Part shown: positions 1 to 44,824 of the stretch, piece after piece
Layout of the letters: every line of letters starts with the position of its first letter
Position numbering within the stretch: the stretch's first letter is position 1
Virus record (IMG/VR): IMGVR_UViG_2778261573_000004
Span: 1 to 44,824 of that record
Source of the DNA: a virus
Taxonomy: Duplodnaviria; Heunggongvirae; Uroviricota; Caudoviricetes
DNA: 44,824 nt
Reading direction: 5' to 3' (one strand)
Notes under the pieces: generated by a model
Told to the model about the DNA's origin: nothing
Databases searched by the model: none
Seen by the model: only the letters and a program-made list of their open reading frames with translations
Program-made: the position numbers and the translations under genes

Positions 1-549
1 TCAGCTAGCTGGAAACTTTTTATACAGAGTTGAGAGCCCTACTCCATACGTTTTTGATACGCTTTGTCGTGATTCACCGGTTGCCATCCGCTCCCCCATT
101 TCCCGCCATTGCTCATCCGTGAACTTAGGCCTGCGACCACCAACTCGCCCTTTTGCCCTGGCTACGGCCAGCCCTGCTAAGGTACGTTCGCTATTAAGAT
201 CAGATTCATATTGTGCTGCGGAAAGGATGTTACGAAAGTTATAGCGGCCGCTGGCTGTTTTGAGATCCACGCCATCGGTAATACTGCGGAAGTTGATACC
301 CTTTTCCTGTAACTGCTGGAACATCAACAGCGCATGCAGAACGTTGCGGCCTATCCTGTCCAGCTTCCAGACCACCAGTTCATCCCCCGGCTGCATAGTG
401 GCGATCAGCCGTTTTAGAACCGGCCGATTCGATTTCCTCCCGCTGGCATGCTCTTCAAAAATTTTCTCACAACCCGCTGACTTGAGCGCCGTTAGTTGCA
501 ATTCAGTGTCCTGGTGGTTTGTTGATACTCGGGCATAACCGTAAATCAT
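1..549 (-). CDS. pin: Serine recombinase, DNA invertase (Pin/Gin/Hin/Cin family)
   Basis: Protein from MIYGYARVSTNHQDTELQ has the resolvase-type N-terminal catalytic Ser motif and a C-terminal HTH; ATG at 549-547 with RBS AGGAGA upstream; lies next to an invertible tail-fibre segment. The longer ORF to 708 is rejected as an upstream extension. Confidence 0.9.
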   Translation of the reverse strand: MIYGYARVSTNHQDTELQLTALKSAGCEKIFEEHASGRKSNRPVLKRLIATMQPGDELVVWKLDRIGRNVLHALLMFQQLQEKGINFRSITDGVDLKTASGRYNFRNILSAAQYESDLNSERTLAGLAVARAKGRVGGRRPKFTDEQWREMGERMATGESRQSVSKTYGVGLSTLYKKFPAS

Positions 550-608
550 GGGATTTCTCCTGTTATGAAAACAGGAGAAACGGCGAAGCATCACCAGATT
601 TTTGATGG

Positions 609-634
609 TTATAAAAAAGGTTGGTTTGGGAGAA
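609..634. other. Invertase crossover site, left copy (cix/gix-like)
   Basis: Reverse complement reads TTCTCCCAAACCAACC..., sharing 14 identical nt (TTCTCCCAAACCAA) in inverted orientation with the site at 2554-2579; both sites encode the same peptide LGLGE in the two alternative fibre reading frames. Confidence 0.75.
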
Positions 635-1075
635 GCGGCAAAACGAAATGTGGGCAACGGGGAAAACCAAATCCCTGATATGTCTTTCTGGACGGTTACT
701 GGTGGCAATGGAAATTTTGTGATTCGTCAACCTGACGGGCTAATCATTCAGATGGTTACTGTAAGTATAAGCGGTCCAGTGGCGATGAATGGAATGACTG
801 ATAATGCTTATGCCATTACAGGTTCTAATAAGTCTTATATTGCCACAGCCACATTGCCCTTTGTATTTCCTAATAAGGTGCTGGGCGTTATCCCTCTGGT
901 ATCAACAACAGCTTATGGTGGTGTATCCAGTAATATTACAGGTTCATACGCGACGGCGGTTTGTTCTTTTGCCGCTGTTAGGGGGAATAATACGATTGTG
1001 TTCAAAGTCGACAAACCACTGAATGCAGCCTTTCCTTCAGATACCAGCGTCTCAGCGTTAATCATTGGACGGTAA
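621..1075 (+). CDS. Alternative tail-fibre C-terminal variable segment (silent orientation, expressed only after inversion)
   Basis: ORF 602-1075 has no independent start context but begins with the peptide KVGLGE encoded by the crossover site; after inversion it would fuse in frame to the constant N-terminal part of the fibre gene at 2580-2850. Confidence 0.6.
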
Positions 1076-1077
1076 GA

Positions 1078-1521
1078 ATGAACTCAGTATTCTTTTCACC
1101 CGCAAGTAAAAGTTTTTATCTGCAAGAATTGTTTCCAGAATATGAGGATGCGGGAACGCTTCCTGATGATGTTATTGAAATTACCAGAGAAACATATGAG
1201 CAATTTCTTGGGCTGCATCCAGAAGGGAAAGAAATTGGCGCTGACAGTTCAGGACGGCCAATATGGATTAATTCCCCGCCGCCTTCAAAAGAGGATGAGA
1301 TGCTGGCGGCTGAAATGAAAAAGATATCTTTGGTTTCAGAAGTCAATACCTACATCAATACCCATCAGTGGCCTGGCAAAGCTGCTATTGGTCGTCTGAA
1401 AGGTTACGAGCTGGAACAATATAATTTATGGCTGGATTATCTGGACGCACTGGAACTGGTTGATACCTCCAGTGCTCCAGATATTGAATGGCCTACGCCT
1501 CCGGTAGTTCAGGCCAGATGA
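1078..1521 (+). CDS. Tail fibre assembly chaperone, alternative copy (Tfa/U-prime-like)
   Basis: 147 aa ending in the conserved Tfa-type C-terminus (IEWPTPP); immediately follows the alternative fibre segment inside the invertible region. Confidence 0.65.
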   Translation: MNSVFFSPASKSFYLQELFPEYEDAGTLPDDVIEITRETYEQFLGLHPEGKEIGADSSGRPIWINSPPPSKEDEMLAAEMKKISLVSEVNTYINTHQWPGKAAIGRLKGYELEQYNLWLDYLDALELVDTSSAPDIEWPTPPVVQAR

Positions 1522-2098
1522 CATCCGACGCGGTGCTGGTATCTGTTGCAGTCACCGCGTCAATGTAATCCAGCACAGCGTTAAGCCGGGTTGTTTCTGC
1601 CTGCGTCAGCTTCCGCCCGGCCTGCAATTTCAGCTGAATCAGACTAATGGAAGCCATAGCAGCATCAATCAGTGACTGGCGCCGTACTTCTGCCGCGTCT
1701 ACTGCGGCGTTATGCTGTGCCTCAGTATCGGTCACCCATTTCTCACCATCCCATTTATCGTATGACGTTAACGGGGCGATAGTGGTTGTATTTTCAGGGT
1801 AATCACCCGGAACTGTGATTTCTTTTGATTCTCCTGTTTCGGTGCTATAGACGATTTCACCGCGATGGTCTGGCACATATTCCCATGAGTTAAAATCTGC
1901 AGAACGGCAAATTGCATAACCAGCTTTATATGAGCCAGGAGCATCTAAACAGGAACATGCCGGGATACCGACACCCACAGCAAGATATTCAGTTGATGTG
2001 GAAATATATTCCCGTGTTTCACCATCATAATTATAAACGGTAATGTCTCCGGCCTTTGTGGCGATGAGTTCATTATTTAATACAGCTTTACTTATCAT
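1493..2098 (-). CDS. Tail fibre assembly chaperone (Tfa/U-like)
   Basis: 201 aa, C-terminal VIWPELPEA motif typical of tail fibre assembly proteins; overlaps the fibre gene stop by 4 nt; inside the invertible segment. Confidence 0.75.
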   Translation of the reverse strand: MISKAVLNNELIATKAGDITVYNYDGETREYISTSTEYLAVGVGIPACSCLDAPGSYKAGYAICRSADFNSWEYVPDHRGEIVYSTETGESKEITVPGDYPENTTTIAPLTSYDKWDGEKWVTDTEAQHNAAVDAAEVRRQSLIDAAMASISLIQLKLQAGRKLTQAETTRLNAVLDYIDAVTATDTSTASDVIWPELPEA

Positions 2099-2850
2099 GC
2101 AGCCCTCACAATATAATTAAAGGCGATGTTACGGGAGCGGGTTTCAGATGCTGTGCGAACTGAGCGAGATGCGTCGAATGTCCAGTTATAAGCGCCATAA
2201 CCCTCAATAATTTCGGTTTCCTTTAGACCTGTAGATAATACTTGCCCATGTTGACTAAATGGCCCTGAACTAAGTACGTCTCTAAAAAGCTGGGTACGCC
2301 CAAAAGAACCAACAATATTCTGAATTGCATCATTCTGTGCAGATAATAAGTTACGACCAGAGTCAATCCCGCGCCCATCATCCCAGCCACGAATAAATTC
2401 ACCGCGTAAATCTGGTAATTTTAATGTTGGGTAAGCCTTTGCCAGATTTGGGTACTTTTCAGAAGAAAATACTGCTCCGTTACATTTTAGCCACCCCGTT
2501 GGCGGAGTGGCTGAAGGCCACGGAACAGGCACACCAACCGGTAATGCAGAGCCTTCTCCCAAACCAAGGTTTGTGAGAGCCGTAGAAATCGCCGCTGCAC
2601 CATCTGATTTGATATCGGCAAATGGGTTTGCACGGCTCAGTGTGAGTTTTTGAATGGCTTTTAAAACCTGAGTCATATCGTTAATGTCGAGCGCCAATCC
2701 TGCTGACTCTACGATATGCGCTAACTCTTCCTGCATGGCATTAAACGCTGCTGCCCGCAGCCTCGTTGCGGCAATACCACCAGCAACACTTCCATCAGTA
2801 TATTTGCCATCCTGCGTTGCAGTGGCTTCGACTTGCCCGATTCGGAGCAT
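2095..2850 (-). CDS. Tail fibre protein, constant N-terminus plus currently expressed variable C-terminus with tail-collar-like motif
   Basis: 251 aa; the crossover site at 2554-2579 falls inside the gene (peptide NLGLGE); C-terminal part carries WLKCNGAVFSSEKYPNLAKAY...LPDLRGEFIRGWDDGRGID, resembling phage tail-collar fibre domains. Confidence 0.8.
   Translation of the reverse strand: MLRIGQVEATATQDGKYTDGSVAGGIAATRLRAAAFNAMQEELAHIVESAGLALDINDMTQVLKAIQKLTLSRANPFADIKSDGAAAISTALTNLGLGEGSALPVGVPVPWPSATPPTGWLKCNGAVFSSEKYPNLAKAYPTLKLPDLRGEFIRGWDDGRGIDSGRNLLSAQNDAIQNIVGSFGRTQLFRDVLSSGPFSQHGQVLSTGLKETEIIEGYGAYNWTFDASRSVRTASETRSRNIAFNYIVRAA
2554..2579. other. Invertase crossover site, right copy (cix/gix-like)
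   Basis: TTCTCCCAAACCAAGGTTTGTGAGAG, a 12-2-12 imperfect palindrome with central AA, typical of hix/gix/cix sites; inverted copy of the 609-634 site. Confidence 0.75.
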
Positions 2851-2901
2851 AGTTAATCCTCACTTAGTGTTAAGCGATAAAATCAGAGGGGGAAATATCA
2901 G

Positions 2902-3495
2902 TTATGAATAATTGAAAATGATGTTCAGATGGGATGGGGCAATTTTGTTGATTGAACACTCCAGTTGTTTATTGCCCCACGATGCGAGCGGATCTCCGCA
3001 GTAGGACGCGCCAGCAAGCGAATACTTGATCGTTGTTTGTGGCGCATTTATCCGCCAGGTAAATGGCCACTCGTCACCGTTAAGCGCATCACCGCATACT
3101 GACATGCCACTCATAGCGGGCCGGAACTGTGTGATAGTGATGGTATAACCAAGAGCTGCAGCCACCCGGATGTAATAATCGCGGTTCAGGCCGCCGGTGC
3201 TGATTAACTTTGCCACCACGGCGCGCTGGCGATCGCTGACGCCACCGGATTCACCAATCGCACAATCATCTGGTAACCCCAGAGAGCTTTCCCATTCTGA
3301 CAACATTACCGTCGCTGTAGGGGGAAAAGCACCAGTAATCAGGCTTTGCGCATCGTTGTCAGAACGCTGAAACGCGCTGCCCAGTGCCCGTAATACCGCA
3401 GCCTGTACCGTTCTTTGCGACCGGGGCCACGCCCTGCCCGTCGGTAGCAGCGCACCAAGCGCACCGGCATAATCATTTTTTGAAAAGAGGCTCAT
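2902..3495 (-). CDS. Tail protein, Mu gp48-like (DUF2313-like)
   Basis: 197 aa ORF between baseplate J and the tail fibre, the position of Mu gp48; 4-nt overlap with the upstream gene. Family assignment is from memory of this gene order and is not verified. Confidence 0.55.
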   Translation of the reverse strand: MSLFSKNDYAGALGALLPTGRAWPRSQRTVQAAVLRALGSAFQRSDNDAQSLITGAFPPTATVMLSEWESSLGLPDDCAIGESGGVSDRQRAVVAKLISTGGLNRDYYIRVAAALGYTITITQFRPAMSGMSVCGDALNGDEWPFTWRINAPQTTIKYSLAGASYCGDPLASWGNKQLECSINKIAPSHLNIIFNYS

Positions 3496-4634
3496 ACAAA
3501 ATTCACCCCGCCAAGCACCGGAATTTCGCCAACAGCAAAGGTGATATTGGCCGTCGGAGAGTTAAGAATATAGCCCGTCGTGCCGCTAACACCGCCGATA
3601 CTCCCGTTAATATCAGAGAGGTAAACTTTCCCAGAACCATCAGGGTTAGCTTCATCAAAAAACAGCGCCGTCAGCGCGTCTTTTATCCCCTGAACTGTGG
3701 TGCTGTCGGCATTTTTGATCCCAGAGATTTCAATATTGATGACTTTCTTGATCGGGGAACATACGAAAACAATGGCAGTGTCTGTCTGCTGCGGATAGAT
3801 GTGGTCGGCGACAGCGAGCTGGTCTCCGGTGGCTTTAACAGCCCCCCAGTCCTCAAGTTGGGATATTCCGTCGGTACCGACCGGAAACCCACCATTGTCA
3901 TTCCGATCACACATGATATACACGCCAACGGTCCCGGCCCCGTTCAGACGCCGCTTTACCCACGCGCGGGTGACGCCCGAAACCTCAAGCGCCCATTTTT
4001 TATAATCGGCGTCGCTTCCACCCTGAGGCGGATTCTGCCATGCCAGCAAGCCACGACTGCGAAAATCCTCTTCCGTTTCAATATCGGCTCCGCCGGTCGC
4101 AGCGGACAGTAACGTTACCTGTGGATCCACGCCAGCAATATTCGCGTCCAGGGTCATTATGGTCCCGGCATCAGCGTTACCGCGCGCGCCTCCACCCGTT
4201 ACATCACTGGTAATATCCGGCAGTATGGCCGTCACCGCGACGATACCAAATCCATCTGCCTGAATTTTAAGATCTGCATCCGTCCGGTACTGGTATCCGT
4301 CCCCGCGGTTAATGATCGAGCCAACAGGGATAATACAGTCAACACTGCCACTAGCCTGTACCGCAGGCGACTTCGCCGCTGCAGCTGGTTTTCTGAATAC
4401 CTGCTTAAGGGCCATCCACCCGGCGAGATACTCATCGGTAGAGGTAAACGGGTTTGTCTGCAGGGCAATATAGTCAAGGTAGGCGTAATGCAGATGCCCC
4501 ATCCCCGCATCCATGTCAGCCAGTACCTTCAGGTTCGCGAAGCGCAGGAGCGCACCAACATCCTCAAGCTCCGCCTGCATAAATTTCCGGTTTCCGTCGC
4601 GGAGTTCGCTCAGCGTCGGTCGTTTAAACGGCAT
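3492..4634 (-). CDS. Baseplate J-like protein (Mu gp47-like)
   Basis: Start taken at MPFKRPTLSEL (ATG 4634-4632), directly after the stop of the upstream gene; size and position match baseplate J. The 5-prime ORF extension to 4772 is rejected. Confidence 0.75.
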   Translation of the reverse strand: MPFKRPTLSELRDGNRKFMQAELEDVGALLRFANLKVLADMDAGMGHLHYAYLDYIALQTNPFTSTDEYLAGWMALKQVFRKPAAAAKSPAVQASGSVDCIIPVGSIINRGDGYQYRTDADLKIQADGFGIVAVTAILPDITSDVTGGGARGNADAGTIMTLDANIAGVDPQVTLLSAATGGADIETEEDFRSRGLLAWQNPPQGGSDADYKKWALEVSGVTRAWVKRRLNGAGTVGVYIMCDRNDNGGFPVGTDGISQLEDWGAVKATGDQLAVADHIYPQQTDTAIVFVCSPIKKVINIEISGIKNADSTTVQGIKDALTALFFDEANPDGSGKVYLSDINGSIGGVSGTTGYILNSPTANITFAVGEIPVLGGVNFV

Positions 4635-4635
4635 A

Positions 4636-5073
4636 TTAACGTTGCTCCCATATCCAGTAAAACCTGAATTCCTGCCAGTCCTTCCCCGGTGCCTGATAGC
4701 GGATAATGAGATTGAGCCGGTCAGGCAGGACGATCCTTGCAACAGGAATAACCTCGCTGACAACGCCATCAACCTTTAACCAGTTGAGCGCTTCACTCGA
4801 GTATTCCTCCGCTTTTTTTGCTACATCCGGGGTCAGTTTTTTCCGCCGTAGCAGCCACAGCCGGGATCCCAGTTGGGATTCCTCCCCGGAATCCCCCCAC
4901 CAGCCGCGGCGATCGCTATCCTCATAATTATCGTCAGCGCGCGCCAGCCTGTCGGTAAACAGGCTGTCCAGTATTGCAGTCTGTAAATCGTTCCCCGTGG
5001 TGAGTTCACCCAGCCCTTTCTGCCAGTCAGCAAACATCTCATCCACATTCCAGAATGAAGCGATGTCACTCAT
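4636..5073 (-). CDS. Baseplate protein, GP46 family (Mu gp46-like)
   Basis: 145 aa, conserved order between the gp45-like and gp47-like genes; overlapping start/stop with neighbours. Confidence 0.65.
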   Translation of the reverse strand: MSDIASFWNVDEMFADWQKGLGELTTGNDLQTAILDSLFTDRLARADDNYEDSDRRGWWGDSGEESQLGSRLWLLRRKKLTPDVAKKAEEYSSEALNWLKVDGVVSEVIPVARIVLPDRLNLIIRYQAPGKDWQEFRFYWIWEQR

Positions 5074-5654
5074 GTCACCTGATCCTCTGTTTTTTGGCTG
5101 CGGATATTGTCATTGCCACTCTGGGCATTTTTAACCACATGATCATGGTCATTATGTGCATCCCGCAGCTCTTTCAGTGTTCGGGTATTGGTTTCACAGT
5201 TATCAACAATGTCACCCGTGCACCTCAGGATCGGGGTATTTGCAAGGATCCCCTGGCTGGCATTGATGGTCACGTTAGTGGCGTTATTGACCTCAACATT
5301 CTGGCCCTTTGCATCCAGGAAGATCCCCTTCTCCGTCAGGAGAATATTAAGGCCCCACTGGTTATACATGACCGTTTCGCCCGCTTTCAGGCCTGTATGA
5401 CGGAACCCCTGATGGTTGGACGCAATTACCACCGCGCTGGAACGATCACCGCCAATAAAAGCCAGAACCACGTCAGTCCCTGACGGCAGGCCGGATGAAA
5501 AGCCAAATTCTGCCATCCGCGGAGCGCTGGCCACCTCCAGCGGAGTCTGGTACTGGATAGACTGCACCACCCCACCATCTTTCATAGCCGTGATCCGGCC
5601 AATCCCCAGCATGCCGGCGATCCTGGTCGCTGCATGTTTAAATAGTTGCTTCAT
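5070..5654 (-). CDS. Baseplate assembly protein V / spike (Mu gp45-like)
   Basis: 194 aa with a Gly/Val-rich beta-rich core; position between the gpD-like and gp46-like genes. Confidence 0.7.
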   Translation of the reverse strand: MKQLFKHAATRIAGMLGIGRITAMKDGGVVQSIQYQTPLEVASAPRMAEFGFSSGLPSGTDVVLAFIGGDRSSAVVIASNHQGFRHTGLKAGETVMYNQWGLNILLTEKGIFLDAKGQNVEVNNATNVTINASQGILANTPILRCTGDIVDNCETNTRTLKELRDAHNDHDHVVKNAQSGNDNIRSQKTEDQVT

Positions 5655-6736
5655 GTATTGAATCCCGCCAGGTTCTGGTAGAAGGCATATGGCTGAACGG
5701 AGAATGCTTCAGGCGGCATCAGCGTCATGCGTGCATGGGTGCCGTAGTCATCGCGCATATAGGTGACTTCTGCCAGTAGCAATTCAGTCTTCGGCAACCG
5801 TAAGGTGGGAAGATCAACGGGGATCAATGTGTTTGGTTCCCACAGTTTCCCGTCTTTATCCCGCCAGGAATCGATGGTTACCGAGAGCTGTTTTGAACGT
5901 CCGTACCGCCGGTTCATTTCCCAGTCGATCGCACTTTGTGCCTGTTGAGTAGCCATCAGGGTACTTTCCACAATCGATATATGTTTTCGGTACCGCATGC
6001 GGGCGGCCTCCGGATCTCTCGCCGTTGCCAGAGTCACAGCGTCATAGGCCGTATCAGGCGAATACCCTGCAATTGGAGAAACGCTCATTGATACACCGAC
6101 ATAATCTGAAAACCTGTCAGCCATCGATTTGCGGTAGTATGCCTGCTCGACATTTACCCCTTCGGCTATCCCACTTGCCGCACGACGTGTTCCCACCCGG
6201 GTCAGTAACAGGTTTCCATCGGGCTGATCGTAGTAAAGCAGAGCAGACCATCTGGCCACCCGATCGATGACTTCTTGCGGAGACTCACCCCAGTTCAGAG
6301 TGAACTGGGGTACCTTCACAAGTTCATCAACATCCGTGGTTACGGTGATGCCGTAGTAGGATGCCAGGCGAGAAGCAATTTCAAGCGCATTACTGGCATT
6401 GATGACGTTGTTAGGCCACTCGGCTGAGCAATCCACCAGGTCCTGACATTTGCTCCTGCCCGTGGCGCGGACCTCATGGCGGGAGCGCGATAGTGCGGGT
6501 TCCCAGTCATCAACATATCCCGTCAGTGTCAGATCATCTCCGATACGAACTTCACAAGACATTCCCTCTTCAACGAGTTGACGATCTTCGTTGCCAGGGA
6601 AGTAATCCATTAGCCCAAGATCGAAATCAGAGGGAAAACGCTCAATACCCCGCGTTACCCGGACAGAATCCCACCCCTCGATGATTTTGCCGTCGACCGT
6701 CAAAGAAACAACATCCAGATCGCTGTCTGCATTCAT
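5651..6736 (-). CDS. Tail protein, phage late control D-like (Mu gp44/P-like)
   Basis: 361 aa; N-terminus MNADSDLDVVSLTVDGKIIEGWDSVRVTRG is typical of gpD/gp44 baseplate hub proteins. Confidence 0.8.
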   Translation of the reverse strand: MNADSDLDVVSLTVDGKIIEGWDSVRVTRGIERFPSDFDLGLMDYFPGNEDRQLVEEGMSCEVRIGDDLTLTGYVDDWEPALSRSRHEVRATGRSKCQDLVDCSAEWPNNVINASNALEIASRLASYYGITVTTDVDELVKVPQFTLNWGESPQEVIDRVARWSALLYYDQPDGNLLLTRVGTRRAASGIAEGVNVEQAYYRKSMADRFSDYVGVSMSVSPIAGYSPDTAYDAVTLATARDPEAARMRYRKHISIVESTLMATQQAQSAIDWEMNRRYGRSKQLSVTIDSWRDKDGKLWEPNTLIPVDLPTLRLPKTELLLAEVTYMRDDYGTHARMTLMPPEAFSVQPYAFYQNLAGFNT

Positions 6737-8136
6737 TGCCTCAGTACCTTCATGGTTGTCGGCATAAACGCCGGATGCGGTACGCGCGCTTCCTGTACCA
6801 GTTCATCTGCACGGGTGGCATCCTGGTATAATCGGTTTGCCAGCGTCAGCGCCGGAAGCGGCTGAGCGGTAGTAACCTGCAGAAGCTCGCTCAGACCAGA
6901 AGCACGCTCACTCATCGTAGAAAGGAATGCCGATCTGACGGCGAGAAGCGCGTTATACATATCATCGTCCGCGCGGTCTCCAGCCAGAACCAGCGCCGTA
7001 TCAAGTTGCACAGAAACTCGTTGAGTTAACTCTTCTGCCTCGTCTGTACTGGCTGGTCTGGAGTCCGCAGCGGCACTGGTCATGGCACCAGTACATAGCA
7101 CAACAATCAGCGTGTTCATGGTCGCCGAAATCGCTTTGCTGCTGTCGGACTGCTGGTACTCCGTGCTGATTGAATTAGCCAGTTTTTCCAGCGCTGTGAT
7201 TCGGTCATTAACGCTGCCGGCGCTGTTAAGAATTGCGTTTACCACGTCGGCGACGCCCTGGACAAACTCATCAGGTGTGTTGGAGCTGCTAAGCTGGCTC
7301 GACCTGTCGGTAACATTTTTCCGGTCCATTACCGACTGGGCTGTTACCTTGTCAGCCAGTGCTCTCTCATCATCCACATCAGCAACTGACGATTTGCCAG
7401 CAACAGCAGAGGAACTACCGCCCACAGAGCCTTTACTGTAACGTCCGTACCGGGTATTCCCGAACGTGGAGTTCAGGACATTGCTGAGATTCGTGACCTG
7501 ACTGATGGTGCTGTCAACCATGTTAGTCCAGAACGTGACCGTGCCTCTGATGGTGTTTATAGCCTGTGTGACACCGCGGATTTCACTCTTAACTCTGGCA
7601 ATCGTGCTCAGCACAGCAGTGCTGACCAGTTTCAGATAGTTGGTTTTCACCGTGGCGCCTGCAACGGTACTGCCCGTGACAGCAAACACTTTAAGCCCTG
7701 ATTCAATTGCCATCAGGGTAAATTCAAATACTCGCCCGTTCTCCATCGAACCGGAAATACGCAAACCATTCTCAGGGATGGAAACCGTTAATTCGCCCAG
7801 TGTCGGATGGACAAGCGTACCGCTACCTTTTTGTTCACAGGCTTCAATCAGTGACTGGCGCTGCGTGATAGCATCGCCGCCGCCGTAAACCTGGCTGTTC
7901 TGGATCAAGAAACCGCGAATAACAAATCGCCGTGTTGCCCGCCCGATATCCTCTATCCAGGCTGTATCACGGTAGGGATATTCATGTACCGCCTGACGTC
8001 GGCCGTGGCTCCCTTCCTCAGCAACAATTGCAAATGGCACACCTCTGAATGAGCTGGGCCGTAACTGCCCCTGCCAGTCATCGCTGGTATCTCCCCCCAA
8101 AAGAGAAGTTATTGCGTCCTGGATAATTGACGGCAT
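6733..8136 (-). CDS. DNA circulation protein (Mu N/gp43-like)
   Basis: 467 aa; start ATG 8136-8134 with RBS GGAGG 4 nt upstream (the ORF track begins one codon earlier at GTG); position after the tape measure gene as in Mu. Confidence 0.7.
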   Translation of the reverse strand: MPSIIQDAITSLLGGDTSDDWQGQLRPSSFRGVPFAIVAEEGSHGRRQAVHEYPYRDTAWIEDIGRATRRFVIRGFLIQNSQVYGGGDAITQRQSLIEACEQKGSGTLVHPTLGELTVSIPENGLRISGSMENGRVFEFTLMAIESGLKVFAVTGSTVAGATVKTNYLKLVSTAVLSTIARVKSEIRGVTQAINTIRGTVTFWTNMVDSTISQVTNLSNVLNSTFGNTRYGRYSKGSVGGSSSAVAGKSSVADVDDERALADKVTAQSVMDRKNVTDRSSQLSSSNTPDEFVQGVADVVNAILNSAGSVNDRITALEKLANSISTEYQQSDSSKAISATMNTLIVVLCTGAMTSAAADSRPASTDEAEELTQRVSVQLDTALVLAGDRADDDMYNALLAVRSAFLSTMSERASGLSELLQVTTAQPLPALTLANRLYQDATRADELVQEARVPHPAFMPTTMKVLRQ

Positions 8137-8149
8137 CACGCCTCCGGAA

Positions 8150-8177
8150 ATAAAAAAACCGCCATGTCGGCGGTTTA
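8150..8177 (-). terminator. Rho-independent terminator after the small membrane ORF
   Basis: Minus-strand RNA AAACCGCCGACAUGGCGGUUU followed by UUUUUUUAUUU; perfect 5-bp GC stem, 5-nt loop. Confidence 0.7.
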
Positions 8178-8199
8178 CATATGCACTGAAATGACTTAT

Positions 8200-8448
8200 C
8201 TATTTATCGCTGGATCCATTACGGTCAAGAGATTCGGCGATCCTGTAAAGATGCTCAGTCGCCTTGAATGAGTTCATTAGGAACTCATAAAGCACACGTA
8301 AAAGCAATGCACTTACCACCGATATCGTAATCGCCGTGAAATTCATTGAGACAACAGAAAAAACGAGGAAAATGCCAATTACCAGGTAAACAAGCGCAAA
8401 AACCTTTGGAGTATAAATGGCTTTTGCTCCAAAAACTTTTTCATTCAT
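8200..8448 (-). CDS. Small hydrophobic membrane protein (cargo/moron candidate)
   Basis: 82 aa with a long hydrophobic stretch (VFALVYLVIGIFLVFSVVSMNFTAITISVVSALLL); RBS AGGAAG 5 nt before the ATG; followed by its own terminator; not part of the canonical Mu-like tail gene order. Confidence 0.55.
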   Translation of the reverse strand: MNEKVFGAKAIYTPKVFALVYLVIGIFLVFSVVSMNFTAITISVVSALLLRVLYEFLMNSFKATEHLYRIAESLDRNGSSDK

Positions 8449-8479
8449 AACTTCTTCCTTAACGAAATGACGACAGTGA

Positions 8480-17202: not shown

Positions 17203-18836
17203 TTTTCCTCCGGATCGGTAATGGTCTGGCTCGCAAACTGGTCAGCCTGTGCCCAGCTCGGAAGCGGTAATCCGCGTTTAAGACATGACTCAATTTCTCT
17301 CTGGCGCTGATCAAGCACTTCTTCCCAGTCTTCACCGACGTTTTCACCCACCTCAATCTCGAGGGTGGAAAGTCCGGCATCCAGACCAAGAATGGCGCCT
17401 TTTTTCTCTGCAACCGGATCCACCCAGCCGCGCCCTGGCCCCATCCAGCGCGCGCGAGAATACGCGGCTCTGGCGTCAACAAAATCAGGTGCGCCTGCGG
17501 GCAGGGGTAAATCCTCATTGTCGTGAACTTCTTCAACAAAGGCGGTGAGAATGGGCTGAGCGAAGCCGGTAGAAAAATCGTCCCGGCGGCGAGTCAGTGT
17601 TTTCCATGCCTCCAGCAACGAGGAGCGTGCAGAACTGTAGTTAACGTCAGACCAGTCCTGGGTGACCTGCTGTGGGGACAACCCTGTTCCTGAAGAAAAA
17701 TTACGGAGAACAGCAGATTCGAAGACTTCAAAATTGCTGTAGGGCCGCGCCGCGTTAACCGTCGTGATTTTCTCACCAGGATAAAGAATGGGCATTCGGG
17801 CACCATTCTGAAGTGTCAGACGCCGATCGTTATGGAACTCAACACGCCCGTCCTGATAAGTGCCTAACTCCGACTCGTCATAGGTCTCGCCCAGGGCAGA
17901 CTGAACCATCGCAGGGTCATAGGGTGACTCAATGTAAGCGGCGAATATGGCATTAAGAATTGCTGCCTCAAGCTCACTCTGGTCATACTTCACCAGCATT
18001 TTCAGACGCTGAATAACCGGAGTCAGGATGCCGTTACCGCGGTGCTGCGCGCCACGCTCATGATCAAAATCGTGAACCACATGCGGGCGGCCCCAGTCAG
18101 TTTCACGCGGGATACGCTGCCACGTCATGGTTTTAGCCCCGCTCCACCAGTCACCGATATGGGCCTCCCTGATGTGGTAAGCAACCGGCGCACCGTCCGC
18201 ATCAATTTCAACGCCACCACGGACATTTGGCATATCGAAATTCTGCTGAGGATTACTGAGGCGGTCAGGATCGACAATCTGTACCGTGGTGGCGTAACGC
18301 CCTCTTCCGGGACCAAGCCTGTCAGTTCTGTACTGGAGAATGGCCAGAGCATCCCCGTCAATAAGCTTGTGACGAAATCCCAGGCGCAACATCTGCGACA
18401 CGGTGAGTTTTCGTTCAACATCACAATACCGGCCAGGATCGTTACTCCAGGTCCGCCAGTGCCCGTCCAGTGCTTTTCCGTACTCTTCCGCCCAGGACGC
18501 ATCAAACGCCTTGTTTCCGGTGATCATTCTGAGAACACGGTAATCGGGTTTCATGATGGGGCGGAAGTTGGCACCAACCGCATTATCCAGCAGACGTGTG
18601 ACCGCACCGTTTGCCCAGCCGTCATTACGGACCAGATCGCGTGCGCGGGACACGATGCGATCCCGGTAAATGTTAATTTCATTGTCCGGGGACCACAGCG
18701 CGGGTTGCCAGTTCGCCAGTTGATCGCTGAAAGAGTCAGCTGCGTCATAAGGTACGCGGCTCCCCCCCACCAGCATAGAGGGACGCTGCTGTCGCAACGG
18801 CTGCCCATCAGAGCCCAGTATCTGTACTTTATTCAT
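17199..18836 (-). CDS. Portal protein, lambda gpB family
   Basis: 545 aa; size and position between gpW and the protease; lambda B-like. Confidence 0.9.
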   Translation of the reverse strand: MNKVQILGSDGQPLRQQRPSMLVGGSRVPYDAADSFSDQLANWQPALWSPDNEINIYRDRIVSRARDLVRNDGWANGAVTRLLDNAVGANFRPIMKPDYRVLRMITGNKAFDASWAEEYGKALDGHWRTWSNDPGRYCDVERKLTVSQMLRLGFRHKLIDGDALAILQYRTDRLGPGRGRYATTVQIVDPDRLSNPQQNFDMPNVRGGVEIDADGAPVAYHIREAHIGDWWSGAKTMTWQRIPRETDWGRPHVVHDFDHERGAQHRGNGILTPVIQRLKMLVKYDQSELEAAILNAIFAAYIESPYDPAMVQSALGETYDESELGTYQDGRVEFHNDRRLTLQNGARMPILYPGEKITTVNAARPYSNFEVFESAVLRNFSSGTGLSPQQVTQDWSDVNYSSARSSLLEAWKTLTRRRDDFSTGFAQPILTAFVEEVHDNEDLPLPAGAPDFVDARAAYSRARWMGPGRGWVDPVAEKKGAILGLDAGLSTLEIEVGENVGEDWEEVLDQRQREIESCLKRGLPLPSWAQADQFASQTITDPEEK

Positions 18837-19099
18837 CAGAATCTAAACCTCGCTGGTTTCCGGGGACGAGAGATAATCCCCAGTTGCGCCTGCAGAAGTT
18901 GAATCAGGGCCAGCAGATCAGCCAGGGTGCTTTGCTGATAGGACACTGATCGCGTCCCGTCTCCCTGCGTATAGGAAAACGAAACACCGTGGCTCCCGGT
19001 TGCTAAATCAATGTACGCCTGCTGAGCTTTCGCAAGCGCATCCCTGAGCTGATCGTCAGTCATTGCGCCGGCAAGCAGGCTGGTGTTCCGGTTGAACAT
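18836..19099 (-). CDS. Head-tail joining protein gpW-like
   Basis: 87 aa between terminase large subunit and portal, as in lambda. Confidence 0.7.
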   Translation of the reverse strand: MFNRNTSLLAGAMTDDQLRDALAKAQQAYIDLATGSHGVSFSYTQGDGTRSVSYQQSTLADLLALIQLLQAQLGIISRPRKPARFRF

Positions 19100-19107
19100 G
19101 ATTTTCC

Positions 19108-21237
19108 TTATTTCGGCAGGAGTTGCGATATTCGCTTACGTTTGACCGGCGCTGGTTCTTCAATAACCGCACCCGGCAGCTCGTAATTGATTTTTTCTTC
19201 CTGTCCAACTGGCGCTGGCAGGAACTTATCCGGATCGGCTTCGAGGTTGGCGGCCCGGACGTTGAGTTTTAACCCCATATGTTTGAGACCGCACAGCGCG
19301 GCATAGCTGTAAACGAGGCAGTCAAGCGCTTCGTTAGCTCGTCCTGGTATTGCTTCCCAGATACTGTACCGCTGCCCGGAAATGACTTTGTAAACCAGTC
19401 GCTCCGCCAGCAGCTGATTGAAGTACCCGAGATCGCGATCGTCAGGAAAATGCATATAACCCGCAGCGGCGGCGCCAGGTTTGGGTGGCTCAAGATGCAG
19501 GCGACCGCGTATCACGTCTTTCGCTGAGTTAACCCCCAGAATGACAGGGCGGAAACTGGCTTTGCTTTTCGATGATGGTCGTTTGGTCGGCCAGACAGGA
19601 TTGCGTTTGCCTCCCTGTGCAGACTCCCCCTTAATTGCCCAGACACGACGGCCAAGACGCTCTTTGGCGAATTCGTATACCTTCTGCGTATGGTGGCCGC
19701 CGGAGTCCATGCACGTTGCCATGATATTCAGGCCGCGCCCGTCACCACGTCGCCAGATCTGTTTCAGGTATGCATCCAGTCGCTTCCAGGGTTCTTCCGT
19801 CTCAAGGTCACCATAAATAACGTCATGCGCGACCGACCACGATTCTTCATCTCTCCCCCAGCCGGTGATCGTAATTTCGAAGCGATCGTCCTGGGTATCA
19901 ACTCCAGCTGTTAACAATGCCACCCCGTCCGGAACGACGGCCGGAAATATTTCCCGGCGCGCCAGCAGAACATCAACAGGGAGCTGTTTCCCATGATTAG
20001 GTCGGTGCGGAAGCCCCATCTGGGTATTCCACCACGCCTGTTCCTTATCCGGATCGCCCTTCGCATCGATATATTTTTTCGCAATATCCGACGGCTTATC
20101 TTTTTGCCAGGGGCTGAAAAGCTTGGATGCCTGGTACCCCGCGTGGTGGTTATCGACTGCCTCCTTTCCACAGGAGGGGCAGATTGCGCGATAGACCGCA
20201 TGCCGTTCCGACTCTGACCATTGCCAGACCTTTTCAACGCTGCCCTCGTCTGCCGCCCGCCAGGCAAGGTCATAATCCATCAGCGGTGAGTGCCGCTCCC
20301 CGCAGCACTCAAATGGGCGCGTCTGATGCCATCGAATAGTGTGCAGAGCTCTGAGGCGCTGTCCTTCGGACCAGCCACTACCACAGCATTCGCAATAGAG
20401 CATCGCCGATTTAGTCAGGTGTTTATCTCCCTCTTTCGGCCACTGAACGTGTTTGAAAAAGTCGGGGAACTGGCGGTGGCCACAGTGCGGGCAAACCACA
20501 GATGCCCGGCGCTGATCGGAGTCGGCGTAGCTGTCAGCAATGCGGCTCTCATCCTCCACCGTCGGCGAACAGGCGCGTACAGACAGCCAGGTCAGGCCAA
20601 ATGTCGCTGTACGCTCTTCGGCCAGCGCAATTGGATCGCCTTCGCGGGTTATCGGGTACTTGTCCACTTCATCCGCCAGCAGGACACGAATCGGACGACG
20701 CGCAAGGTTATCAGGGCTACCAGCACCCGCCAGCGCCAGAAATCCGCCAGTGAATGCCTTGTAAAGAATGGTTTCTTTCGAGCTTTTCTGTTTCGAATCA
20801 CCGATGATTTTACGCAGTACCGGTGTCACCCTTACCAGCGGGCTAATACGCTCTTTCGAAAACTGTTCAGCGGCTTCTTCTTTCGGCTGCAGCAGCAGTA
20901 TCGGACAAGGATCGAGGTGGGCAAAATAGCCAAAAAGGTTTTCCAGCAGTGCTGTCTTCATCAACTGGGTACAGCACATTACAGTGATGATATGAACCCC
21001 GGACTCCGTCGCGGCAAGCATCGGTCCGCGGGCAATTTCTACCGTCGATGTTTCCCAGTTTCCCGAAGTGCTCCCAGCCTCTTTTGCCAGCTTACGATAG
21101 TCATCTGCCCACTGCGGCACACTGATACGCGGCGGGGGTGTCCAGCCTTTGCGGACGCTTAATTCAAGACGCTCAATCTTCTGCCGGGTTAAACTCTGGC
21201 TCTCCGAGGACTGAGATGTGTTTGTGGACATGTTCAA
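19108..21237 (-). CDS. Terminase large subunit, lambda gpA family
   Basis: 709 aa; ATPase and nuclease regions typical of gpA; overlaps the small subunit gene. Confidence 0.95.
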   Translation of the reverse strand: MNMSTNTSQSSESQSLTRQKIERLELSVRKGWTPPPRISVPQWADDYRKLAKEAGSTSGNWETSTVEIARGPMLAATESGVHIITVMCCTQLMKTALLENLFGYFAHLDPCPILLLQPKEEAAEQFSKERISPLVRVTPVLRKIIGDSKQKSSKETILYKAFTGGFLALAGAGSPDNLARRPIRVLLADEVDKYPITREGDPIALAEERTATFGLTWLSVRACSPTVEDESRIADSYADSDQRRASVVCPHCGHRQFPDFFKHVQWPKEGDKHLTKSAMLYCECCGSGWSEGQRLRALHTIRWHQTRPFECCGERHSPLMDYDLAWRAADEGSVEKVWQWSESERHAVYRAICPSCGKEAVDNHHAGYQASKLFSPWQKDKPSDIAKKYIDAKGDPDKEQAWWNTQMGLPHRPNHGKQLPVDVLLARREIFPAVVPDGVALLTAGVDTQDDRFEITITGWGRDEESWSVAHDVIYGDLETEEPWKRLDAYLKQIWRRGDGRGLNIMATCMDSGGHHTQKVYEFAKERLGRRVWAIKGESAQGGKRNPVWPTKRPSSKSKASFRPVILGVNSAKDVIRGRLHLEPPKPGAAAAGYMHFPDDRDLGYFNQLLAERLVYKVISGQRYSIWEAIPGRANEALDCLVYSYAALCGLKHMGLKLNVRAANLEADPDKFLPAPVGQEEKINYELPGAVIEEPAPVKRKRISQLLPK

Positions 21238-21742
21238 TCAGCACCTCTGTCATCCTGTCCGCCGGTACATCCAGATCAGCAGCCATTAGCGGCGCCACCC
21301 TGGACGGCCAGTTAAGCCAGGCATCACGCTGTTGGCGAAAGGCGTTGAATAAAACCTCCTCGGCTGCTGTCAGCTCAATAAGCTGGCCGCTGTCTTTTTC
21401 ATACTGCAGCTTTGCCTGCAGGGCCATGTAATTCTCGCGGATACGTCCCGCTTCCTCTCTCGAAAGATCTGCCCCTTCAGTGAGCATTATCTGGCGGACA
21501 GTTTTATTGATTTCATCACCGTCATCATCGTTATCGCTAACGACGGGAGTTTTCTTTTTCTTCGCGTTCGAGGCGCGCGGGTCTTTGCCATCGCGGTTTT
21601 TCTTCAATGCCGCATCGCTGGCCTCTACGTCAATCAGGTCTCCGTCCATCACAATGAAGCGCCCGGCTTTAATCCACCGGCCAATTGTTTTGCGATCCAC
21701 ACCTGAATGTTGTGCGTACTGACTCTGGTTCATCGTGGTCAT
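21173..21742 (-). CDS. Terminase small subunit, Nu1-like
   Basis: 189 aa; N-terminal HTH-like segment (QSQYAQHSGVDRKTIGRWIKAG); its 3-prime end overlaps gpA and its start sits inside the cos-like repeat cluster. Confidence 0.8.
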   Translation of the reverse strand: MTTMNQSQYAQHSGVDRKTIGRWIKAGRFIVMDGDLIDVEASDAALKKNRDGKDPRASNAKKKKTPVVSDNDDDGDEINKTVRQIMLTEGADLSREEAGRIRENYMALQAKLQYEKDSGQLIELTAAEEVLFNAFRQQRDAWLNWPSRVAPLMAADLDVPADRMTEVLIEHVHKHISVLGEPEFNPAED

Positions 21743-21890
21743 GGGACATCACCTGGGACATTTTCTGGGGTGGGACATTCGCCTGGGACATTTTTGCCAT
21801 GTCCCACCAGAATGTCCCACTGGAATAAACTGGAATAGCCAGAGCTGGCGAGGTGTCCGTAATGATCGCCAGAGGTGGGACATGGGACAC
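21743..21890. repeat. Cluster of GGGACAT / ATGTCCC motifs (cosB-like terminase small-subunit binding elements)
   Basis: Eight copies in about 150 bp: GGGACAT at 21743, 21755, 21772, 21785 and 21877; ATGTCCC at 21799 and 21812; variant GGGACAC at 21884. Lies directly upstream of and overlapping the Nu1-like start. Confidence 0.6.
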
Positions 21891-22032
21891 AAATCTGAAA
21901 GTTGTAGCTAGGAAAACACCGCGGCGCGCAATGCCCGTACCTTACAAAAGTCTCAGGAAGGACCCATTTTTTTAATGGCTTCGACCATTCGCTCCGACTA
22001 TGATTATTCCTATTCAATACAAGGAGAATGTA

Positions 22033-22536
22033 ATGGGTAACAATATAATCAAAATAACTTTCGTAGCCGCAGTGCTGGCATCACCAATTGCTCATGCCCA
22101 GTGGGTAACTAATACTGAAGATGACCTTTTCTCTGGTGGTAAGAAAGCAATGATGCTTGGCGAGGTTTCATCCGACAATGGCGCCATTGTGTTTGACTGC
22201 ACTAAAGAAAAGCTATCGGCGGCATACGTTGAAATGGATAAAAGCACCGAATCACTATCAGAGGTACCAATGGACCTGATAATGAAGGTCGACGGGAATA
22301 CCGCAGTGAAGCTCGATGCTACCCTTTCAAGACGTAATGTTCAGAGCCTCCAGATTCAATCGGATGACGCGGACCAACTAAAAACAGTGCTTAAGCAGCT
22401 TCAGGGGGCGAAATCCAAAGTGTTAGTTGGTGTGCAAACAAAGGATGGCGGAAACCAGCATTCCATGTCAGCCAATGTTTCTGGATCGACAACTGCAGTA
22501 AACAGCTTCATAAAAGCTTGCGAAATTAACTTATAA
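22033..22536 (+). CDS. Secreted/periplasmic protein of unknown function (opposite-strand moron)
   Basis: RBS AAGGAGA 5 nt before ATG 22033; N-terminus MGNNIIKITFVAAVLASPIAHAQ is a classical signal peptide (AHA-Q cleavage); convergent with all flanking phage genes. Confidence 0.6.
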   Translation: MGNNIIKITFVAAVLASPIAHAQWVTNTEDDLFSGGKKAMMLGEVSSDNGAIVFDCTKEKLSAAYVEMDKSTESLSEVPMDLIMKVDGNTAVKLDATLSRRNVQSLQIQSDDADQLKTVLKQLQGAKSKVLVGVQTKDGGNQHSMSANVSGSTTAVNSFIKACEINL

Positions 22537-22546
22537 GTTACTGCTT

Positions 22547-23197
22547 TTATTTTGCCGTCCTGATGGCTTCTGCTATCGCCTGATTTAAAGCAGACGGTAG
22601 CAGTGCGTTCGCCATGGTACGGGCCCTATCCATATACCCCAGCACTGGAGTCACAGGTAGCGCATCACCAAACCGGATCAAAAGCTTTGGAGAACGCTGT
22701 TTGCGTTTCGGTCTTCGCGTCCCGTTAGCGGAACGTTTGGCCCGTCGCTTCTTAGCTTTCATCGGCTTCTTACGCTGCCAGACAGCGTTAACGCCATCAA
22801 CCTCACCTACGAATACATTTTCCTTTGCTTTAAGCTGTGAGAGCTTATTACGCGGCAGGTTGCCGTATTTATTAAGCTTTATGTCTTTCGGGTTAAGCAA
22901 AGCACTTCCATTAAGCTTGTGCTCTCCGCCGAACTCGAAGGGTTCAAGGTAACCAGCAGCAGTATCACGAACAAACACCTTCGCACGAAGGCTGTTTTTC
23001 CTGGCACCAACTGACCCAACCGATTTAACTGTAAAAGGTGTTGGATTATCCAGATTCCGCTCAAATGCTGTTTTTTGGGCCGCTTCTATCTGGCGAACCA
23101 CTTTAGTCATAGCCTGGGCAGTCGCAAACGGTATTTGCTTCTGCAGCTGTCTTAACTGACTGGAAAGGTCCTTAAGCGTTGCCATATCATTGACCAC
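22547..23197 (-). CDS. Hypothetical phage protein with Lys/Arg-rich C-terminal region
   Basis: 216 aa ORF preceded by the terminator/promoter-like region at 23200-23262; no recognisable family. Confidence 0.5.
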   Translation of the reverse strand: MVNDMATLKDLSSQLRQLQKQIPFATAQAMTKVVRQIEAAQKTAFERNLDNPTPFTVKSVGSVGARKNSLRAKVFVRDTAAGYLEPFEFGGEHKLNGSALLNPKDIKLNKYGNLPRNKLSQLKAKENVFVGEVDGVNAVWQRKKPMKAKKRRAKRSANGTRRPKRKQRSPKLLIRFGDALPVTPVLGYMDRARTMANALLPSALNQAIAEAIRTAK

Positions 23198-23239
23198 CTA
23201 GTTACAGTAATTAAGATCAGTTTGCTCATAAAGTTGACA

Positions 23240-23265
23240 ATAAAAAACCGCCCGTAGGCGGTTAG
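23240..23265 (-). terminator. Rho-independent terminator
   Basis: Minus-strand RNA AACCGCCUACGGGCGGUU followed by UUUUAUU; overlaps the stop codon of the 23262-23666 gene. Confidence 0.65.
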
Positions 23266-23666
23266 TCGAACATTTTATCAAGTTGCTTAGCTAGAGCTCG
23301 GTTAAACAGCTCCTTCGAAACTGTCATCAGCGTGCCCATACTGGCATCTTTGAATCCGGTTTTTAATGTTGCCCAAACCTCTTTGTTACGGAGAGCATCC
23401 AAGAAGTCATGCCCCATCGCGGTCAATCGCAAGGGCATTACAGCCCAGTGAGTCATTCCGTCTAAAGACTGAATAGCACCAAAGCCGGGCTCTCCATCAC
23501 TCCTGATAATCAGCCCTCTATCCTCAAGCAAACGCATATGAAACACAAATGTGTCAGTTTCACAATTGAACCCTAAATCATTTAATCGAATAATATCGGT
23601 ATCAGGTGAATCCGATGCCTCGAAAGCCTCGAGCAAACCTTTAAGGTATTCTTGATCTATTTGCAT
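23262..23666 (-). CDS. Hypothetical protein (possibly DUF2513-like)
   Basis: 134 aa, own terminator downstream; the family name is a weak recollection and is not verified. Confidence 0.45.
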   Translation of the reverse strand: MQIDQEYLKGLLEAFEASDSPDTDIIRLNDLGFNCETDTFVFHMRLLEDRGLIIRSDGEPGFGAIQSLDGMTHWAVMPLRLTAMGHDFLDALRNKEVWATLKTGFKDASMGTLMTVSKELFNRALAKQLDKMFD

Positions 23667-23698
23667 AACCCCTCCGTATGTAAAAGGTTAATTTAACA

Positions 23699-24169
23699 TC
23701 AATTTAAGCACTGCTCTTTGATGTATTCCTGCAAATATCCAACCTGTTTCGTCACTGTGACGATTCGCTCTCTGAGGGTGAAATAATCCCGTTCAGCGGA
23801 GTCAGTAAGTCGGGGGCCGGTAACATCGCCCAGGCCGCCGGTGCTGGTCGTTCCGTTCGCGGGACAGTTTGCGTTGAGCTGCAGCCGCTTACGGCCAGCA
23901 ATGACATCGCTATGCAGACGCTCAATGGTTTCTTTCGCATCAGCCAGTTCTCCGGTGTATTTGGCATCCAGTGCAGCGACATCACGCTGGCGCACCTTCA
24001 TGTCATCGATGGTATTTTTCGCAAGGCTGAGATTCTCAATTGCCTTGTCGCGCTGGTCTTTGTAGGTGATGGCGTTGTCGCGGTAGTGGTTAACGAAGAA
24101 CGCCAGCACGCCGATTACCGACACCACAATCAGTTGCAGCCAGTAACGCTTAACCAGCGCGCCAATCAT
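23699..24169 (-). CDS. i-spanin Rz (lysis cassette B)
   Basis: 156 aa with N-terminal TM helix (LQLIVVSVIGVLAFFV) and coiled-coil periplasmic domain; 4-nt overlap with the endolysin gene. Confidence 0.8.
   Translation of the reverse strand: MIGALVKRYWLQLIVVSVIGVLAFFVNHYRDNAITYKDQRDKAIENLSLAKNTIDDMKVRQRDVAALDAKYTGELADAKETIERLHSDVIAGRKRLQLNANCPANGTTSTGGLGDVTGPRLTDSAERDYFTLRERIVTVTKQVGYLQEYIKEQCLN
23752..23940 (-). CDS. o-spanin Rz1 (embedded in Rz, +1 frame)
   Basis: MRKKPLSVCIAMSLLAVSGCSS has signal peptide and lipobox LAVSGC; Pro-rich mature part; entirely embedded within the Rz ORF. Confidence 0.75.
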   Translation of the reverse strand: MRKKPLSVCIAMSLLAVSGCSSTQTVPRTERPAPAAWAMLPAPDLLTPLNGIISPSESESSQ

Positions 24170-24606
24170 GACAGGAACAGAGCCCGCTCTGCCTCCCGCC
24201 GACGTGTCAGCCCATTCAGCACCTTCCCACCAGCTTTATTCCAGCGCAGGAACTCATCGGCTGCACCAGCGTAATCTCCGGCGTTGAGTTTTCGCAGGAG
24301 AGTCGATGTCGACAATGACCGCGCACCGAGGTTATACGTGAACGACACCAGGGCATCGAATTGCCCCTGAGTCAGGCCAACTTTAACCAGTCGTGACACG
24401 TCACTTTCGTAACTGACCATTCCTGTCTTCAGCAGGCGTTCTGCCGTTTCCTGCTTAATTGTCATCCCGGCACGGATTGGTTTCCCGTCGACGGGCTGAG
24501 TCCAGCCATAACCGATCGTCCAAACGCCGACGCTGTCCTGATAGGCAGTGAGCTTGCAACCTTCGAACTCTTTGATCAGGGCAATGCCTTTATCACTGGT
24601 TTGCAT
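24166..24606 (-). CDS. Endolysin, phage lysozyme (GH24, T4/P22-type)
   Basis: 146 aa; MQTSDKGIALIKEFEGCKLTAYQDSVGVWTIGYG shows the lysozyme E...D...T catalytic spacing. Confidence 0.9.
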   Translation of the reverse strand: MQTSDKGIALIKEFEGCKLTAYQDSVGVWTIGYGWTQPVDGKPIRAGMTIKQETAERLLKTGMVSYESDVSRLVKVGLTQGQFDALVSFTYNLGARSLSTSTLLRKLNAGDYAGAADEFLRWNKAGGKVLNGLTRRREAERALFLS

Positions 24607-24910
24607 TCTTCATCCCCGTCAAGCGTTCCCAGAAATAGGTCAGAGCCACTGAACCCATCGCCCCGCTAATGCCGGACGTGACAAGGATCATGTGAAAACT
24701 CAACCCACTCTCCACGCTTATCAACCCGCCAATCAAACCGGTAAAGCCGGAGACAGCGATCTGTGCCAGCGCGTTTATCCAGCTCCATGTCGCTTTATTC
24801 TGCTTTACGTCGATCAGGTAGCGAACTAAACCGCCCCAGCATGCAATGCCGAGCAGGACTAACCAGGACAGGCCTACAATTTTGTGGTCGTCATTCATAC
24901 GCTTTGCCAT
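24593..24910 (-). CDS. Holin (lysis cassette B)
   Basis: Start at MAKRMNDD (ATG 24910-24908); multiple TM helices; overlaps the endolysin start. The longer ORF to 25102 is rejected because it runs through the terminators. Confidence 0.7.
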   Translation of the reverse strand: MAKRMNDDHKIVGLSWLVLLGIACWGGLVRYLIDVKQNKATWSWINALAQIAVSGFTGLIGGLISVESGLSFHMILVTSGISGAMGSVALTYFWERLTGMKNANQ

Positions 24911-24980
24911 ATCACCTCCGAAGGAACGGGGTGCTGTTTGTGTAGAGTGGAAGGATGCCAGGAAACAACGACCGGACATC

Positions 24981-25009
24981 GCAAATAAAAAAGCCAGCGA
25001 CAGGCTGGC
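24981..25009 (-). terminator. Rho-independent terminator (second of a tandem pair)
   Basis: Minus-strand RNA GCCAGCCUGUCGCUGGC (perfect 6-bp stem) followed by UUUUUUAUUUGC; embedded in a 16-bp direct repeat CGCAAATAAAAAAGCC also found at 25081-25096. Confidence 0.7.
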
Positions 25010-25081
25010 AATGTGAGGGTAAGGCAATGTCGGCTCTCTGGCCGAAGGGTCCCAGGTAGTGGGTTCTGTGTGCTGCGTACC

Positions 25082-25114
25082 GCAAATAAAAAAGCCCCGC
25101 ATAGGCGAGGCTGG
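25082..25114 (-). terminator. Rho-independent terminator (first of a tandem pair), after the peptidase gene
   Basis: Minus-strand RNA GCCUCGCCUAUGCGGGGC (7-bp stem, one mismatch) followed by UUUUUUAUUUGC. Confidence 0.6.
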
Positions 25115-25130
25115 AATCAGACAGGGGGGA

Positions 25131-26033
25131 TTAAGACTGGATATTCCAAATCATTGCGTTACCGTTATGATTTTCAATGATTTTTGCCAGTGGTGCTCCA
25201 CCAAAAGAATGCATGTAGCTGTGATGTATAGTCAAAACCAAATCTTGAAGTACTTGATCACTTTCAAGTTCGGTAACATTCAACCCAATTTTCTGCGCCT
25301 TATCAAAATGAATATGACGCGAGTGGGTATAGGTTGTGTGATGGTTGTTTAACTCTGAACAAACATGTGTTGCTTTTGATTCTGCCTCAGGATCATTATC
25401 AAACATGCCTGTCATAAGCCAATGCTTAACAATCTCATTTGCCCATTTGATTGCTTTCTCACACTCGCCGATGATCGTCGGGTTTAGCTTTTGAAGAATG
25501 AACTGCCACATCTGAACAGCTGCGGGATTTTGAAAAATTTCCGTCTGCGCACGATTCCATTCTTCAATGATGGCATGGGTGGAGAAACCGTTGAACTGAG
25601 GATCAATTGGGCCAATGTTGGACTGTTTACCCATGATGATTTCATTGGCACAACATGCAAGCATAGTTCCGCAGGACATTGAAATCATAGGAACAATTGC
25701 TCTGATGTTAGTTCCAAACTTCGACCTTAAGTAATGCCCGATTGATTCCAAAGCGGCAATATCACCACCTGGAGTATGAAGTATCAAATCCAACCCTTTT
25801 GATACATCTAAACCATTGATGGCTGTCATCAACCCGTTCTTATCATCATCAGTCATCTGAGTAAGATGGCGTACTTCTGCACCACCATGCTGTAACCACC
25901 CTGAGTAATATGTGATTACATTTCTTCCAGTATGATTCGAAAGTTGAGATAAGTATTTACGGCGAACCTCATCCATAGGACTTTTATGGGCGAGAGCCGT
26001 TATCTCGCCCAGTACGTCGCTCCAATTAGGCAT
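25131..26033 (-). CDS. ClpP/S49-fold serine peptidase (resembles SDH-family Clp-fold proteinases), cargo gene
   Basis: 300 aa; LILHTPGGDIAALESIGHYL and MISMSCGTMLACCANE resemble the PGG and nucleophile-Ser motifs of ClpP/SppA-fold peptidases; AT-rich codon usage unlike flanking genes; unrelated in sequence to the prohead protease at 16336-17202. Confidence 0.55.
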   Translation of the reverse strand: MPNWSDVLGEITALAHKSPMDEVRRKYLSQLSNHTGRNVITYYSGWLQHGGAEVRHLTQMTDDDKNGLMTAINGLDVSKGLDLILHTPGGDIAALESIGHYLRSKFGTNIRAIVPMISMSCGTMLACCANEIIMGKQSNIGPIDPQFNGFSTHAIIEEWNRAQTEIFQNPAAVQMWQFILQKLNPTIIGECEKAIKWANEIVKHWLMTGMFDNDPEAESKATHVCSELNNHHTTYTHSRHIHFDKAQKIGLNVTELESDQVLQDLVLTIHHSYMHSFGGAPLAKIIENHNGNAMIWNIQS

Positions 26034-26036
26034 AAA

Positions 26037-26237
26037 TCAGTACGTGTAAAGTTGATGACTTGTAGTTTGGTTTTGCTTCGATTGTGTAGCGGTACCTTGT
26101 GAGTACCAAACACCTGTGTTTCCACTCGTACTAGTTTGCTGTGCCATTACACGAGAAGCGAAGTTGTTAACAGTTTCACCAGTCAACATTTCTGCCGGTT
26201 TGATATTGTAAACATCGTAGAACTCAGCTGGGGTCAT
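26037..26237 (-). CDS. Small hydrophilic protein of unknown function, co-transcribed with the peptidase
   Basis: 66 aa, Thr/Ser/Gln-rich; strong RBS AAAGGAG 8 nt before ATG 26237; stop 3 nt before the peptidase ATG. Confidence 0.45.
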   Translation of the reverse strand: MTPAEFYDVYNIKPAEMLTGETVNNFASRVMAQQTSTSGNTGVWYSQGTATQSKQNQTTSHQLYTY

Positions 26238-26320
26238 AATGATAGCTCCTTTTATAGCGCTACATATAGTGCCTGTGCCAAGGGGGACATACTATATGTG
26301 CCATTGTTGTCATATTTAAA

Positions 26321-26345
26321 TGTGCAAAAAGCCTCAAAAGAGGCT
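26321..26345 (-). terminator. Rho-independent terminator downstream of lysis cassette A
   Basis: Minus-strand RNA GCCUCUUUUGAGGC followed by UUUUUGCACAUUU. Confidence 0.55.
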
Positions 26346-26607
26346 TGAAAAAGATGCAAAAATACTATCTATGACGTGACTATAGCTACTTACCCACAGT
26401 TTATACAAGCCAAAAATGCTAAATTCAGATAATCCTATTCGCTGAAAAACTACACAAAAGCTACGTTCATCTTGTCATTAGATAACGTCAGTAACTTTCA
26501 CTGGATCTAAGCCATTGGTGAAAAAGCTAATTGCATGATGAAGCACTGTAATGTAGCAGTTGAGGTTGTTAAATGAGAATCACCCTAACAATGTCAACGG
26601 ACATTAT

Positions 26608-27144
26608 TCATTTTCGTAACTTCTCAATCTCTCGTATACCCGCCAGGTTATTGTTGCCCTTCTCAATAACAGCCAGCAAAGGTTCAATCCAGAGGACGGC
26701 CTGGCAATACGTCATTGAGCTGGCGGCAGCGGTACTATCATCGGTTGCGTTAGTGTTCCCGGTATCGGGGTGCATTGCGCTGGCACGTAAACGGTACGCG
26801 TATTTGAGCAGCCCACCAGCGACATCAGCAGGAACAGGCAGATCACAGGTCTTTTCACGTCGGAGAATCTCCCGGTATTCGATGACAGTTTTCTCAGTAC
26901 CGGCATCGATCAGCGAGTTAAGGCGGTTGGCGTTCTCTGCTATCTGGTTAAACCGATTGAAGTTGAAAGCCTGTGTAGTTATCACCGTCGCCTGCAGCGC
27001 GTTATCATTACGTAATACCCGATTCTCACTCTGTTCTGTTTCAAGAGCTGAGCGGCTACGAACCAGTAATACGCTAAGCACTGCAATAATGATTACGACA
27101 GCCACCAGCAGAACCGCAACAATCGTAATTTTTCTGGGTTTCAT
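26608..27144 (-). CDS. i-spanin Rz-like (lysis cassette A)
   Basis: 178 aa with N-terminal TM helix (ITIVAVLLVAVVIIIAVLSVLLV) and periplasmic coiled-coil; follows the SAR endolysin with ATGA overlap. Confidence 0.7.
   Translation of the reverse strand: MKPRKITIVAVLLVAVVIIIAVLSVLLVRSRSALETEQSENRVLRNDNALQATVITTQAFNFNRFNQIAENANRLNSLIDAGTEKTVIEYREILRREKTCDLPVPADVAGGLLKYAYRLRASAMHPDTGNTNATDDSTAAASSMTYCQAVLWIEPLLAVIEKGNNNLAGIREIEKLRK
26712..26906 (-). CDS. o-spanin Rz1-like (embedded in Rz)
   Basis: Embedded +1-frame ORF with lipobox LVGCS and Pro-rich C-terminus; the true start may be the internal GTG at 26858. Confidence 0.5.
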   Translation of the reverse strand: MPVLRKLSSNTGRFSDVKRPVICLFLLMSLVGCSNTRTVYVPAQCTPIPGTLTQPMIVPLPPAQ

Positions 27145-27716
27145 CAGAATACCCCCGGAACTGATACCGGAATGCCAGGGTTAAGCGGCCCGAGTCCATC
27201 CCCCAGAACCTGAGGTTTCTCTGCCCACAGGCAAACTTCACGCTCAATCTCACGCCTCGTGATTAAACCCTTCCACTGTTTGTCACCAGCATAGATCCAG
27301 CGCCGCAGTTGTTCGCATGCGCCTTTCGAATCACCCTGGTTGATTTTTCGTAACAGTGTGGAGGTTTTGAAGTTTCCCGCGCCTACGTTATACGCAAATG
27401 AGTACAGCGCCCCTCTCATCGTTTCGGGGATCGGAGCATTGATATATGGGTTAATCTGTCGGGCGACAATATTCAGGTCTTTATCCAGCAGCGCCTGGCA
27501 CTCTGCTTTGGTGTAGGTCTTGCCGAGGATAATATCTTTACCAGTATGGCCCCAGCATACAGTCCACACTCCAACAACATCCCGATAAGGCTGATAGCGT
27601 ACACCTTCAAGGCCATCATTACCCGTTGGGCCAGTAATCAACGCCGCAGCGATAGCAATAGCGCCAGCGGGTATCGCTGCAATAACGCTATTCTTCAGCT
27701 TTGGTGGCATAGCCAT
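27144..27716 (-). CDS. SAR endolysin (phage 21 R21-like lysozyme)
   Basis: N-terminal Gly/Ala-rich signal-anchor-release domain ([19 protein letters not shown]) followed by [28 protein letters not shown], matching my recollection of the phage 21 lysozyme catalytic region. Confidence 0.85.
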
Positions 27717-27966
27717 TGCGCCGATCCTCCCGTTCTTTCCAGCGGAAATACCAGTTCACTGCACAGGTAATAACAGTGCATGCGATACCGACAATAATTG
27801 CCCAGTCGCTCAGGCTTAACCCTGCAATTCTGTCGGCCAACATCCAGGACACCTCTTTTGCTGTTTTAGCTGTTTCGGCATATGCCTTCGCTGATACACC
27901 GCAGCCGGTCAGCGTGGTTCCTGTTCCATATGAAAGTCTGCTGTAAATGGTGCTCATTCTGGTCAT
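27688..27966 (-). CDS. Pinholin (S21-like) with dual-start motif
   Basis: 92 aa; N-terminus MTRM gives two in-frame starts separated by Arg (holin/antiholin arrangement); C-terminus [13 protein letters not shown] resembles the phage 21 pinholin tail. Confidence 0.75.
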
Positions 27967-28173
27967 AGCCTCACCTCCGATTTTTCGGATGGCGCTGTGT
28001 GTGTGTTTGAAAAGGGTCAGGCTTCACGGGCTGGATTTATCAACAAAGCACGTAGCGGATGATTCCCGTGAGCCTGAAATTGATGAATATGTCTGAAATA
28101 ACTAGACCATTAGTAAAACAACTCGATAAATGTGGTTAAATGAGACTACGTTCTCACAACTTAATTAGTACCA

Positions 28174-28344
28174 ATGATTATCAAGCCCTGTCCCTACTGC
28201 GGAAAGTTAATTAACCCAGAATCACTTGTGTGTAGCCACTGCCGGATAGTGAATCCTTTTGTGAAGGCCAGCAGAAGAGAAAAAGCGAAGAATGTATTAG
28301 TAATCGCTCTCGTTGCTGCTTTTTTAATTTGGATGATTCTCTGA
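28174..28344 (+). CDS. Small zinc-ribbon membrane protein (56 aa; below the ORF-track size cut-off)
   Basis: MIIKPCPYCGKLINPESLVCSHCRIVNPF...VLVIALVAAFLIWMIL: CxxC-N9-CxxC zinc ribbon plus C-terminal TM helix. No clear RBS, so confidence is low. Confidence 0.3.
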   Translation: MIIKPCPYCGKLINPESLVCSHCRIVNPFVKASRREKAKNVLVIALVAAFLIWMIL

Positions 28345-28816
28345 GTTGCCAGTTTTCAATGAAGATAATGCGGGCAAAAAAAGCCTGCTCGGACGAACAG
28401 GCATGAAAAATAACAATACCGTCAAGGAGGTGGCGCCGGGTGCCTCCCGGTGGAACAGCCCCAGCCGACTAGTTCCGCGCAAACAAACCTGGACAAAAAA
28501 GTTTGACTGGTCGCCCCTCCGCATAGGGGGATTCACCACACTAAAAATTTAACATCTGATGAAACTCGTTTCAATGCTCTACGACGATGTGACAGGGGTA
28601 TTGATGCAATGCAAATAGACCTACTCTCGGAGCAAGGATAACAACTTTTCCGTACTCTCTTCTGTAAGTTCGAAGTGGATCAATTCTTCGCCATTCTTGA
28701 GAATGTAGAGTTCTTTACTCCCTTTATCATCAGTAGTGATATCAAGGGCATAAATATCAGGCTTGCATAGCGTAATGCCGCCTGTCGTAACTAGCGTCTT
28801 ATTAACGAGGTGACTC

Positions 28817-29092
28817 ATGGGGATACTCTCCGAACTGGATTCTTTACTGGAAAAAATCCCACTGTGGAAAAGGTTAAAAACAGTACCCGACGAAGTGGAT
28901 CGTCTCAAACAGCAGGTCGCCGAGCTTGAGGCATACATCAAATCCAGCGGTGGGGAGAAATGCCCCAGATGCTCACAGATGAGCTATAGCCTTGACCGAA
29001 CCGTAGATGACCCCGATTTCATTGGGCTGGGAGTTCAGAGAGACTATTACAAATGCTCCAGCTGTGGGTACGAAACCTTTAAACAGCGCTGA
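28817..29092 (+). CDS. Coiled-coil plus C-terminal zinc-ribbon protein
   Basis: RBS GAGGTG 5 nt before ATG 28817; CPRC...CSSC zinc ribbon; followed by terminator at 29108-29142. Its start codon overlaps a divergent minus-strand ATG (28818) of a possible 65-aa ORF at 28621-28818. Confidence 0.4.
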   Translation: MGILSELDSLLEKIPLWKRLKTVPDEVDRLKQQVAELEAYIKSSGGEKCPRCSQMSYSLDRTVDDPDFIGLGVQRDYYKCSSCGYETFKQR

Positions 29093-29107
29093 GATTGCAG
29101 AAACGAC

Positions 29108-29142
29108 AAAGCCCAAGGCGTTAACCTCGGGCTTGTATTTTT
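29108..29142. terminator. Hairpin terminator, possibly bidirectional (candidate tR-prime for the late operon)
   Basis: AAGCCCAAGGCGTTAACCTCGGGCTT followed by TGTATTTTT on the plus strand; on the minus strand the same hairpin is followed by UUGUCGUUUCUGC; about 150-180 nt downstream of the Q-like gene stop. Confidence 0.45.
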
Positions 29143-29289
29143 GCTCACTTTCGAGCCGTTACGTTGCTTTTAAAGACTGCCGCTGTCTAACTGCTTTTTA
29201 CTGATGGCTTGCCGACCAACTTTTTTCAAACTTCATGCCGCCACTTAAAGTTAAGGCAGCATATCAAAGTAGACTCAAATATGACGCAT

Positions 29290-29979
29290 TTAATCCAGTT
29301 TTGCAAGACTTGAGTCTAAATTTGTCGCCTTTTGTTGTGAACGTGATCGCGTTACCTGCAAAAGAGAATCGCTATCAAGGCGCCGCAAGGTGGTTTTCAT
29401 CTCCTCCCACCGTTCTGTAAACGTTTCTGACCAGTTCTTCGGGGTCACTCCGACCATGGCGGCAAGCTTTTGGTATTCATACGTCTCACGCCCTGCCAGC
29501 TCTGCTTTCACGTCCTGAGCCGCGAGCCAGACAAGCTTCTTCAGGCGCTCCATCGTTTTGCCGGCCACCTTCTTCGCGCCGAGCTGCTCCCGGAACTCTG
29601 CCCACGCCCATTGAGTGATTTCCACCTGATAGCACCAGCGCACGTTCTCGCTATAGTTCCATAGCAGCCACGCTTTCTGATGGTCTTCAAGCGACAGAAC
29701 AGCGCGGCGCCACGATGCGGTCCCGTACTCTACCGGGCCCACCAGCGCGATAGACGAGCCCTTAGCGCGGGACTGGTTGCCGCTCATCGGCTGGCCGTCA
29801 GGATTGACCATGCGCTGCTTATCCTTGTCGAATACCTTTTTCCGGCCCCGACTCCGCGCCGTCGCGGTGAATTGCGCGTTCTCGGCGAAAGCTACCAGCT
29901 GCCCTTTCGTCGCCCCGCTGAGGTCTGCGGTCGCCACAATGAGCTGCTGACGTACGTATTCCAGTTGCTGACTGTTCAT
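29290..29979 (-). CDS. Putative late-gene regulator / antitermination protein Q-like
   Basis: 229 aa in the canonical Q position (after rusA, before the terminator and lysis genes); assignment is mainly positional. Confidence 0.45.
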   Translation of the reverse strand: MNSQQLEYVRQQLIVATADLSGATKGQLVAFAENAQFTATARSRGRKKVFDKDKQRMVNPDGQPMSGNQSRAKGSSIALVGPVEYGTASWRRAVLSLEDHQKAWLLWNYSENVRWCYQVEITQWAWAEFREQLGAKKVAGKTMERLKKLVWLAAQDVKAELAGRETYEYQKLAAMVGVTPKNWSETFTERWEEMKTTLRRLDSDSLLQVTRSRSQQKATNLDSSLAKLD

Positions 29980-30088
29980 GCGGCTTCCTTCTGTGGCTGG
30001 TTGGTTTTGGTCTGGCTGTGCTTTGCTATTGGCGGCAGGTTGGCGCGCTTAACGCTTTCGGCCTGATATCGGGTTATCTCGTCTCTGG

Positions 30089-30448
30089 TCACGGTGCGCA
30101 CTCCCCGATAATGATCTGCCCCTTCTCTCCCCAGACCTTTGTGATGCGGCAATCCCAGATGTGAGCATCATCCTCATAAAGCGCATCCATCAGGGCTTTC
30201 AGCATGTTGTCGCAGTCTGGCTTGGCCTGGTGAGGCTTCCCGGCGAACTCCGCTCGTTTCTTCTTACTCCAGCTTGGTGGCATTGGTAGGACGAATGTCA
30301 CATGTGATCCGGATTCAGGCATGGTCAACTTGCGCAGGCGGACCTCATCGCAAAAAGCGCGGTAACGCATTACAGGTGGACGCTGCTTCCACTTATCCGC
30401 GCGGGTCATGCGAGGCTTGCCGATTGGTGTGATGTCGTAGATTTTCAT
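30089..30448 (-). CDS. rusA: Holliday junction resolvase RusA
   Basis: 119 aa; KPDCDNMLKALMDALYEDDAHIWD matches the RusA catalytic aspartate region. Confidence 0.85.
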   Translation of the reverse strand: MKIYDITPIGKPRMTRADKWKQRPPVMRYRAFCDEVRLRKLTMPESGSHVTFVLPMPPSWSKKKRAEFAGKPHQAKPDCDNMLKALMDALYEDDAHIWDCRITKVWGEKGQIIIGECAP

Positions 30449-30729
30449 GCAGGCACCACCAAGCCACGACGGGCAATCTGAATAATGGTCAGGACGATGG
30501 CGCGATCCATTAACTGGCGGCGCTCGTCACGGCTAAGCCCCTTCCCGTTATCAATCTCTGAATGGCAGGTGACACAGATAGCGGCGGTGGCGCAGTCGTC
30601 TGTCTTCATGCCAATTCCCTTACCTTCATTGCGGTGTGCTACCTGTACGCCCCACGCTCCGCAAAGGACGCATTGCTCAATCTGGCCGACTGCGGCGAGC
30701 CACTTCTTGCTGCGGTAGGTTTTACTCAT
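30445..30729 (-). CDS. DUF1364-like Cys/His-rich protein (YbcO-like)
   Basis: Start at [10 protein letters not shown]; CVLCGAW...HR...[15 protein letters not shown] Cys/His cluster; precedes rusA as ybcO does in the DLP12 prophage (from memory). Confidence 0.55.
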
Positions 30730-31390
30730 GGTCACCACCTTGCACCTGAACCAGCGTGAGGTTTCCGCAAAACACCGCTCCTGTGTCGATGTACATCTGG
30801 TTGGCATACTTCAGGGGCTGGCGCGCAGGGGTGTGGCCGAAGATAAACAGATCAGCACCGGCTATCGGCGAGACAATGCTGCCCTGAGCGTCGCTAACCC
30901 GCTCACGATTCCAGATGACCATGTCTTTCGGGACCGGCTTGTCGAACGCATATTCGTTATGCGGGTAGTCAGCGTGGCAAATTACGATTTTCCGATCGGA
31001 GGTAACCAGCTCGATGATGAGTGGTAACTCAGCTGCCTTGTGAACCAGAGCCTTAGCCAGCACCTCTTTGTCATAGTCGAGATTGAAGAACCAACCGCCA
31101 CCGTTTACCAGCCAGTGATTGACGTTTCCATGCTCTGAAAGCCCATCAACCATCATCTGCTCATGGTTACCGCGCACTGCCCTGAACCACGGCATAGTAA
31201 TCAGATCCAGGCACTCGACGTTTTCCGCGCCGCGGTCAACAAGGTCACCAACCGAGATCAGCAAATCACGCGCAGGGTCGAACGAAACCTTTTCGAGCTC
31301 ATTCATCAGCAGCGTGTAGCACCCATGCAGATCGCCGACGACGAAGATATTGCGCCAGTCAGCGCCATTAATTCGTTGATACATGCTCAT
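30722..31390 (-). CDS. Ser/Thr protein phosphatase (lambda PPase / NinI-like metallophosphoesterase)
   Basis: Start at MSMYQRI; motifs GDLHG, GDLVDRG and GNHE are diagnostic of the PPP/calcineurin-like family. Confidence 0.85.
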
Positions 31391-31557
31391 GCTGATTTTC
31401 TCCTCGCTGCGAGACGCAGCCATTTCTGATCCACCAGGCGGGCGGTGTAGTCTTTCAGGGTCGGGATATCGGACGGCTTAACCGCGGGCTTAGGCTTGCG
31501 GCGCGCCGGAACGCGAAAGATTTCGTTTGTGATGACGCGGGAAAGTGGAGTTGACAT
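31387..31557 (-). CDS. ninE: NinE-like small protein (56 aa; below the ORF-track size cut-off)
   Basis: [36 protein letters not shown] resembles lambda NinE as I recall it; start overlaps the ninB stop (TGATG) and its stop overlaps the phosphatase start (ATGA). Confidence 0.55.
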
Positions 31558-32012
31558 CAGGCCTCCTGCTTATCGCGCAGCACCTGAAATTCGCTGCTTT
31601 GAGGGATTGTGAGCACCAGGCCAAACTGAGCGCACCAGCCTTCCACCTGGCACATGAAATGGTGCATGTCGCCAGTGTCCAGATCGGACGTGTGGCGGAG
31701 TTCTAATTCAATCGTCTTAATTCCGGTGACGAAATCGGTGTACTCAACCTCTTCATAACCCAGATAAGTTTTTTTGAGGTTTCGCTTTACCCATGCAGGC
31801 GTTGCGTCAGTGCGCCCAGACTTGATCAGGTAGTCGCTTATTTCCTTGTACCAAACGTGGCTCAGACTATTTTGTGAAAGGCTTCTCTTCTCGCGCCAGT
31901 CTTTGAGTTGGAGCCGGAAGCACTCACCGTTTTCGAGAAGTGGCTTCAGATGCTGAGTGATAGCACCAAGATTTCCACGGTGTAGCTTGATGCCGTCTTT
32001 GGAGATAATCAT
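31557..32012 (-). CDS. ninB: NinB (Orf-family recombination protein)
   Basis: Start at MIISKDGIKL (ATG 32012); NinB-like size and position in the nin region. Confidence 0.75.
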   Translation of the reverse strand: MIISKDGIKLHRGNLGAITQHLKPLLENGECFRLQLKDWREKRSLSQNSLSHVWYKEISDYLIKSGRTDATPAWVKRNLKKTYLGYEEVEYTDFVTGIKTIELELRHTSDLDTGDMHHFMCQVEGWCAQFGLVLTIPQSSEFQVLRDKQEA

Positions 32013-32380
32013 ACGGCCTCCTTGACGGAAACCGCAGAATGCAGAAAATCGCAGGTGCATGTCTGCATCTGTGACAAGGCGATGAGTTCAGATTGTGGTC
32101 GCATTTAAGTCCCCTTAAATGCGCAGAAGTCTTACCGTCGGGCGTTCAACTCCGACGACGGTTAAATTATGGCTGGTTGATTATGGAAAATCAACATAAG
32201 AGAAAGGCCTTCGAAGAGGCCATTGGTGTCTTGATGCTGGTTTATAAATCTCTACCCGCCGGGATGATTCACAAAATACATTTGCAATTAGTACTTCAGG
32301 GAAGGCTGGATTTGATCTAGCTTGTTAAACAATCCGTAGATTATGATATCGGGATAAAAAACAGAAGGGATGGCCTGGTT

Positions 32381-32818
32381 ATGAATAATGGGGTGTTTAC
32401 TACCGTCATTACTGGTGTTTCAGTGTTTGTGTTGGGTCAGATATTTGTAAAATCCATGCTTGATCCTTACATTTCATTCAAGGAACATTTGGGGATGGTT
32501 TCGGCCATTCTCCTGCGTGAGCAAAATAAAATCCTTAGCATCAATGCGAAAAGCGAAGTAATAAACGAAATCAAACAGGCGTCAGCTTTGCTGTTGTCAA
32601 AATCTAATGCCATACCCTTGTATGGAATGTTGGCTACTTTACGTCTCCTTCCTCGATACAAAGATGTCCTTAAGGCCTCGTGGAATCTGAATCTTATTGC
32701 GTCTATTTTAGAAGAAGGAAGAAACACCACCCCCAAAGAAACCTATACAACTATTTCTAATTCTCTCAATGCGGTAGGCAGTAAGTTAGGGGTGGTTGTT
32801 ACATACAGACCATCTTAG
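32381..32818 (+). CDS. Membrane-anchored protein of unknown function (AT-rich opposite-strand cargo gene)
   Basis: 145 aa; N-terminal TM helix (VFTTVITGVSVFVLGQIFV); region 32100-32820 is AT-rich relative to flanks; convergent with the DUF551-like gene. Confidence 0.55.
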   Translation: MNNGVFTTVITGVSVFVLGQIFVKSMLDPYISFKEHLGMVSAILLREQNKILSINAKSEVINEIKQASALLLSKSNAIPLYGMLATLRLLPRYKDVLKASWNLNLIASILEEGRNTTPKETYTTISNSLNAVGSKLGVVVTYRPS

Positions 32819-32819
32819 A

Positions 32820-33437
32820 TCAGCAAATAATATCTTCCTGCTGCGGCGCTGCCGGCAGCGGCATCCAGTGGGTTGGGCTCCATGATGCTCCTGGTATAAT
32901 CCAGCCATCTATATCTGCATCCGGATGCCCAGGGCAATTTGTTGCCCACTTCATTGCATAGCCGCCAGGAGCTGATTGCCATGGCGCAGCAACTATCACA
33001 CCTGTTGATGGGCTTGGCATCCGCTTACTGCAAGCCACCCAACCGTCTGTCAACTCATCACTATTACTTACAGGTTCGGCCTGAAGCATGGCGGCGCGAT
33101 AGGCGTTCCAGCCGACAGCTTTTCCGTGTTCAAACGCGCTGTCAAAGTCATCATCAATTTCCATCGCAGCGGGCACAGATACCGGCGCTGGCGGGGCGGT
33201 GTAAAGCGGCGTTACTTCTCGCAGCGGGTCGGCATAAGCATTGCCACTATCGAAGCTGACGTTGTTTTTTGCCCCGCCTCCTGACAGCAACCACGCCACC
33301 GGCTCCGCTTCGAGCGATGCCAGCGCTATACGCGCCATCTCTTTGACAACGTCACAGTTTTTATTTCCTTCGCAATCATCCATCAAAAGCCAATCGTCAT
33401 TGATTATTTCTTTAATCTTATCCCGTGAAAGTTCCAT
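32820..33437 (-). CDS. DUF551-like protein
   Basis: 205 aa; C-terminal GWVACSKRMP...WATN...THWMPLPAAP resembles DUF551 domains common in lambdoid nin regions (from memory). Confidence 0.55.
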   Translation of the reverse strand: MELSRDKIKEIINDDWLLMDDCEGNKNCDVVKEMARIALASLEAEPVAWLLSGGGAKNNVSFDSGNAYADPLREVTPLYTAPPAPVSVPAAMEIDDDFDSAFEHGKAVGWNAYRAAMLQAEPVSNSDELTDGWVACSKRMPSPSTGVIVAAPWQSAPGGYAMKWATNCPGHPDADIDGWIIPGASWSPTHWMPLPAAPQQEDIIC

Positions 33438-33637
33438 TAATTCACCGCCTTAGCTTTACGCTCTGCTTCACTAAAATCCCAGTCAACACGATGCGATATT
33501 TCAATTGCCGCCCTAACGGAATGCTCAATCATGATGTCGAGCTTTTGAAGTGTCATGGCCATATTTGGATTTCGAGCCAATATTTCTGCGCGAAGAATTT
33601 GCCAGTCATTGCATGTTTCAAGTAATGAATTAGCCAT
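33437..33637 (-). CDS. Small hypothetical protein
   Basis: Start at MANSLLETCNDW (ATG 33637) directly after the upstream stop; 66 aa. Confidence 0.35.
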   Translation of the reverse strand: MANSLLETCNDWQILRAEILARNPNMAMTLQKLDIMIEHSVRAAIEISHRVDWDFSEAERKAKAVN

Positions 33638-34025
33638 TATCTTTACCCCGCGCTCCATATGCAGATAAGCACTCTTCAAATCCAGCCTGATTATCCGTTT
33701 GACCAAAACTGAAGCCATGCTGAAGACCATGACGAAATGCGCTATCTTGCAATTTATCTGCGCTATCGAGCTTCGCTTCCAGTTCAGCGATTCGCTTCTC
33801 TGCGGCTTCCAGCGATGCCAGCAGCGCCAGCACGGTGACGGGGTTGGCTGCGGCGATGAATACTGAATCGACCTTGAGGCAATGTTGTGCTACCGCTTTC
33901 ACACCAACCTTCACCTCATATCCGCGCGCACCTTTGTGTGGCTTGTAAGGCTCCCAATTCCCCCATGATGCAGCGTTTGCCGCATTGGCTGCTTCACGTA
34001 ATGCGCGTTTGTCGATGTTGCTCAT
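33630..34025 (-). CDS. Ead/Ea22-like protein
   Basis: Start at MSNIDKRALREAANAA; coiled-coil segment; early-region accessory protein type (from memory). Confidence 0.45.
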   Translation of the reverse strand: MSNIDKRALREAANAANAASWGNWEPYKPHKGARGYEVKVGVKAVAQHCLKVDSVFIAAANPVTVLALLASLEAAEKRIAELEAKLDSADKLQDSAFRHGLQHGFSFGQTDNQAGFEECLSAYGARGKDNG

Positions 34026-34366
34026 ACCCCTACCCTCCCCCAAACCATCAATACCCTTCTCATCGCCGCGCTGTTGCGGCACTCCTGGCAGATCACGTTT
34101 GCCTCTGTACGCTGCACCAGCTTCGAATTTCCCTTCGGCATAGCCGGGATTGTTTCTGGTGCGTATTTCATGCCGTAATCGGTCAGCCGATAAAGCCGCT
34201 GTCCGTGCTTGCCTTCGAACTCGATCAGGCCGTCTGCCAGCAGCGTGCTCACCGTTCCGGATATCTTTTTGGTGTCCATGCCGATAAGCCCTGCCAGTTT
34301 GGCGTTGTTCAACCCTGGGTTGTTGCGCAGGGCTGCCAGCACCTGCTCACGGATTGTTATGTTCAT
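34022..34366 (-). CDS. Putative winged-helix DNA-binding protein
   Basis: Start at MNITIREQVLAALRNNPGLNNAKLAGLIGMDTKKISGTVSTLLADGLIEF; HTH-like; ATGA overlap with the downstream gene. Confidence 0.4.
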   Translation of the reverse strand: MNITIREQVLAALRNNPGLNNAKLAGLIGMDTKKISGTVSTLLADGLIEFEGKHGQRLYRLTDYGMKYAPETIPAMPKGNSKLVQRTEANVICQECRNSAAMRRVLMVWGRVGV

Positions 34367-34367
34367 G

Positions 34368-35057
34368 TCACACCATCCCGTTCGACTTGTTGCGGTTGTA
34401 CTTGGCCAGCAGCAGCTGGATCGGCGTCGGCCCTTGCTCGGCAGCTGGTGCGGCAATAGCCCGGCGTACCGGCGGCACTGGCTTACCCTCGGTGACGCGC
34501 CTTTCCCACATGTCCAGCAGATCGCCTGCCTCGCGTGCCAGTTCACCATGCGTTAACTGGCGCTCGGTGCTGCGGTGGCGCAATTCTACGCAAATGTGGT
34601 ACATGACCGGCTGCGACCATGGAAATTGCTCGCTGGAGATGAATTCGAACGAGCGGTTACGCCAGTCCCAGTATTCGGCGATCACCTGGTCAACGTTGAC
34701 GCCCAGCGCGCCGCCGCTCTGCTTGCACCAGGCGACGAACTGGCCCGGCGACGGCAGGAATGGGCGCTCCTGGCGGCGGGCAATGCGCATGCCGGCATCG
34801 ACCTGAGCCATGGTGTGGATCCCGTTCTCCTGAAACGCCAGCAGCCACTGACGGCGGAATTCGTTCAGGTCTTCCTGGGTGCGGAAGTTCGCCATGCTGG
34901 CCGGGAACGCGGCGCGCAGCTCGTTGAACAGCTTGTTGAATACCTGCGCCACCTGCTCGACCGGCGCGCACTCCTGGTACTGCTCTGGCAGGTTATGGGC
35001 CATGCGGCTCATCTGCTCGCGGTCGTGGTTACGCATCTGCTCTGCAAGAGATTTCAT
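34368..35057 (-). CDS. P: Replication protein P (helicase loader)
   Basis: MKSLAEQMRNHDREQMSRMAHNLPEQY and RRQERPFLPSPGQFVAWC closely match lambda P (MKNIAAQMVNFDREQMRRIANNMPEQY; RRQNRPFLPSPGQFVAWC) as I recall it. Confidence 0.9.
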   Translation of the reverse strand: MKSLAEQMRNHDREQMSRMAHNLPEQYQECAPVEQVAQVFNKLFNELRAAFPASMANFRTQEDLNEFRRQWLLAFQENGIHTMAQVDAGMRIARRQERPFLPSPGQFVAWCKQSGGALGVNVDQVIAEYWDWRNRSFEFISSEQFPWSQPVMYHICVELRHRSTERQLTHGELAREAGDLLDMWERRVTEGKPVPPVRRAIAAPAAEQGPTPIQLLLAKYNRNKSNGMV

Positions 35058-35962
35058 CGGATCACCCCATAGGCCCAGTCAGTGTTGTTGAAGTCCAGAT
35101 CTGGCTTGACAGCGCGCTGCTCACCTCCGGCGTTACGCTGCATTGTCAGCTTGTCCCACTGCTTACGCAGGCTTTCGGGACTCAGGATGTTGGTCTGCCA
35201 GAAGTGGTGTTTGCTAGCCCAGTCATACAGCGCGCAGATGTCCTGGTGCGACCGGTTGTCTATCTGGCGCATCAGGCGAACAGTGTTAGACCAGGAGGTC
35301 ATGTCCGGGGCTTTGCAGGTTGGGTTAATCAGCTTCACCCTGGAGGAAATCCACTTAGCTGTCTCGAGGTCTTCAGCAGAGCCCCACTTCGCACCGGATG
35401 GTGTGTAGACCGCAGCTTCAGGATGAGTTGATAAAAATTTCTTCAGACGTGCGTCAGAGGATTCGTCAGAATTCTCGGACGAAGATCTTTTAATACTGTT
35501 CTTGTTCTTGTATTGGGTGTCTACCGTTTTCGGGAAGGTTATTCCTGATTTCGGGAAGGATTTTCCCGTTTTCGGGAATTTTCTTCCCGTTTCCGGTTTG
35601 TCTAAAATCCATGCTGAAAGGTCAGTGTTTACACCGACGATTTTCATCATGCCCTGCTTCTGTGAAAAGATGATTTTGCGTTCTGCGAGAGACTTAAGCG
35701 CGTCCGATACATGCGTATCGCTCAGGCCCGTAAGCTCGGCAATAACCGTATTTGTCACGCGGTCCTGTTTCTTGTTCCAGCCGTAGGTAAGCCAGATCAC
35801 CGCCTCAAAACATTGCCATTCCCGGCCTGACAGTCTCAGGCGAGGCTTAAGCTGTTGGATCTCGTTAGCGACCTTGGTATACCCGTTCGACAGGTCGGCC
35901 ATACGACCTCCCGGTTGTTCGGTTTTATTTGGGAAATTGATTATTTCAGCGGTGTTTGACAT
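35054..35962 (-). CDS. O: Replication initiator protein O
   Basis: Start at MSNTAEIINF (lambda O begins MTNTAKILNF); TYGWNK motif; the gene contains the iteron array. Confidence 0.9.
   Translation of the reverse strand: MSNTAEIINFPNKTEQPGGRMADLSNGYTKVANEIQQLKPRLRLSGREWQCFEAVIWLTYGWNKKQDRVTNTVIAELTGLSDTHVSDALKSLAERKIIFSQKQGMMKIVGVNTDLSAWILDKPETGRKFPKTGKSFPKSGITFPKTVDTQYKNKNSIKRSSSENSDESSDARLKKFLSTHPEAAVYTPSGAKWGSAEDLETAKWISSRVKLINPTCKAPDMTSWSNTVRLMRQIDNRSHQDICALYDWASKHHFWQTNILSPESLRKQWDKLTMQRNAGGEQRAVKPDLDFNNTDWAYGVIR
35524..35602. repeat. ori iterons (four direct repeats of about 21 bp, core TTTCGGGAA) inside the O gene, with adjacent AT-rich segment 35481-35520
   Basis: CCGTTTTCGGGAAGGTTATTCC / TGATTTCGGGAAGGATTTTCC / CGTTTTCGGGAATTTTCTTCC / CGTTTCCGGTTTGTC; encodes the repeated FPK(T/S)G linker of O; same arrangement as ori-lambda. 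Confidence 0.75.
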
Positions 35963-36047
35963 ACTTACTCCCGTTACTTGCCGTAACACAGTGTGATAAG
36001 GGCCTTTGAAGTTACCGCTTCAAGGGCTTTTTCTTTTCTTGTGCCTC

Positions 36048-36593
36048 TCATATAACCCCCAGCATCGATGTAACCATCGTCATCAGCGGTCCTACCTGCT
36101 CCGGCATGAGGCGGAACAGCGACGCTATACCCTCGCTTACCTCTTTGAGCTTCTGATGCTCTGGAGCGTCCAGCAGCACGGCCTGTTTAGCCTCGGCACA
36201 CTCTTTCATCGCAGAGGCGATCAGCGACATCGTGTCGTTCTGCTGCGCCAGACGGTTTCGGTACTCCAGCGGCAGGACCGACATGATTGCCGGGGCCAGC
36301 TGGCGAATGTTGTTGGCGGCGTATTCGGTATCGCCATCAATCCATCGAAACACTTTCTGCATCTGGCGGTGCGAGTCAGTCGGGATATCCAGACCGGTTC
36401 CGCCGGACGCCCGCCACTCTTCCACGATCAGCGCGGCGACAAATTCACGGCTTCGGCAATCAGCTGCCCAGGCGCGAACAGCAGCGCGGATCCCATCGAT
36501 GTTTAACGCCGCGGAATCAGGCTCCCGGCGATTCTGGTAAATCATCGCCGTTGGCGAAAATTTGTTACCTTGTTGATACGCAAGTGAATGCAT
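36048..36593 (-). CDS. Regulatory protein in the CII position (possibly YdaT-like)
   Basis: 181 aa immediately downstream of the Cro-like gene and upstream of O; family assignment is tentative. Confidence 0.35.
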   Translation of the reverse strand: MHSLAYQQGNKFSPTAMIYQNRREPDSAALNIDGIRAAVRAWAADCRSREFVAALIVEEWRASGGTGLDIPTDSHRQMQKVFRWIDGDTEYAANNIRQLAPAIMSVLPLEYRNRLAQQNDTMSLIASAMKECAEAKQAVLLDAPEHQKLKEVSEGIASLFRLMPEQVGPLMTMVTSMLGVI

Positions 36594-36610
36594 TGCTTTC
36601 CCTTTCGTGG

Positions 36611-36844
36611 TTAGGCCGCAGTATCACGCGGCGATGCGAATACCAGGCTTTCTTTTAGGACCGGAGCCTGGCGGTGAAAATTCTTCGTGCCTTTCTCGAT
36701 AGCAGATGCCATTTCTGGAGATGCCCGGCGATTTCCGTAGGCGATCTGGTCCAGGTAACCTGGCGTCGTGTTAGCCAACTTTGCGAGCTGCGCCCATTCG
36801 TCGGTAGTGGCGGCCTTGCGCCAGCGGTGTAGTTCAGTGCTCAT
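36611..36844 (-). CDS. cro: Cro-like HTH transcriptional regulator
   Basis: 77 aa, HTH-like segment (WAQLAKLANTTPGYLDQIAYGNRRAS); divergent from the CI gene across the operator region. Confidence 0.6.
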   Translation of the reverse strand: MSTELHRWRKAATTDEWAQLAKLANTTPGYLDQIAYGNRRASPEMASAIEKGTKNFHRQAPVLKESLVFASPRDTAA

Positions 36845-36876
36845 TGGTGTCTCCGGGTGAGTCGTTTGATTTGGAG

Positions 36877-36942
36877 TTTAGCGTTATGCTAAATACTACG
36901 CAAGCATCATTTAGCAATTTGCACATTTATCATTTTGCTAAA
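36877..36942. promoter_or_regulatory. OR-like operator cluster between cro and cI
   Basis: Perfect palindrome TTTAGCGTTATGCTAAA at 36877-36893 and near-copy TTTATCATTTTGCTAAA at 36926-36942, plus half-site TTTAGCAATTTGCA between them. Confidence 0.55.
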
Positions 36943-36960
36943 AGCAGTAACAATGCAGGT

Positions 36961-37638
36961 ATGGAAAATAAAGAAATCAGAAAAGCCAACCTGGAAGCGC
37001 TGTACGAGAAGCGTCAGCACGAGTCTGGAATGACCAAAGCGCAGTTTGCCGAGCTCATCGAGACAAGTCCGGCTGCGCTTAGCCAGCTACTGGGACCAAA
37101 CCCTCATCGCAATATCGGCGATAAGATGGCTCGCAAAATTGAAACTGCGCTTGATCTGCCTTTTGGCTGGATGGATGTTTTACACGCCAGTGAAGAACCT
37201 TCGAACGTTGCATTTCGAGGACTGAACGAGACAAAAGGAAGTTATCCTGTAATCAGCTGGGTAAGCGCGGGGCAATGGATGGAAGCTGTAGAACCTTATC
37301 ACCGAAGAGCGATAGATCGCTGGTATGACACGACTGTTGACTGCTCAGAAGATTCATTCTGGCTGGACGTTAAAGGGGATTCTATGACCTCCCCGGCTGG
37401 ACTGAGCATACCCGAGGGAGCAGCGATACTTGTTGATCCTGAAGTCGAGCCGCGCAACGGAAAGCTGGTTGTCGCGAAGCTAGAAGGCGATAACGAAGCG
37501 ACCTTTAAGAAGCTTGTAATCGATGCCGGCAGACGCTTCCTAAAGCCCCTTAACCCCGCATATCCAATGCTAGAAATTAATGGAAACTGCAAAATCATCG
37601 GCGTTGTGGTTGATGCCAAAATACTAAACATCCCATAA
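36961..37638 (+). CDS. cI: CI-type prophage repressor (HTH plus S24 LexA-like peptidase domain)
   Basis: Start at MENKEIRKANLEAL; N-terminal HTH; C-terminal VKGDSM (Ser nucleophile) and VVAKLEG (Lys) of S24 autopeptidases. Confidence 0.9.
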   Translation: MENKEIRKANLEALYEKRQHESGMTKAQFAELIETSPAALSQLLGPNPHRNIGDKMARKIETALDLPFGWMDVLHASEEPSNVAFRGLNETKGSYPVISWVSAGQWMEAVEPYHRRAIDRWYDTTVDCSEDSFWLDVKGDSMTSPAGLSIPEGAAILVDPEVEPRNGKLVVAKLEGDNEATFKKLVIDAGRRFLKPLNPAYPMLEINGNCKIIGVVVDAKILNIP

Positions 37639-37654
37639 CCTCACGCAAAACCCC

Positions 37655-37683
37655 TCAAGCCCGCCATCGCGCGGGCTTTTTTA
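37655..37683 (+). terminator. Rho-independent terminator after cI
   Basis: AGCCCGCCATCGCGCGGGCT followed by TTTTTTA. Confidence 0.65.
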
Positions 37684-37754
37684 CGTCCCGAATTCCTTCG
37701 CTGTAAATTTTTAATCGCTTATTAATCAATACGCTAAATAAAACCATTCAACAA

Positions 37755-37796
37755 TTTAGCATTTTGCTATTGCGCATAATTTAGCATCACGCTAAA
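37755..37796. promoter_or_regulatory. OL-like operator cluster downstream of cI
   Basis: Perfect palindrome TTTAGCATCACGCTAAA at 37780-37796 and near-copy TTTAGCATTTTGCTAT at 37755-37770; same consensus as the OR sites. Confidence 0.5.
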
Positions 37797-38214
37797 TTTA
37801 CCCCATCGAAACGAAACATCGACAGCTGAGCGAAGTTAGCCAGCGGCGGACAGCAAGTCGCCTGCTTTTTAACAACATGCAGATTTACAGCGTCAATGAC
37901 CTGTTAAGACCCCTACACGTAAACGTGCTGTATCACTGGGTGCGATCCGGTCGGTGAGAGAGTATCCCCGCGCGAGAGCGAGAACGGCGTGAGAACGGGC
38001 AACACTGGCAGGGAGTTGGCGCTGACCAATACAGGGAATGTTATGGGATGTGGTGAAGGGTTCATGGACGGGAATATGTCGCACGTAAAGCGGCGAGGCC
38101 CGAGGAGCTATTGCCGAAGATAAGTAGGCCGAATCGGGTCGAAATGGGTCTCCCACCTACCACATCGCCAAAGCATTTCTCCCGCATCAGCGGGTAACGA
38201 CAGAGGGTAAGGGG

Positions 38215-38511
38215 ATGATCGACGACATCAAGCGCATCGACTCAATGATAAATGCGCTTCGCAATATGAAACAGGACATCAAGCGTCAGCAGAAACTAAG
38301 TGAAATAAACAGTTTAGACCTGTCGCCGAAGCAAGCTCAAAAGCGCAATGCCGATGCTGACTGGATTGCGATGGAACAGATTAAGCGTCGGCATGAGCTG
38401 CACGCTCTGTCTGTTGAGCTTGGGTTCGCTGAGCGCCGGGAAAGTTATGCTCCATTTGAATTAACTGACGGGTGGCACCGATTCGACCACAAGCCGCGCG
38501 AACCTCAATAG
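38215..38511 (+). CDS. First early-left ORF, basic protein of unknown function (N-like position)
   Basis: 98 aa; RBS GGGTAAGGGG before ATG 38215; lies after a 400-nt untranslated leader from the OL region. Confidence 0.45.
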   Translation: MIDDIKRIDSMINALRNMKQDIKRQQKLSEINSLDLSPKQAQKRNADADWIAMEQIKRRHELHALSVELGFAERRESYAPFELTDGWHRFDHKPREPQ

Positions 38512-38667
38512 CCGCCTAACCAGCGGCTTTTTCATACCTGGAGTCATTTACGAGTGGCTCAAGTTATGACAACCGGCGGCCATCCACCGCCCATTGAAAC
38601 ACTGAATAAATGCGTTGAAGTCTTGTATTAACCGTTCCGTTCGCCGCGATAAGGCCAAGAGGAAATC

Positions 38668-38796
38668 ATGGTAAACCAGCAGCAGATCAGAGAGGCCCAA
38701 CGGCTCGCGTCGTTCGCGGTGCTCCATCGCAATGCTCCGGCGTGGGAAGAAGCAAAACGCCTTTACGCCGTCGCCATCGGGAGGACTCTTCACTGA
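38668..38796 (+). CDS. Small ORF (42 aa), translationally coupled to the next gene
   Basis: RBS AAGAGGAAA before ATG 38668; stop overlaps the next ATG (TGATG). Confidence 0.3.
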   Translation: MVNQQQIREAQRLASFAVLHRNAPAWEEAKRLYAVAIGRTLH

Positions 38797-38993
38797 TGGA
38801 AACTTTATTCGCACTCGTCCTGACCGTGGCAATGACCAACGGTGATTATCAGGATGTCATTCTCGGCGTTTACGACAGCCAGCAGGAATGCAGCCTGGCA
38901 GCTACAGAGCAGAAAGTGTCAGCTGAGTGCTGGCCGGTAGAAAGCATCATCCGCAACGGCGAGTTCCCGGCGAAATCCATCGCGCAGCAGTAA
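38796..38993 (+). CDS. Small protein with hydrophobic N-terminus (65 aa)
   Basis: METLFALVLTVAMTNGDYQ...; start inferred from coupling with the upstream ORF. Confidence 0.35.
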   Translation: METLFALVLTVAMTNGDYQDVILGVYDSQQECSLAATEQKVSAECWPVESIIRNGEFPAKSIAQQ

Positions 38994-39063
38994 CCACCCT
39001 ATTCAACCGATCGGCCTGGCATTACGCGGGCGGGATCTGCACATCCAAATTTCAGGAGAAACC

Positions 39064-40035
39064 ATGAGCGAAGTAACGGACTTAACTGTCATCGAAATCA
39101 AGCCGGAACAGGCCCCAGTGCTTTACGTAGCGGGCGGCCTTGACGCGTACCTTGAGCAAATCCGCCAGGCTGTAAACGAAGTGCCGGACCTGTCCACGAA
39201 GAAAGGCCGTGACCGTGTTGCCTCTCTGGCAGCGCAGGTGTCCCGCAGCAAGACGGCAATCGAAAAGCCGGGCCGTGAGTACCTGAAGCGCCTGAAAGAG
39301 GCTGTGCGTCCGGCTGAGGCCGAAATTAAGCGATTCGTTGATGCCTGCGACGAGCTGCGCGATGCGACCCGCCGCCCACTCACCGAATGGGAAGCCGAGC
39401 AGGAACGCATTAAGGCTGAAGAAGCCATGAACGCGATGCACGCCGAAGCGCTGGAGATGAACATCAGGTTCGATCAGGAGCTGGCTGCCAAGTTCGAAGC
39501 GGACCACGAAATGGCTCTACTGATGAACAAGGATTTTGACCGTGACCGCGAAGAGCAGCGCCGTCTGGCGGAACAGGCTCAGCGTGAACGTGATGAGCGG
39601 CTGAAACAGGAAGCGGCAGAACAAGCCCGCCGCGATGCCGAAGCGAAGCACAAAGCGGAGATTGAAGCCGCAGCGCGCCGTGAAGCCGAAGAGAAAGCCC
39701 GCGCTGAACTGGCGGAGCGCCAGCGCGTCGAAGCGGAACAGCGTGCAGCTCGCGAGAAGCAGGAAGCGGAAGCCCGGGCGGAACGCGAAAAAGCCGCGGC
39801 GGTTGAAGCCGAGCGCCTGAAGGCCAAACAGGCCGAAGATGCCCGCCTGGCCGAAGAGAAGCGCCTCGCCGATGAGCAGGCAAAGCGTGAAGCTGACGTT
39901 AAGCACCGCAAGACGGTCGGCACCAACATCGTTAACGCGCTCACCAGCCAAACCAGCTTAACCCGCGAGCAGGCTATCGAAGTGCTTACCGCTCTGAAAG
40001 ATGACCTGATCCCCTGCGCGAAAATTCATTACTGA
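39064..40035 (+). CDS. Charged coiled-coil protein with Glu/Arg/Ala-rich low-complexity core
   Basis: 323 aa; RBS GGAGAA before ATG 39064; the central region 39480-39900 is strongly biased (EAERLKAKQAEDARLAEEKR), producing open frames in all six frames. Confidence 0.55.
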   Translation: MSEVTDLTVIEIKPEQAPVLYVAGGLDAYLEQIRQAVNEVPDLSTKKGRDRVASLAAQVSRSKTAIEKPGREYLKRLKEAVRPAEAEIKRFVDACDELRDATRRPLTEWEAEQERIKAEEAMNAMHAEALEMNIRFDQELAAKFEADHEMALLMNKDFDRDREEQRRLAEQAQRERDERLKQEAAEQARRDAEAKHKAEIEAAARREAEEKARAELAERQRVEAEQRAAREKQEAEARAEREKAAAVEAERLKAKQAEDARLAEEKRLADEQAKREADVKHRKTVGTNIVNALTSQTSLTREQAIEVLTALKDDLIPCAKIHY

Positions 40036-40042
40036 GGCAACC

Positions 40043-40327
40043 ATGAACGCATACCTCACTTACGACCGCATCGAAGATCGGCGCTGGGCTGAGCAGCAGA
40101 TCACCGACGAGAAAGAGAAGTGGATCGACGACCGGGCGCAGAAAATCATCGACATGATGCCAAAAGAGCCATCCGGCCTCTTCCACTTCTCGGTCCCGAT
40201 TGACTCCAGCCCATACGAAGGGCTTCGCAGCGATAAAGCTGGCGAGGCCTACAACGATTTCATTTCGGCAGTTGCTTACGCCCAGGCGGAATACGACTGG
40301 GATCACCGTACCGGCTGCCCGTTTTAA
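40043..40327 (+). CDS. Hypothetical early protein
   Basis: 94 aa, tightly packed in the early-left operon. Confidence 0.45.
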   Translation: MNAYLTYDRIEDRRWAEQQITDEKEKWIDDRAQKIIDMMPKEPSGLFHFSVPIDSSPYEGLRSDKAGEAYNDFISAVAYAQAEYDWDHRTGCPF

Positions 40328-40338
40328 GGAGAGAGTTA

Positions 40339-40572
40339 ATGGCCCGCAGAAATTTACTCCACAAATCGAAATTAGCCGACTTTAAGGAGTGGCTCTCGAT
40401 GAACGGAATTCAGTGGAGAGATGGGAAAGGTAGTTACCAGGTGATCCAGGTGAATACGGGATGCGGCTGGACACCGATTTATGACAGCAGCAAAGAGCGA
40501 CGCGAGCATTTCACTATTCAGGATGCTCTCAGGCCTTTGGTAAACAGATTCATCAGAGAGGCTGCAAAATGA
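40339..40572 (+). CDS. Hypothetical early protein
   Basis: 77 aa, RBS AAGGAGAGAG before the ATG; 4-nt overlap with the next gene. Confidence 0.45.
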   Translation: MARRNLLHKSKLADFKEWLSMNGIQWRDGKGSYQVIQVNTGCGWTPIYDSSKERREHFTIQDALRPLVNRFIREAAK

Positions 40573-41072
40573 CAGATTCAAAAACACATTACCGCAAGGC
40601 ATTTGACTCCCCTTACCTCAGCAGCGCCGACATCGTTGAGCCAACGGTGCTGACGATCGCCCGGGCAACGTTAGAAAACGACAAAACAAAAAAATCCAAA
40701 GACGTTTTTAACACTGCTTATTTTGAAGAGCGCGAGCTGCGCCCTGGCGAAAAGCTTAAGCCGATGATTCTGAATGCCACGAACAGCAAGATGCTGAAAA
40801 GCATTACCGGATCCCCCTTCCTTGAGGATTGGGTAGGCGTGAAGGTCACTGTTTACGTCGATAAAAATGTCCGGTTCGGAAAGGAATCGGTTGAAGGTCT
40901 CCGCTTAAGCCCGGCGCGCGTCACAAAGCCGGTGCTTTCGCCGGAGAAAACGCAGGCTTGGAATAACGCTAAGGCCGCCTTCAAGCGCGATGGCAACCTT
41001 GATGCAGTGCTGGCGAGAATGGACATTTCTCCAGAGCATCGCCGCCAGCTTGAGCAGGAGTGTTCATCATGA
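40569..41072 (+). CDS. Hypothetical protein, possible partner of the exonuclease (recombination module)
   Basis: 167 aa immediately upstream of and overlapping the YqaJ-type exonuclease; function inferred from position only. Confidence 0.4.
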   Translation: MTDSKTHYRKAFDSPYLSSADIVEPTVLTIARATLENDKTKKSKDVFNTAYFEERELRPGEKLKPMILNATNSKMLKSITGSPFLEDWVGVKVTVYVDKNVRFGKESVEGLRLSPARVTKPVLSPEKTQAWNNAKAAFKRDGNLDAVLARMDISPEHRRQLEQECSS

Positions 41073-41692
41073 TCTGGCACGACGTCGAGCAAAACGGTGA
41101 AGAGTGGGACGCTCTTCGCCTGGGTAAGGCCACCGCTTCAAACTTCGGCCTGATCATGGCTAACGATGGGAAGGCTTTTGGCGAACCAGCCAAGCGTTAT
41201 GCCCTTCAATTGGCTCTTGAGCAGATTAAGGGGTGCAAGTCTGAATTTGGCTTTTCAAACGAGCACATGGAGCGCGGGCACGAACAGGAGCCAATTGCCC
41301 GCATGCTGTACGAAGAGATGAACTTCGTCGACGTGGATAACGGTGGGTTCTTTGATCACGAAACCTACGGTGACAGCCCAGACGGACTCGTTGGCCAGGA
41401 CGGGCTCGTTGAGATTAAGTCGGTCATTGCCGCCACTCACTACTCCACCCTAACCCGCGGCTCCTTCGATCCGGCATACAGATGGCAACTGGTCGGTCAC
41501 CTTGATTGCTCCGGCAGGGATTGGGTGGACTTCATCAGCTACTGCTCAGACTTCCCGGACGGTAAGCAGCTCATCGTTTATCGCCTTACAGCTGCTGAAT
41601 GTGAAACAGAAATAGCCCGGCTTCGCGCACGCAGAAATGATTTCCTCGAACTTGTTGCGGACACTAAGCGCCGCATACTGGAGCTCGAATGA
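41060..41692 (+). CDS. YqaJ-family viral recombinase exonuclease (lambda Exo-like, PD-(D/E)xK)
   Basis: 210 aa; WDALRLGKATASNFGLIM and GDSPDGLVGQDGLVEIKS match YqaJ/lambda-exonuclease active-site motifs. Confidence 0.8.
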   Translation: MFIMIWHDVEQNGEEWDALRLGKATASNFGLIMANDGKAFGEPAKRYALQLALEQIKGCKSEFGFSNEHMERGHEQEPIARMLYEEMNFVDVDNGGFFDHETYGDSPDGLVGQDGLVEIKSVIAATHYSTLTRGSFDPAYRWQLVGHLDCSGRDWVDFISYCSDFPDGKQLIVYRLTAAECETEIARLRARRNDFLELVADTKRRILELE

Positions 41693-42117
41693 AACGCACC
41701 CCCTTCTATCGCAGGCCCGGGCGAACCGGACAATTCTCCGGCCTCCGTGAGCGCGTTATCTGGATGATTCAGACGCGCGGCCGCCCGGTCACCGGTAGTG
41801 AAATCGCTGAGAAGTTTGGCGTAACGCTCATTGAGTTTAACCGGGTCGCCAACGGGATCACCCGCGGCTCCGGACAGATAGCTCAGATCGTTGAGTCGGA
41901 AAAATGGCTCAACGAGGACGGAATCTGCGACCGGACTTTCGACCTGGTCACGAAGCCGAAGGTTGTGACGCCGCAGGGCAAATCGCGCCTGTTCACCCGG
42001 CGCGCCATTGAGCAATCGCAGGAAGGTAGACGGCAGGAGTGCATAGCCCGTGCCGCCCGCCGTAGCCGCCTGATTGCTCAGGGCCTCTACATCGACGAAA
42101 TGGAGTCCATCCTATGA
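41689..42117 (+). CDS. Hypothetical protein
   Basis: 142 aa; overlapping start/stop with neighbours. Confidence 0.45.
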   Translation: MKRTPFYRRPGRTGQFSGLRERVIWMIQTRGRPVTGSEIAEKFGVTLIEFNRVANGITRGSGQIAQIVESEKWLNEDGICDRTFDLVTKPKVVTPQGKSRLFTRRAIEQSQEGRRQECIARAARRSRLIAQGLYIDEMESIL

Positions 42118-42272
42118 CTCACGCTCACGACGACATCAGGGTTGGCGCGGTGCGCCTTCCCTGGCTCAAAGAGAAAAACGGATGGTTGCTGCCGTGGGGT
42201 GAAGTCGTTACCAACCCACTGAAGGCGCAACGACTGGCTGAAGAACTTAACGAAAAGCAGGTGGCAGCATGA
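42114..42272 (+). CDS. Small ORF (52 aa; below the ORF-track size cut-off)
   Basis: ATG 42114 overlaps the upstream stop; its stop overlaps the Dam ATG (ATGA). Confidence 0.3.
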   Translation: MTHAHDDIRVGAVRLPWLKEKNGWLLPWGEVVTNPLKAQRLAEELNEKQVAA

Positions 42273-43153
42273 GATACGGCTCTGTTTGCAGTGGAGCTGC
42301 GGCGATGCCCATAGAAGAACCGGCGCTGCGCAGCTGGCAGCGCCCGTTCCTTAAATGGGCTGGCGGCAAATATTCGCTGCTGCCGGAACTGGATCGTTTG
42401 ATCCCCGCAGGTAAACGCCTTATTGAGCCTTTTGTGGGTGGCGGCTCGGTGTTCCTTAACTCAGACAAGCACGAACGCTTTCTTCTGGCTGACGTCAACG
42501 CTGACCTGATTAACCTGTATCAGATGCTGGCGGTGGTCCCCGACTCGGTGATCTATGAGGCAATGAAGGCATTCAGGCATCTGAATGATGCCGAAAACTA
42601 CACGGTAATTCGTGAAGCATTCAACGCGCAGCGGCTGGATGCGGTCGAGCGCGCAGCAGCGTTCCTTTACCTCAACCGGCACTGCTTCAACGGGCTGATC
42701 CGTTATAACCTGGACGGTTTTTTTAACGTCGGCTTTGGGAAATATAAAGCGCAATATTTCCCGGAAGAAGAGATCAGGGCATTTAAGCGGAAGGCTCACG
42801 CATGCGTATTCATGAATGCAGGCTTCAGGCGCACGCTCGCGCTGGCAGGTGATGGTGACGTCGTTTACTGCGATCCGCCTTATGAGCCGCTGCCCGGCAC
42901 CGCTGGTTTCACTAACTATGCGGCTGGTGGGTTCTCATGGGATAGCCAGGTAGAACTTACGGAAAGCTGTGTGGCAGCCCACCAGCGGGGGGCAAAAGTG
43001 GTGATCAGCAATTCTACCGCTCCGCGCGTAATTGAACTTTACGAACAGCACGGCTTCACGCTGCACCGCGTCAGTGCTCGCCGGGCTATATCCAGCAAAG
43101 GCAGTACCCGCGAAACAGCGAGTGATGTCGTAGCCACTTTGGGAGTGCAGTGA
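42269..43153 (+). CDS. dam: DNA adenine methyltransferase (Dam/D12 class N6-adenine MTase), orphan
   Basis: FVGGGSVF (AdoMet-binding FxGxG) and DPPY catalytic motif in the correct order; no adjacent restriction endonuclease. Confidence 0.9.
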   Translation: MRYGSVCSGAAAMPIEEPALRSWQRPFLKWAGGKYSLLPELDRLIPAGKRLIEPFVGGGSVFLNSDKHERFLLADVNADLINLYQMLAVVPDSVIYEAMKAFRHLNDAENYTVIREAFNAQRLDAVERAAAFLYLNRHCFNGLIRYNLDGFFNVGFGKYKAQYFPEEEIRAFKRKAHACVFMNAGFRRTLALAGDGDVVYCDPPYEPLPGTAGFTNYAAGGFSWDSQVELTESCVAAHQRGAKVVISNSTAPRVIELYEQHGFTLHRVSARRAISSKGSTRETASDVVATLGVQ

Positions 43154-43395
43154 TGATGAAGCTGATTAATCGCAGTAAGCAATCACCTATTGGTCGCCGC
43201 GCTTGCGATGTTGCGCTGGCGGCTCACTTGCAAACATATGGCGACTATGGGCGAAGCAAGATGAAAGAGACTTATACGGTGAAGGTTGAAGGCGTGAAAG
43301 TCTGGGTGGAGGTGGTGAACCGAAAGGCGAGCTACGTGGCCACAGCGATGACCGGCATGCGCCGTCTCCGCTCCCTGCCCGGGCAGGTTGGTTGA
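43150..43395 (+). CDS. Hypothetical protein
   Basis: 81 aa; overlaps the Dam stop. Confidence 0.4.
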   Translation: MMMKLINRSKQSPIGRRACDVALAAHLQTYGDYGRSKMKETYTVKVEGVKVWVEVVNRKASYVATAMTGMRRLRSLPGQVG

Positions 43396-43436
43396 AAAAG
43401 ATTTTGAATGGCCCGAACGGGCAACTGGAGAGAGCT

Positions 43437-43634
43437 ATGGATGATATTTTGGTAACGTCAGACCTGACCAGTCGCTACAAAATTTCACGCAAAACCCTTT
43501 GGTCATGGCAAAGTGCAGACACAATGCCTCGGGGCTTCGTATGCCCGTTCCCACCCCCTGACTGGCCCGGCAACCCTAACCGCTGGCGCTCTGAGTCAAT
43601 CAAAGAGTGGGAGGATAAAAAGAAGATAAATTAA
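43437..43634 (+). CDS. xis: Excisionase / AlpA-family DNA-binding protein
   Basis: Start at [10 protein letters not shown] with RBS GGAGAG; [15 protein letters not shown]...[13 protein letters not shown] resembles AlpA/Xis HTH proteins; convergent with and overlapping the integrase stop. Confidence 0.6.
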
Positions 43635-44824
43635 CTGAAGGGCTCTCCGATGATCTCTTCAAGATGGCTCTGCCAAACGCGGAGCCAGTGTTTCTGATCA
43701 TCGATATAGTCATGAAGGTTGTAATGCGCCATAACCCCCACCATCTGATGCCCGAGCAGCTTTTCAATTACGTGCGGCGGGCAACCTAACTCAGAGAGAT
43801 TTGTGGCTATCGTCCGCCTCATATCATGAAGCGACCACTCTGCCATACCTGTTCCATTCCAAATAGAACGGGCGTAATTGGATGCCACAGGTGAATGAAC
43901 GGGCGAATCTTTGATCCCGCCATCAATTTTACGTTGTGAAGTCACCAGGTGATTGGTGTTTATTTTCTTGAGGTGATTTCTGACCAGGTTAACGGCGGCG
44001 TCTGAGAGTCCCCTTCTAATATGTACCCGAGTTTTATAACTGCCCGCAGGCACGACCCACTCATTATCATCCAATCGAAACCATGATCTCTCACTAAGTC
44101 GAATCTCAGCCGTACGGCATCCGGTAAGCATAATAAATTTCACCAGGAAAACGGACTCTATCGACATATGGCTTTTCAACCACTGATAGATTTTGCGCAG
44201 ATCGTCATCGTCCATCCTGCGAGTTCTCTTTTTAGGCTTTTGCCCGACATCAGATGGCAGTAATCCCTCGAGTGGGTTTGAGGCGATCACACTTCTGTTA
44301 ACGCAGAACCTAAACGCCCGTTTGCACAGCGAAAGCATGTAATGAGCCATCACCCTGCTTTCTATAGAATCGAAGACGTTGATCCAGTGCATTTTCGCTG
44401 TGTTATCGACTTTGACATTCTTCATCGGTTCGGCGATATGTTTCTCAAACACCTGGCGATAGTAATCGACTTTAACTAGCCCGTTAGCGATACAGTGCCT
44501 TTCAATCCAGTAATTGAACGCTTCGGCAACGGACATCGCTTCCTGTCGGGTCTGCTTATCCAGCTTCACCTGCTCTCGCGGATCCAGTCCCTCAGTTAAC
44601 CAGTTTCTGAATTGTTGGCGACGCTCTCTTGCCTGGGTGATACTCATTGCAGGATAATCACCAACATTGAGTTTTACCGCTTTACCGGCCCAGCGATACC
44701 GATAGAAAAATGATATTTTTCCGGCCTGGCTGATTCTGGCGTTGAGCCCGTGCGAATCAGAAATAATCTCGATATCATCTCTTTTCTTGCCGAGCGCCTT
44801 CCTGAGCTTTGTGTCGGTGATCAT
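43631..44824 (-). CDS. int: Tyrosine integrase (phage integrase family)
   Basis: 397 aa; C-terminal catalytic region with [16 protein letters not shown] and YNLHDY (R-H-R-Y tetrad). The ATG coincides with the last base of the window, so the true N-terminus may lie outside it. Confidence 0.9.

Follow-up and report, generated by a model that had tools for sequence, protein, structure and literature searches.

In phage Mu, inversion of the G segment determines whether the constant fibre part Sc is fused to Sv or to Sv', each of which has its own chaperone (U or U'). The Mu segment is about 3 kb long, is bounded by 26-bp sites and is adjoined by an invertase gene, with the gp44-48 baseplate genes upstream. 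The C segment of phage P1 with its invertase Cin, and Hin of Salmonella with its hix sites, involve the same recombinase family and the same site architecture, although Hin flips a promoter rather than swapping coding ends. Cin, Hin and related invertases can replace one another, and the genes of Hin/Gin/Cin/Pin-type invertases contain in their 5' part a recombinational enhancer to which Fis binds. The cryptic prophage e14 of E. coli K-12, located at icd, carries a P segment in the order ymfQ-stfP-tfaP / tfaE-stfE-pinE. Inversion of this segment, which is homologous to the one described below, has been shown experimentally (PMC4272514, PMC12529663). PinQ and PinR, from the cryptic prophages Qin and Rac, are also small serine invertases; they are reported to act in inversion on sites of this kind (PMC12529663) but have no adjoining fibre segment.

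The window, by which we mean the whole 44,824-nucleotide stretch of DNA analysed here, holds a prophage that adjoins yciI/tonB and whose structural, lysis and regulatory genes look complete. Its head and early genes are lambda-like (a lambda-type terminase, portal, protease, gpD and gpE, together with Q, cI and O-type early genes), and to this extent its first-pass annotation as a lambdoid phage with lambda-like head genes was correct. That description was incomplete, as the fibre sits on a contractile, Mu-like tail and baseplate with sheath, tube, DNA-circularisation protein, GP46, Baseplate_J (gp47) and gp48. The combination of a lambda-like head with a Mu-like tail is not unusual, since e14 and SfV have the same. 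A megablast comparison of the structural region with sequenced phages gave no close relative (coverage at most 5%).

The gene order of the fibre locus is identical to that of e14 (Table 1). Both loci have YmfQ, a fibre with a constant part of about 95 codons, two opposed pairs of fibre end and Tfa, a 29-nt overlap between the convergent tfa genes and an invertase, and both prophages combine a Mu-like tail and baseplate with a lambdoid early region. The N-terminus of StfP has the same layout as the constant part in the window (...MLQEEL...LSRxNPFxDIKSDG...NLGLGE). The two prophages differ in their chromosomal position, in their variable alleles and in the invertase, which is only 55% identical to PinE. 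Compared with Mu, the invertible segment measures only 1.95 kb, the constant part has 94 codons rather than about 170, the core dinucleotides are TT/AA where gix has TC/GA, and the head and early genes are not Mu-like. In P1, cin lies on the opposite side of the segment from the invertase gene of the window.

Table 1. Features of the fibre locus (positions in the window)
Feature	Position	Strand	Details
Serine DNA invertase gene, Din/Gin-Hin type	1..549	-	182 aa; Pfam Resolvase 3.6e-39 and HTH_7 1.5e-9
Hairpin in the invertase leader	553..581	-	12-bp stem, 5-nt loop; 3' arm holds Shine-Dalgarno AGGAGA just upstream of ATG at 549
Invertase-proximal crossover site	609..634		TTATAAAAAAGG-TT-GGTTTGGGAGAA; core 621-622; natural inversion breakpoint maps here
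Silent alternative fibre C-terminus, gp53-like	620..1075	+	151 codons; open frame; Pfam Gp53-like_C 24.4 bits (slightly below the 24.9 cutoff)
Silent tail-fibre assembly chaperone Tfa	1078..1521	+	147 aa; Pfam Caudo_TAP 6.4e-27
Tfa chaperone, TfaE-like, predicted expressed copy as sequenced	1493..2098	-	201 aa; Pfam Caudo_TAP 2.1e-31
Variable fibre C-terminus, collar type, currently fused	2095..2567	-	Pfam Collar 3.4e-15
Fibre-internal crossover site	2554..2579		TTCTCCCAAACC-AA-GGTTTGTGAGAG; core 2566-2567; encodes TNLGLGE; natural inversion breakpoint maps here
Constant fibre N-terminus, outside the segment	2568..2850	-	94 codons plus 1 nt
Mu gp48 / YmfQ baseplate protein	2902..3495	-	Pfam Phage_Mu_Gp48 1.2e-32; immediately upstream of the fibre gene

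Only the 5' part of the fibre gene is constant, and it lies outside the segment; the segment itself contains two alternative 3' parts in opposed orientation, each followed by its own Tfa/U-type chaperone. As sequenced, the whole fibre ORF (2850..2095, minus strand) encodes a product of 251 aa, and flipping the segment in silico produces an in-frame fibre of 245 aa. The silent fibre end lacks both the constant N-terminal part and a fibre start codon of its own. The two opposed gene pairs were already recognised in the first-pass annotation, and all of their ORFs exist with the expected domains. Two of its boundaries have shifted: the silent frame had been placed at 621-1075 but begins at 620, as 621 is out of frame, and the constant part, taken to be 2580-2850, extends to 2568 when set by the crossover point. 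The collar-type end matched a short tail fiber (9CUY, 1.3e-26) and the tip of T4 gp37 (2XGF, 2.9e-15) in PDB sequence searches, which gave no match for the gp53-like end or for Tfa. The region of the 201-aa Tfa has about 89% nucleotide identity to the tfaE region of K-12. Upstream of the gp48/YmfQ gene lies a Baseplate_J gene (Pfam). Terminators predicted across 1-3600 were at chance level (5 against 3.2), and tRNA and Rfam scans gave no match within the segment.

Each of the two 26-bp crossover sites has a 2-bp core flanked by imperfect half-sites of 12 bp, as in Mu gix, and the sites are inverted relative to each other, with the same core dinucleotide in each (TT and AA, which are reverse complements). 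They match the pix sites of e14. The e14 site beside pinE reads TTTTCATAAACG-TT-GGTTTGGGAGAA, so that its inner half-site and core are identical to those of the invertase-proximal site; the fibre-internal site matches the e14 site within stfP at 24 of 26 positions. The outer half-site of the invertase-proximal site (TTATAAAAAAGG) deviates from the usual ...AAACC. Both sites had been proposed at these positions and in this orientation, and this is confirmed. The 14-mer TTCTCCCAAACCAA, previously described as their common core, is present at both and occurs nowhere else in the window even with up to 2 mismatches allowed (2 occurrences; shuffle mean 0.27), although the exact inverted repeat is really 15 nt (621-635 / 2553-2567). 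This is the longest within 1-3600, a length reached in only 1 of 300 dinucleotide shuffles of that region. LGLGE had been read at both sites. It is encoded at the fibre-internal site; the silent copy reads VGLGE as sequenced, and LGLGE arises there only after crossover at the TT/AA core. Further crossover sites, as in a shufflon or a Min-type multi-inversion system, were ruled out by the presence of just these two matches in the window.

Both isomers of the same prophage exist in separate public E. coli assemblies. One assembly (L014) agrees with the native window at every position across 7850 nt (100% identity), and the strain behind the run SRR6440994 matches the window at 100%. Another assembly (L011, GCA_041679445.1) is collinear with the flipped window across 7850 nt, at 99.73% identity and without gaps; aligned to the native window it breaks up into three parts, of which the one covering 621-2567 is inverted, and these overlap only in the 15-bp core. 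The 251-aa and 245-aa fibres are exact matches to the NCBI proteins WP_172820603.1 and WP_252362707.1, respectively. Both orientations, whose detection the first-pass annotation proposed as a test of the switch, are present in public data. These exact matches came from an exact-protein look-up and from Logan/NCBI contigs; among complete E. coli genomes, no record covered at least 80% of window positions 1-3500 in the native arrangement. Further isomer pairs with an identical invertase protein were seen at the same yciI locus (L005 against L009 and L001, and L005 against L010). At the invertase-proximal junction, 57 of 5426 complete E. coli genomes have the collar-type start and 43 the type seen in the window. 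A query for the flipped right junction, built from the alleles of the window, gave no match reaching 80% coverage, as gp53-type alleles diverge quickly. The same query led to L005.

Taken together, we consider it about 90% probable that this locus switches phage host range by site-specific inversion, in the manner of the e14 P segment and the Mu G segment. Its earlier assignment to the class of the Mu G, P1 C and e14 P segments agrees with the order of the genes, with an alternative fusion that stays in frame, with a chaperone for each fibre end, with sites of the gix/pix type and with a serine invertase that is intact. The fibre gene would be the last of a minus-strand late operon, and its constant N-terminal part would attach to the Mu-type baseplate, with the variable C-terminal part lying inside the 1947-bp invertible segment (621-2567). 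In the sequenced orientation the collar-type C-terminus and the 201-aa Tfa would be expressed, and in the opposite one the gp53-like C-terminus and the 147-aa Tfa. The adjacent small serine recombinase is predicted to bind both sites, cut at the identical AA/TT cores and rotate the strands, and reversal of the segment would then fuse the other C-terminus in frame at the common LGLGE codons. A lysogen population would in this way release virions with two alternative receptor-binding fibres. These presumably recognise different receptors; the unrelated domains of the two ends (Collar and gp53-like) are only suggestive of different host ranges. The mechanism itself is that of a textbook phage DNA switch.

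The invertase gene abuts the segment, as had been noted, and its product falls within the 180-195 aa usual for the Din type and has the corresponding layout, a resolvase catalytic domain at the N-terminus followed by an HTH at the C-terminus. Residues 1-181 align with the Gin structures 3UJ3/4M6F (E 1e-56). A substitution of the catalytic serine would have counted against the switch, but Ser9 is intact in the alignment with Gin and Pin, as are the catalytic Arg and Asp residues, R7, the NRP arginine and the motifs YARVSTN, NRP, KLDRIGR, GGRRPK and LSTLYKK (STLYKK), the minor-groove (GGRxPK) and recognition-helix motifs included. The description of the segment as Pin-controlled is inexact: identity of the enzyme is 55% to PinE, 52% to Cin and 51% to Gin, against 77% between Pin and Gin. 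By this comparison it belongs to a lineage separate from Pin and is not a PinE ortholog. PinQ/PinR-type enzymes are more distant (about 35%; phage 2H10 homologue). The helix-E region is strongly diverged. At the positions which we take to be Fis sites from the hin enhancer, such sites being degenerate, the putative proximal one is 13/15 identical to gin and the putative distal one only 9/15 with the flanking G and C lost, compared with 13/15 for pin and cin. We dropped a search for the Fis consensus (G-N13-C, AT-rich in the centre), as it fails even on the accepted gin and pin positions.

We infer that the resident invertase is the catalyst; it would presumably need Fis and an enhancer, although the distal Fis-site position is poorly conserved. 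Invertases of the PinE, PinQ or PinR type elsewhere in the host could have flipped the segment in trans. It seems unlikely, though, that the resident enzyme is inactive or irrelevant and that such co-resident Din-type invertases do all of the work. The invertible segment here is the P segment of e14, inner half-sites included, which PinE, PinQ and PinR all invert (PMC12529663), and the divergence of the resident enzyme from PinE, in helix E and at the putative distal Fis site would also suit this explanation. However, PinQ works on these sites with just 38% identity to PinE (PMC12529663), and an identity of 55% is therefore no obstacle. The resident invertase retains every catalytic and DNA-binding motif, and the identical protein is kept beside invertible segments, in both orientations, in many genomes.

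The switch might instead serve mainly the host in the lysogen, with alternative fibre fragments blocking the adsorption of other phages. This has a precedent in e14, of whose P segment the present one is an allele, and where inversion yields StfE2, which blocks T2 adsorption (PMC12529663). We regard it as quite unlikely here, as this prophage, unlike e14, has complete-looking structural, lysis and regulatory genes, and a virion function is the simplest reading. In addition, the variable ends differ from the K-12 alleles, and the fibre gene lies in the late operon, with sigma-70-like sites across 1-3600 at the chance level (5 found, 4.7 in shuffled sequence). That the locus is a frozen relic, a static mosaic formed by homologous recombination between fibre genes without current inversion, is extremely improbable: degenerate, locked derivatives are known (L006, with a truncated segment and mutated sites, and mEp237, with mismatched core dinucleotides), but the window has intact copies of both sites, of all four ORFs in the segment and of the invertase, and a 99.7%-identical prophage carries the segment exactly inverted, the breakpoints falling within the 15-bp core.

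The invertase is 100% identical to WP_000639140.1 and to that of phage mEp237 (JQ182730). In mEp237 the site beside the invertase gene is conserved too, as are the first 66 nt of the segment, with a nucleotide identity of about 95%. Unlike the window, mEp237 has annotated HK97/HK022-type tail genes (central tail fiber, stf, cor) and no opposed fibre/Tfa pairs. A second site-like sequence inside its stf is probably a relic, since its core dinucleotide is different. The leader RNA of the invertase gene (535-610, minus strand) folds at -24.6 kcal/mol (z = -5.1; 0 of 200 shuffles equally stable), and its hairpin may keep invertase translation low. We entertain, as a doubtful proposal, that this enzyme is an uncharacterised lineage serving a P segment identical to a PinE-served one, and that its regulation may differ from that of the classical enzymes because of the weak or absent distal Fis site, the diverged helix E and the hairpin burying the ribosome-binding site. 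If so, in E. coli with several prophages the invertase of one prophage would flip the fibre segment of another and vice versa, and the crossover sites would be joints where whole host-range cassettes swap between unrelated prophages.

Beyond correct annotation the significance of the locus is small. Annotating the silent fibre end as a free-standing 'hypothetical protein' or 'gp53-like' gene should be avoided, assemblies of this prophage may legitimately differ by a 1.95-kb inversion, and phage-host prediction should credit two receptor-binding proteins to each such prophage. The boundaries of the segment also provide a clean case of host-range cassette exchange between prophages, a principle already described for tail-fibre genes. 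Between the crossover sites, identity to the P segment of L003, an e14-like prophage that has a true pinE and whose tail module is complete, is 99.8-100%; outside them, nucleotide identity to the same prophage is only 44-60% for ymfQ, the invertase gene and the constant part of the fibre, and is lowest for the latter (44%).

Both orientations of the tail-fibre segment occur in nature, and this is the decisive result. Inverting positions 621-2567 in silico joins the silent fibre frame to the 94 constant codons to give a 245-aa fibre, a product with an exact NCBI entry (WP_252362707.1), as has the native 251-aa product (WP_172820603.1). The contigs of both entries carry the same prophage adjoining yciI. 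Among E. coli sequences at this locus, L014 matches the native window at 100% along 7850 nt. L011 (GCA_041679445.1) runs collinear, without a gap, with the window flipped in silico (99.73%), but aligns to the native window in three pieces, with 621-2567 inverted and the overlap between pieces confined to the 15-bp core. The first-pass annotation had expected a genuine switch to be found in both orientations, and across public genomes it is.

Further isomer pairs with an identical invertase protein at the same locus are L005 versus L001 and L009, and L005 versus L010, the last agreeing at 98.5% across the whole segment. A census of the invertase-proximal junction in 5426 complete E. coli genomes returned 57 collar-type starts and 43 of the window's type, counts that are approximate because some cassettes have the same type on both arms (e.g. 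ECCWS199) and a few low-identity matches are other invertases. Related prophages in E. coli ECCWS199, EC529 and E01 (H13-15, H76-78 and H175-177) match the native right junction and also the flipped left junction. Their cassettes are seemingly collar-type on both arms, so a count of junctions does not reflect orientation alone.

Genes and crossover sites of the invertible segment (site sequences as half-site-core-half-site)
Feature	Coordinates	Strand	Domain or sequence
Serine invertase, 182-codon ORF	549..1	minus	Resolvase + HTH_7
Invertase-proximal 26-bp site	609-634		TTATAAAAAAGG-TT-GGTTTGGGAGAA
Silent fibre end, open frame	620-1075	plus	Gp53-like_C, score slightly below Pfam cutoff
Chaperone ORF	1078-1521	plus	Caudo_TAP
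Chaperone ORF	2098..1493	minus	Caudo_TAP
Fibre ORF, 251 aa	2850..2095	minus	Phage tail Collar domain
Second 26-bp site, within the fibre ORF	2554-2579		TTCTCCCAAACC-AA-GGTTTGTGAGAG

The frames and domain matches bear out the proposal of two opposed pairs between the sites, with each fibre end followed by its own chaperone ORF. Among solved structures, the 251-aa fibre finds matches in a short tail fibre and in the tip of T4 gp37, and RefSeq labels homologues of the silent end gp53-like. LGLGE had been read at both sites, which holds for the native fibre frame; the silent copy as sequenced encodes VGLGE until, on inversion, the constant side supplies the C completing the Leu codon.

Each site consists of a 2-bp core flanked by two imperfect 12-bp half-sites, and the TT and AA cores are mutually reverse-complementary. 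The common 14-mer reported in the first-pass annotation stands as to its places and its uniqueness (no third copy in the 44.8-kb window with up to 2 mismatches permitted; shuffle mean 0.27), but the exact inverted repeat is 15 nt, not 14. This repeat is the longest in 1-3600, and its length was matched by 1 of 300 dinucleotide shuffles. Taken alone, the length statistic is modest support, and the pair is judged conclusive because of where the sites lie and their identity. Alignment to known sites, suggested earlier as a check, was positive: the e14 prophage of E. coli K-12 has CTCTCGAAAACC-TT-GGTTTGGGAGAA in stfP and TTCTCCCAAACC-AA-CGTTTATGAAAA beside pinE, the fibre-side site of the window is identical to the stfP site at 24 of 26 positions, and the inner half-site plus core is the same sequence in all four sites. 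The Mu gix site has the same form, but its core is TC/GA.

Invertase residues 1-181 align to Gin crystal structures (E 1e-56). Alignment to Gin/Pin shows that Ser9, the conserved Arg and Asp, GGRRPK and STLYKK are all kept, and the catalytic-serine substitution earlier named as grounds for rejecting a switch is absent. The description of the segment as Pin-controlled did not survive: the enzyme shares only 55% identity with PinE (51% with Gin, 52% with Cin), whereas PinE and Gin share 77%; its sequence matches that of the phage mEp237 invertase at 100%. From what the family does, Ser9 would cut at the AA/TT core, the subunits would rotate and the ends would be religated. Of the putative Fis sites in the invertase gene, placed by the positions in the hin enhancer, the proximal one is conserved (13 of 15 positions as in gin), but the distal one is not: it agrees with gin at 9 of 15 and no longer has the G and C on its flanks, where pin and cin keep 13 of 15. 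Flipping may be the work either of this resident invertase or of a trans-acting Pin-type enzyme; PinQ/PinR, 38% identical to PinE, invert e14 (PMC12529663).

Whichever enzyme acts, the observation is confirmed and the reading as an invertible tail-fibre switch is supported. The sites, the in-frame fusion, the intact invertase motifs and natural isomers breaking within the core agree with the Mu G/P1 C/e14 P type first proposed. The element is of a well-understood kind, its sequences are already public, and inversion of the homologous e14 segment has been demonstrated experimentally and published (PMC4272514, PMC12529663).

An e14-like prophage with a true pinE (L003) has a P segment that matches the segment interior at 99.8-100%, whereas its invertase gene, constant fibre part and ymfQ are only 44-60% identical to those here, the change falling exactly at both sites. 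One cassette is therefore coupled to two invertases and two fibre N-termini, and the crossover sites therefore double as cassette-exchange joints. Judged by these sequence comparisons, prophages appear to exchange whole putative host-range cassettes there. Likeness to P2-like phages, HK97 and HK106 in their fibre ends likewise breaks off at 2576-2580.

The crossover site lies at these positions, as does the LGLGE joint. Across 1366-2580 (collar-type fibre end and tfaE), DNA identity is 87-91% to the fibre ends in P2-like pro483, HK97, HK106 and Klebsiella phages, which are unrelated and without invertase.

The invertase ATG (549) is directly preceded by a hairpin of 12 perfect base pairs and a 5-nt loop (553-581, minus), and the gene's Shine-Dalgarno AGGAGA falls in the 3' arm; the fold of 535-610 has -24.6 kcal/mol (z = -5.1), and the equivalent hairpins of pinE and gin are weaker. 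This hairpin could hold down invertase translation. E. coli EC2641 (2512-4351) carries a locked derivative, in which mutations have changed both sites and the truncated segment retains one Tfa and a fragment; its chimeric invertase matches the window type exactly over the initial ~65 aa and is Pin-like thereafter. In mEp237 (5001-5687 and 7608-7633), the identical invertase, the adjoining site and the first 66 nt of the segment are followed by msgA and an HK97-like stf, whose TNLGLG codons fall at a gix-like site. This pair is probably a non-functional relic because its cores differ (TC/GA in stf, TT on the invertase side).

The proposed lambdoid phage with lambda-like head genes is borne out by GpA terminase, a lambda-family portal, S49 protease, gpD and gpE, together with lambdoid early and lysis genes (Q, O, cI-type repressor, NinI, Rz, endolysin). 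The tail genes are of a Mu-like contractile type (sheath, tube, DNA-circularisation protein, baseplate assembly protein, GP46, Baseplate_J (gp47), gp48/YmfQ). The same combination of modules is documented for e14/SfV/SfI (PMC3636060), and the pairing of a lambda-like head with an invertible fibre is therefore not new. Elsewhere in the window, an Rfam STnc100 sRNA match (28372-28568, minus; 84.5 bits, gathering score 47) lies downstream of the Q antiterminator gene (29290-29979), a ClpP-like SDH-type serine protease homologue (PF01972; 25131-26033, minus) sits amid the lysis genes, and a D12-class (Dam-like) N6-adenine methyltransferase (42269-43153, plus) is found close to the integrase end.

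Follow-up and report, generated by a model that had tools for sequence, protein, structure and literature searches.

We find that the window, by which we mean the whole 44,824-nucleotide stretch of DNA analyzed, is very probably a complete temperate prophage with phi80-type integration at att80, lambdoid control, a lambda-family head, a Mu-type contractile tail and a Pin/e14-type inversion switch. It looks like an ordinary E. coli prophage of modular build, apparently intact: a single integrase, a single terminase/head set and one unbroken late operon on the minus strand are present, and all of the ~28 structural ORFs are open, most of them 99-100% identical to copies in other genomes. The structural half recurs, covered to 80% or more and at 97-99% identity, in 32 complete E. 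coli genomes. The original prediction had described a mosaic, spanning int to pin, that combines a head and early genes of lambda type with a Mu-type tail and an inversion system. Pfam and PHROG searches and gene-by-gene tblastn, the latter against lambda, phi80, Mu, SfV, e14, BZS1 and ΦNP, recovered all the gene classes that it named, in the predicted order and at the expected positions, with scores far above chance, and the window edges coincide exactly with the stop codon of the invertase (position 1) and the start codon of the integrase (position 44824).

Integration at att80 and the phi80-type early region

The early, replication and immunity genes occupy the right part of the window:

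29290-32012, minus strand: Q antiterminator and nin-type genes (RusA, YbcO-like, NinI-like phosphatase, NinE, YbcN; Pfam Phage_antiter_Q, E 4e-84, RusA, Metallophos)
34368-35902, minus strand: replication genes O and P (Pfam Phage_rep_O, Phage_lambda_P)
36048-38511: immunity region, including a cII-like gene (Pfam Peptidase_S24, HTH_3, YdaT_toxin)
36611-36844, minus strand: Cro-like gene
36886-37638, plus strand: S24 repressor
38215-38511, plus strand: N, 100% identical to phi80 N
39064-44824: leftward early genes (Gam-like, YqaJ exonuclease, Dam methylase, DUF4060, Xis) and integrase (Pfam)
43631-44824, minus strand: tyrosine integrase

Int, Xis and the DUF4060 protein are 100% identical to those of phi80, and the phi80-type tyrosine integrase places the prophage in the 3' end of yciI (att80). 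The att junctions had been expected just outside both edges, and a search of flanking sequence located them in contig SRR6440994_1 (246 kb, from an independent assembly, Logan); compared over the terminal 9.5-9.9 kb, this contig and the window are 100% identical at both ends. An exact 17-bp direct repeat, ATTTAAGAAAGTGTTCT, occupies the positions 121-137 bp outside the left window edge and 187-203 bp outside the right one; it overlaps the annotated attP core of phi80. Beyond the repeats, where phage genes might have continued, the contig carries the host genes yciI/tonB and kch/cls; the window misses just about 140 and 200 bp at the two ends of the prophage. The prophage is also found between yciI and kch in three relatives. 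The phi80-type integration module would consist of int and xis, located at one end, and of the pin invertase at the opposite end.

O and P are 100% identical to phi80 gp15 and gp14, and identity to the phi80 counterparts is 92-100% for the phosphatase, NinE and YbcN. Iterons of a replication origin are present at 35524-35596 with a spacing of 21 bp. The window repressor differs from the phi80 repressor, and operator-like repeats flank its gene on both sides (36875-36940 and 37721-37797). Together, the S24 repressor, Cro, the flanking operators, N, the phi80-type O and P genes with their iterons, the nin genes, Q and a late leader would constitute a lambdoid early and regulatory module; the prophage may be inducible.

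Lysis cassettes and the late leader

23699-24910, minus strand: lysis cassette A, with LydA-type holin, lysozyme and Rz spanin (Pfam)
26608-27966, minus strand: lysis cassette B, with P21/HP1-type holin, lysozyme and Rz-like spanin (Pfam; PHROG 214, E 1e-56)
28372-28568, minus strand: STnc100-family RNA (Rfam RF02076)

Cassette A is common to the MLI104K1 prophage and cassette B to the UPEC85 prophage; the lysozyme of the latter cassette is 61% identical to the phi80 endolysin. Such a tandem pair of lysis cassettes is an unusual arrangement. The STnc100-family RNA, with 84.5 bits where the gathering score is 47, has a promoter-like site at 28574-28546 and, at 28402-28383, a terminator-like site; it probably serves as the leader transcript for the late operon.

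A lambda-family head joined to a Mu-type tail

The late operon carries the packaging and head genes as follows:

13447-21742, minus strand: lambda-family packaging/head block (Pfam and PHROG)
21173-21742, minus strand: small terminase (PHROG 57, E 5e-36)
19108-21231, minus strand: gpA terminase (E 2e-78 and 3e-64)
18836-19099, minus strand: gpW (Pfam/PHROG)
17199-18836, minus strand: lambda-family portal (E 7e-100)
16336-17202, minus strand: S49 protease (Pfam/PHROG)
15744-16334, minus strand: acidic scaffold-like ORF
15340-15744, minus strand: gpD (Pfam/PHROG)
14193-15242, minus strand: gpE (E 5e-60)
13447-13806, minus strand: FII-like protein (Pfam/PHROG)
12905-13450, minus strand: probable tail terminator, at the seam between head-type and tail-type genes

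The small terminase had no Pfam Nu1 match. Whereas in lambda the scaffold is nested inside the protease gene, the window has a separate scaffold-like ORF. The A, B, C and E proteins of the head block show 27-38% identity to those of lambda and phi80, and the block as a whole 33-92% to BZS1 and ΦNP. An unknown ORF sits in the head block, listed between gpE and the FII-like protein. The product of 12905-13450 had no Pfam match and gave an AlphaFold model of low confidence (pLDDT 56). With this model, the best named Foldseek matches were tail terminators, including lambda gpU (E 6e-7); T5 p142, the R2 pyocin collar and T4 gp15 were also among the matches, and those that are not terminators were phage neck or connector chains. 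The low-confidence model thus suggests that this protein is probably the tail terminator.

The tail genes are arranged downstream:

10830-12901, minus strand: tail tube, sheath and DUF2635 block (Pfam)
12704-12901, minus strand: DUF2635, Mu gp38 homologue (Pfam, E 2e-19)
11205-12707, minus strand: sheath (Pfam Phage_sheath_1, E 7e-22)
10830-11201, minus strand: tube (Pfam Tail_tube, E 2e-35)
10550-10828, minus strand: tail assembly chaperone, 10401-10828 with the predicted frameshift (Pfam Phage_TAC_7)
8480-10408, minus strand: tape measure (PHROG 2276, E 3e-152)
2902-8136, minus strand: Mu-type baseplate block, gp48-gp43 (Pfam, E 1e-12 to 1e-57)
6733-8136, minus strand: gp43 homologue (DNA_circ_N)
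5651-6736, minus strand: gp44 homologue (P)
5070-5654, minus strand: gp45 homologue
4636-5073, minus strand: gp46 homologue
3492-4634, minus strand: gp47 homologue (Baseplate_J)
2902-3495, minus strand: gp48 homologue

The matches of these genes to Mu in tblastn climb monotonically along the Mu map in the order gp38-gp48, and in the gene-by-gene comparison the Mu A/B transposition genes and the Mu head genes were absent from the window. For the sheath, identity amounts to 37% with Mu L, 41% with SfV and 72% with ΦNP; for the baseplate block it is 30-45% with Mu and SfV, 50-68% with BZS1 and 51-80% with ΦNP, and the gene order is the same in all. Reading of the chaperone sequence revealed a slippery heptamer, T TTT TTG, at 10571-10565 and a -1 frame open up to the start of the tape measure gene; a programmed -1 frameshift is predicted, with products that would be 92 aa and 142 aa long. 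Such a signal is typical of functional tails. Residues 393-541 of the tape measure also match endolysin and transglycosylase PHROGs, indicating a transglycosylase-like middle part. The late operon would combine a lambda-family cos-type terminase and a gpB/C/D/E head with a Mu-type contractile tail (gp38-gp48 homologues), the FII-like and terminator-like proteins serving as the joint; we infer that virions would have contractile tails and DNA with cos ends.

A fibre inversion switch of the Pin/e14 type

1-2850: fibre, assembly genes and invertase region
1-549, minus strand: serine DNA invertase (Pin family), 182 aa, intact (Pfam Resolvase, E 4e-39, and HTH_7)
609-634, minus strand: invertase-proximal 26-bp crossover site TTCTCCCAAACCAACCTTTTTTATAA, central dinucleotide AA (inverted repeat)
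621-2567: invertible segment, ~1.95 kb between crossover centres, with two alternative fibre C-termini and two tail-fibre assembly genes
626-1075, plus strand: silent alternative fibre C-terminus (Pfam Gp53-like_C, E 4e-5; 24.6 bits, slightly under the curated cut-off of 24.9)
1078-1521, plus strand: alternative tail-fibre assembly protein tfa' (Pfam Caudo_TAP, E 6e-27)
1493-2098, minus strand: tail-fibre assembly protein in the currently expressed orientation (Pfam Caudo_TAP, E 2e-31)
2095-2850, minus strand: tail fibre, 251 aa (Pfam Collar, E 3e-15)
2554-2579, plus strand: fibre-internal 26-bp crossover site TTCTCCCAAACCAAGGTTTGTGAGAG, inside the fibre gene

The invertase retains the catalytic RVST motif and is 99% identical to phi80 pinL, which carries a premature stop at codon 173 that the window invertase lacks. 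By motif comparison the proximal site resembles the e14 site TTCTCCCAAACCAACGTTTATGAAAA, and the fibre-internal site equals the e14 site TTCTCCCAAACCAAGGTTTTCGAGAG at 24 of 26 positions. The tail fibre consists of ~98 constant N-terminal residues and a variable C-terminus, the Collar-domain part. The silent C-terminus has no start codon of its own and is readable only once inverted; when the segment was flipped in silico, it joined the constant N-terminus in frame to give a 245-aa fibre, followed by tfa'. The assembly protein in the expressed orientation is 90% identical to e14 TfaE, and a protein identical to tfa' is encoded in invertible cassettes of P2-like and SfV-like prophages. In the relative Z22-6 the segment lies in the opposite orientation, with breakpoints at the crossover sites; as this segment is just 86-88% identical to that of the window, it reflects inversion within the lineage and not switching in the window strain.

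The invertase would recombine the two inverted 26-bp sites, one of them within the fibre gene, and inversion would swap the C-terminal, receptor-binding part of the fibre together with its cognate assembly protein, presumably alternating host range. The original prediction had called the system G-segment-like. An inversion system is indeed present, and as in Mu the invertase gene follows an invertible segment that swaps a fibre C-terminus and an assembly gene; however, judged from sequence comparison, the system is Pin/e14-like rather than Mu G-like, because the invertase is 55% identical to e14 PinE versus 51% to Mu Gin and the crossover sites are pix-like and not gix-like (the Mu gix site, TTATCCAAAACCTCGGTTTACAGGAA, differs). 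Mu is moreover a transposable phage with its own head genes.

Relation to described phages

Citrobacter ΦNP and Serratia vB_SspM_BZS1 come closest among described phages, and from them the design of a lambda-type head with a Mu-type tail is already known. Both are viable myoviruses with contractile tails by electron microscopy, and BZS1 has 12-nt 5' cohesive ends (PMC7556043; PMC6456863; PMC3072379). They share the whole block from small terminase to gp48 in the same order, with 33-93% amino-acid identity to the window prophage. The two phages had gone unnamed in the original prediction. Like the window, ΦNP (OR565852; from C. rodentium, infecting E. coli K-12) combines a lambda-family head with a contractile tail of Mu type and has a lambdoid early region that includes Q; its structural block is 47-93% identical in protein (33% for the small terminase) and 68-74% in DNA over about 15 kb. 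In contrast, it integrates at ssrA with an unrelated integrase, lacks an invertase or invertible fibre segment, and differs in early genes and cargo (hicAB, methylases). BZS1 (MT843275) has the same series of Nu1-like, A, W, portal, protease, scaffold-like, D, E and FII-like genes followed by Mup38-Mup48 homologues, most of them 47-92% identical (small terminase 34%, tape measure 38%, major capsid protein 92%), but it has no invertase, carries O-acetylases in the fibre region, and differs in integrase, att site and early region.

Phage phi80 (NC_021190) shares the att core and the yciI/kch integration site, and its positions 24499-23813 align with window 1-687 at 92.6%. It departs from the window in its siphovirus tail of the lambda type (Z, U, V, G, T, H, M, L, K, I, J), in its head genes, which are close to those of lambda, and in a switch region reduced to a single crossover site and a fibre pseudogene fragment.

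Alternative readings

The original prediction had named the element an SfV/e14 type of hybrid, and part of this stands. SfV likewise has its tail genes in Mu-type order and an early region of lambdoid type, while e14 of E. coli K-12 has a Pin switch of the same kind, with near-identical 26-bp crossover sites, the same layout (fibre N-terminus, alternative C-termini, paired tfa genes, then pin), tfaE/stfE DNA 85-89% identical to the window, and YmfQ and JayE proteins 31-35% identical to the gp48 and gp47 homologues. The classification itself fared less well, and it is quite unlikely that the window belongs to the SfV-like group (SfV, SfI, SfII, ST64B, phiP27) or is an intact version of e14. The head of SfV is of the HK97 type (small and large terminase, portal, protease and major head protein, without D- or E-type proteins), and no window head protein matched SfV at E below 1e-3; the phage lacks an invertase, and gtr O-antigen genes adjoin its att site. 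For its part, e14 is a defective remnant of 15 kb; it sits at icd, has a different integrase and has lost the head and most tail genes, sheath and tube included. The identities of the tail proteins, 25-50% to SfV (gp38-gp48 homologues) versus 50-93% to BZS1 and ΦNP, already point to a position outside the SfV clade, with ΦNP and BZS1.

The two lysis cassettes, together with a change of similarity from MLI104K1 to UPEC85 at about 24944-25087, might suggest two adjacent or nested elements, a lambdoid prophage and a Mu-like one or a tailocin cluster, or else an assembly chimera; furthermore, no complete E. coli genome covers at least 80% of window 20001-44824. Such an origin is nevertheless most improbable: the integrase, the att pair and the terminase/head set are each single, the late genes all lie in one orientation downstream of Q, Mu transposase and head genes are absent, and a tailocin would have no head genes. 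The finished genome MLI104K1 has the same invertase-to-int layout between yciI and kch, and in the 246-kb Logan contig the two window ends are as far apart as an uninterrupted prophage would place them. That the prophage is cryptic and non-inducible, and only looks intact, is unlikely, although the double lysis cassette and a short gap between the annotated repressor and cro starts could mask regulatory defects. An intact temperate prophage is instead favored by the open structural ORFs and their near-identical copies elsewhere, by the viability of its close structural relatives, and by the frameshift signal, the ori iterons, the operators, the late leader RNA and the invertase, all of which are intact.

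Organization of the prophage

The window is bounded by two recombinase genes. One, for a serine invertase (1-549, minus strand), has its stop codon exactly at position 1, and the other, for a tyrosine integrase (43631-44824, minus strand), has its start codon exactly at position 44824. About 70 genes are present across the window, and no tRNA genes were found in it. Four opposite-strand calls of a greedy ORF caller (12737-13078, 26573-27184, 34575-35072 and 37893-38156) were judged spurious and replaced by hand. The original prediction had described a mosaic of lambda-type head and early genes, a Mu-type tail and an inversion switch. Family searches and gene-by-gene comparison support this reading, and the head, tail and early-region gene classes that had been named were all recovered in the family searches. 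The prophage is best described as a temperate myovirus of the ΦNP/BZS1 type (ΦNP, Citrobacter phage, OR565852; BZS1, Serratia phage vB_SspM_BZS1, MT843275) that carries a lambda-family head, a Mu-type tail, the integration module of phi80 and a fibre switch of the Pin/e14 type.

Main blocks and structural genes of the prophage
~36.8 kb down to 1.5 kb, minus strand: long block with the cro, replication, nin, Q, lysis, head, tail and fibre genes
36.9-43.6 kb, plus strand: block with the repressor, N and recombination genes
19108-21231, minus strand: gpA-type large terminase with ATPase and nuclease domains (PF05876, E 3e-64; PF20454, E 2e-78)
Head genes: gpW, portal of the lambda family (gpB), S49 protease (gpC), gpD (decoration) and gpE (major capsid), in this order (PF02831; PF05136, E 7e-100; PF01343; PF02924; PF03864, E 5e-60)
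13447-13806, minus strand: FII-like head-completion protein (family searches)
Tail genes, minus strand: homologues of Mu gp38 (DUF2635), sheath L, tube M and gp41-gp48, in Mu order (Pfam DUF2635, sheath, Tail_tube, TAC_7, DNA_circ_N, GpP domains, Gp45, GP46, Baseplate_J, Gp48)

Head, tail and the seam between them

The large terminase is 29% identical to lambda A, and the identity of the window head proteins with the A, B, C and E proteins of lambda and phi80 ranges from 27 to 38%. Judged by sequence, the head proteins are lambda-type at the family level and not close lambda relatives. The small terminase matched PHROG 57 ('terminase small subunit', E 5e-36) and is 34% identical to the BZS1 protein named Nu1 by the authors of that genome; it had no match to Pfam (Nu1) or NCBIfam. 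The protease (288 aa) and an acidic scaffold-like ORF (15744-16334, 196 aa) are separate genes, and a Nu3 scaffold nested in frame in the 3' part of the protease gene was not found in the window. The acidic ORF, which gave only a weak match, to the C-terminal part of protease PHROGs, has a position analogous to that of lambda Nu3 but a different architecture.

In the tail block, tblastn matches climb monotonically on the Mu map from coordinate 21498 to 30940. The tape-measure gene (8480-10408) was assigned by PHROG, and residues about 393-541 of its product match endolysin and transglycosylase PHROGs, which suggests that the middle of the protein may form a cell-wall-degrading domain. The tail assembly chaperone gene (10401-10828, minus strand) carries a T TTT TTG slippery heptamer at 10571-10565, and the -1 frame is open from this site to 10401, giving a fusion product of 142 aa whose reading frame closes at the start codon of the tape-measure gene. 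The 141 bp that appear non-coding between the chaperone and tape-measure genes are explained by the slippery site and the open -1 frame; the site is predicted to direct the conserved tail-chaperone frameshift.

A single gene separates the head-type from the tail-type genes. This gene (12905-13450, 181 aa) lies between those of the FII homologue (13447-13806) and the gp38 homologue (12704-12901), and we refer to its product as the seam protein. No Pfam match was obtained, and BLASTP against Mu gp37 and SfV orf9 returned nothing. An AlphaFold model built with 24 homologues was of low confidence (pLDDT 56); in Foldseek searches with this model the top named matches were tail terminators and the remainder were phage neck or connector chains, the matches including lambda gpU, T5 p142, the R2 pyocin collar, T4 gp15 and one Mu tail chain. 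From the modelled fold we infer that the seam protein may be a tail terminator, through which the tail would dock onto the head-completion protein of the FII type. In public databases, members of this family are annotated as 'ATP-binding protein' or as 'Mu tail sheath family protein', whereas the fold comparison favours a tail terminator. Homologues occur in Escherichia, Klebsiella, Citrobacter, Salmonella, Yersinia, Serratia, Brenneria and Xenorhabdus, so that the structural type represented by the window is common among the Enterobacterales.

Early region

The early region contains an S24 repressor gene with a divergent Cro-like gene, phi80 N and phi80 O/P, together with a cII-like gene, NinE, a NinI-like phosphatase, RusA, YbcN and the Q antiterminator. 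Operator-like repeats with a consensus of about TTTAGCATTTTGCTA flank the repressor gene, three at 36875-36940 and two at 37753-37794, and a further related pair is found at 37721-37797. The annotated start of the repressor gene (36886) falls within the left set, and translation therefore probably begins at the ATG at 36961. Within the O gene, three or more iterons (CCGTTTTCGGGAAGG...) are repeated with a 21-bp spacing at 35524-35596, where a replication origin of the lambda/phi80 type is expected.

Between Q and the first holin gene, a match to the STnc100 sRNA (Rfam, 84.5 bits) was detected on the minus strand at 28372-28568. It is bracketed by a promoter-like site with an extended -10 (28574-28546) and a terminator-like hairpin (28402-28383). 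The STnc100 RNA is probably the Q-modified late leader transcript, and a small ORF overlapping the match (28324-28524) is likely spurious.

Fibre inversion system

The invertase carries a resolvase catalytic domain (PF00239, E 4e-39) and a C-terminal HTH (PF02796, E 2e-9), and alignment with PinE and Gin revealed the conserved RVST motif. It is 99% identical to the product of phi80 pinL, 55% to PinE and 51% to Gin. In inversion systems of the Gin/Pin/Hin/Cin kind, the invertase gene also holds a recombinational enhancer that depends on Fis, whose binding sites are too degenerate to be recognized reliably from sequence. Two 26-bp crossover sites, inverted relative to each other and each with a central AA, were identified: TTCTCCCAAACCAAGGTTTGTGAGAG inside the fibre gene (2554-2579, plus strand) and TTCTCCCAAACCAACCTTTTTTATAA just upstream of the invertase gene (634-609, minus strand). 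They are nearly identical to the two sites of e14, the cryptic K-12 prophage, and differ from Mu gix.

When the segment 621-2567 was flipped in silico, the fibre changed from 251 aa to 245 aa and remained in frame. The flipped fibre keeps its first ~98 residues and exchanges its Collar-domain C-terminus for a different C-terminus of 147 residues; the alternative assembly gene, tfa', starts two bases after it. The synthetic invertase-side junction of the flipped form was found contiguous in 57 complete E. coli genomes. In the Z22-6 strain, the prophage carries the segment in inverted orientation, its breakpoints coincide with the crossover sites, and the sequence on either side is 99.8% collinear with the window. 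These comparisons are indirect, since the segment alleles differ by 12-14%, and suggest that both orientations of the segment occur in nature.

The tfa and fibre parts of the segment share 85-89% DNA identity with tfaE and stfE of e14. P2-like and SfV-like prophages encode the exact tfa' protein within invertible cassettes as well; the fibre cassette is therefore itself a shared module, and one that could help engineers of phage host range. In some SfV/e14-like prophages (L011, 5688-10627; L016, 3198-8541), the unit made of a fibre C-terminus, two tfa genes and a second fibre C-terminus is tandemly duplicated upstream of the invertase gene. This duplicated cassette amounts to four alternative fibre ends in a shufflon-like arrangement.

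Prophage ends and attachment site

Attachment-site junctions had been expected just outside both edges of the window. A 246-kb Logan contig, SRR6440994_1, is 100% identical to window positions 1-9850 and 35305-44824 and gives access to both flanks. Both flanks carry an exact 17-bp direct repeat, ATTTAAGAAAGTGTTCT. The left copy, 121-137 bp to the left of position 1, overlaps the 3' end of yciI, and beyond it lie tonB, yciA, yciB and yciC. The right copy lies 187-203 bp beyond position 44824 and is followed by kch and cls. As repeats and host genes are found outside both edges, and as no phage genes continue past either edge in this contig, the junction prediction was correct.

The 17-bp repeat overlaps the annotated attP core of phi80, and Int and Xis are 100% identical to those of phi80, for which the junctions were reported as kch-int and pinL-tonB (PMC5727415). 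The same site is occupied in other E. coli strains: yciI and kch likewise flank the prophage of MLI104K1, whose two repeats differ from each other at one position, while the yciI/tonB side is seen in Z22-6 and the kch side in UPEC85.

Comparison with known phages

No near-identical DNA match to the structural half was found among 50,697 phage records, in which only fibre/tfa pieces and the BZS1 capsid gene matched. At least 80% of this half is present at 97-99% identity in 32 of 5,426 complete E. coli genomes. A protein-level search was needed to detect ΦNP and BZS1, the near-identity DNA search having missed the structural relatives: searches with the sheath and with the portal protein both recovered ΦNP, BZS1 and, more distantly, Acetobacter phiAP1. 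In ΦNP, the whole block from the small terminase to the gp48 homologue is collinear with the window, with protein identities of 33-93% (a range that includes BZS1) and DNA identities of 68-74%. The same block is collinear in BZS1, where every structural protein of the window has a match except the small ORF 8200-8448. ΦNP and BZS1 are contractile-tailed by electron microscopy, with heads of ~70 nm and tails of ~115-120 nm (PMC7556043, PMC6456863, PMC3072379). The BZS1 genome has 12-nt 5' cohesive ends (PMC7556043). Contractile tails and cohesive ends are predicted for the window phage as well.

The original prediction had placed the prophage with SfV and e14, a label that is only partly right. 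The e14 part of this label holds to the extent that e14 has the switch and baseplate remnants in common with the window, and only these. SfV, in contrast, has an HK97-type head module (portal, prohead protease and a major head protein, with no D/E-type proteins) and lacks an invertase, and the identity of its tail proteins with those of the window is only 25-50%. No HK97-type head module was found in the window and none of its head proteins matched SfV, and the prophage was thus rejected as an SfV-like phage. The prophage does not belong to the transposable phages (Muvirus) either: apart from an endolysin match of 39-42%, Mu has only the tail order and the switch logic in common with the window. 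Mu tblastn matches are limited to the tail block, gin and the two lysozymes that match the Mu endolysin, neither a Mu transposase nor Mu head genes are encoded in the window, and integration relies on a tyrosine integrase and a fixed att site. The findings bear mainly on annotation: the prophage should be labelled a temperate myovirus of the ΦNP/BZS1 type, integrated at the attachment site of phi80, and not a relative of lambda, Mu or SfV. The prophage is a case of modular phage evolution in an already understood form, and none of these findings challenges current understanding.

Module exchange at the phi80 attachment site

Positions 1-24944 of the window match the MLI104K1 prophage. Much of 25087-44824 matches the UPEC85 prophage at 98-99% DNA identity (44% of the 20001-44824 query, in five pieces), and the SDH protease, O, P, Cro, repressor, N, Xis and Int proteins are 100% identical in the two. 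The UPEC85 prophage occupies the same kch site but has a siphovirus head and tail module directly after the lysis cassette and SDH protease gene. The switch from MLI104K1-like to UPEC85-like sequence at ~24944-25087 therefore looks like a recent recombination joint. Two complete lysis cassettes, both made up of holin, lysozyme and Rz spanin genes, are found in tandem at 27966-26608 and 24910-23699, separated by the gene for a ClpP-like protease of the SDH type (25131-26033; a sub-threshold match to SDH protease). Their presence would result from the joining of an MLI104K1-like left part and a UPEC85-like right part.

In phi80 (NC_021190; L005, 23813-24499), the DNA resembles the window until 138 bp past the invertase gene. 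Within this DNA are a single orphan crossover site (23866) and a fragment of a fibre-collar pseudogene, and pinL of phi80 is cut short by a premature stop at codon 173. Taken together, these three elements resemble what would be left of an invertible fibre module such as the intact one of the window, and the window prophage would be the intact counterpart that explains the orphan invertase remnant of this laboratory phage.

From the phi80, UPEC85 and window prophages it follows that the same int-att-pin ends have been joined to three different virion modules at att80: a lambda-type siphovirus in phi80, a siphovirus in UPEC85 and a predicted myovirus in the window. The evidence leaves evenly balanced the full scenario, in which the same ends serve three virion types, the phi80 remnants are fossils of an invertible fibre module, phi80 descends from, or swapped structural genes with, a contractile-tailed relative, and the tandem lysis cassettes of the window record a very recent swap of this kind. 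The prophage offers a clean natural case of how temperate phages exchange modules, one set of genes for integration and regulation being found with non-contractile or contractile tails.

PADLOC and NCBIfam scans of the accessory ORFs detected no defence systems and no named families, save the SDH-protease match of 25131-26033. Two ORFs on the plus strand (22033-22536 and 32381-32818), neither with a PADLOC, Pfam or NCBIfam match, are embedded in a moron-like manner in the minus-strand operons; the first matches PHROG 19473.

Follow-up and report, generated by a model that had tools for sequence, protein, structure and literature searches.

At the left end of the window, i.e., the whole stretch of 44,824 nucleotides that was analysed, lies a DNA invertase gene on the minus strand. 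Table 1 lists its position together with the other features discussed below. The encoded protein matches the Pfam families PF00239 (Resolvase, 3.6e-39) and PF02796 (HTH_7, 1.5e-9) and is 100% identical to the invertase of phage mEp237. The gene is a serine recombinase/DNA invertase gene, as given by both domains and by the adjoining invertible tail-fibre segment with its inverted 26-bp sites. About 1.95 kb of DNA lie between the two crossover sites, and this segment encodes alternative C-termini of the fibre as well as two tail-fibre assembly genes in opposed orientation. Pfam matches in or near this segment are Collar, Caudo_TAP (twice) and Gp53-like_C, and the Collar and Caudo_TAP genes are oppositely oriented between the two sites.

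Table 1. Features at the invertase end of the window. Positions count from the first nucleotide of the window; scores are those of the dimer position weight matrix (PWM) for crossover sites.
Feature	Position	Strand	Details
DNA invertase gene (serine recombinase)	1..549	-	182 aa, N-terminus MIYGYARVS; ATG is the complement of 549-547, stop at 3-1
Promoter-like TTGATA-16-AATCAT	522-549	+	antisense to invertase codons 1-10; 9/12 matches
Palindrome (hairpin 2)	554..580	-	5' arm UUUCUCCUGUU (580-570), loop UUCAU (569-565), 3' arm AACAGGAGAAA (564-554)
Shine-Dalgarno (SD) AGGAG of the invertase gene	557..561	-	part of the 3' arm; 7 nt from the ATG; direct reading
Hairpin 1, GGUGA-ugcu-UCGCC	581..596	-	stem 595-591 with 586-582; directly 5' of the palindrome
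Invertase-proximal crossover site, 26 bp	609..634	.	TTATAAAAAAGG-TT-GGTTTGGGAGAA; score 23.8
Distal crossover site, 26 bp	2554..2579	.	within the tail-fibre gene; TTCTCCCAAACC-AA-GGTTTGTGAGAG; score 27.3

With regard to transcription, the tail-fibre operon is on the same strand as the invertase gene and is directed toward it through the invertible segment. The two tail-fibre assembly genes (1078-1521 on the plus strand, 2098-1493 on the minus strand) overlap with their 3' ends at window positions 1493-1521. This overlap leaves no room for a terminator within the invertible segment, such that late transcripts must continue toward the invertase gene. Since operon and invertase gene are co-directional, read-through transcripts would also contain the hairpin that is studied in the following.

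Between the invertase gene and the proximal crossover site, positions 554-580 form a perfect inverted repeat with arms of 11 bp (554-564 and 570-580) and a spacer of 5 nt. On the plus strand it reads T-TTCTCCTGTT-ATGAA-AACAGGAGAA-A, where T554 and A580 pair. The initial annotation had described a 10-bp repeat with a 5-bp spacer at 555-579; the sequence it gave is exact, but the additional T554/A580 pair extends the arms to 11 bp. It had furthermore placed the palindrome over the ribosome binding site (RBS) and right at the ATG of the invertase gene. The first part holds, i.e., the palindrome covers the RBS, whereas the stem stops 4 nt short of the ATG and the gene is read from the minus strand. 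The spacer ATGAA on the plus strand is not the invertase start codon. In mRNA sense, the leader reads 5'-G UUUCUCCUGUU UUCAU AACAGGAGAAA UCCC AUG, and a G581.U553 pair is possible in the RNA, which would result in a stem of 12 bp.

Several generic readings of such a palindrome were tried and rejected. The palindrome is not an intrinsic (Rho-independent) terminator because no U-run follows the stem on either strand; the sequence after it is AAAUCCCAUG on the minus and ACGGCGAAG on the plus strand. A search with the Rfam covariance models yielded two chance-level matches (E-values 4.9 and 8.7), which are far under the gathering scores. We also compared the palindrome by eye with LexA, CRP, Fis and LacI-type operators, none of which fits. 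The nearest is the LexA box, a 16-bp element with the consensus CTGT-N8-ACAG. The palindrome's core is CTGT-TTTCATA-ACAG, i.e., N7, and a LexA box was rejected given that its spacing is off by one base. The GenBank record of phi80 marks LexA boxes elsewhere and none at its copy of the palindrome.

RNA folding of the leader, which the initial annotation had named as a check, supports a local structure around the RBS. The minus strand from 600 to 520 is predicted to form hairpin 1 as well as the palindrome hairpin with a minimum free energy (MFE) of -27.8 kcal/mol (z = -5.0), and none of 200 dinucleotide shuffles folds as well. For the palindrome hairpin alone, the predicted free energy is -15.4 kcal/mol. 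The computed probability of the invertase SD to be unpaired is about 0.002 for positions -14..-6 and 0.0002 for AGGAG itself. Compared with the other gene starts of the window (73 in total, called crudely), it is the least accessible SD with a value of 0.002, followed by 0.068 for the next start and a median of 0.49. The cost to unfold the ribosome footprint is 19.1 kcal/mol for the invertase gene, which is the third highest of the 73 starts (median 10.2). That is, the SD is predicted to be base-paired within a stable local helix.

We next turn to the question of how often such a repeat is expected and found. Within the 44.8-kb window, two perfect repeats of the hairpin type (arms of 11 bp or more, loops of 3-8 nt) are observed, while 0.085 are expected based on 200 first-order Markov simulations of the window. 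The exact pattern of the palindrome is found in 89 contigs among 2.9 million viral contigs, and 80/80 of the copies listed are located directly upstream of an invertase ORF. Of 80 loci identified by protein alone, the arms are exact in 74 and deviate at one position in another one, and the remaining 5 carry a different leader. A palindrome-blind retrieval, which used the 3' arm of hairpin 1 and the N-terminal codons as query, retrieved the exact repeat 55 times and once with a single mismatch, in addition to 2 unrelated genes. The leader is also present in about 154 of 5,426 complete E. coli genomes. The palindrome is therefore more than a chance repeat, is conserved and, among the copies listed, is linked exclusively to the invertase family. 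Two further searches contributed little. The metagenome pattern TTCGCC-N28-36-ATGATTTAYGG is too loose for finding relatives, i.e., only 7/120 matches start with MIYGY (4 distinct leaders, 1 true relative), and a search of genome contigs returned only distant recombinases with at most 55% identity, which served as outgroup.

In total, 17 distinct leader variants were compared, in which both arms are invariant. The loops are UUCAU, UUUAC, UUCAC or UUUAU, the spacer to the ATG is, e.g., UCCC, CACUC, UACCC, UUCCC or UAUCU, and variation is also seen in the 30 nt upstream. Among the stem pairs, 9/12 never vary across the 17 leaders, and the outermost pair, which changes from U-A to C-G, is the only one with both sides altered. 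Within the family, covariation is thus minimal. The stem part outside the SD (UGUU/AACA) is fully invariant, and no G.U pair is found among the 11 bp. Two natural variants affect the 5' arm. In the E. coli leader L545, a C is replaced by U opposite G, such that a U.G pair is kept in the sense RNA. In L016/L546, a U-to-C exchange gives a C.A mismatch in the sense RNA and a G.U pair in the antisense RNA only. Judged from these sequences, within-family variation alone does not separate an RNA from a DNA function.

Whether the hairpin can form depends on where transcription starts. The 20 nt from UCGCC (the 3' arm of hairpin 1) to the palindrome loop are free of A in 17/17 leaders. A scan of the 17 leaders for hexamers that could serve as -10 element (nAnnnT) found no start of such a hexamer between columns 19 and 52 of the alignment. 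Candidates for a -10 element are limited to GATRYT within hairpin 1 (window 592-587; 14/17 leaders) and an A-rich hexamer farther upstream. Since no nAnnnT hexamer is available from there down to the SD, a sigma-70 start should be located at or upstream of the stem base, and a promoter within the palindrome is excluded for lack of any such hexamer there. The absence of the hexamer thus argues that both arms are transcribed as part of the invertase mRNA. The predicted occlusion is tolerant in this respect, i.e., the SD is still occluded (P <= 0.003) with the 5' end placed anywhere up to 4 nt inside the 5' arm. A Cappable-seq supplement checked for transcription starts holds no entry for pinE.

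The sole well-placed -10-like hexamer of the window's leader, GATGCT (592-587), is overlapped by hairpin 1. Other features of this upstream region were considered and discarded. The stop codon (TAA) of a minus-strand ORF (730->563) is located in the loop of the hairpin, and ribosomes that translate this ORF could open the stem; such translational coupling was rejected because the TAA stop is missing from the UUCAC and UUUAC loop variants. The invertase frame is open back to position 708 on the minus strand, across the crossover site, and comprises an in-frame GTG (594-592) and an in-frame ATG (591-589), which precede the invertase ATG by 15 and 14 codons, respectively, without an intervening stop. 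An N-terminally extended invertase was rejected nevertheless, given that the ATG at 591-589 is restricted to the leader type of the window and that the leader type B has an in-frame TGA. Finally, a further upstream hairpin ("hp0") showed apparent covariation (CCTG/CAGG, CTGA/TCAG, CCAAA/TTTGG), which is inconsistent across variants; it partly overlaps hairpin 1 and was not retained.

We then evaluated whether the palindrome resembles a crossover site. Here, the initial annotation had pointed to a TTCTCC arm in common with the crossover sites and had suggested a degenerate third recombination site. The hexamer is indeed present in the segment-side half-site of each crossover site, whereas the other half-sites (TTATAAAAAAGG, CTCTCACAAACC) do not contain it. 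Within the palindrome it is to be expected anyway, because it is the complement of the SD-containing GGAGAA. For a quantitative comparison, a weight matrix was built from 31 of 40 distinct proximal crossover sites in relatives. The core is AA in 39 of the 40 sites and GA in the remaining one, and conservation is highest for AAA. The information of the sites resides in the A-tract and CC (positions 8-12 of the half-site) as well as in the AA core, with the highest values of 1.2-1.8 bit at positions 8-10, and the outer hexamer is low in information (0.25-0.8 bit per position). The half-sites of the palindrome score -3.8 and -5.7 bits, values that are reached by 10-16% of the 12-mers in the window, whereas true half-sites range from +8.3 to +15.4. 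The best dimer scores in the palindrome region are -7.8 to -8.4 (rank 1545 of 44799 for -7.8), while the two crossover sites of Table 1 are the two top dimer matches of the window.

The architecture differs, too. Sites of the hix type are 26 bp long (PMC3798978), and the two real sites of the window are composed of 12-2-12 bp. The palindrome has a length of 25 bp with the core arms and of 27 bp with the 11-bp arms, and its centre is one base (position 567). It contains neither AAACC/GGTTT nor a 2-bp AA core, and has TGTT at half-site positions 8-10. That is, its likeness to the hix/gix/cix/pix sites consists of inverted symmetry and the outer hexamer TTCTCC, whereas the length of 26 bp, the 12-bp half-sites, the 2-bp core and the A-tract with CC that characterize these sites are all lacking. 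The suggested third recombination site is thus not supported, given its length and symmetry, the missing motifs and the negative half-site scores. It would be a pseudo-crossover site which is occasionally recombined by the invertase. This reading can refer to the common TTCTCC hexamers and to a precedent in P1, where the pseudo-site cixPp is located at the promoter of cin; a literature search on cixPp and on the cin, gin and pin promoters found nothing relevant. Given that each of the defining features tested fails (length, single-base centre, AAACC/GGTTT, core and PWM score), we consider this reading extremely improbable. Judged by these sequence features, the palindrome is not part of the recombination machinery.

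As a side observation, the outer half-site of the proximal crossover site (TTATAAAAAAGG) is very weak, A/T-rich and without TTCTCC. This A/T-rich half would overlap the -35 element of a promoter directed toward the invertase gene, such that binding there could autoregulate the gene.

Structures around the RBS are also predicted for the leaders of other invertases. Invertases of the mEpX1/Eeyore type, with up to 86% protein identity, have a different leader with an anti-SD stem of 6-7 bp (UUCACC...GGUGAA). Among its variants we find compensatory changes (U-A<->G-C, A-U<->G-C, C-G<->U-A) as well as U.G pairs in the sense strand. The invertases of e14 (pinE) and of the Cartapus/P2-like group have yet other stems, which are rich in sense-strand G.U pairs and hold the SD in the 3' arm. 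The anti-SD stems of all three groups (pinE, Cartapus/P2-like and mEpX1/Eeyore-like) are similar to that of the window with regard to the position relative to the start codon, the SD within the 3' arm and a U-rich loop. They differ in strength, i.e., the stems of pinE, Cartapus and Eeyore are 6-9 bp long and imperfect with -6 to -12 kcal/mol, in contrast to the 11-12 bp, perfect pairing and -15.4 kcal/mol of the window. The median SD accessibility is 0.006 for the window type, 0.19 for Eeyore, 0.31 for pinE, 0.52 for distant serine recombinases and 0.49 for controls. The gin leaders of Mu and D108 were examined, too, and show no comparable SD stem. According to these computed structures, SD occlusion is recurrent in the leaders of tail-fibre invertases, with the window as the most extreme case, and is not universal.

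In the leaders of the mEpX1 type (L054, L059-L062, L341-L420), the sequence is entirely different downstream of a common GGC(C)GATAAC/GATACT block. With regard to sequence, the invertase leader appears to be a module whose exchange is independent of the gene. Another observation concerns an extended -10-like motif (TGn + CATSAT), which is found in L083 (D108 gin), L084 (Fels-2), L085 (Cartapus), L091 (e14 pinE) and L261-L340. In these lineages, the motif and the 5' arm of the anti-SD stem overlap. The PinQ paper contains nothing on leaders.

Based on the folding results, we consider it probable that the leader hairpin is a cis-acting translational throttle that hides the invertase SD. Among the three readings offered by the initial annotation (autoregulatory operator, RNA hairpin sequestering the RBS, third recombination site), the RNA hairpin is the best supported one, given the predicted stem energy of -15.4 kcal/mol, the SD's unpaired probability of about 0.002, no internal promoter element, and the compensated anti-SD stems in sister lineages. 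We infer transcription from upstream of position 580, hairpin formation in vivo and lowered translation. The palindrome would act as RNA, namely within the leader that precedes the invertase coding sequence in the minus-strand transcript. Its arms would form a stem of 11-12 bp with a U-rich loop of 5 nt and AGGAG inside the 3' arm, such that the 30S subunit could reach the SD only during rare openings of the stem. Very little recombinase would then be made from any transcript that contains both arms. Such throttled transcripts would come from a weak promoter near the crossover site as well as from read-through of the tail-fibre operon. The likely benefit would be a trace, buffered amount of a DNA-cutting enzyme.

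By simple thermodynamics, a stem of -15 kcal/mol over the SD would almost abolish translation. The trace of invertase that is needed might be provided if the stem breathes, if the U-rich loop offers a standby site for ribosomes or if there is an activator. Furthermore, the invariant UGUU/AACA part and the absence of G.U pairs exceed what SD occlusion needs and would also suit a sequence-specific DNA- or RNA-binding protein. This leads to the most serious competitor, i.e., a DNA operator or accessory site at which a dimeric protein (the invertase or a host factor) blocks RNA polymerase just downstream of the promoter. The perfect two-fold symmetry and the strict invariance of the arms, positions outside the SD included, are in line with an operator, and the outer hexamers TTCTCC are the commonest outer hexamer of crossover half-sites. 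Serine recombinases can bind non-catalytic sites with altered spacing (subsites II and III of Tn3 res), Hin represses its own promoter at hixL, and the cixPp site of P1 is likewise located at a promoter. The palindrome, however, is without AAA and CC (positions 8-12), where the information of the crossover sites resides, and its half-sites score below zero, i.e., no better than the 10-16% of window 12-mers stated above. The hexamer itself contributes only 0.25-0.8 bit per position, is missing from the proximal site's own fixed half-site and is expected in the palindrome as complement of the SD. In other invertase lineages, the stems at this place are imperfect when read as DNA (G.T) and do not resemble the crossover sites of the respective lineage. 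For host factors, the core is near a LexA box but with N7 instead of N8, and a phage-specific repressor is disfavoured by the occurrence of the invertase module in unrelated phage backgrounds. Taken together, we regard an operator as unlikely.

An element that acts on the transcript rather than on translation is rather improbable in our view, for its two versions jointly. In one version, hairpin 1 and the U-rich 5' arm of the palindrome serve as a weak terminator or attenuator that limits read-through from the tail-fibre operon. In the other, transcription starts at G581 and the palindrome is a 5' stem-loop that mainly shields the mRNA from 5'-end-dependent decay. In a terminator scan, hairpin 1 (596->581, minus strand) together with the U-rich arm after it (TTTCTCCTGT) is marked as terminator-like, the pairing of hairpin 1 (GGYGA-N4-UCGCY) survives in relatives via U.G and G.U variants, and a -10 element at GATGCT would place the start at the stem base. 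Yet hairpin 1 has only 5-6 bp and -6.7 kcal/mol, and the tail is not a continuous run of U (UUUCUCCUG, or CUUCUCC for type B). The exact complementarity of the 3' arm and its SD content are explained by neither version, and both versions are compatible with SD occlusion, i.e., they are not alternatives to it. A pair of sense and antisense hairpins was also considered, where an antisense RNA with the same stem and a complementary loop could pair with the leader, which would resemble RNA-OUT of IS10 or plasmid copy-number control. The promoter-like element on the plus strand (Table 1) has a predicted start at about 556, i.e., at the first bases of the palindrome, and both of its hexamers are kept in most relatives. 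All 11 stem pairs are Watson-Crick, as both strands would need, and L016/L546 retains its G.U pair in the antisense RNA only. The conservation of TTGATA/AATCAT, however, is not independent evidence, because the hexamers lie within codons for conserved residues (M-I ... V-S-T). About 0.8 such promoter matches are expected per 500 bp by chance, no conserved terminator is found on the plus strand, and the loop has only 5 nt. We therefore judge this reading very improbable. A dual use of the element, for which the DNA symmetry itself would be selected, is quite improbable for its two versions jointly: either a 25-bp accessory site for an invertase dimer, similar to the res subsites, non-catalytic and with direct feedback on top of the RNA effect, or a stem shared by sense and antisense RNAs, where the antisense promoter would lie within the first ten invertase codons. 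If true, it would add an undescribed regulatory layer to the inversion switches of the Hin/Gin family.

The translational throttle that we favour has relatives among described systems. Fold-back inhibition of the transposase mRNAs of IS10 and IS50 was reportedly described by Davis, Simons and Kleckner in 1985. Like there, an upstream complement pairs with the RBS in the mRNA of a DNA-rearranging enzyme, the enzyme is scarce and read-through is guarded against. Unlike the window's leader, the own promoter of IS10 starts inside the structure and only external transcripts are silenced. Since there is no promoter element inside the window's hairpin, all transcripts should be throttled. In Mu, a translation-inhibiting stem in the mom mRNA is opened by Com, a dedicated phage activator. 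This is similar in that a hairpin in a phage mRNA occludes the translation initiation region, and mom adjoins gin in Mu. For the hairpin of the window, in contrast, no activator is known or predicted, and the invertase module moves between unrelated phages. The closest match is phi80 (GenBank JX871397; L001), where the palindrome is annotated as "IR3" without function directly upstream of pinL, by means of two 11-bp repeat_region features at 3555-3565 and 3571-3581. The leader of phi80 belongs to the "type B" variant, which has the 10-bp core arms of the window; the invertible segment of phi80 differs in that it has decayed into pseudogene fragments. The element is thus a conserved but ordinary kind of control element and not a new mechanism.

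Invertases are enzymes that cut and rejoin chromosomal DNA, and how fast a prophage population flips its tail fibres (host range) depends on the amount of enzyme. If the proposed throttle is true, the RBS block would be the main throttle of a widespread E. coli invertase module and would explain the very low natural levels of invertase. It would furthermore be a practical warning for cloning with the native leader and for invertase switches in synthetic biology. The picture of the inversion mechanism itself is unchanged.

The only other perfect hairpin-type repeat of 11 bp in the window is located at 6287-6311 (ACCCCAGTTCA-GAG-TGAACTGGGGT). It lies inside an ORF of 361 aa on the minus strand (5651-6736), and is not followed by a U-run. 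At 32100-32123, there is a perfect 10-bp inverted repeat (CGCATTTAAG-TCCC-CTTAAATGCG), and close after it there is a second, G+C-rich repeat (GTCGGGCG...CGACGAC region, 32138-32160).

Follow-up and report, generated by a model that had tools for sequence, protein, structure and literature searches.

The terminase small-subunit gene (terS) of an Escherichia coli prophage opens directly onto a dense cluster of short repeats, and the question raised by this locus is whether the repeats and the sequence beyond them form a cohesive-end (cos) site. Lambda-type cos architecture and the existence of cosB/TerS specificity classes are textbook knowledge, and a cohesive end of the type discussed here is already published for the phage BZS1. 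The window, by which we mean the whole 44,824-bp stretch of DNA that was analyzed, derives from an E. coli prophage, and over 21100-22100 it shows 100% identity to strain L6-21 (CP123963); 59 of 5426 complete E. coli genomes (∼1%) carry this region. In the prophage gene set, lambdoid early and lysis genes are joined to a head module of the lambda type and to a contractile tail. Both terminase genes lie on the minus strand. The terS gene (21173-21742) encodes a protein of 189 amino acids that matches phrog_57, "terminase small subunit" (E = 4.6e-36), and it overlaps terL (19108-21237, with the RefSeq start at an ATG at 21231), which encodes a gpA-type large subunit with matches to the Pfam domains GpA_ATPase (PF05876, 2.8e-64) and GpA_nuclease (PF20454, 2.2e-78). 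Downstream of terL are gpW and then a lambda-family portal. From comparison with related sequences, we consider it highly likely that a temperate E. coli phage, one whose head is lambda-like, whose terminase is of the gpA type, and whose tail is contractile, has its cohesive-end site at 21742-21965 (minus strand). In type the site is very probably a lambda-type cosQ-cosN-cosB arrangement, of a known kind but with a specificity class that is new.

The original prediction had described eight GGGACAT/ATGTCCC repeats, in both orientations within ∼150 bp, that begin at the terS start codon. The eight-copy cluster was confirmed, with the correction that seven copies are exact and one is a variant. 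Exact GGGACAT was counted seven times in 21743-21883 when both orientations were included (plus-strand starts at 21743, 21755, 21772, 21785, and 21877 for GGGACAT and at 21799 and 21812 for its complement ATGTCCC) and only once elsewhere in the 44,824 bp; the eighth copy, GGGACAC, occupies 21884-21890. When the 7-mer was taken as TGTCCCA/TGGGACA, eight copies were found in the 148 bp of 21742-21889 versus two in the remaining 44.7 kb of the window. The chance expectation for a 7-mer is ∼5 per whole window and ∼0.016 per 150 bp, and the clustering is far beyond chance. The placement at the start codon also held up, as the last copy (TGGGACAT, 21742-21749 on the plus strand) runs up to and includes the A of the terS ATG at 21742 and sits between the Shine-Dalgarno sequence (AGGTGA) and that ATG.

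The layout of the array is most easily described by numbering from the first base of the predicted cohesive end (bp 1), reading on the minus strand toward terS. A distal pair of abutting tandem heptamers, GTGTCCC-ATGTCCCA, occupies bp 45-59 (21876-21890, minus strand) and would be the equivalent of lambda R3. It is followed by an internal spacer of ∼56 bp (21820-21875, minus strand) in the position of lambda I1, which contains two copies of TATTCCAGT (direct repeat D7). The next two copies of ATGTCCCA, at 21799-21806 and 21812-21819, form an inverted pair (21799-21819, plus strand, bp 116-136; putative R2 equivalent) that is oriented oppositely to the other six. Four proximal direct copies (21742-21791, minus strand; putative R1 equivalent) then follow, with ATGTCCCA at 21784-21791, 21771-21778, 21754-21761, and 21742-21749, the last of which ends at bp 193, the position of the terS ATG. 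The array contains a 22-nt inverted repeat (21770-21791/21799-21820; repeat I1) and, among the proximal direct copies, a 30-bp tandem duplication (D1). Comparison of the region with Rfam gave two matches only, which the palindrome produced and which scored far under the threshold, and no family fits.

On the cosN side of the repeats, a GC-rich candidate cosN had been predicted, and the string named for it, GGAAAACACCGCGGCGCGCAATGC, was found at 21911-21934. This proposal proved well founded, since the interval holds the exact 12-nt cohesive end of BZS1 and terminates at the first base of that end. The predicted 12-nt 5' cohesive end of the window is 5'-GCATTGCGCGCC-3' (21923-21934, minus strand), which is identical to the annotated BZS1 cosL; the minus strand around it reads AAAAAAATGGGTCCTTCCTGAGACTTTTGTAAGGTACGG GCATTGCGCGCC GCGG. 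Between cosN and the array is an I2-like spacer of 32 bp (21891-21922, minus strand, bp 13-44), CGCGGTGTTTTCCTAGCTACAACTTTCAGATTT, with T-tracts, and its blocks GTTTTC, (C/T)AGCTA, and TTTGAAATTTG are conserved across the prophage family. Just beyond the predicted interval, and passed over in the original prediction, is a conserved cosQ-like heptamer, 5'-GGGTCCT-3' (21959-21965, minus strand), which by analogy with lambda would be the packaging-termination element.

Judged by TerL (48% identity), the nearest phages with a genome sequence are Serratia phage vB_SspM_BZS1, whose TerL is likewise of the gpA type, and Citrobacter phage phiNP. For BZS1, 5' cohesive ends with the overhang GCATTGCGCGCC were predicted by PhageTerm from Illumina reads of virion DNA, and the end was confirmed when the ends of virion DNA were sequenced and compared to a PCR product that spans cos in the prophage (PMC7556043). 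The BZS1 record is linear, ends with AAAAAAATGGGTCCTTCCCTGCACTTTTGTAAAGCACGG, begins with GCATTGCGCGCCGCG, and carries the annotation "cosL; left cohesive end" at 1..12. Its ends are laid out as GGGTCCTTCC-N17-ACGG followed at the start of the record by GCATTGCGCGCC GCG, and the window has the same 12-mer and the same flanks, such that 21934 to 21923 on the minus strand is exactly the measured cohesive end of this relative. Both BZS1 and phiNP share with the window the identical 12-mer, the cosQ heptamer, the 31-nt spacing, an A-tract before cosQ, the TAGCTA and TTTGAAATTTG spacer blocks, and a myovirus tail joined to a lambda-type head. When 50,697 phage records were searched with a 77-nt query at E ≤ 10, the core was found in BZS1 and phiNP only, with the BZS1 match split by the record ends; the 1-kb region gave no matches to the phage collection by megablast or blastn. 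The BZS1 paper describes neither a cosB nor a cosQ (PMC7556043).

The position of the nicks depends slightly on which phage is used as the guide. In the BZS1 register GGGTCCT starts 31 nt before the end. An ungapped alignment to lambda shifts both nicks leftward by one base, to the alternative cosN 21924-21935 (minus strand) with the overhang GGCATTGCGCGC and a heptamer that starts 30 nt before the end. The lambda register has CG^G at both nick sites and thus matches the conserved CG flanks described at the nicks of lambda-like phages (PMC4669245). We took the measured BZS1 register as primary and regard the nick register as uncertain by 1 nt between the PhageTerm-based and lambda-aligned placements. 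Rotational symmetry of cosN was tried as an arbiter and gave no decision, with 6 of 16 positions symmetric in both registers by hand count.

In lambda itself, GGGTCCT occupies bp 48473-48479, which we take to be the coordinates of the 7-bp cosQ, and it stands 30 nt before the lambda nick, identical to the window heptamer; the cosQ coordinates reportedly come from Wieczorek and Feiss in 2001. The right end of lambda reads ACGGGTCCTTTCCGGTGATCCGACAGGTTACG and its left end GGGCGGCGACCTCGCGGGTTTTCGC. The 7-bp cosQ is described as highly conserved (Feiss et al. 2015, PMC4669245). The window flanks (TACG, 12 nt, and CGCGG(T)GTTTTC) align to those of lambda without gaps. The predicted resemblance to lambda cosN was borne out for the flanks and the T-tract but not for the overhang, which in comparison to lambda GGGCGGCGACCT shares only 5 of 12 positions as GCATTGCGCGCC and 3 of 12 as GGCATTGCGCGC. 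Phages are defined as "lambda-like" by a 12-base cohesive end closely similar to GGGCGGCGACCT (PMC4669245); because only three to five of the 12 overhang positions are shared, the window site falls outside that group in Feiss's narrow sense.

The spacing of the elements agrees with that in lambda. The lambda R3 site spans bp 50-65 and that of N15 spans bp 48-60, with the N15 terS ATG at bp 89 (PMC9026076), and the lambda terminase cuts 47 ± 2 bp from an R site, the distance between cosN and cosB being critical (PMC9026076). In the lambda sequence, which we checked against the same source (PMC9026076), the Nu1 ATG is at bp 191. The expectation that the repeats would show the geometry of cosB R elements agrees with a first pair that occupies bp 45-59 and with a terS ATG at bp 193; in both phages the first TerS site, putative in the window, is ∼47 bp from the nick. 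Lambda I2 spans ∼bp 18-50 and contains poly-dA and poly-dT (PMC4856287). Lambda and the window further agree in the order and scale of the elements, the identical cosQ ∼30 nt before the nick, a 12-nt stagger (predicted for the window), the ACG and CGCGG flanks, the T-tract, the inversion of one group of sites relative to the rest, and the overlap of terS with a gpA-type terL. They differ in that the window cosB has eight sites of 7-8 bp in four pairs where lambda has three R sites of 16 bp, in the contractile tail of the window phage, and in a TerS that is not detectably of the Nu1 family.

A further apparent difference concerns IHF, for which lambda has an I1 site and the window has no clear equivalent in a consensus scan. 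Nothing scoring 7/9 or better was found in the I1-equivalent spacer of the window, and the control recovered lambda I1 at 8/9. The sequence of this spacer differs among close relatives and is very AT-rich in those from Xenorhabdus and Providencia; some relatives have a 7/9 match at bp 99. A weak IHF-like match recurs in the family at bp 31, and the lambda control showed one at bp 30.

Conservation was examined with 29 loci from a TerL-based scan (one genome per species), to which were added five further E. coli prophages, phiNP, BZS1, and two IMG/VR contigs, the only ones matched in a pattern scan of IMG/VR. Exact GCATTGCGCGCC was present in 28 of 39 stretches (the window, BZS1, and 37 loci), all 28 of which also contain GGGTCCT; in the 27 of these whose offset was measured, the heptamer starts 30-32 nt before the 12-mer. 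The carriers of the 12-mer are distributed over Escherichia, Kluyvera, Citrobacter, Raoultella, Salmonella, Edwardsiella, Rahnella, Ewingella, Xenorhabdus, Providencia, Yersinia, Variovorax, and Chromobacterium. Distant loci keep cosQ and have a changed 12-mer, and GGGTCCT is found in nearly all TerL relatives down to ∼56% identity. Column by column, 11 distinct close relatives showed no variation in cosQ (0 of 7 columns) or in cosN with its 2-bp flanks (0 of 16), compared to 13 of 14 variable columns upstream of cosQ and 12 of 30 in the I2-like spacer. Within cosB of the same relatives, 4 of 56 heptamer columns (all eight copies) were variable versus 49 of 95 other columns (Fisher p = 7e-9). 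The persistence of the lambda cosQ heptamer and its spacing is mildly surprising given that the window TerL is only 29% identical to lambda gpA (654 aligned columns) and that the overhangs are unrelated, and it extends conservation of the lambda cosQ heptamer far beyond the classical lambda-like group.

The strongest in silico argument that the heptamers are recognition sites for TerS is their covariation with the DNA-binding domain of this protein. In E. coli ECCTRSRTH03, the prophage (L006) encodes a TerL that is 92% identical to that of the window and a TerS that is 96% identical over residues 119-189, compared to 45% over residues 1-50 and 30% over residues 51-118. Its cosQ heptamer and 12-mer are those of the window, and the stretch from cosQ to bp 44 contains three differences; every repeat, however, reads GGTAACA where the window has TGTCCCA, and the layout is unchanged, with tandem pair, spacer, inverted pair, and direct copies running to the ATG. 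At the position of the bp 45-59 pair the GGTAACA class holds GGTAACAGGTAACA, and its last copy likewise sits between the Shine-Dalgarno sequence and the ATG. Across the family, a TerS helix-turn-helix (HTH) of the form GVDRKTIGRW(I/V)KAG accompanies TGTCCCA in the window, E. coli HS, Kluyvera, Salmonella, Raoultella, Rahnella, and Ewingella and the variant GVDRKTVSRWIKAG in Yersinia, and the form GVSRKT(V/I)TxWKxRGW accompanies GGTAACA in Edwardsiella, Xenorhabdus, Providencia, BZS1, and phiNP. Other helices are found with three copies of GGTTGACG in Brevundimonas and with TTTACAC in an Enterobacteriaceae metagenome-assembled genome (MAG). The motif thus changes with the HTH domain of TerS much as lambda and phage 21 differ. 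Selective conservation of the heptamers, together with their covariation with the N-terminal HTH domain in relatives that retain the same TerL, TerS C terminus, cosQ, and cosN, supports the predicted identity of the repeats as cosB elements.

Not all members of the family have the long array. Short cosB regions with two or three copies and a terS ATG at bp 71-75 occur in BZS1, phiNP, and one IMG/VR contig (L012). The cosB of BZS1 and phiNP is "simple," with three GGTAACA copies and the ATG at bp 75, whereas that of the window is "complex," with eight TGTCCCA copies and the ATG at bp 193. The TerS recognition helix is GVDRKTIGRWIKAG in the window versus GVSRKTVTxWKxRGW in BZS1 and phiNP, and the N terminus begins with MNQSDFAKLHGVSRKTVT in those phages and is MTTMNQSQYAQHSGVDRKTIGRW in the window. 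Because of its TGTCCCA repeats and the N terminus MTTMNQSQYAQHSGVDRKTIGRW, the window cosB appears to belong to a specificity class other than that of BZS1 and phiNP. The occurrence of complex (∼190 bp) and simple (∼75 bp) cosB forms within one family parallels complex lambda versus simple N15 (PMC4669245). As in the lambda, 21, and N15 classes, cosB and the TerS DNA-binding domain seem to be exchanged as a module while cosQ, cosN, and TerL stay constant (PMC4669245); the motifs and proteins differ, and specificity was deduced here from covariation only and not from helper-packaging genetics.

The small subunit had been taken for a Nu1 protein, and of this assignment the function as terminase small subunit stands, by phrog_57 and by gene position, but not the membership in the Nu1 family. 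No Pfam family reached threshold with TerS (HTH_28 and HTH_17 were at E about 0.1), the Nu1 family PF07471 gave no match even at E ≤ 10, and BLASTP against lambda Nu1 aligned only a 31-residue HTH stretch (E = 0.043). Single-sequence AlphaFold predicted a winged HTH for the N terminus (residues ∼4-48) in the order beta-helix-helix-hairpin-helix, with a pLDDT of 74.5 for the isolated domain. Foldseek searches with the full-length and N-terminal models returned the winged-HTH proteins BldC and Pukovnik Xis, of the MerR/Xis type, at non-significant E values of 0.2-0.3, and lambda Nu1 was absent from the top 50 fold matches. Matches of TerS to RecA among PDB sequences (3cmu and related entries) were dismissed, because their scores add up six repeats of fusion constructs whose individual E values all exceed 400.

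These features suggest how the site may work. Toward terS it would consist of cosQ, a ∼24-bp spacer, cosN, the 32-bp I2-like spacer, and a cosB of eight (A/G)TGTCCCA heptamers in four pairs, the last of which reaches the start codon of terS. The predicted winged HTH at the TerS N terminus would bind the heptamers; the pair at bp 45-59 would anchor TerL at the fixed distance required for nicking cosN, and the remaining heptamers would build or stabilize a higher-order TerS-DNA complex. TerL would nick cosN with a 12-nt stagger to yield the 5' overhang GCATTGCGCGCC (register ±1 nt). Packaging would then proceed toward terS and terL, in the direction of decreasing window coordinates, and would end at the next cos by reading of cosQ and cosN.

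A different reading of the same repeats is that they are operators for the late operon (terS-terL-head genes), acting on transcription or translation and bound by TerS in an autoregulatory manner or by another phage regulator, rather than packaging sites. The location of the last copy between the Shine-Dalgarno sequence and the ATG, in both the TGTCCCA and the GGTAACA classes, agrees with this reading, as do the 22-nt palindrome formed by the four central copies, which is typical of operators, and the resemblance of the predicted TerS N-terminal fold to small MerR/Xis-type regulators (again from non-significant matches). Against it, a scan of 21600-22700 detected neither a sigma-70-like promoter nor a terminator, the motif covaries specifically with the TerS DNA-binding domain, the first pair lies at the nick distance that defines R3 in lambda and N15, and the simple cosB of BZS1 and phiNP retains only that pair plus one copy. 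We judge it improbable that the heptamers are operators instead of packaging sites. An additional autoregulatory role may exist and is compatible with cosB; with the last heptamer placed between the Shine-Dalgarno sequence and the ATG, its occupancy by TerS could, speculatively, damp terS translation alongside packaging. At the last heptamers the regulatory and packaging roles are inseparable because these copies overlap the ribosome-binding region of terS.

Still less probable are a pac site used in headful packaging and an unused cos left in a decayed remnant prophage. The cohesive end of this prophage is a prediction from sequence, some relatives, such as the copy in E. coli HS, adjoin truncated genes, and the prophage could be defective. 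Yet the TerL belongs to the gpA type and not to a headful type, and both of its domains are intact, the nearest characterized phage, BZS1, has defined 12-nt 5' ends at the homologous sequence, the window and the locus L001 carry a full set of head, tail, lysis, and replication genes, and cosQ and cosN are invariant across genera, which indicates ongoing selection; the prophage may still be active. The short direct and inverted repeats with ∼13-bp and 30-bp spacing also resemble the iterons of a replication origin. The replication module (a replication protein and a DnaB-type helicase) is, however, >10 kb away, the heptamers are conserved while their spacers drift, and the array is tied to terS and covaries with it. 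Those last two observations, with the clustering, speak equally against a functionless array derived by chance or slippage, and we give iterons or such an array almost no weight. A lambda-type cos site remains the reading that we favor.

As far as the literature consulted shows, a cosB class with eight copies of TGTCCCA, the identification of cosQ, I2, and cosB within the prophage family, and the presence of simple and complex cosB layouts within one family with modular swapping are undescribed. The assignment fixes the probable genome ends and the packaging direction for a family that ∼1% of complete E. coli genomes carry and that many other Enterobacterales also harbor, and it provides a clean natural case in which packaging specificity is swapped as a module of cosB and the TerS DNA-binding domain. 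It reveals no new kind of mechanism. Practical uses include annotation, the prediction of transduction and of hijacking by cos-bearing satellites, and cosmid or phage tools.

One combined proposal goes further, and we offer it as possible though doubtful. It holds that cosQ is read by a deeply conserved feature of the gpA-type motor and that the eight-site cosB is bound by head-to-tail TerS multimers without IHF. The first part follows from GGGTCCT and its distance from the nick being common to lambda and to a clade with only 29% TerL identity, while the overhang differs; the second follows from the abutting 7-bp tandem pair and the BldC/Xis-like TerS domain, itself based on non-significant fold matches. 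If the proposal is true, natural swaps of cosB and the TerS DNA-binding domain on a constant cosQ, cosN, and TerL would serve as chimeras for finding the reader of cosQ, and the assembly logic would be unlike the IHF-bent R3-R2 dimer of lambda. A minor observation concerns the outer boundary of the site: homology with many relatives breaks off just outside cosQ, at query position 867 (approximately window position 21966), as expected if cos marks the end of a conserved packaging module.

Across the wider family, comparison of the cos sequences indicates that the cosQ-like element is better conserved than the cohesive end, because GGGTCC(T/C)TCC is kept while the 12-mers at the cosN position change. 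This pattern was observed in loci from Brevundimonas (L034), Caballeronia (L035), and an Enterobacteriaceae MAG (L033), which are the more remote relatives by large terminase subunit (TerL; 56-78% identity); their 12-mers differ, as in TCGGGCTGGGCG, GCACTGCGCGCG, and GAATTGCGCACC. At cosN itself (21923-21935), the overhang is GCATTGCGCGCC according to the PhageTerm determination on virion DNA of Serratia phage vB_SspM_BZS1 (BZS1) versus GGCATTGCGCGC in the ungapped lambda-aligned register, an offset of 1 nt. The lambda-aligned register of GGCATTGCGCGC places CG^G at both nicks. Either the nicks lie one base away from their lambda positions, or one of the two determinations contains an error of a single base.

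Within cosB, a 9-bp direct repeat (two copies of ACTGGAATA on the plus strand, or of TATTCCAGT on the terS strand) occupies 21819-21837 and abuts the inverted heptamer pair. In the group made up of E. coli, Kluyvera, Salmonella, and Raoultella, the repeat is mostly retained and differs by one or two changes; among the loci compared, it is absent from those of Rahnella, Ewingella, and Yersinia that belong to the same TGTCCCA class. It may be a site for a host factor. Directly before the terS ATG, the window (21742-21761) was compared with loci L006 (the E. coli ECCTRSRTH03 prophage, of the GGTAACA class), L021, L025, L026, and L036. In both specificity classes, the final copy of the repeat follows the Shine-Dalgarno sequence and precedes the start codon (AGGTGATGTCCCATG; GAGGTAACAATG), an arrangement that hints that the small terminase subunit, TerS, might through its binding also control its own translation.

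On the other side of cos, homology to many E. coli relatives ends at ∼21966, exactly where the cosQ-like heptamer has its outer boundary. Beyond it, a plus-strand ORF of 178 aa (22000-22536) matches phrog_19473, labelled function unknown, and has a signal-peptide-like N-terminus. This ORF is missing or different in the relatives compared and resembles a cargo gene ("moron") that was acquired by insertion at the right end of the genome. The following minus-strand ORF (216 aa, 22547-23197) matches phrog_1924, "minor tail protein," and shares its location immediately upstream of cos/terS with phiBZS1_p72 of BZS1, for which the authors noted the conserved position apart from the tail genes (PMC7556043). 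Homologues termed "hypothetical" are found at the same position in relatives.

An enterobacterial-type prophage was also encountered on a contig carrying a Firmicute label (NZ_JBQPOM010000071.1, "Vagococcus sp. WN89Y"; L022). Its TerL is 87% identical to that of the window, its cosQ, cosN, and TGTCCCA cosB are identical to those of the window, and the Vagococcus label probably reflects assembly contamination or mislabelling.

Follow-up and report, generated by a model that had tools for sequence, protein, structure and literature searches.

Lambdoid phages normally work with a single lysis cassette. The stretch of viral DNA analysed here (44,824 nucleotides, hereafter the window) raises the question of how one prophage came to carry two such cassettes in tandem, and of whether both are used. 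The initial annotation had placed cassette A at 27966-26608 (pinholin, SAR endolysin, Rz and embedded Rz1) and cassette B at 24910-23699 (canonical holin, soluble GH24 lysozyme, Rz and embedded Rz1). Its coordinates and its description of two complete cassettes proved correct, since all eight lysis genes are intact minus-strand ORFs with profile matches, and profile searches identified both sets as lysis modules.

Organization of the late operon

The window is a lambdoid (lambda-like) prophage of the E. coli type. It looks complete: Pfam matches confirmed the integrase, S24 repressor, O, P, Q, TerL and tail sheath, and the portal, protease and capsid were assigned from length-matched ORFs and the annotation of the related prophage ET881. 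Its single late operon lies on the minus strand, with Q first, followed by small cargo genes, cassette A, a 66-aa ORF and an SDH-family protease, terminator hairpins t1 and t2, cassette B, and then the terminase, head and contractile-tail genes, as an unbroken minus-strand array from 29979 down to the tail genes.

The antiterminator gene Q (229 aa; 29290..29979, minus strand; PF06323 at 282 bits) lies immediately upstream of the lysis genes, and the late genes downstream are all on one strand, as in lambdoid Q-dependent operons. The presumed site of the late promoter pR′ is the 3′ end of Q or just beyond it, which places both cassettes between Q/pR′ and the head genes. A promoter-like site at 29341-29313 is a candidate pR′ at the consensus level only (9/12 match), and a strong terminator-like hairpin downstream of Q (29109..29134, minus strand; −24.1 kcal/mol, z = −5.2) is a candidate tR′. 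Between Q and cassette A, on the strand opposite to both, lies a small cargo gene, a 91-aa zinc-ribbon-like ORF (28817..29092, plus strand; weak PF12760 match) that gene callers predict at the same place in L196 and L204. A second plus-strand ORF (56 aa; 28174..28344), with a zinc ribbon, a C-terminal hydrophobic part and weak zinc-ribbon Pfam matches, is predicted in L202 and L205. On the other side, cassette B is followed by a DUF2513 gene (23262..23666, minus strand; PF10711), as in all B-type relatives, the position being the same in ET881 and L196-L205.

The region between the cassettes contains the SDH-family Clp-fold serine protease gene (300 aa; 25131..26033, minus strand; PF01972 at 81 bits, phrog_11747 at E 2e-138), a cargo gene for which PADLOC returned no match. 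The 66-aa ORF (26037..26237, minus strand), predicted by gene callers in many loci, travels with the protease gene as a two-gene moron and also adjoins it in L024, at a different genomic position. Two terminators follow on the minus strand. Hairpin t1 (AGCCTCGCC-TAT-GCGGGGCTTTTTTA) occupies 25087..25112 (25112-25093 in the narrower delimitation); t2 (24993..25009) belongs to the native leader of cassette B and is identical in ET881, where it lies between Q and holin B.

Cassette A combines a phage 21-family holin with a SAR endolysin

The first gene of cassette A (27688..27966) encodes a 92-aa holin that the profiles place in the S21/HP1 class II family (PF16080 at 44.3 bits, cut-off 28.8; PF04971 at 31.6 bits, cut-off 26; phrog_20 at E 3e-21). 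Pinholins of the phage 21 type have two TMDs, the first of which is SAR-like and able to exit the membrane, and they form nanometre-scale holes that depolarise the membrane and do not release soluble endolysin. The initial annotation had called this protein a pinholin with an MTRM dual start. The MTRM motif is present at the N-terminus, together with a GGAGG Shine-Dalgarno sequence, and the protein is 36% identical to an S21-like holin across TMD2 and the C-terminus. Hydropathy reveals one strong TMD (residues 54-72, KD17 of 2.05), and the Gly/Thr/Ser-rich N-terminal segment gives a weak peak of 0.32, versus 0.8 for TMD1 of the S21-like holin. The pinholin half of the claim was itself an extrapolation; family and gene neighbourhood are what suggest that holin A acts in this way.

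The endolysin gene (27144..27716) encodes a 190-aa GH24 enzyme of the R21 type (PF00959), the likely start of which is Met3. Its alignment to the phage 21 lysozyme (PDB 3HDE; E 8e-90, residues 3-166) is full length and takes in the Ala/Gly-rich N-terminal SAR segment as well as the Glu, Asp and Thr residues (LEG...D...T), in agreement with the earlier assignment. A hydrophobic stretch spans residues 6-33, so that the protein combines a Gly/Ala-rich N-terminal domain with the Glu-Asp-Thr triad of T4-like lysozymes.

The Rz-like i-spanin (178 aa; 26608..27144) matched phrog_214 at E 1e-56, has an N-terminal TMD within residues 1-35 and has a counterpart in phage HK225 annotated as an Rz-like spanin. 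The Rz1-like o-spanin (26712..26906), embedded in the +1 frame of this gene and starting at ATG 26906 or GTG 26858, has an LVGC lipobox and a Pro-rich mature part. This is the architecture of embedded two-component spanins, the match of the o-spanin to phrog_456 being weak (E 5e-7). In L011, conservation reaches 95% for the embedded ORF, compared with 85% for the host frame. The Pfam profile search retrieved nothing for this spanin pair.

Cassette B is a canonical holin-endolysin-spanin module

The description of cassette B as a canonical holin, a soluble GH24 lysozyme, Rz and an embedded Rz1 was confirmed by Pfam matches for all four proteins. The holin (105 aa; 24593..24910) belongs to the LydA family (PF16083 at 74.8 bits; phrog_785) and displays the three hydrophobic peaks of canonical three-TMD holins. 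Its gene is preceded by a GGAGG Shine-Dalgarno sequence, and a dual-start-like N-terminus (MAKRM) is seen in holin B besides the MTRM of holin A. The lysozyme (146 aa; 24166..24606; PF00959 at 170 bits) is related to the P22 gp19 type and aligned with PDB 9KBQ (E 2e-51) and PDB 2ANV (E 2e-32). A hydropathy scan detected no hydrophobic stretch, and the alignment to soluble lysozymes begins at residue 1-3; the enzyme lacks an anchor or signal sequence. The Rz i-spanin (156 aa; 23699..24169; PF03245 at 143 bits, phrog_13) has an N-terminal TMD. Its gene contains, in the +1 frame, that of the Rz1 o-spanin (23752..23940; PF06085 at 54 bits; lipobox LAVSGC), the likely start of which is ATG 23940 (MRKKPL...); phrog_3198 matches residues 16-77 of a longer ORF at 23752-23985.

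The cassettes had also been described as non-homologous. This holds for the holins and for the Rz proteins, for which pairwise comparison detected no similarity, but not for the lysozymes, which share a common GH24 fold and 39% identity over 132 aa (E 2e-27). Judged by these comparisons, the two cassettes are not duplicates of each other.

The cassettes were joined within a terminator hairpin

Since lysis cassettes recur from one prophage to another within a genome and may confuse assemblers, mis-assembly, or the juxtaposition of two adjacent prophages, had to be considered. Such an artefact is extremely improbable: the same junction is found in independent NCBI, ENA, Logan and IMG/VR assemblies, on contigs of up to 4.2 Mb, and Q is separated from cassette B by only 4.2 kb devoid of integrase, att site and structural genes. 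The identical A-SDH-B block recurs in 8 of the 10 distinct contexts containing this RzB variant (NCBI, ENA and Logan assemblies), which argues that the tandem is not produced by assembly.

The two halves of the locus match different single-cassette prophages. From the hairpin upwards, the window is 99.9% identical to KL53 (25087-28539) and 99.87% identical to L006 (25087-29715), which carry cassette A and no cassette B; in such A-type prophages, cassette A and the SDH-protease moron sit directly before the terminase. On the other side, it is 97.3% identical to ET881 (13499-25112) and 99.6% identical to L201 (16699-25112), in which Q directly precedes holin B. Both parental types, A-SDH-terminase and Q-B-structural genes, therefore exist as single-cassette prophages. 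The parental tracts overlap only in hairpin 25112-25087, and the junction alignment places the crossover inside t1, within the shared TGCGGGGCTTTTTTA of about 15 bases. The recombination scar proposed in the initial annotation is thereby located at the base-pair level.

The sequence comparison shows that the tandem came from two lambdoid phages that recombined unequally at a terminator hairpin common to both; the explanation as a whole, with late co-expression of the cassettes and redundant lysis (see below), is quite probable. One parent carried t1 downstream of its lysis cassette and SDH moron, and the other a near-identical hairpin upstream of its cassette, between Q and the holin; an exchange within the shared bases retained both cassettes. 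Among 160 IMG/VR loci, members of this terminator family, all on the coding strand, were found upstream of the lysis cassette in 30, downstream in 39 and on both sides in 6, and the hairpin follows SDH in 14 of 20 SDH loci. Unequal crossover is invited by this distribution, because many lambdoid phages have copies bordering the lysis cassette on both sides; for the same reason, the terminator can yield stacking of modules as well as their replacement.

Fifteen shared bases make a very short substrate for homologous exchange, and illegitimate recombination could instead have landed in the hairpin by chance. Phage Rad52-like recombinases recombine short, diverged homologies (PMC3945230), and the window encodes a YqaJ-type exonuclease; these two points make recombination at the hairpin mechanistically plausible.

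Both cassettes are intact, and the arrangement is recent and rare

No inactivating mutation was detected: every lysis protein has a 100% identical counterpart among the single-cassette relatives. The cassette A and SDH proteins are all 100% identical to those of KL53, and ET881 has the same holin B, lysozyme B and Rz1B ORF sequences, the one apparent mismatch being a GTG start recoded as Met. The RzB of ET881 is 90% identical, and that of L201 100% identical, to the RzB of the window. In the isolated phage HK225, the A-type cassette (92-95% identical, same gene lengths) is the sole lysis cassette. Neither cassette displayed signs of decay, repurposing or selection, and nothing supports the earlier suggestion that one of them had been repurposed.

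The combination of a pinholin/SAR set with a canonical set might have been kept by selection, making lysis more robust or easier to tune in different hosts and growth conditions. Public assemblies contain the block, with every protein 100% identical, in four or more upstream mosaic backgrounds, and both cassettes are intact in every copy examined. P1, in which multiple holins and a pinholin contribute differently according to host and condition (PMC9025707), offers a precedent, its LydA being in the same Pfam family as holin B. We nevertheless regard an adaptive dual system as unlikely. Carriers differ by at most 0.15% across the block and, within 23699-27966, at four synonymous sites only. 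With the copies at least 99.85% identical and the cassettes almost free of substitutions, decay has had no time to set in and selection has not been put to the test, so that intactness is uninformative on selection or function. Lambdoid phages also normally manage with one cassette, and a second GH24 lysozyme within 8 kb was found in 0 of 160 related phage loci. No copy of the A-B junction was found in 5,426 complete E. coli genomes, in GTDB representatives or in JGI metagenomes; the arrangement is therefore rare and could be mildly deleterious. It is doubtful, to a similar degree, that A-SDH-B is a circulating, selectively maintained "double-barrelled" module with flanking hairpins as dedicated recombination linkers. 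If it were, lysis would be fail-safe or condition dependent, and the hairpins would enable lambdoid phages to exchange entire cassettes or to stack them. The A-SDH-B arrangement arose very recently, and ordinary phage mosaicism can account for the dual-cassette prophage, rare though it is.

Predicted expression and lysis

Both cassettes remain in their native context: cassette A has retained the Q gene and leader of its single-cassette relatives, and cassette B retains its own leader terminators and precedes its own structural genes. Both cassettes are probably transcribed late, because Q-modified RNA polymerase must read through them to reach the head genes. One cassette might instead be dead or silent, through termination at t1 or t2, poor translation or a subtle defect, leaving one set effectively in use. 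The two intrinsic terminators between the cassettes would fit this possibility, but t1 and t2 also separate Q from holin B in single-cassette relatives, where read-through is needed for late expression, and both cassettes precede the head and tail genes. The strong GGAGG ribosome-binding sites of both holins and the identity of the lysis proteins to those of single-cassette relatives further argue against a silent set, which we consider improbable.

If both cassettes are expressed, established holin biology suggests that the first holin to trigger would collapse the membrane potential, which would free the SAR endolysin and trigger the other holin prematurely. Lysis would then occur at the earlier of two timers, with redundant enzymes and spanins.

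Comparison with known lysis systems

Both cassettes are ordinary and of known kinds, and the mechanism is standard mosaicism, leaving current understanding unchanged. The locus nonetheless unites in one late operon what appear to be the two textbook lysis strategies of phages of Gram-negative bacteria, pinholin plus SAR endolysin and canonical holin plus soluble endolysin. It thus serves as a natural experiment for asking which holin times lysis when the two occur together, and whether redundancy costs burst size or buys robustness. For the debate on phage mosaic formation, the junction is a concrete, base-pair-resolved example in which a short conserved terminator at a module boundary served as the crossover point.

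Cassette A resembles phage 21 in its gene order (holin, endolysin, embedded spanin pair) and MxxM dual start. Unlike in phage 21, holin A has 92 rather than about 71 aa and a weakly hydrophobic N-terminal half outside the coverage of the Pfam models, and the endolysin extends 24 residues beyond R21 at the C-terminus. The spanins are phrog_214 and phrog_456 rather than Pfam Rz/Rz1. Cassette B is similar to those of lambda and P22, with a three-TMD holin, a cytoplasmic P22 gp19-related GH24 lysozyme, and Rz with embedded Rz1. Its holin is in the LydA family (PF16083) and not in the lambda S family; in some relatives (L197, H55), the same lysozyme and Rz are accompanied by a lambda-family holin instead.

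Independent tandem lysis modules, involving cassette A and SDH, are also present in the late region of the lambdoid E. coli FAM21845 prophage (CP017220). In that prophage, the upstream module differs in comprising two holins, a GH19 endolysin and a 116-aa TMD protein, accompanied by a DUF1133 regulator of its own; the two modules are separated by a second Q gene, and the spanin appears incomplete.

The best-studied case of holin redundancy is the P1 lysis system, consisting of LydA, LydC, the pinholin LydD and the SAR endolysin Lyz, in which two holins and one pinholin cooperate (PMC9025707). As in P1, a LydA-family canonical holin, a holin that is probably of the pinholin type and a SAR endolysin occur together in one phage. 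P1 has a single endolysin and lysis genes spread over several operons in an arrangement conserved across the genus, whereas the prophage described here has two self-sufficient tandem cassettes with two endolysins and two spanin pairs.

Organization of the late region

The late genes form an unbroken array on the minus strand of the window, with the gene for the Q antiterminator (29290-29979; PF06323, 282 bits), lysis cassette A (27966-26608; holin, endolysin, and spanin genes), a 66-aa ORF (26037-26237) kept beside the SDH gene for a Clp-fold serine protease (25131-26033; PF01972), two terminator hairpins, t1 (25112-25093) and t2 (25009-24993), lysis cassette B (24910-23699; holin, lysozyme, and Rz/Rz1 genes), a DUF2513 gene (23262-23666; PF10711), and the large terminase gene (19108-21237; GpA domains). 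Two small zinc-ribbon ORFs with weak Pfam matches (28817-29092 and 28174-28344) lie on the strand opposite to the late array. Beyond the terminase gene, on the minus strand, are genes for the portal, S49 protease, and capsid proteins, on which the ET881 annotation and ORF lengths agree, and for a tail sheath detected by Pfam. The right arm encodes P, O, a YdaT-like protein, an S24 repressor, a YqaJ exonuclease, a Dam-type methylase, and an integrase. The window thus looks like a complete lambdoid prophage combining a lambda-like head module with a contractile tail. Between the lysis region and the terminase gene, a gene for a 178-aa protein with a signal-like N terminus (22000-22536, plus strand) adjoins a gene for a 216-aa basic protein without a family match (22547-23197, minus strand); both are kept in ET881-type prophages. 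A PADLOC analysis of SDH, the 66-aa ORF, DUF2513, and the zinc-ribbon ORFs gave nothing meaningful and thus lent no support to reading this cargo as a defense system.

Two complete and distinct lysis cassettes

Pairwise comparison of the two gene sets revealed 39% identity over 132 residues between the lysozymes (E 2e-27), no significant similarity between the holins or between the Rz proteins, and a likeness of the Rz1 proteins restricted to the signal peptide and lipobox. The cassettes are therefore not recent duplicates. The initial annotation had called them non-homologous, which goes too far for the endolysins; these have one fold and are long diverged. An NCBIfam search returned no equivalog-level name for any lysis gene of the window.

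In cassette A, the 92-aa holin exceeded the cut-offs of two Pfam holin families, HP1 and P21, and also matched phrog_20; its N terminus reads MTRM, with a GGAGG site in front. Since the Pfam models reach residues 38-80 only and the hydropathy profile contains a single strong transmembrane domain (TMD), with a weakly hydrophobic segment rich in Gly and Thr at the N terminus, designation of this holin as a probable pinholin rests on family membership and on its pairing with a SAR endolysin. One HP1-family holin is characterized as a pinholin in the account of PMC7312051. The endolysin aligned to the phage 21 lysozyme R21 from the SAR domain through the C terminus (PDB 3HDE, E 8e-90), with the Glu, Asp, and Thr residues of the catalytic motif kept, and carries a C-terminal extension of 24 residues. 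The 178-aa Rz-like protein has an N-terminal TMD and matched phrog_214 (1e-56), although a Pfam search gave no match. The embedded Rz1-like ORF combines a KR-hydrophobic-LVGC signal with a Pro-rich mature part and matched phrog_456 weakly (5e-7). The isolated coliphage HK225, whose sole lysis cassette is of the A type with the same gene lengths (92, 190, and 178 aa) and 92-95% identity, is a functional precedent for this type. Cassette A is accordingly a member of the phage 21/HK225 kind, with one reservation set by the character of TMD1 of the holin.

Cassette B follows the canonical scheme of holin, endolysin, and Rz/Rz1. Its holin belongs to the LydA family (PF16083, 74.8 bits), contains three hydrophobic segments, and starts with MAKRM behind a GGAGG site. 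At this start (24896-24910), Lys-Arg separates Met1 from Met5, the second Met being the start used in the NCBI annotation of the ET881 homologue; a dual holin/antiholin start like that of lambda S107/S105 is possible. The 146-aa lysozyme is devoid of hydrophobic stretches and matched soluble GH24 lysozymes, including P22 gp19. Rz and Rz1 both scored above the Pfam cut-offs, and the lipobox LAVSGC is present. All 15 differences between Rz of cassette B (RzB) and the ET881 protein fall within the N-terminal ~61 residues (23986-24169). The lysozyme and the embedded Rz1, which flank this variable stretch, are identical to those of ET881, and the stretch has the look of a small patch of mosaicism within the spanin gene. 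This RzB variant was also found behind a lambda-family holin in another locus (L197).

Origin of the tandem arrangement

BLAST comparison of the window with its relatives revealed a clean switch of parentage. Positions 13499-25112 are 97.3% identical to a prophage of E. coli ET881 and positions 16699-25112 are 99.6% identical to locus L201 (GCA_022396755.1); in both relatives, holin B directly follows Q. Positions 25087-28539 are 99.9% identical to a prophage of E. coli KL53 and positions 25087-29715 are 99.87% identical to IMG/VR contig 2541047926_000004. In these two relatives, no lysis cassette other than A was found, and in KL53 the DUF1441 and terminase genes come directly after cassette A and SDH. 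The parental tracts overlap at 25087-25112 only, i.e., at hairpin t1. In a three-way alignment, the window has the KL53-type loop TAT and ET881-type sequence after GCGGGGCTTTTTTA, which places the exchange within ~15 shared bases. The suggestion that the tandem is a recombination scar was thus borne out. The t1-type hairpin of the A-type parent terminates the SDH moron (SDH plus the 66-aa ORF); its near-identical counterpart in the B-type parent is the terminator that comes first downstream of Q. Crossing over between these two sites, which are not equivalent in position, retains both cassettes; the reciprocal product would have none. The arrangement, real and rare, is neatly explained by such an unequal crossover at a boundary terminator. 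A reading as tandem prophages or as an assembly artifact was rejected on the basis of gene content and independent assemblies. Phage Rad52-type recombinases recombine short, diverged homologies (PMC3945230), and the window encodes a YqaJ-type exonuclease; machinery of the Rad52 or YqaJ type may have produced the junction.

A hairpin with the stem AGCCTCGC...GCGGGGCTTTTTT and loops that vary lies behind SDH in 14 of 20 SDH loci. The 160 IMG/VR loci centered on R21-like or P22-like lysozymes include 30 with this hairpin upstream of the cassette, 39 with it downstream, and 6 with it on either side; in every case it is on the coding strand. Members of this terminator family in lambdoid late regions share the stem AGCCTCGC / GCGGGGCT and a T-run and differ in the loop. 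Copies (window 25087-25112; L105 7493 and 8966; L118, L053, L133, and others) are located between Q and the holin gene and also immediately downstream of Rz or behind the SDH moron. The family resembles a linker at module boundaries and could promote the swapping or stacking of cassettes. The SDH moron itself is found on either side of lysis cassettes: downstream in most prophages and, in L024, directly after Q and upstream of an S21-type cassette. Its two genes (25131-26237; L024 7795-8900) travel together and have a low GC content of about 44%.

Distribution of the tandem block

The junction was not spanned anywhere in 5,426 complete E. coli genomes, and neither the exact 44-bp junction nor a relaxed pattern (SDH stop to holin B start, about 210 nt) was present in GTDB species representatives or JGI metagenomes. 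No record of the phage collection covered both cassettes, and a second GH24 lysozyme within 8 kb was found in 0 of 160 related phage loci. With the junction in one IMG/VR contig only, the arrangement resembled a singleton, but a search for exact matches to the RzB protein variant revealed many carriers: the variant occurs in 10 distinct contexts, 8 of which contain the full block from cassette A through the 66-aa ORF and SDH to cassette B.

The eight carriers differ in what lies upstream, with four arrangements: Q (PF06323) plus a 91-aa ORF, which is that of the window and of L196 (99.993% identity to the window over 14.5 kb); Q (PF06323) plus a different spacer; lambda-type Q plus an HNH gene; and lambda-type Q plus protein kinase and PP2C genes. 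In L199 and L203, the Ser/Thr protein kinase and PP2C phosphatase pair lies between Q and cassette A (1354-2924). The proteins of both cassettes are 100% identical in all eight carriers. Divergence of the block is at most 0.15%, with only four synonymous sites within 23699-27966, all in holin A. The arrangement is either very young or the repeated product, at the same hairpin, of near-identical parents, two readings that these data cannot separate. Because the block is almost invariant, substitution counts among carriers are uninformative on selection. Upstream of cassette A, similarity among the carriers breaks off at two recurrent points, about 28080 and about 28539-28554, which suggests additional favored sites of exchange between Q and holin A.

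Predicted expression and lysis

Each cassette is in its native context: A has the Q and leader found in contig 2541047926_000004, and B has its own t1/t2 leader in front and its own structural genes behind, an order shared with ET881 and L201. Lambdoid head and tail genes need Q-modified polymerase reading through terminators from pR'. Since these genes lie downstream of both cassettes in the window, any productive late transcription is expected to cross both. Strong ribosome-binding sites are present at both holin genes. Triggering of a holin or pinholin collapses the proton motive force, SAR endolysins are freed by depolarization, and soluble endolysins cannot pass pinholes (PMC9025707). The first holin to fire would set the lysis time and pull the other system along, leading to redundant wall degradation and two spanin complexes. 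Lysis would occur no later than from either cassette alone, possibly at a cost in burst size.

Comparison with known systems

Our literature search found no description of tandem complete lysis cassettes, and there is no sign of new biochemistry in the dual-cassette arrangement. A second, independent kind of lysis stacking is present in E. coli FAM21845 (L195, CP017220, 9522-17276; also L194 and L013), with the order DUF1133 regulator, holin, holin, GH19 endolysin, 116-aa TMD protein, Q, three tRNAs, cassette A, and SDH. The 116-aa protein is possibly a truncated or chimeric spanin. The Q gene between the two modules is a second one. The nearest functional analogue of the combination is phage P1, with two holins, a pinholin, and a single SAR endolysin. 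Unlike the window, P1 has neither a second endolysin nor a further spanin pair, and its arrangement is shared throughout the genus.

Follow-up and report, generated by a model that had tools for sequence, protein, structure and literature searches.

The window analysed here, a stretch of 44,824 nucleotides from a tailed phage, carries on its minus strand what appears to be a moron, in which a small open reading frame is paired with the gene for an SDH-type serine protease of the ClpP fold. The pair recurs across bacteria and archaea, and we give slightly better than even chances to the reading that it serves the lysogen as an anti-phage module based on a protease. It is the distribution of the cassette that makes an accessory or defence role the best reading.

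The cassette comprises two genes in 1.5 kb. The upstream gene is an ORF of 66 amino acids at 26037-26237 (minus strand), and a ribosome-binding site, AAAGGAG, can be read from the sequence at 26246-26252 on the same strand, 8 nt before the ATG at 26237. Its stop codon, TGA at 26039-26037, is followed by TTT and then by the ATG at 26033 of the 300-amino acid protease (25131-26033, minus strand); across this gap of 3 nt the two ORFs are translationally coupled. An initial annotation of this DNA had described a two-gene cassette with exactly this ribosome-binding site, spacer and intergenic distance; every one of these details was verified in the sequence, and the observation is real. The same annotation called the block AT-rich, a claim borne out by a windowed GC calculation: the unit at 25113-26607 has a GC content of 0.407, the lowest of 867 equal-length sliding windows (mean 0.519, sd 0.037 across the whole window), against 0.507 and 0.538 in the flanking lysis cassettes. 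These cassettes, between which the unit had been placed, were both found to be complete by Pfam. The right one consists of a holin (27966-27688), a lysozyme (27716-27144) and a spanin-like ORF (27144-26608), and the left one of a LydA-type holin (24913-24593), a lysozyme (24606-24166), Rz (24169-23699) and an embedded Rz1 (23985-23752).

The 300-amino acid protein contains both motifs that had been taken as signs of a ClpP fold, LILHTPGGD and MSCGTM, and it matches Pfam PF01972 over residues 22-255 with 81.2 bits (cut-off 31.3; E=8.4e-23); its ClpP/crotonase fold is confirmed. The identical E. coli protein in RefSeq is named 'SDH family Clp-fold serine proteinase'. Within the MS(A/C)GT motif, S120 is invariant across 27 homologues and is the predicted nucleophile of the protease; K136, K182, D144, H86, H237 and H240 are also invariant and are candidate catalytic partners of S120. 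Because the score against the NCBIfam equivalog NF047768 (Clp_like_SDH) is 95.9 bits, below the cut-off of 250, the protease can be assigned to a distinct subfamily of about 300 amino acids, whose C-terminal half is helical and highly conserved. The match to NfeD1b_N is likewise below threshold (25 bits, cut-off 40), and profiles of head-maturation proteases are matched weakly (phrog_53, E=6e-5; NF045542, E=3e-4). The window also encodes a prohead protease at 16336-17202, which matches PF01343 (Peptidase_S49) and adjoins the portal gene. The cassette protease had been called unrelated to it, which is right insofar as the similarity is marginal (BLASTP E=0.004 over 44 amino acids) and the one is therefore no duplicate of the other, but both belong to the same ClpP/S49 superfamily. 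Inspected by eye, the sequences of the protease and the small protein show no obvious membrane segment or signal peptide.

The 66-amino acid protein matches PHROG 25714 (E=4e-44) and has no family match in Pfam, NCBIfam or PADLOC profiles. Its close homologues form ten clusters only, and the few named sources are enterobacteria. In the AF2 model, helices span residues 3-9 and 23-36, and residues 38-66 have a pLDDT below 50; the protein is thus predicted to begin with two short helices and to finish in a disordered tail that is rich in S/T/Q and ends in LYTY. Ten diverse small partners were scanned against Pfam without a match to any known family, and neither these scans nor the AF2 model revealed a recognisable DNA-binding fold or domain in the small protein. 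Across loci, the partners combine a conserved N-terminal part with a variable, Ser/Thr-rich C-terminal part.

This pairing is widely conserved. Of 80 loci sampled from many phyla, about 70 have an ORF of 50-100 amino acids directly upstream of the protease gene, its end falling between -29 and +60 nt of the protease ATG; loci with the pair occur in most bacterial phyla and in Methanosarcinales archaea. Similarity among the small proteins follows protease identity (Mantel r=0.51, a value reached by 0 of 1000 permutations); the two genes co-diverge. At 9 of the 80 loci the protease has no recognisable small ORF beside it, and the small protein is for this reason not a universally essential antitoxin. 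No conserved third gene was found among 135 immediate neighbours, and genes for exporters, modification enzymes or immunity are not conserved near the module. The commonest immediate neighbour is a phage integrase (8/135), and others include MTase, AbiEii-like AAA_21, type I R-M and BrxL genes, which in raw counts would be a modest enrichment of defence genes.

In enterobacterial cassettes, the genes are preceded by a conserved leader of about 150 nt with two hairpins supported by covariation. Upstream of these lies a candidate cassette promoter, P1 (26379-26408, minus strand), with a -35 element TTGTAT at 26408-26403, an 18-nt spacer and a -10 element TATAGT at 26384-26379. The position of P1 is kept in the aligned enterobacterial cassettes and its spacer carries a conserved CTGTGG.TAA; it was missed by a consensus scan because its -35 element matches at only 3 of 6 positions. 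The first hairpin (26324-26346, minus strand) has the stem AAGCCTC/GAGGCTT followed by a T-run and resembles a terminator or attenuator. In nine diverged cassettes it forms an RNAalifold consensus helix, with compensatory changes at four of seven pairs. The second hairpin (26262-26299, minus strand) is formed by the inverted repeat ACATATAGT/ACTATATGT, whose arms at 26299-26291 and 26270-26262 enclose a 20-nt loop and which ends 24 nt before the start codon of the small ORF; its consensus helix has 11 pairs, three of them changed on both sides, and includes G-U variants. Taking the two hairpins jointly, 88.9% of cells are paired, a value matched by none of 500 shuffles and compared with 25-55% in slid controls. 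The initial annotation had reported this inverted repeat as part of a promoter-like region at about 26266-26299. The repeat exists, but it lies at 26262-26299 and is one of two covarying leader hairpins, with the better-conserved candidate promoter upstream of it at about 26408-26379. A weak sigma-70-like site, P2 (TTTAAA-18-TATAGT, 26320-26291, minus strand), overlaps the first arm of the second hairpin; it was dropped as the main promoter, its -10 element not being conserved in other cassettes, and is kept as a possibility only. No known RNA families were found in the cassette leader. Weak matches to SorY and GcvB, far below threshold, were seen at 25085-25278. The Enterobacter copy must use a promoter of its own, as it is located upstream of the pR' leader (STnc100).

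Two terminator-like hairpins follow on the minus strand, at 25112-25093 and 25009-24993. The first belongs to t1 (25083-25112, minus strand), the putative intrinsic terminator of the cassette itself; in 12 of 12 other cassettes examined, a hairpin and its T-run were found no further than about 50 nt from the stop codon. The second belongs to t2 (24980-25009, minus strand), located upstream of the LydA-type holin. An exact 16-bp direct repeat, CGCAAATAAAAAAGCC, occurs at 24980-24995 and again at 25081-25096, where by an arithmetic estimate only about 0.002 such 16-mer repeats within about 100 nt would be expected in 45 kb. The two terminators with their repeat had been described as tandem insulation of the cassette; both do exist and the repeat is exact, but they are no matched pair and only t1 belongs to the cassette. 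Homology to the E. coli lineage that carries the SDH cassette begins at 25086/25087, and that to the ET881 lineage extends as far as 25112, so that the shared stretch, 25087-25112, lies within t1 and marks a mosaic joint. In ET881 both terminators are found between Q and the holin, the first of them being the 3' end of an Rfam isrJ match. By this comparison t2, the second terminator of an ET881-type Q-holin leader, and the DNA between the two terminators are part of the leader of the downstream ET881-type late operon and lie outside the cassette, and the double lysis cassette and tandem terminators are the product of a crossover inside t1 between two phage lineages. The idea of a designed insulator was rejected in favour of a recombination joint.

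Comparison with related genomes indicates how the cassette is distributed. An identical cassette was found in 42 of 5426 complete E. coli genomes, and in 80 of 5426 when diverged variants are included. Presence is variable between related phages: KMi029 agrees with the window in its Q/lysis and terminase modules, ET881 and KMi029 both share the head module of the window, and neither has the cassette, which is carried by ECCRA-119 and 41 other genomes. The cassette had been assigned to the moron site between Q and the lysis genes. This holds for the family, whose other members occupy the Q-holin site in Enterobacter, Yersinia, Serratia, Buttiauxella, Kluyvera, Mangrovibacter and E. coli Nissle 1917, but the copy in the window lies downstream of a complete holin-lysozyme-Rz cassette, the same position as in the 42 E. 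coli genomes with the identical copy (the after-Rz copies, for example that of ECCRA-119). Other copies are found after tail fibres in Proteus, beside integrases in Pseudomonas, beside a resolvase in Methylomonas, in a Mu-like phage where the late regulator C lies on one side and the lysis genes on the other, and beside HicAB in a Porphyromonas phage. The module also occurs in non-phage contexts, including archaeal chromosomes. Among 50,697 phage records, only 7 contain a homologue, two of these being prophages or Mu-like elements, and all three of the phage-record contexts inspected are accessory positions. A distant blastn search of E. coli, down to 68% identity and with some contexts inspected, gave prophage copies only and no copy in a PICI. 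The cassette thus combines deviant base composition, a terminator of its own directly downstream, and presence or absence between homologous flanks in related phages. The pair moves horizontally as optional cargo of prophages and other mobile elements, and in the window it forms a self-contained unit that was recombined into a lambdoid prophage. Classic lambdoid morons include bor of phage lambda, found after Rz, and stx, found between Q/pR' and S. The cassette shares with them the same two insertion sites, the deviant composition, the terminator of its own and the variable presence among mosaic relatives, and differs in its cargo, a protease pair with a conserved structured leader where the classic examples carry a lipoprotein or a toxin.

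The same pair is present on mobile elements across bacteria and archaea, and an anti-phage or an addiction module is therefore its most likely identity. For the anti-phage module that we favour, a mechanism can be proposed in which the PF01972 ClpP-fold protease would be the effector and the small, fast-evolving protein translated just upstream its partner, acting by superinfection exclusion or by abortive infection. The small protein is probably a regulator or pseudo-substrate of the protease. As pure inference, it might dock on the protease through its N-terminal helices and place its disordered, strand-like Ser/Thr-rich tail in the substrate groove, where the tail would serve as a pseudo-substrate or a sacrificial 'fuse' and keep the protease quiet. 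According to PDB entry 4KWB, SppA has its own C-termini bound in its active sites. Infection could then act as the trigger, either by bringing in a competing phage protein or by halting resupply of the small protein, and the freed protease would cut phage proteins or essential host proteins. The earlier suggestion that the protease attacks the scaffold of an incoming phage is speculation. In the lysogen, a transcript would start at the cassette's own promoter, be modulated by the two leader hairpins and stop at t1. During lytic growth of this phage, Q-modified polymerase from pR' (about 28574) would pass the cassette and both terminators, and this read-through would extend transcription into the second lysis cassette and on to the head genes. 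A broader version, which we put forward only tentatively and hold to be clearly less probable, would make the pair an ancient, mobile immune module of bacteria and archaea with a novel mode of action, in which a ClpP-fold protease is held by a fast-evolving, disordered pseudo-substrate that serves as the phage sensor, with gating by the two-hairpin leader in enterobacteria.

Several other functions have to be weighed against this one. It is rather unlikely, in our estimate, that the cassette is a toxin-antitoxin-like addiction module that stabilises its mobile element, with the protease as toxin, the small protein as labile antidote, and any anti-phage effect secondary or absent. Such a module would explain the two-gene operon with its small upstream gene and translational coupling, the carriage on mobile elements and beside other TA genes (HicAB), and the palindrome between the promoter region and the ribosome-binding site, as in autoregulated TA operons; ietAS also provides a precedent for a protease toxin (PMC13069673). 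It is harder to reconcile with the 9 of 80 loci that keep an intact protease without a small ORF, with a small protein in which no DNA-binding fold can be recognised, and with the G-U variants in the palindrome, which suggest an RNA hairpin and not an operator. At one further locus, a frameshifted protease lies beside an intact small ORF, which fits both defence and addiction. The transcription of the window raises yet another option, that of a late-expressed protease which benefits the phage through counter-defence or host takeover, degrading host immunity or stress proteins in lytic growth. In the window and in the after-Rz copies of E. coli, the cassette is downstream of Q and the lysis genes, and in the window a pR'-like site with a match to STnc100 (28574-28372) also lies upstream of it. 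From this position the cassette is probably read by Q-modified polymerase, and a place within the late transcript would equally suit a function of benefit to the phage. We nevertheless give this option a low probability: the cassette is equipped with a terminator and a leader of its own, it precedes pR' in Enterobacter, copies are found beside integrases and in the non-phage contexts that include archaeal chromosomes, and homologues are nearly absent from phage records, with the inspected contexts being prophages or accessory positions.

Just as improbable, in our view, is lysogenic conversion by peptide maturation, in which the protease would make a bioactive peptide (a signal or toxin) from the small protein, or would remodel host proteins, to confer a fitness trait that has nothing to do with phages. 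The conserved N-terminal and variable C-terminal parts of the partners do resemble the leader and core of peptide precursors, and the NfeD protease of Pyrococcus (1510-N), which cleaves the product of its stomatin operon partner, offers an analogy that is joined here by a match in fold. The likeness has its limits, since the partner of NfeD is an SPFH/stomatin protein whereas that of the cassette is a soluble protein of 50-100 amino acids (66 here) with no Pfam match, and since the cassette, unlike the NfeD-stomatin pair, is mobile cargo with no membrane anchor. Against maturation of a peptide stand the lack of a conserved exporter, modification enzyme or immunity gene nearby, the lack of an obvious signal peptide or membrane segment in either protein, and a cross-phylum spread on mobile elements that is more typical of conflict systems. 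The weak similarity to head-maturation proteases, finally, might suggest a second prohead protease or a scaffold-processing enzyme. Such a morphogenetic role is extremely improbable and was rejected: about 8 kb separate the cassette from the head module, where an S49 protease is already encoded beside the portal gene, the sister phages KMi029 and ET881 have the same head genes and lack the cassette, and the module is also found away from phage structural genes.

That no named defence system could be matched to the cassette was confirmed with PADLOC-DB v2.0.0, in which neither protein matched any family at E up to 1. Searchable papers and their supplements contained nothing on PF01972/SDH proteases in phage defence, and the string 'SDH_sah' was absent from them. 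The closest candidate is a reportedly validated two-gene system that DefenseFinder lists as 'FS_HP_SDH_sah' and whose architecture would fit the cassette, SDH_sah being the older name of PF01972. It stems from work by Fillol-Salom et al. in Cell in 2022, in which a small hypothetical protein and an SDH_sah protein borne on a PICI reportedly restricted phages; we know of no published mechanism for it. This system shares with the cassette an adjacent, co-oriented pair of a hypothetical-protein gene and a PF01972 gene on a phage-related mobile element. It differs in residing in a PICI where our copy is in a lambdoid prophage, and the likeness considered here is one of architecture. With the S49-related PF01972/NF047768 family, the cassette protease has in common the PF01972 match, the ClpP fold and the Ser motif; the cassette protein belongs to a distinct subfamily of about 300 amino acids, and the small upstream partner is a feature of the cassette. 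In the case of ietAS, the IetS protease is subtilisin-like and not of the ClpP fold. The ietAS system (Gao_Iet) consists of a serine-protease toxin and an ATPase antitoxin, and is a plasmid-stabilising TA system with anti-phage activity (PMC13069673). Like the module proposed here, it is a mobile, two-gene unit with a serine-protease effector checked by a partner (PMC13069673). Its partner is an ATPase whereas that of the cassette is a small disordered protein, and there is no sequence relationship between the two systems.

The cassette may offer a tractable model for such systems, as it is compact, shows 100% conservation across dozens of E. coli genomes, and has a variant in the probiotic strain Nissle 1917. 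Defence by means of proteases is an expanding theme, with Lit, ietAS, CHAT and the Lon-SAVED proteases as examples, and to our knowledge no ClpP-fold defence effector has a worked-out mechanism. Should FS_HP_SDH_sah turn out to be this family, then on the broader reading it would still be new how the module works, what triggers it, what its partner protein does and that it has such a leader. Comparative material for experiments is available in the form of invariant residues, a partner protein of two flavours and the conserved leader. The locus also illustrates how short shared terminators can act as crossover points in lambdoid phages, and how cargo is shuffled, and entire lysis cassettes may even be duplicated, by recombination at these points.

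The cassette consists of two minus-strand genes, and the details claimed for it in the initial annotation are all present within 24975-26607: a 66-aa ORF (26237-26037) with a strong ribosome-binding site (AAAGGAG, 8-nt spacer), whose TGA stop is separated by 3 nt from the start ATG of the 300-aa protease ORF (26033-25131) containing LILHTPGGD and MSCGTM. The 9-bp inverted repeat upstream of the small ORF was also found (arms 26262-26270 and 26291-26299). A windowed GC calculation bears out the AT-richness of the block, with the unit 25113-26607 at 0.407, the minimum among 867 sliding windows of the same length across 44.8 kb (mean 0.519, sd 0.037), against 0.507 and 0.538 for the flanking lysis cassettes. 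Both of these are intact, placing the unit between a P21/HP1-type holin, lysozyme and spanin-like ORF (27966-26608) and a LydA-type holin, lysozyme and Rz/Rz1 (24913-23699). The two complete lysis cassettes are non-homologous and lie in one late operon.

The ClpP-type fold proposed from motifs is confirmed, and in a profile search the protease scores 81 bits, with a cut-off of 31, against Pfam PF01972 (ClpP-like SDH-type serine proteinase). It also matches PHROG 11747, of unknown function, scores 96 bits against an NCBIfam equivalog, far under the 250-bit cut-off, and had no match in a PADLOC profile search. An alignment of 27 homologues contains 76 invariant columns, including the putative nucleophile S120, the HTPGG motif and, in the helical C-terminal half, W176, K182, C191, H237, R239, H240, H270 and H271. 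As first proposed, the protease is no duplicate of the window's S49 prohead protease (16336-17202, PF01343); the superfamily is shared, but similarity is marginal (E=0.004 over 44 residues). Grouped at 50% identity, the family (E of 1e-30 or better) forms 350 clusters, with 49-84% identity to the window copy across Proteobacteria, Firmicutes, Bacteroidota, Planctomycetota, Actinomycetota, Chloroflexota, Elusimicrobiota and Methanosarcinales archaea.

The cassette is an autonomous, horizontally mobile and variably present module of protease and partner that occupies cargo sites. Of 5426 complete E. coli genomes, 42 carry a 100% identical copy of the segment that starts at 25087 and extends past 26620; with variants of 68-82% identity the count rises to 80, and all copies are chromosomal. 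Variable presence among relatives, a check put forward with the initial annotation, is seen in E. coli KMi029, which has the same Q/lysis and terminase modules without the cassette. The proposed Q-to-lysis moron site, between the late antiterminator Q and the lysis genes, holds for only some hosts. Prophages of Enterobacter, Yersinia, Serratia, Buttiauxella, Kluyvera and Mangrovibacter carry the cassette between antiterminator and holin, and a lambdoid prophage of E. coli Nissle 1917 has a variant of ~70% nucleotide identity between Q and a DNA methyltransferase/holin (L105 6994-8112), but in the ECCRA-119 lineage, examined in one E. coli genome, the order is holin-lysozyme-Rz, cassette, KilA-N gene and terminase genes. 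Elsewhere the cassette follows tail-fibre genes (Proteus) or a minor tail gene (Gordonia phage BeeGee), adjoins prophage integrases (Pseudomonas) or a resolvase (Methylomonas), or lies between late regulator C and lysis genes (a Shewanella Mu-like phage); in Porphyromonas phages the homologue adjoins HicAB. Only 7 of 50,697 phage records contain a homologue. Every cassette examined has its own hairpin and T-run within ~50 nt of the stop codon.

Beyond PHROG 25714, the 66-aa protein matches only ten close clusters, whose few named sources are enterobacteria. In about 70 of 80 genome loci an ORF of 50-100 aa ends -29 to +60 nt relative to the protease start codon, while 9 of the 80 have the protease with no recognisable small ORF. 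The small proteins have diverged very strongly (median normalised score 0.09) but share a plan: an amphipathic motif at the N terminus (h..hF/Y..h.L/I), then a strand-like hydrophobic stretch, then a tail rich in Ser/Thr. At least two flavours can be distinguished, one being '...P.Y.NP..FA..FKKCS....V.YS...', with an enterobacterial variant 'NFASRV...VWYSQGT...LYTY', and the other '..VF..LGL..E..R..F...'. Their similarity follows protease identity (Mantel r=0.51; 0 of 1000 permutations as high), and therefore both genes travel and diverge as a unit. No third conserved gene was found among 135 immediate neighbours, where phage integrase is the commonest family (8 of 135) and DNA methyltransferases, AbiEii-like AAA_21 proteins, type I restriction subunits and one BrxL are scattered. 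Four Methanosarcinales MAGs (L019, L024, L044, L080) have proteases 52-56% identical to the E. coli prophage protein, and L019 and L024 have a type-1 partner with nearly the same motif, which implies transfer between domains of life. At another locus between Q and a methyltransferase (L104 7608-8735), the protease gene is split (51 aa + 244 aa) and the small ORF is intact. Two Lachnospiraceae MAGs (L031, L038) have the protease without a small ORF, and the upstream DNA, resembling a tRNA gene in translation, points to integration of an element at a tRNA.

A region of ~180 nt upstream of the cassette is common to nine diverged enterobacterial cassettes. In order, it contains a conserved candidate promoter (TTG(T/A)(A/T/C)(T/A)-N17-18-(T/C)ATA(G/T)T, 26408-26379), a conserved terminator-like hairpin with a T-run (hairpin 1, 26346-26329) and a hairpin formed by the inverted repeat (26299-26262), which ends 24 nt before the start codon. 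RNAalifold recovered both helices from the nine sequences, with 88.9% of cells paired overall and both-side changes in 7 of 18 pairs; slid controls gave 25-55% pairing, and 0 of 500 shuffles matched the observed pairing or covariation. The G-U variants are slightly more consistent with an RNA hairpin than with a DNA operator, a choice for which nine sequences are too few to be decisive. The promoter spacer (26385-26402 in the window, and in the alignment of upstream regions, A4) contains a conserved CTGTGG(A/G/T)TAA, an unusual feature in a sigma-70 spacer that recalls a protein-binding element.

About 700 bp downstream of Q (29979-29290) is a minus-strand match to Rfam STnc100 (28568-28372, 84.5 bits), which, with a promoter-like site (28574-28546) and a terminator (28402-28383) on the same strand, looks like a pR'/tR' late-leader RNA. 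In an Enterobacter locus (L095), two tandem STnc100 copies (7203-7410 and 7437-7640) lie downstream of the cassette, between it and the holin gene, and therefore this copy cannot depend on the late promoter pR'. Expression of the head genes from pR' in the window would require Q-modified polymerase to pass hairpin 1 and the two terminators t1 and t2. Terminator read-through is a normal property of Q antitermination. The Q-to-holin gap also holds two small plus-strand zinc-ribbon ORFs with sub-threshold Pfam matches (28174-28344, 56 aa; 28817-29092, 91 aa), which may be further cargo genes.

Tandem terminators, each with a 16-bp direct repeat, had been read as insulation of the cassette. Both intrinsic-terminator-like hairpins are present on the minus strand, t1 at 25112-25093 and t2 at 25009-24993, ending in the exact repeat at 25081-25096 and 24980-24995, respectively. 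The pair is not a designed insulator: t1 is the cassette's own terminator, of the kind that ends every cassette examined, but t2 comes from an ET881-type Q-holin gap, and the tandem is a mosaic joint. Over 21000-25112, its left part, the window shares 98.8% identity with a prophage of E. coli ET881, where both terminators lie within a 282-bp gap between Q and a LydA-type holin. The first of these forms the 3' end of a match to Rfam isrJ (L002 9091-9164, 68.7 bits), which we read as the pR' leader RNA of that phage; of this leader the window retains the terminator only. With STnc100 at one pR' leader and isrJ at another, it appears that lambdoid late-leader RNAs account for at least two 'Salmonella sRNA' families. 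From 25087 onward the window is identical to the ECCRA-119 lineage, and the two homologies overlap only in ATAAAAAAGCCCCGCA..GGCGAGGCT, the 26 bp of t1 (25087-25112), whose loop is of ECCRA-119 type. This confinement of the overlap marks the window as a recombinant joined inside t1; downstream of the first lysis cassette and its cargo, the event added t2 and, after it, another complete lysis cassette. The exact arrangement occurs in none of the complete E. coli genomes (0 records cover at least 80% of 21000-29000). NCTC9040 is another chimera, within the lysis genes, and the lysis region is a recombination hot spot.

A morphogenetic role for the cassette can be rejected, and the suggestion of accessory cargo with a candidate defence role is a reasonable one. 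We infer that the module is a conflict system, most likely anti-phage. DefenseFinder includes 'FS_HP_SDH_sah', a system of phage-inducible chromosomal islands (PICIs) that pairs a hypothetical protein with one of the SDH_sah (PF01972) family. This system reportedly restricts phages, in work by Fillol-Salom et al. (Cell 2022), and the cassette is a likely candidate for membership. Other systems of that study appear by name in the literature searched ('Sma' and 'HEPN-TM' in PMC12948488, and also 'FS_Sma', 'FS_HP' and 'FS_HsdR_like'), whereas the SDH system name does not.

In such a system the protease would act as effector, under regulation by the small protein. Modelled alone, the 66-aa protein is predicted to form two short helices, at residues 3-9 and 23-36 (pLDDT about 76), with residues 38-66 as a disordered tail rich in S, T and Q. 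In ClpP-fold proteases the substrate is bound in a groove, and the title of one solved SppA structure (PDB 4KWB) describes active sites occupied by the protein's own C-termini. Together with the helical head and strand-like, S/T-rich disordered tail of the small protein, this favours a tentative model, held with low confidence, in which the partner acts as a pseudo-substrate or 'fuse' of the protease. A precedent is ietAS, in which a protease acting in defence is held in check by its partner (PMC13069673). The protease family is already annotated and probably represented among validated defence systems; what can be added to it is a pan-prokaryotic partner protein, a conserved leader and a terminator-mediated mosaic.

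Follow-up and report, generated by a model that had tools for sequence, protein, structure and literature searches.

The interval between the late antiterminator gene and the lysis genes is probably the late-operon leader of a lambdoid prophage of the phage-82 type and is transcribed from the minus strand of the window (the whole 44,824-nucleotide stretch of viral DNA that was analysed). A predicted late promoter and terminator of this type come first, and three mobile inserts lie behind them: two tiny paired genes, the small RNA STnc100 and a zinc-ribbon gene. The architecture is ordinary, with an uncharacterised gene pair as cargo. In the E. coli NCTC9040 prophage, the late genes of which lie on the minus strand, RefSeq/PGAP annotates zero genes from holin to Q, leaving open reading frames of 91, 65 and 56 aa all uncalled; this unannotated 1.3-kb "gap" contains a known small RNA and no fewer than two real genes. 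The individual features that an earlier, sequence-only reading of this DNA had listed were all found, with offsets of only a few bases, although two of its terminators are read differently below.

At the upstream end of the interval lies a gene for a 229-aa late antiterminator (29290–29979, minus strand), which belongs to PF06323 (4e-84, 282 bits) and matches phrog_304, "anti-termination protein Q-like" (5e-97). PF06323 is the Q82 family, for whose antitermination complex no structure had been reported as of the same publication (PMC9388147). Directly 3' of this gene, a late promoter pR' (29278–29306, minus strand) can be read: its -35 element TTGCAA (29306–29301) is contained within the last Q codons, the promoter overlaps the Q stop codon, and its -10 element CATATT (29283–29278) follows after a 17-nt spacer, with a transcription start predicted near T29271. 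Because this promoter agrees with the consensus at 8 of 12 positions, it was not listed by a generic promoter scan. In an alignment of 11 Q82-family loci with differing flanks and Q identities of 51–100% (alignment A6), TTGCAAAA and the nAnnTT of pR' are invariant, and the spacer is also conserved. The composite arrangement TTGCAA-17-CATATT-11-TGATATGCT-GCC has a single occurrence in the window, against none in 100 shuffles, and a variant, TGATAGTTTGCC, is retained at 27% Q identity.

Immediately downstream of pR' is a candidate sigma-70-dependent pause element (29255–29266, minus strand) of the form TGaTATGCT-GCC at +6 to +17. It comprises an extended -10 TG at +6/+7, a -10-like TATGCT at +9 to +14 and a discriminator GCC at +15 to +17, a numbering that presumes a start at T29271; on the same basis, pausing is predicted at T29247/A29246 (+25/+26). 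The TGATAT and GC of this element are invariant in the 11 aligned loci, and the motif occurs once in the window. The pR' promoter of phage 82 has been described as possessing an extended -10 element, GCC at +15–17, an AT-rich stretch and U at +25 (PMC5001585). The window pR' fits this account, the comparison being with the verbal description and not with the literal sequence: the Q protein is of the same family (PF06323), the promoter follows Q directly, and an extended -10-like element at +6 to +14, GCC at +15–17, an AT-rich stretch and T at +25 are succeeded by a terminator further downstream. It differs from the phage 82 system in that neither Q nor the leader is that of phage 82 itself, and in that an insertion truncates the T-run of the terminator tR'. 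The signature TTGCAA-17-nAnnTT-11-TGATATnnT-GCC followed by a terminator may serve to locate the late promoter of Q82-family prophages.

The candidate terminator tR' is a bidirectional hairpin (29100–29143) identified by a terminator scan, with a stem at 29109–29134 comprising 11 bp (6 G–C pairs) and a 4-nt loop. Its tail on the late strand is TTTGTCGTTTCT, and that on the plus strand, which ends the 91-aa gene, is GTATTTTTG. An intrinsic terminator is present within approximately the next 60–140 nt in 11 of the 11 Q82-family loci, the terminator sequences being mutually unrelated. With a Q82-family gene, an invariant promoter and pause element, and a terminator at every aligned locus, the lambda-like pR'/tR' pair that the sequence-only reading had placed between the Q stop codon and this hairpin is supported. 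That reading had also assigned the hairpin (29108–29142) to the 91-aa gene as its own terminator; the hairpin is present, but it is better described as a pre-existing bidirectional tR' that the gene uses as well.

The contrary proposal is that the hairpin came in with the gene cassette, serves to end the 91-aa gene and has no tR' role; late transcription would then be controlled no earlier than the STnc100 terminator. In its favor, the hairpin has a better T-run on the plus strand (GTATTTTTG) than on the late strand, and at DUF1133 loci that have no Q82-type gene or promoter (E. coli MIN9 and L050) hairpin and cassette occur together directly behind the DUF1133 gene, only approximately 45 nt after it. 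Since the hairpin travels with the cassette at these loci, it is not exclusively a tR'. Against the proposal, in cassette-free relatives the spacing between pR' and an identical hairpin is unchanged, and the late-strand T-run is canonical. At two such loci (L117 and L048) the tail reads TTTTTGC, and the cassette-free Klebsiella phage ST899-OXA48phi17.1, whose leader is 98.9% identical, has the same hairpin with the full T-run tail TTTTTTAT; its match to the window ends exactly at the hairpin base, 29108. We therefore consider a hairpin imported with the cassette to be unlikely and retain its assignment as tR'. In the window, the late-strand T-run is broken by the cassette junction (TTTGTCGTTTCT), so that termination at tR' may be weak; the insertion has shortened the T-run, and the late operon of this prophage may be leakier.

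Together, these elements suggest the following course of late transcription. RNA polymerase would start at a constitutive sigma-70 promoter, pR', overlapping the end of the Q gene, and would pause near +25 because, as we propose, sigma-70 re-binds the extended -10-like TGaTATGCT-GCC. Without Q, polymerase would halt at the tR' hairpin (29134–29109) and free a leader RNA of approximately 170 nt, whereas Q loaded at the pause would permit read-through of tR' and of the STnc100 terminator into the holin, endolysin and spanin genes. A constitutive promoter combined with an early terminator likewise gives rise to the short leader RNAs lambda 6S and StxS (PMC7547250), and the counterpart here would be expected in lysogens; the window leader has no sequence similarity to these RNAs, and no Hfq binding or trans role is known for it. 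Three modules, each mobile on its own, lie 3' of tR': a two-gene cassette of approximately 490 bp, STnc100, and a 56-aa zinc-ribbon membrane ORF.

The two-gene cassette (28614–29105) was delimited by alignment of cassette-free loci (L117, L048) with cassette-bearing ones (L132, L050), which places its left junction inside the tR' T-run and its right junction at TGCATTGCATCA. At this same site the cassette is absent from L117, L048 and L258 and present in L132, L050, L005 and L014, and the same block lies behind the DUF1133 gene in E. coli MIN9. The earlier placement of cargo 3' of tR' is thus upheld, the cassette being missing from close relatives that retain an identical hairpin. Lambdoid cargo genes (morons) of the Q-to-S interval, including stx genes, tRNAs, HicAB and others, likewise exhibit presence/absence polymorphism at a fixed site 3' of tR', with one gene oriented against the late operon and a terminator shared with the phage. 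Unlike other such morons, the cargo here is a pair of tiny genes with head-to-head overlapping start codons and no promoter of its own that could be found: a scan of the window and 8 homologous loci yielded no consistent consensus promoter for either gene.

The first gene of the pair (28817–29092, plus strand) runs antisense to late transcription and encodes a 91-aa protein with a long N-terminal helix and a C-terminal CxxC...CxxC zinc ribbon; the second (28621–28818, minus strand) encodes a 65-aa protein on the late strand. Their start codons share A28817 and T28818 within the CATG at 28816–28819, and GAGGTG lies at 28807–28812. The divergent overlapping ATGs had been noted from the sequence alone, and homologues in which dN is far below dS now accompany both ORFs. 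The 91-aa protein retains its length and all four cysteines down to 49% identity across two proteobacterial classes. Homologues of the 65-aa protein at 77–98% identity were found, and its frame stays open down to approximately 20% identity with G14, P20 and F49 conserved (alignment A7); dN/dS values are 0.11–0.4, with 0.11 for the 65-aa gene against Trabulsiella. A partner ORF starting from the same CATG is present in Morganella, Salmonella, Xenorhabdus, Photorhabdus, Arsenophonus, Ewingella, Achromobacter and Chromobacterium (A7), such that the overlap is retained from Enterobacterales to Achromobacter and Chromobacterium and the divergent partner occurs in all intact loci. Moreover, the Shine-Dalgarno sequence of each gene is encoded in codons 3–6 of the other and is retained at synonymous sites. 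Judged from these alignments, both genes are real and under purifying selection.

The opposing explanation holds that the small ORFs of the interval are chance frames in a non-coding leader in which only RNA elements are functional. It would account for the fact that PGAP annotates nothing from holin to Q, for the lack of a detectable promoter for the cassette genes, and for the 91-aa gene occurring in no phage of the INPHARED collection. It is difficult to reconcile with the conserved length and four cysteines of the 91-aa protein, with a 65-aa frame that stays open at such low identity under dN/dS values well below one, or with the maintenance of Shine-Dalgarno sequences at synonymous sites of the partner gene, and we regard it as very improbable for the interval as a whole.

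The product of the 91-aa gene is probably a nucleic-acid-binding coiled-coil/zinc-ribbon protein. Its resemblance to the zinc ribbons of NrdR and TFIIS/Rpb9 amounts to only 14–19% identity, without an ATP-cone or the TFIIS acidic loop, and a match to these proteins reflects a very common small fold. Assignment as an HNH endonuclease (phrog_8828) was rejected: only positions 1–68 of the 205-position profile match, and the protein ends at residue 91 with its length conserved. For the 65-aa protein, Pfam contains no family, and an AlphaFold2 model with a pLDDT of only 64 suggests a beta-sheet and a C-terminal helix; apparent homology to the SdrD-B/CarboxypepD_reg domains of two large adhesins was dismissed as the sum of weak matches to a D/G-rich beta-hairpin repeat. 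Sequence searches of the PDB with both family profiles returned nothing significant. A toxin–antitoxin or defence system was also rejected, PADLOC giving only weak zinc-ribbon noise (E 0.005–0.009) and the genes being divergent and not co-transcribed.

Phage late or structural genes were identifiable close by at 6 loci, and at all 6 the 65-aa gene points the same way as they do. The mRNAs of the two genes are necessarily complementary at their 5' ends, and their expression would accordingly be mutually exclusive if the pair acted as a toggle. On such a reading a lysogen would produce the zinc-ribbon protein by antisense-strand transcription, and this protein would act on DNA or RNA polymerase; synthesis of the 65-aa protein would be restricted to the passage of Q-modified polymerase along the late strand. 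That the pair is a new prophage module whose CATG overlap functions as a lysogeny/lysis toggle and, separately, that the holin-leader hairpin considered below is an undescribed cis-acting RNA are speculative readings that we hold to be possible but rather doubtful. The conservation of overlapping divergent starts across two proteobacterial classes makes the gene pair worth experiment.

Downstream of the cassette on the late strand, cmscan identified the small RNA STnc100 (Rfam RF02076; 28372–28568, minus strand, including its intrinsic terminator) at full length (model positions 1–206; E 9e-17), its score of 84.5 bits exceeding the gathering score of 47. The terminator scan places the stem of its terminator at 28383–28402 and the T-run at 28376–28382. 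The sequence-only reading had recorded a minus-strand terminator at 28375–28402, which is present; its identity as the end of STnc100, and the small RNA itself, had been missed. A promoter scan identified a candidate promoter (28546–28574, minus strand) consisting of TTGAAA, a 17-nt spacer and TAAATT with an upstream TG, from which transcription is predicted to start near G28539. Homology with E. coli KL53 stops at 28539, and the -10 element lies at a fixed distance before GTGGTGAAUC in upstream sequences that otherwise differ. Like other members of STnc100 and its relative PasD, the copy here is full-length, scores above the gathering threshold and sits in the Q-to-lysis interval of a lambdoid prophage, with a promoter-like site and a terminator. 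RpoD binding and expression have been reported in the literature for copies in Salmonella and STEC; the copy here has the promoter variant TTGAAA/TAAATT, common to Klebsiella and E. coli prophages.

Among viral loci containing STnc100 and a Q-like gene, Q lies upstream on the same strand in 70 of 70, and a holin or lysozyme gene lies downstream on the same strand in 56 and on the opposite strand in none. STnc100 occupies this position behind four Q types: one promoter class follows three of them (PF03589, PF06323 and DUF1133), and two more classes follow the fourth, PF06530. For the class common to three Q types, STnc100 may lie as close as 209 bp to Q or more than 3 kb away, and tRNA or HNH genes sometimes intervene. 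STnc100 is thus a resident of the Q-to-lysis interval irrespective of Q type. The window itself contains no tRNA gene detectable by a tRNA scan; relatives carry tRNA genes in their Q-to-lysis intervals.

These observations bear on whether the STnc100 unit (promoter 28574–28546, terminator 28402–28376) could be the real Q-dependent pR'/tR', comparable to lambda 6S RNA, in which case the hairpin after Q would merely end the early operon. The unit has a promoter with a strong terminator approximately 165 nt downstream, its -10 element TAAATT is the same as that of lambda pR', and its place on the late strand is invariably after Q and before the lysis genes. Short pR'–tR' transcripts of Stx phages are, moreover, small RNAs (StxS; PMC7547250). 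Yet Q proteins are specific for their own promoter, and a single STnc100 promoter class follows three Q types at very variable distances; downstream of the STnc100 start there is no -10-like pause element, and the signature of a Q82-type pause is found directly after Q instead. In Stx2 phages, STnc100 is found downstream of stx2B, far from pR' (PMC12370729). On account of the shared promoter class at variable distances and the position of the pause signature, we reject STnc100 as the pR'–tR' transcript, which we judge very unlikely, and retain the promoter overlapping the end of Q as pR'. STnc100 was also considered as an antiterminator RNA of the HK022 put type (putL/putR) and rejected: the model found no match, at E up to 1, in 15.7 kb of HK022 (record positions 25000–40751, the Erf-to-endolysin region, which should hold the early operons).

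The third module is a 56-aa ORF (28174–28344, plus strand), antisense to late transcription. As the sequence-only reading described, it encodes a CxxC/CxxC zinc-ribbon protein, with motifs CPYC and CSHC and a hydrophobic C-terminus predicted to form a membrane helix. Its score against the Pfam zinc-ribbon family DUF2116 (PF09889) is 24.6 bits, just below the cut-off of 26.8. Four close homologues (84–96% identity) retain all four cysteines, two of them are named "DUF2116 family Zn-ribbon" by NCBI, and in Citrobacter the ORF precedes a holin gene of another family. Its codon changes comprise 6–7 synonymous and 5–6 non-synonymous, and hence point only modestly to selection. With close homologues only and a ratio of non-synonymous to synonymous changes near 1:1, a chance frame is a distinct possibility for this ORF alone; given the NCBI-annotated homologues that stand against this, the ORF is probably a gene.

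Between this module and the lysis genes, three elements can be recognised on the late strand ahead of a dual-start holin: a conserved hairpin, then a CA-rich spacer, and finally a predicted hairpin that overlaps the ribosome-binding site. The first hairpin (28017–28077, minus strand; arms 28017–28030 and 28065–28077) folds into a 13-bp stem interrupted by one bulged A and capped by an apical portion of approximately 35 nt (z = -2.45). An inverted repeat at 28017–28080 had been noted from the sequence and is recovered in this form, recurring with covarying arms; being imperfect by one bulged base, it was missed by an ungapped repeat finder. The hairpin is present in more than 120 viral contigs, 100–119 nt ahead of the holin start codon, and the holins concerned belong to six or more unrelated types. 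Rfam does not contain the hairpin, and a text search of the literature for its sequence found no relevant paper. The idea that it forms, with the CA tract, an anti-sRNA resembling AgvB or AsxR was rejected because a permissive Rfam search returned no match. It could be a cis-acting RNA that sets lysis timing, and its conservation ahead of so many holin families makes it worth experiment.

The (CA)5 tract (27996–28005, minus strand), reported earlier as (TG)5 approximately 2 nt away, lies on the late strand within a conserved ACCCTTTTCAAACACACA spacer, and this CA-rich spacer recurs in related loci with variable length. Lambda S has an sdi structure, and a small hairpin predicted to fold over the holin Shine-Dalgarno sequence GGAGGTG (27972–27994, minus strand) may function in the same way; it precedes a dual-start holin (MTRM...), and related loci retain the CCGn...nCGGAGG arrangement. 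The holin (27688–27966, minus strand) is a 92-aa protein encoded by the first lysis gene and belongs to the P21/HP1 holin families (PF16080, 1.7e-11; PF04971, 1.6e-7; phrog_20).

Over positions 27960–29295, the window has 100% identity with an E. coli NCTC9040 prophage whose holin-to-Q interval carries no annotated features (RefSeq/PGAP). The genes for RusA (30448–30089), the antiterminator Q (29979–29290), the holin (27966–27688), the lysozyme (27716–27144), and the spanin (27144–26608) all lie on the minus strand, and thus the interval is a late-operon leader, read from high to low coordinates. All elements that a sequence-only reading had listed between 28000 and 29290 were found, with two adjustments: the (TG)5 tract lies about 2 nt from the figure given, and the inverted repeat has an imperfect 13-bp stem with a single bulged base, which is why an ungapped repeat finder overlooked it. 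The interval is an ordinary Q82-type lambdoid late-leader architecture with a known sRNA and cargo; the components so far undescribed are a conserved head-to-head gene pair and a holin-leader hairpin.

The window Q matches PF06323 with 282 bits; this is the Q82 family (PMC9388147). The predicted late promoter pR' comprises a -35 hexamer TTGCAA (29306–29301) within the final Q codons and, 17 nt on, a -10 hexamer CATATT (29283–29278). The pause-element sequence TGATATGCT (29266–29258) begins 11 nt after the -10 and is directly followed by GCC (29257–29255) and TTAACTTTA, all on the minus strand. With the start assumed at T29271, the extended -10 TG occupies +6/+7, the -10-like hexamer +9 to +14, GCC +15–17, and a T +25. 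This layout agrees with the description of phage 82 pR', where the pause element is nearer TATAAT than that of lambda and has an extended -10, a GCC discriminator lies at +15–17 with an AT-rich stretch next, and pausing occurs at +25/+26 with U at +25 (PMC5001585). A search for the composite pattern matched a single place in the window and nothing in 100 shuffles. Post-Q sequences were collected from loci with a PF06323-type Q (51–100% Q identity). An alignment of 11 has variable flanks but no variation in TTGCAAAA, the -10 A and T, TGATAT, or GC, and TGATAGTTTGCC is retained even where Q identity falls to 27%. Each of these loci has an intrinsic terminator within about 60–140 nt, the terminator sequences being unrelated. 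The earlier suggestion of a lambda-like pR'/tR' pair is therefore supported by the unique pattern, the invariance across 11 loci, and the terminators in relatives. Both the putative promoter and its pause element can be located with single-base precision, and the leader RNA is predicted to be about 170 nt long.

The terminator following pR' in the window, the predicted tR', is a hairpin at 29134–29109. Two related loci (L117 and L048) carry an identical hairpin with the tail TTTTTGC and lack the two-gene cassette. Klebsiella phage ST899-OXA48phi17.1 has a leader 98.9% identical to that of the window, with homology ending exactly at 29108; its hairpin is followed by TTTTTTAT (2010–2000 of its contig, L258). 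The cassette junction in the window falls within the tR' T-run (GGGCTTT/GTCGTTTCT, the slash marking the junction), and the tail at 29100–29109 is TTTGTCGTTTCT, against TTTTTTAT in the Klebsiella phage. Because the junction interrupts the T-run, tR' may be weakened; with its opposite side A-rich, the hairpin is a good plus-strand terminator. Judging from these tails, the window prophage may terminate less efficiently at tR', with the terminator of the downstream sRNA STnc100 as a back-stop.

Alignment with cassette-free relatives places the insert at about 28614–29105. It holds a 91-aa gene (28817–29092, plus strand) and a 65-aa gene (28621–28818, minus strand). Homologs of the 91-aa protein (49–81% identity) occur in Klebsiella, Photorhabdus, Xenorhabdus, Morganella, Arsenophonus, Salmonella, Ewingella, Achromobacter, and Chromobacterium; they are 91–93 aa long and keep all four cysteines. 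Its AlphaFold2 model (pLDDT 85) consists of a long helix (residues 15–43) and a three-stranded zinc ribbon. The match to a PHROG family labeled HNH endonuclease is limited to the N-terminal third, and this identity was rejected, there being no HNH domain. The 65-aa ORF has homologs of its own, and a partner ORF of 65–105 aa starts in the same CATG at every intact locus examined, betaproteobacterial loci included, though there it is only about 20% identical. The 65-aa gene has a dN/dS of 0.11 in comparison with Trabulsiella, while dN in the 91-aa gene is 0.2–0.5 with dS saturated. The Shine–Dalgarno sequence of each gene is encoded within codons 3–6 of the other, and the codons for Leu4-Ser5 in the 91-aa gene, for example, are invariably CTC-TCN, giving GAGAG on the opposite strand. 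On this combined evidence both ORFs are real genes.

The same block follows a DUF1133 gene in E. coli MIN9, a further related locus (L050), and Raoultella. At all six loci where late or structural phage genes were identifiable nearby, the 65-aa gene is co-directional with them and the zinc-ribbon gene opposite. No promoter was found for either gene, the cassette matched no known defense or toxin–antitoxin family, and no phage in INPHARED carries the 91-aa gene. Our best guess, held with low confidence, is a small nucleic-acid-binding regulator and a late-expressed partner, coupled through the antisense overlap of their 5' ends. In Salmonella (L011, 1177–3237, and L012), a homologous 92/66-aa cassette lies beside HicA/HicB toxin–antitoxin genes in the same Q82-to-holin interval; the site thus accumulates several cargo modules. 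A DUF1133 protein occupies the Q position in MIN9 (L005, 3677–4255), L014, and L050. Its similarity to a Q21-type protein is weak (25.7% over 175 aa, E 8e-6), and DUF1133 may represent a divergent antiterminator family.

The minus-strand terminator noted earlier at 28375–28402 is present; what that reading missed is that it belongs to STnc100 (RF02076), which Rfam matches on the late strand at 28568–28372 with 84.5 bits (gathering score, 47). A predicted promoter, TTGAAA-17-TAAATT with an upstream TG, lies at 28574–28546 (late strand). At other loci the upstream sequence varies, yet a -10 element stands at a constant distance from the invariant GUGGUGAAUCCCCCUAUGCGGAGGGGC. A scan of IMG/VR yielded 123 STnc100 sites. 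All 70 loci with a Q-like gene have Q upstream in the same orientation; a holin or lysozyme gene follows downstream in that orientation in 56 loci and lies on the opposite strand in none. The Q genes at these loci are of four types (PF03589, PF06323, PF06530, and DUF1133), Q-to-STnc100 distances vary between 209 bp and over 3 kb, and the same STnc100 promoter class stands behind differing Q types. These results argue against our initial idea that the STnc100 unit is itself the pR'/tR' pair. The survey instead indicates that STnc100 forms a self-contained unit residing between Q and the lysis genes and is not a leader specific to Q. Published reports describe RpoD binding at Salmonella copies of STnc100, its presence both in STEC vesicles and downstream of stx2B, and its kinship with PasD, which Hfq binds. 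The HK022 put RNA, considered as a relative, is unrelated by the Rfam model, which had no hit at E up to 1 in the 15.7 kb of HK022 scanned (record 25000–40751). Some viral contigs carry two STnc100 cores in tandem within one Q-to-lysis interval, 663 bp (L027) and 2.1 kb (L056) apart. In relatives, tRNA genes and a gene for an HNH endonuclease lie either between Q and STnc100 or in the stretch from STnc100 to the holin (E. coli KL53, L006, 3861–4397; L001 and L002, 2019–2172; L002, 2996–3067); the window has no tRNA genes.

Further downstream, the 56-aa ORF (28174–28344, plus strand) has four close homologs (84–96% identity) that keep every cysteine, two of which carry the NCBI name DUF2116 zinc-ribbon; one homolog precedes a different holin family in Citrobacter. 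Its codon changes comprise 6–7 synonymous and 5–6 non-synonymous. The ORF probably encodes a genuine small membrane protein, though on modest evidence.

The inverted repeat forms a hairpin of about 60 nt (28077–28017, minus strand), found in more than 120 viral contigs and matched by no Rfam entry. At 106 of 123 sites, an ORF preceded by a Shine–Dalgarno sequence starts 100–119 nt from the first base of the element. The holins so encoded are of at least six unrelated types, and most bear a dual-start motif. The arms covary, for example GGGUCGCGGG/CCCGACGGCCC, GGCUCACGGG/CCCGAUGGGCC, and GGACCGCGGG/CCCGACGGUCC. A CA-rich spacer (27996–28016) and then a small hairpin overlapping the holin ribosome-binding site (27972–27994) follow on the minus strand. 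The hairpin appears to be a conserved cis-acting component of lysis cassettes, perhaps a regulatory or processing element that has not been described before. RNA processing, translational control, or service as a recombination linker are possible roles.

Turning to the lysis genes, the holin N-terminus (27955–27966, minus) reads MTRM, in which two Met codons enclose a basic residue (a dual-start motif), and the lysozyme N-terminus (27614–27716, minus) is weakly hydrophobic, typical of signal-anchor-release (SAR) endolysins; by these features, the two fit a pinholin/SAR-endolysin pair. Nested out of frame in the Rz-like spanin gene (26608–27144, minus) is a 64-aa ORF (26712–26906, minus) with the lipobox LVGC and a proline-rich tail, absent from the RefSeq annotation, which by its motifs is a putative embedded outer-membrane spanin of typical Rz1 type. 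Downstream of the lysis cassette, a 300-aa ORF (25131–26033, minus) is labeled only "hypothetical protein" in NCTC9040 (RefSeq) and "SDH family Clp fold serine proteinase" in a near-identical region of E. coli KL53, the correspondence being by position rather than direct alignment; it is likely another cargo gene.
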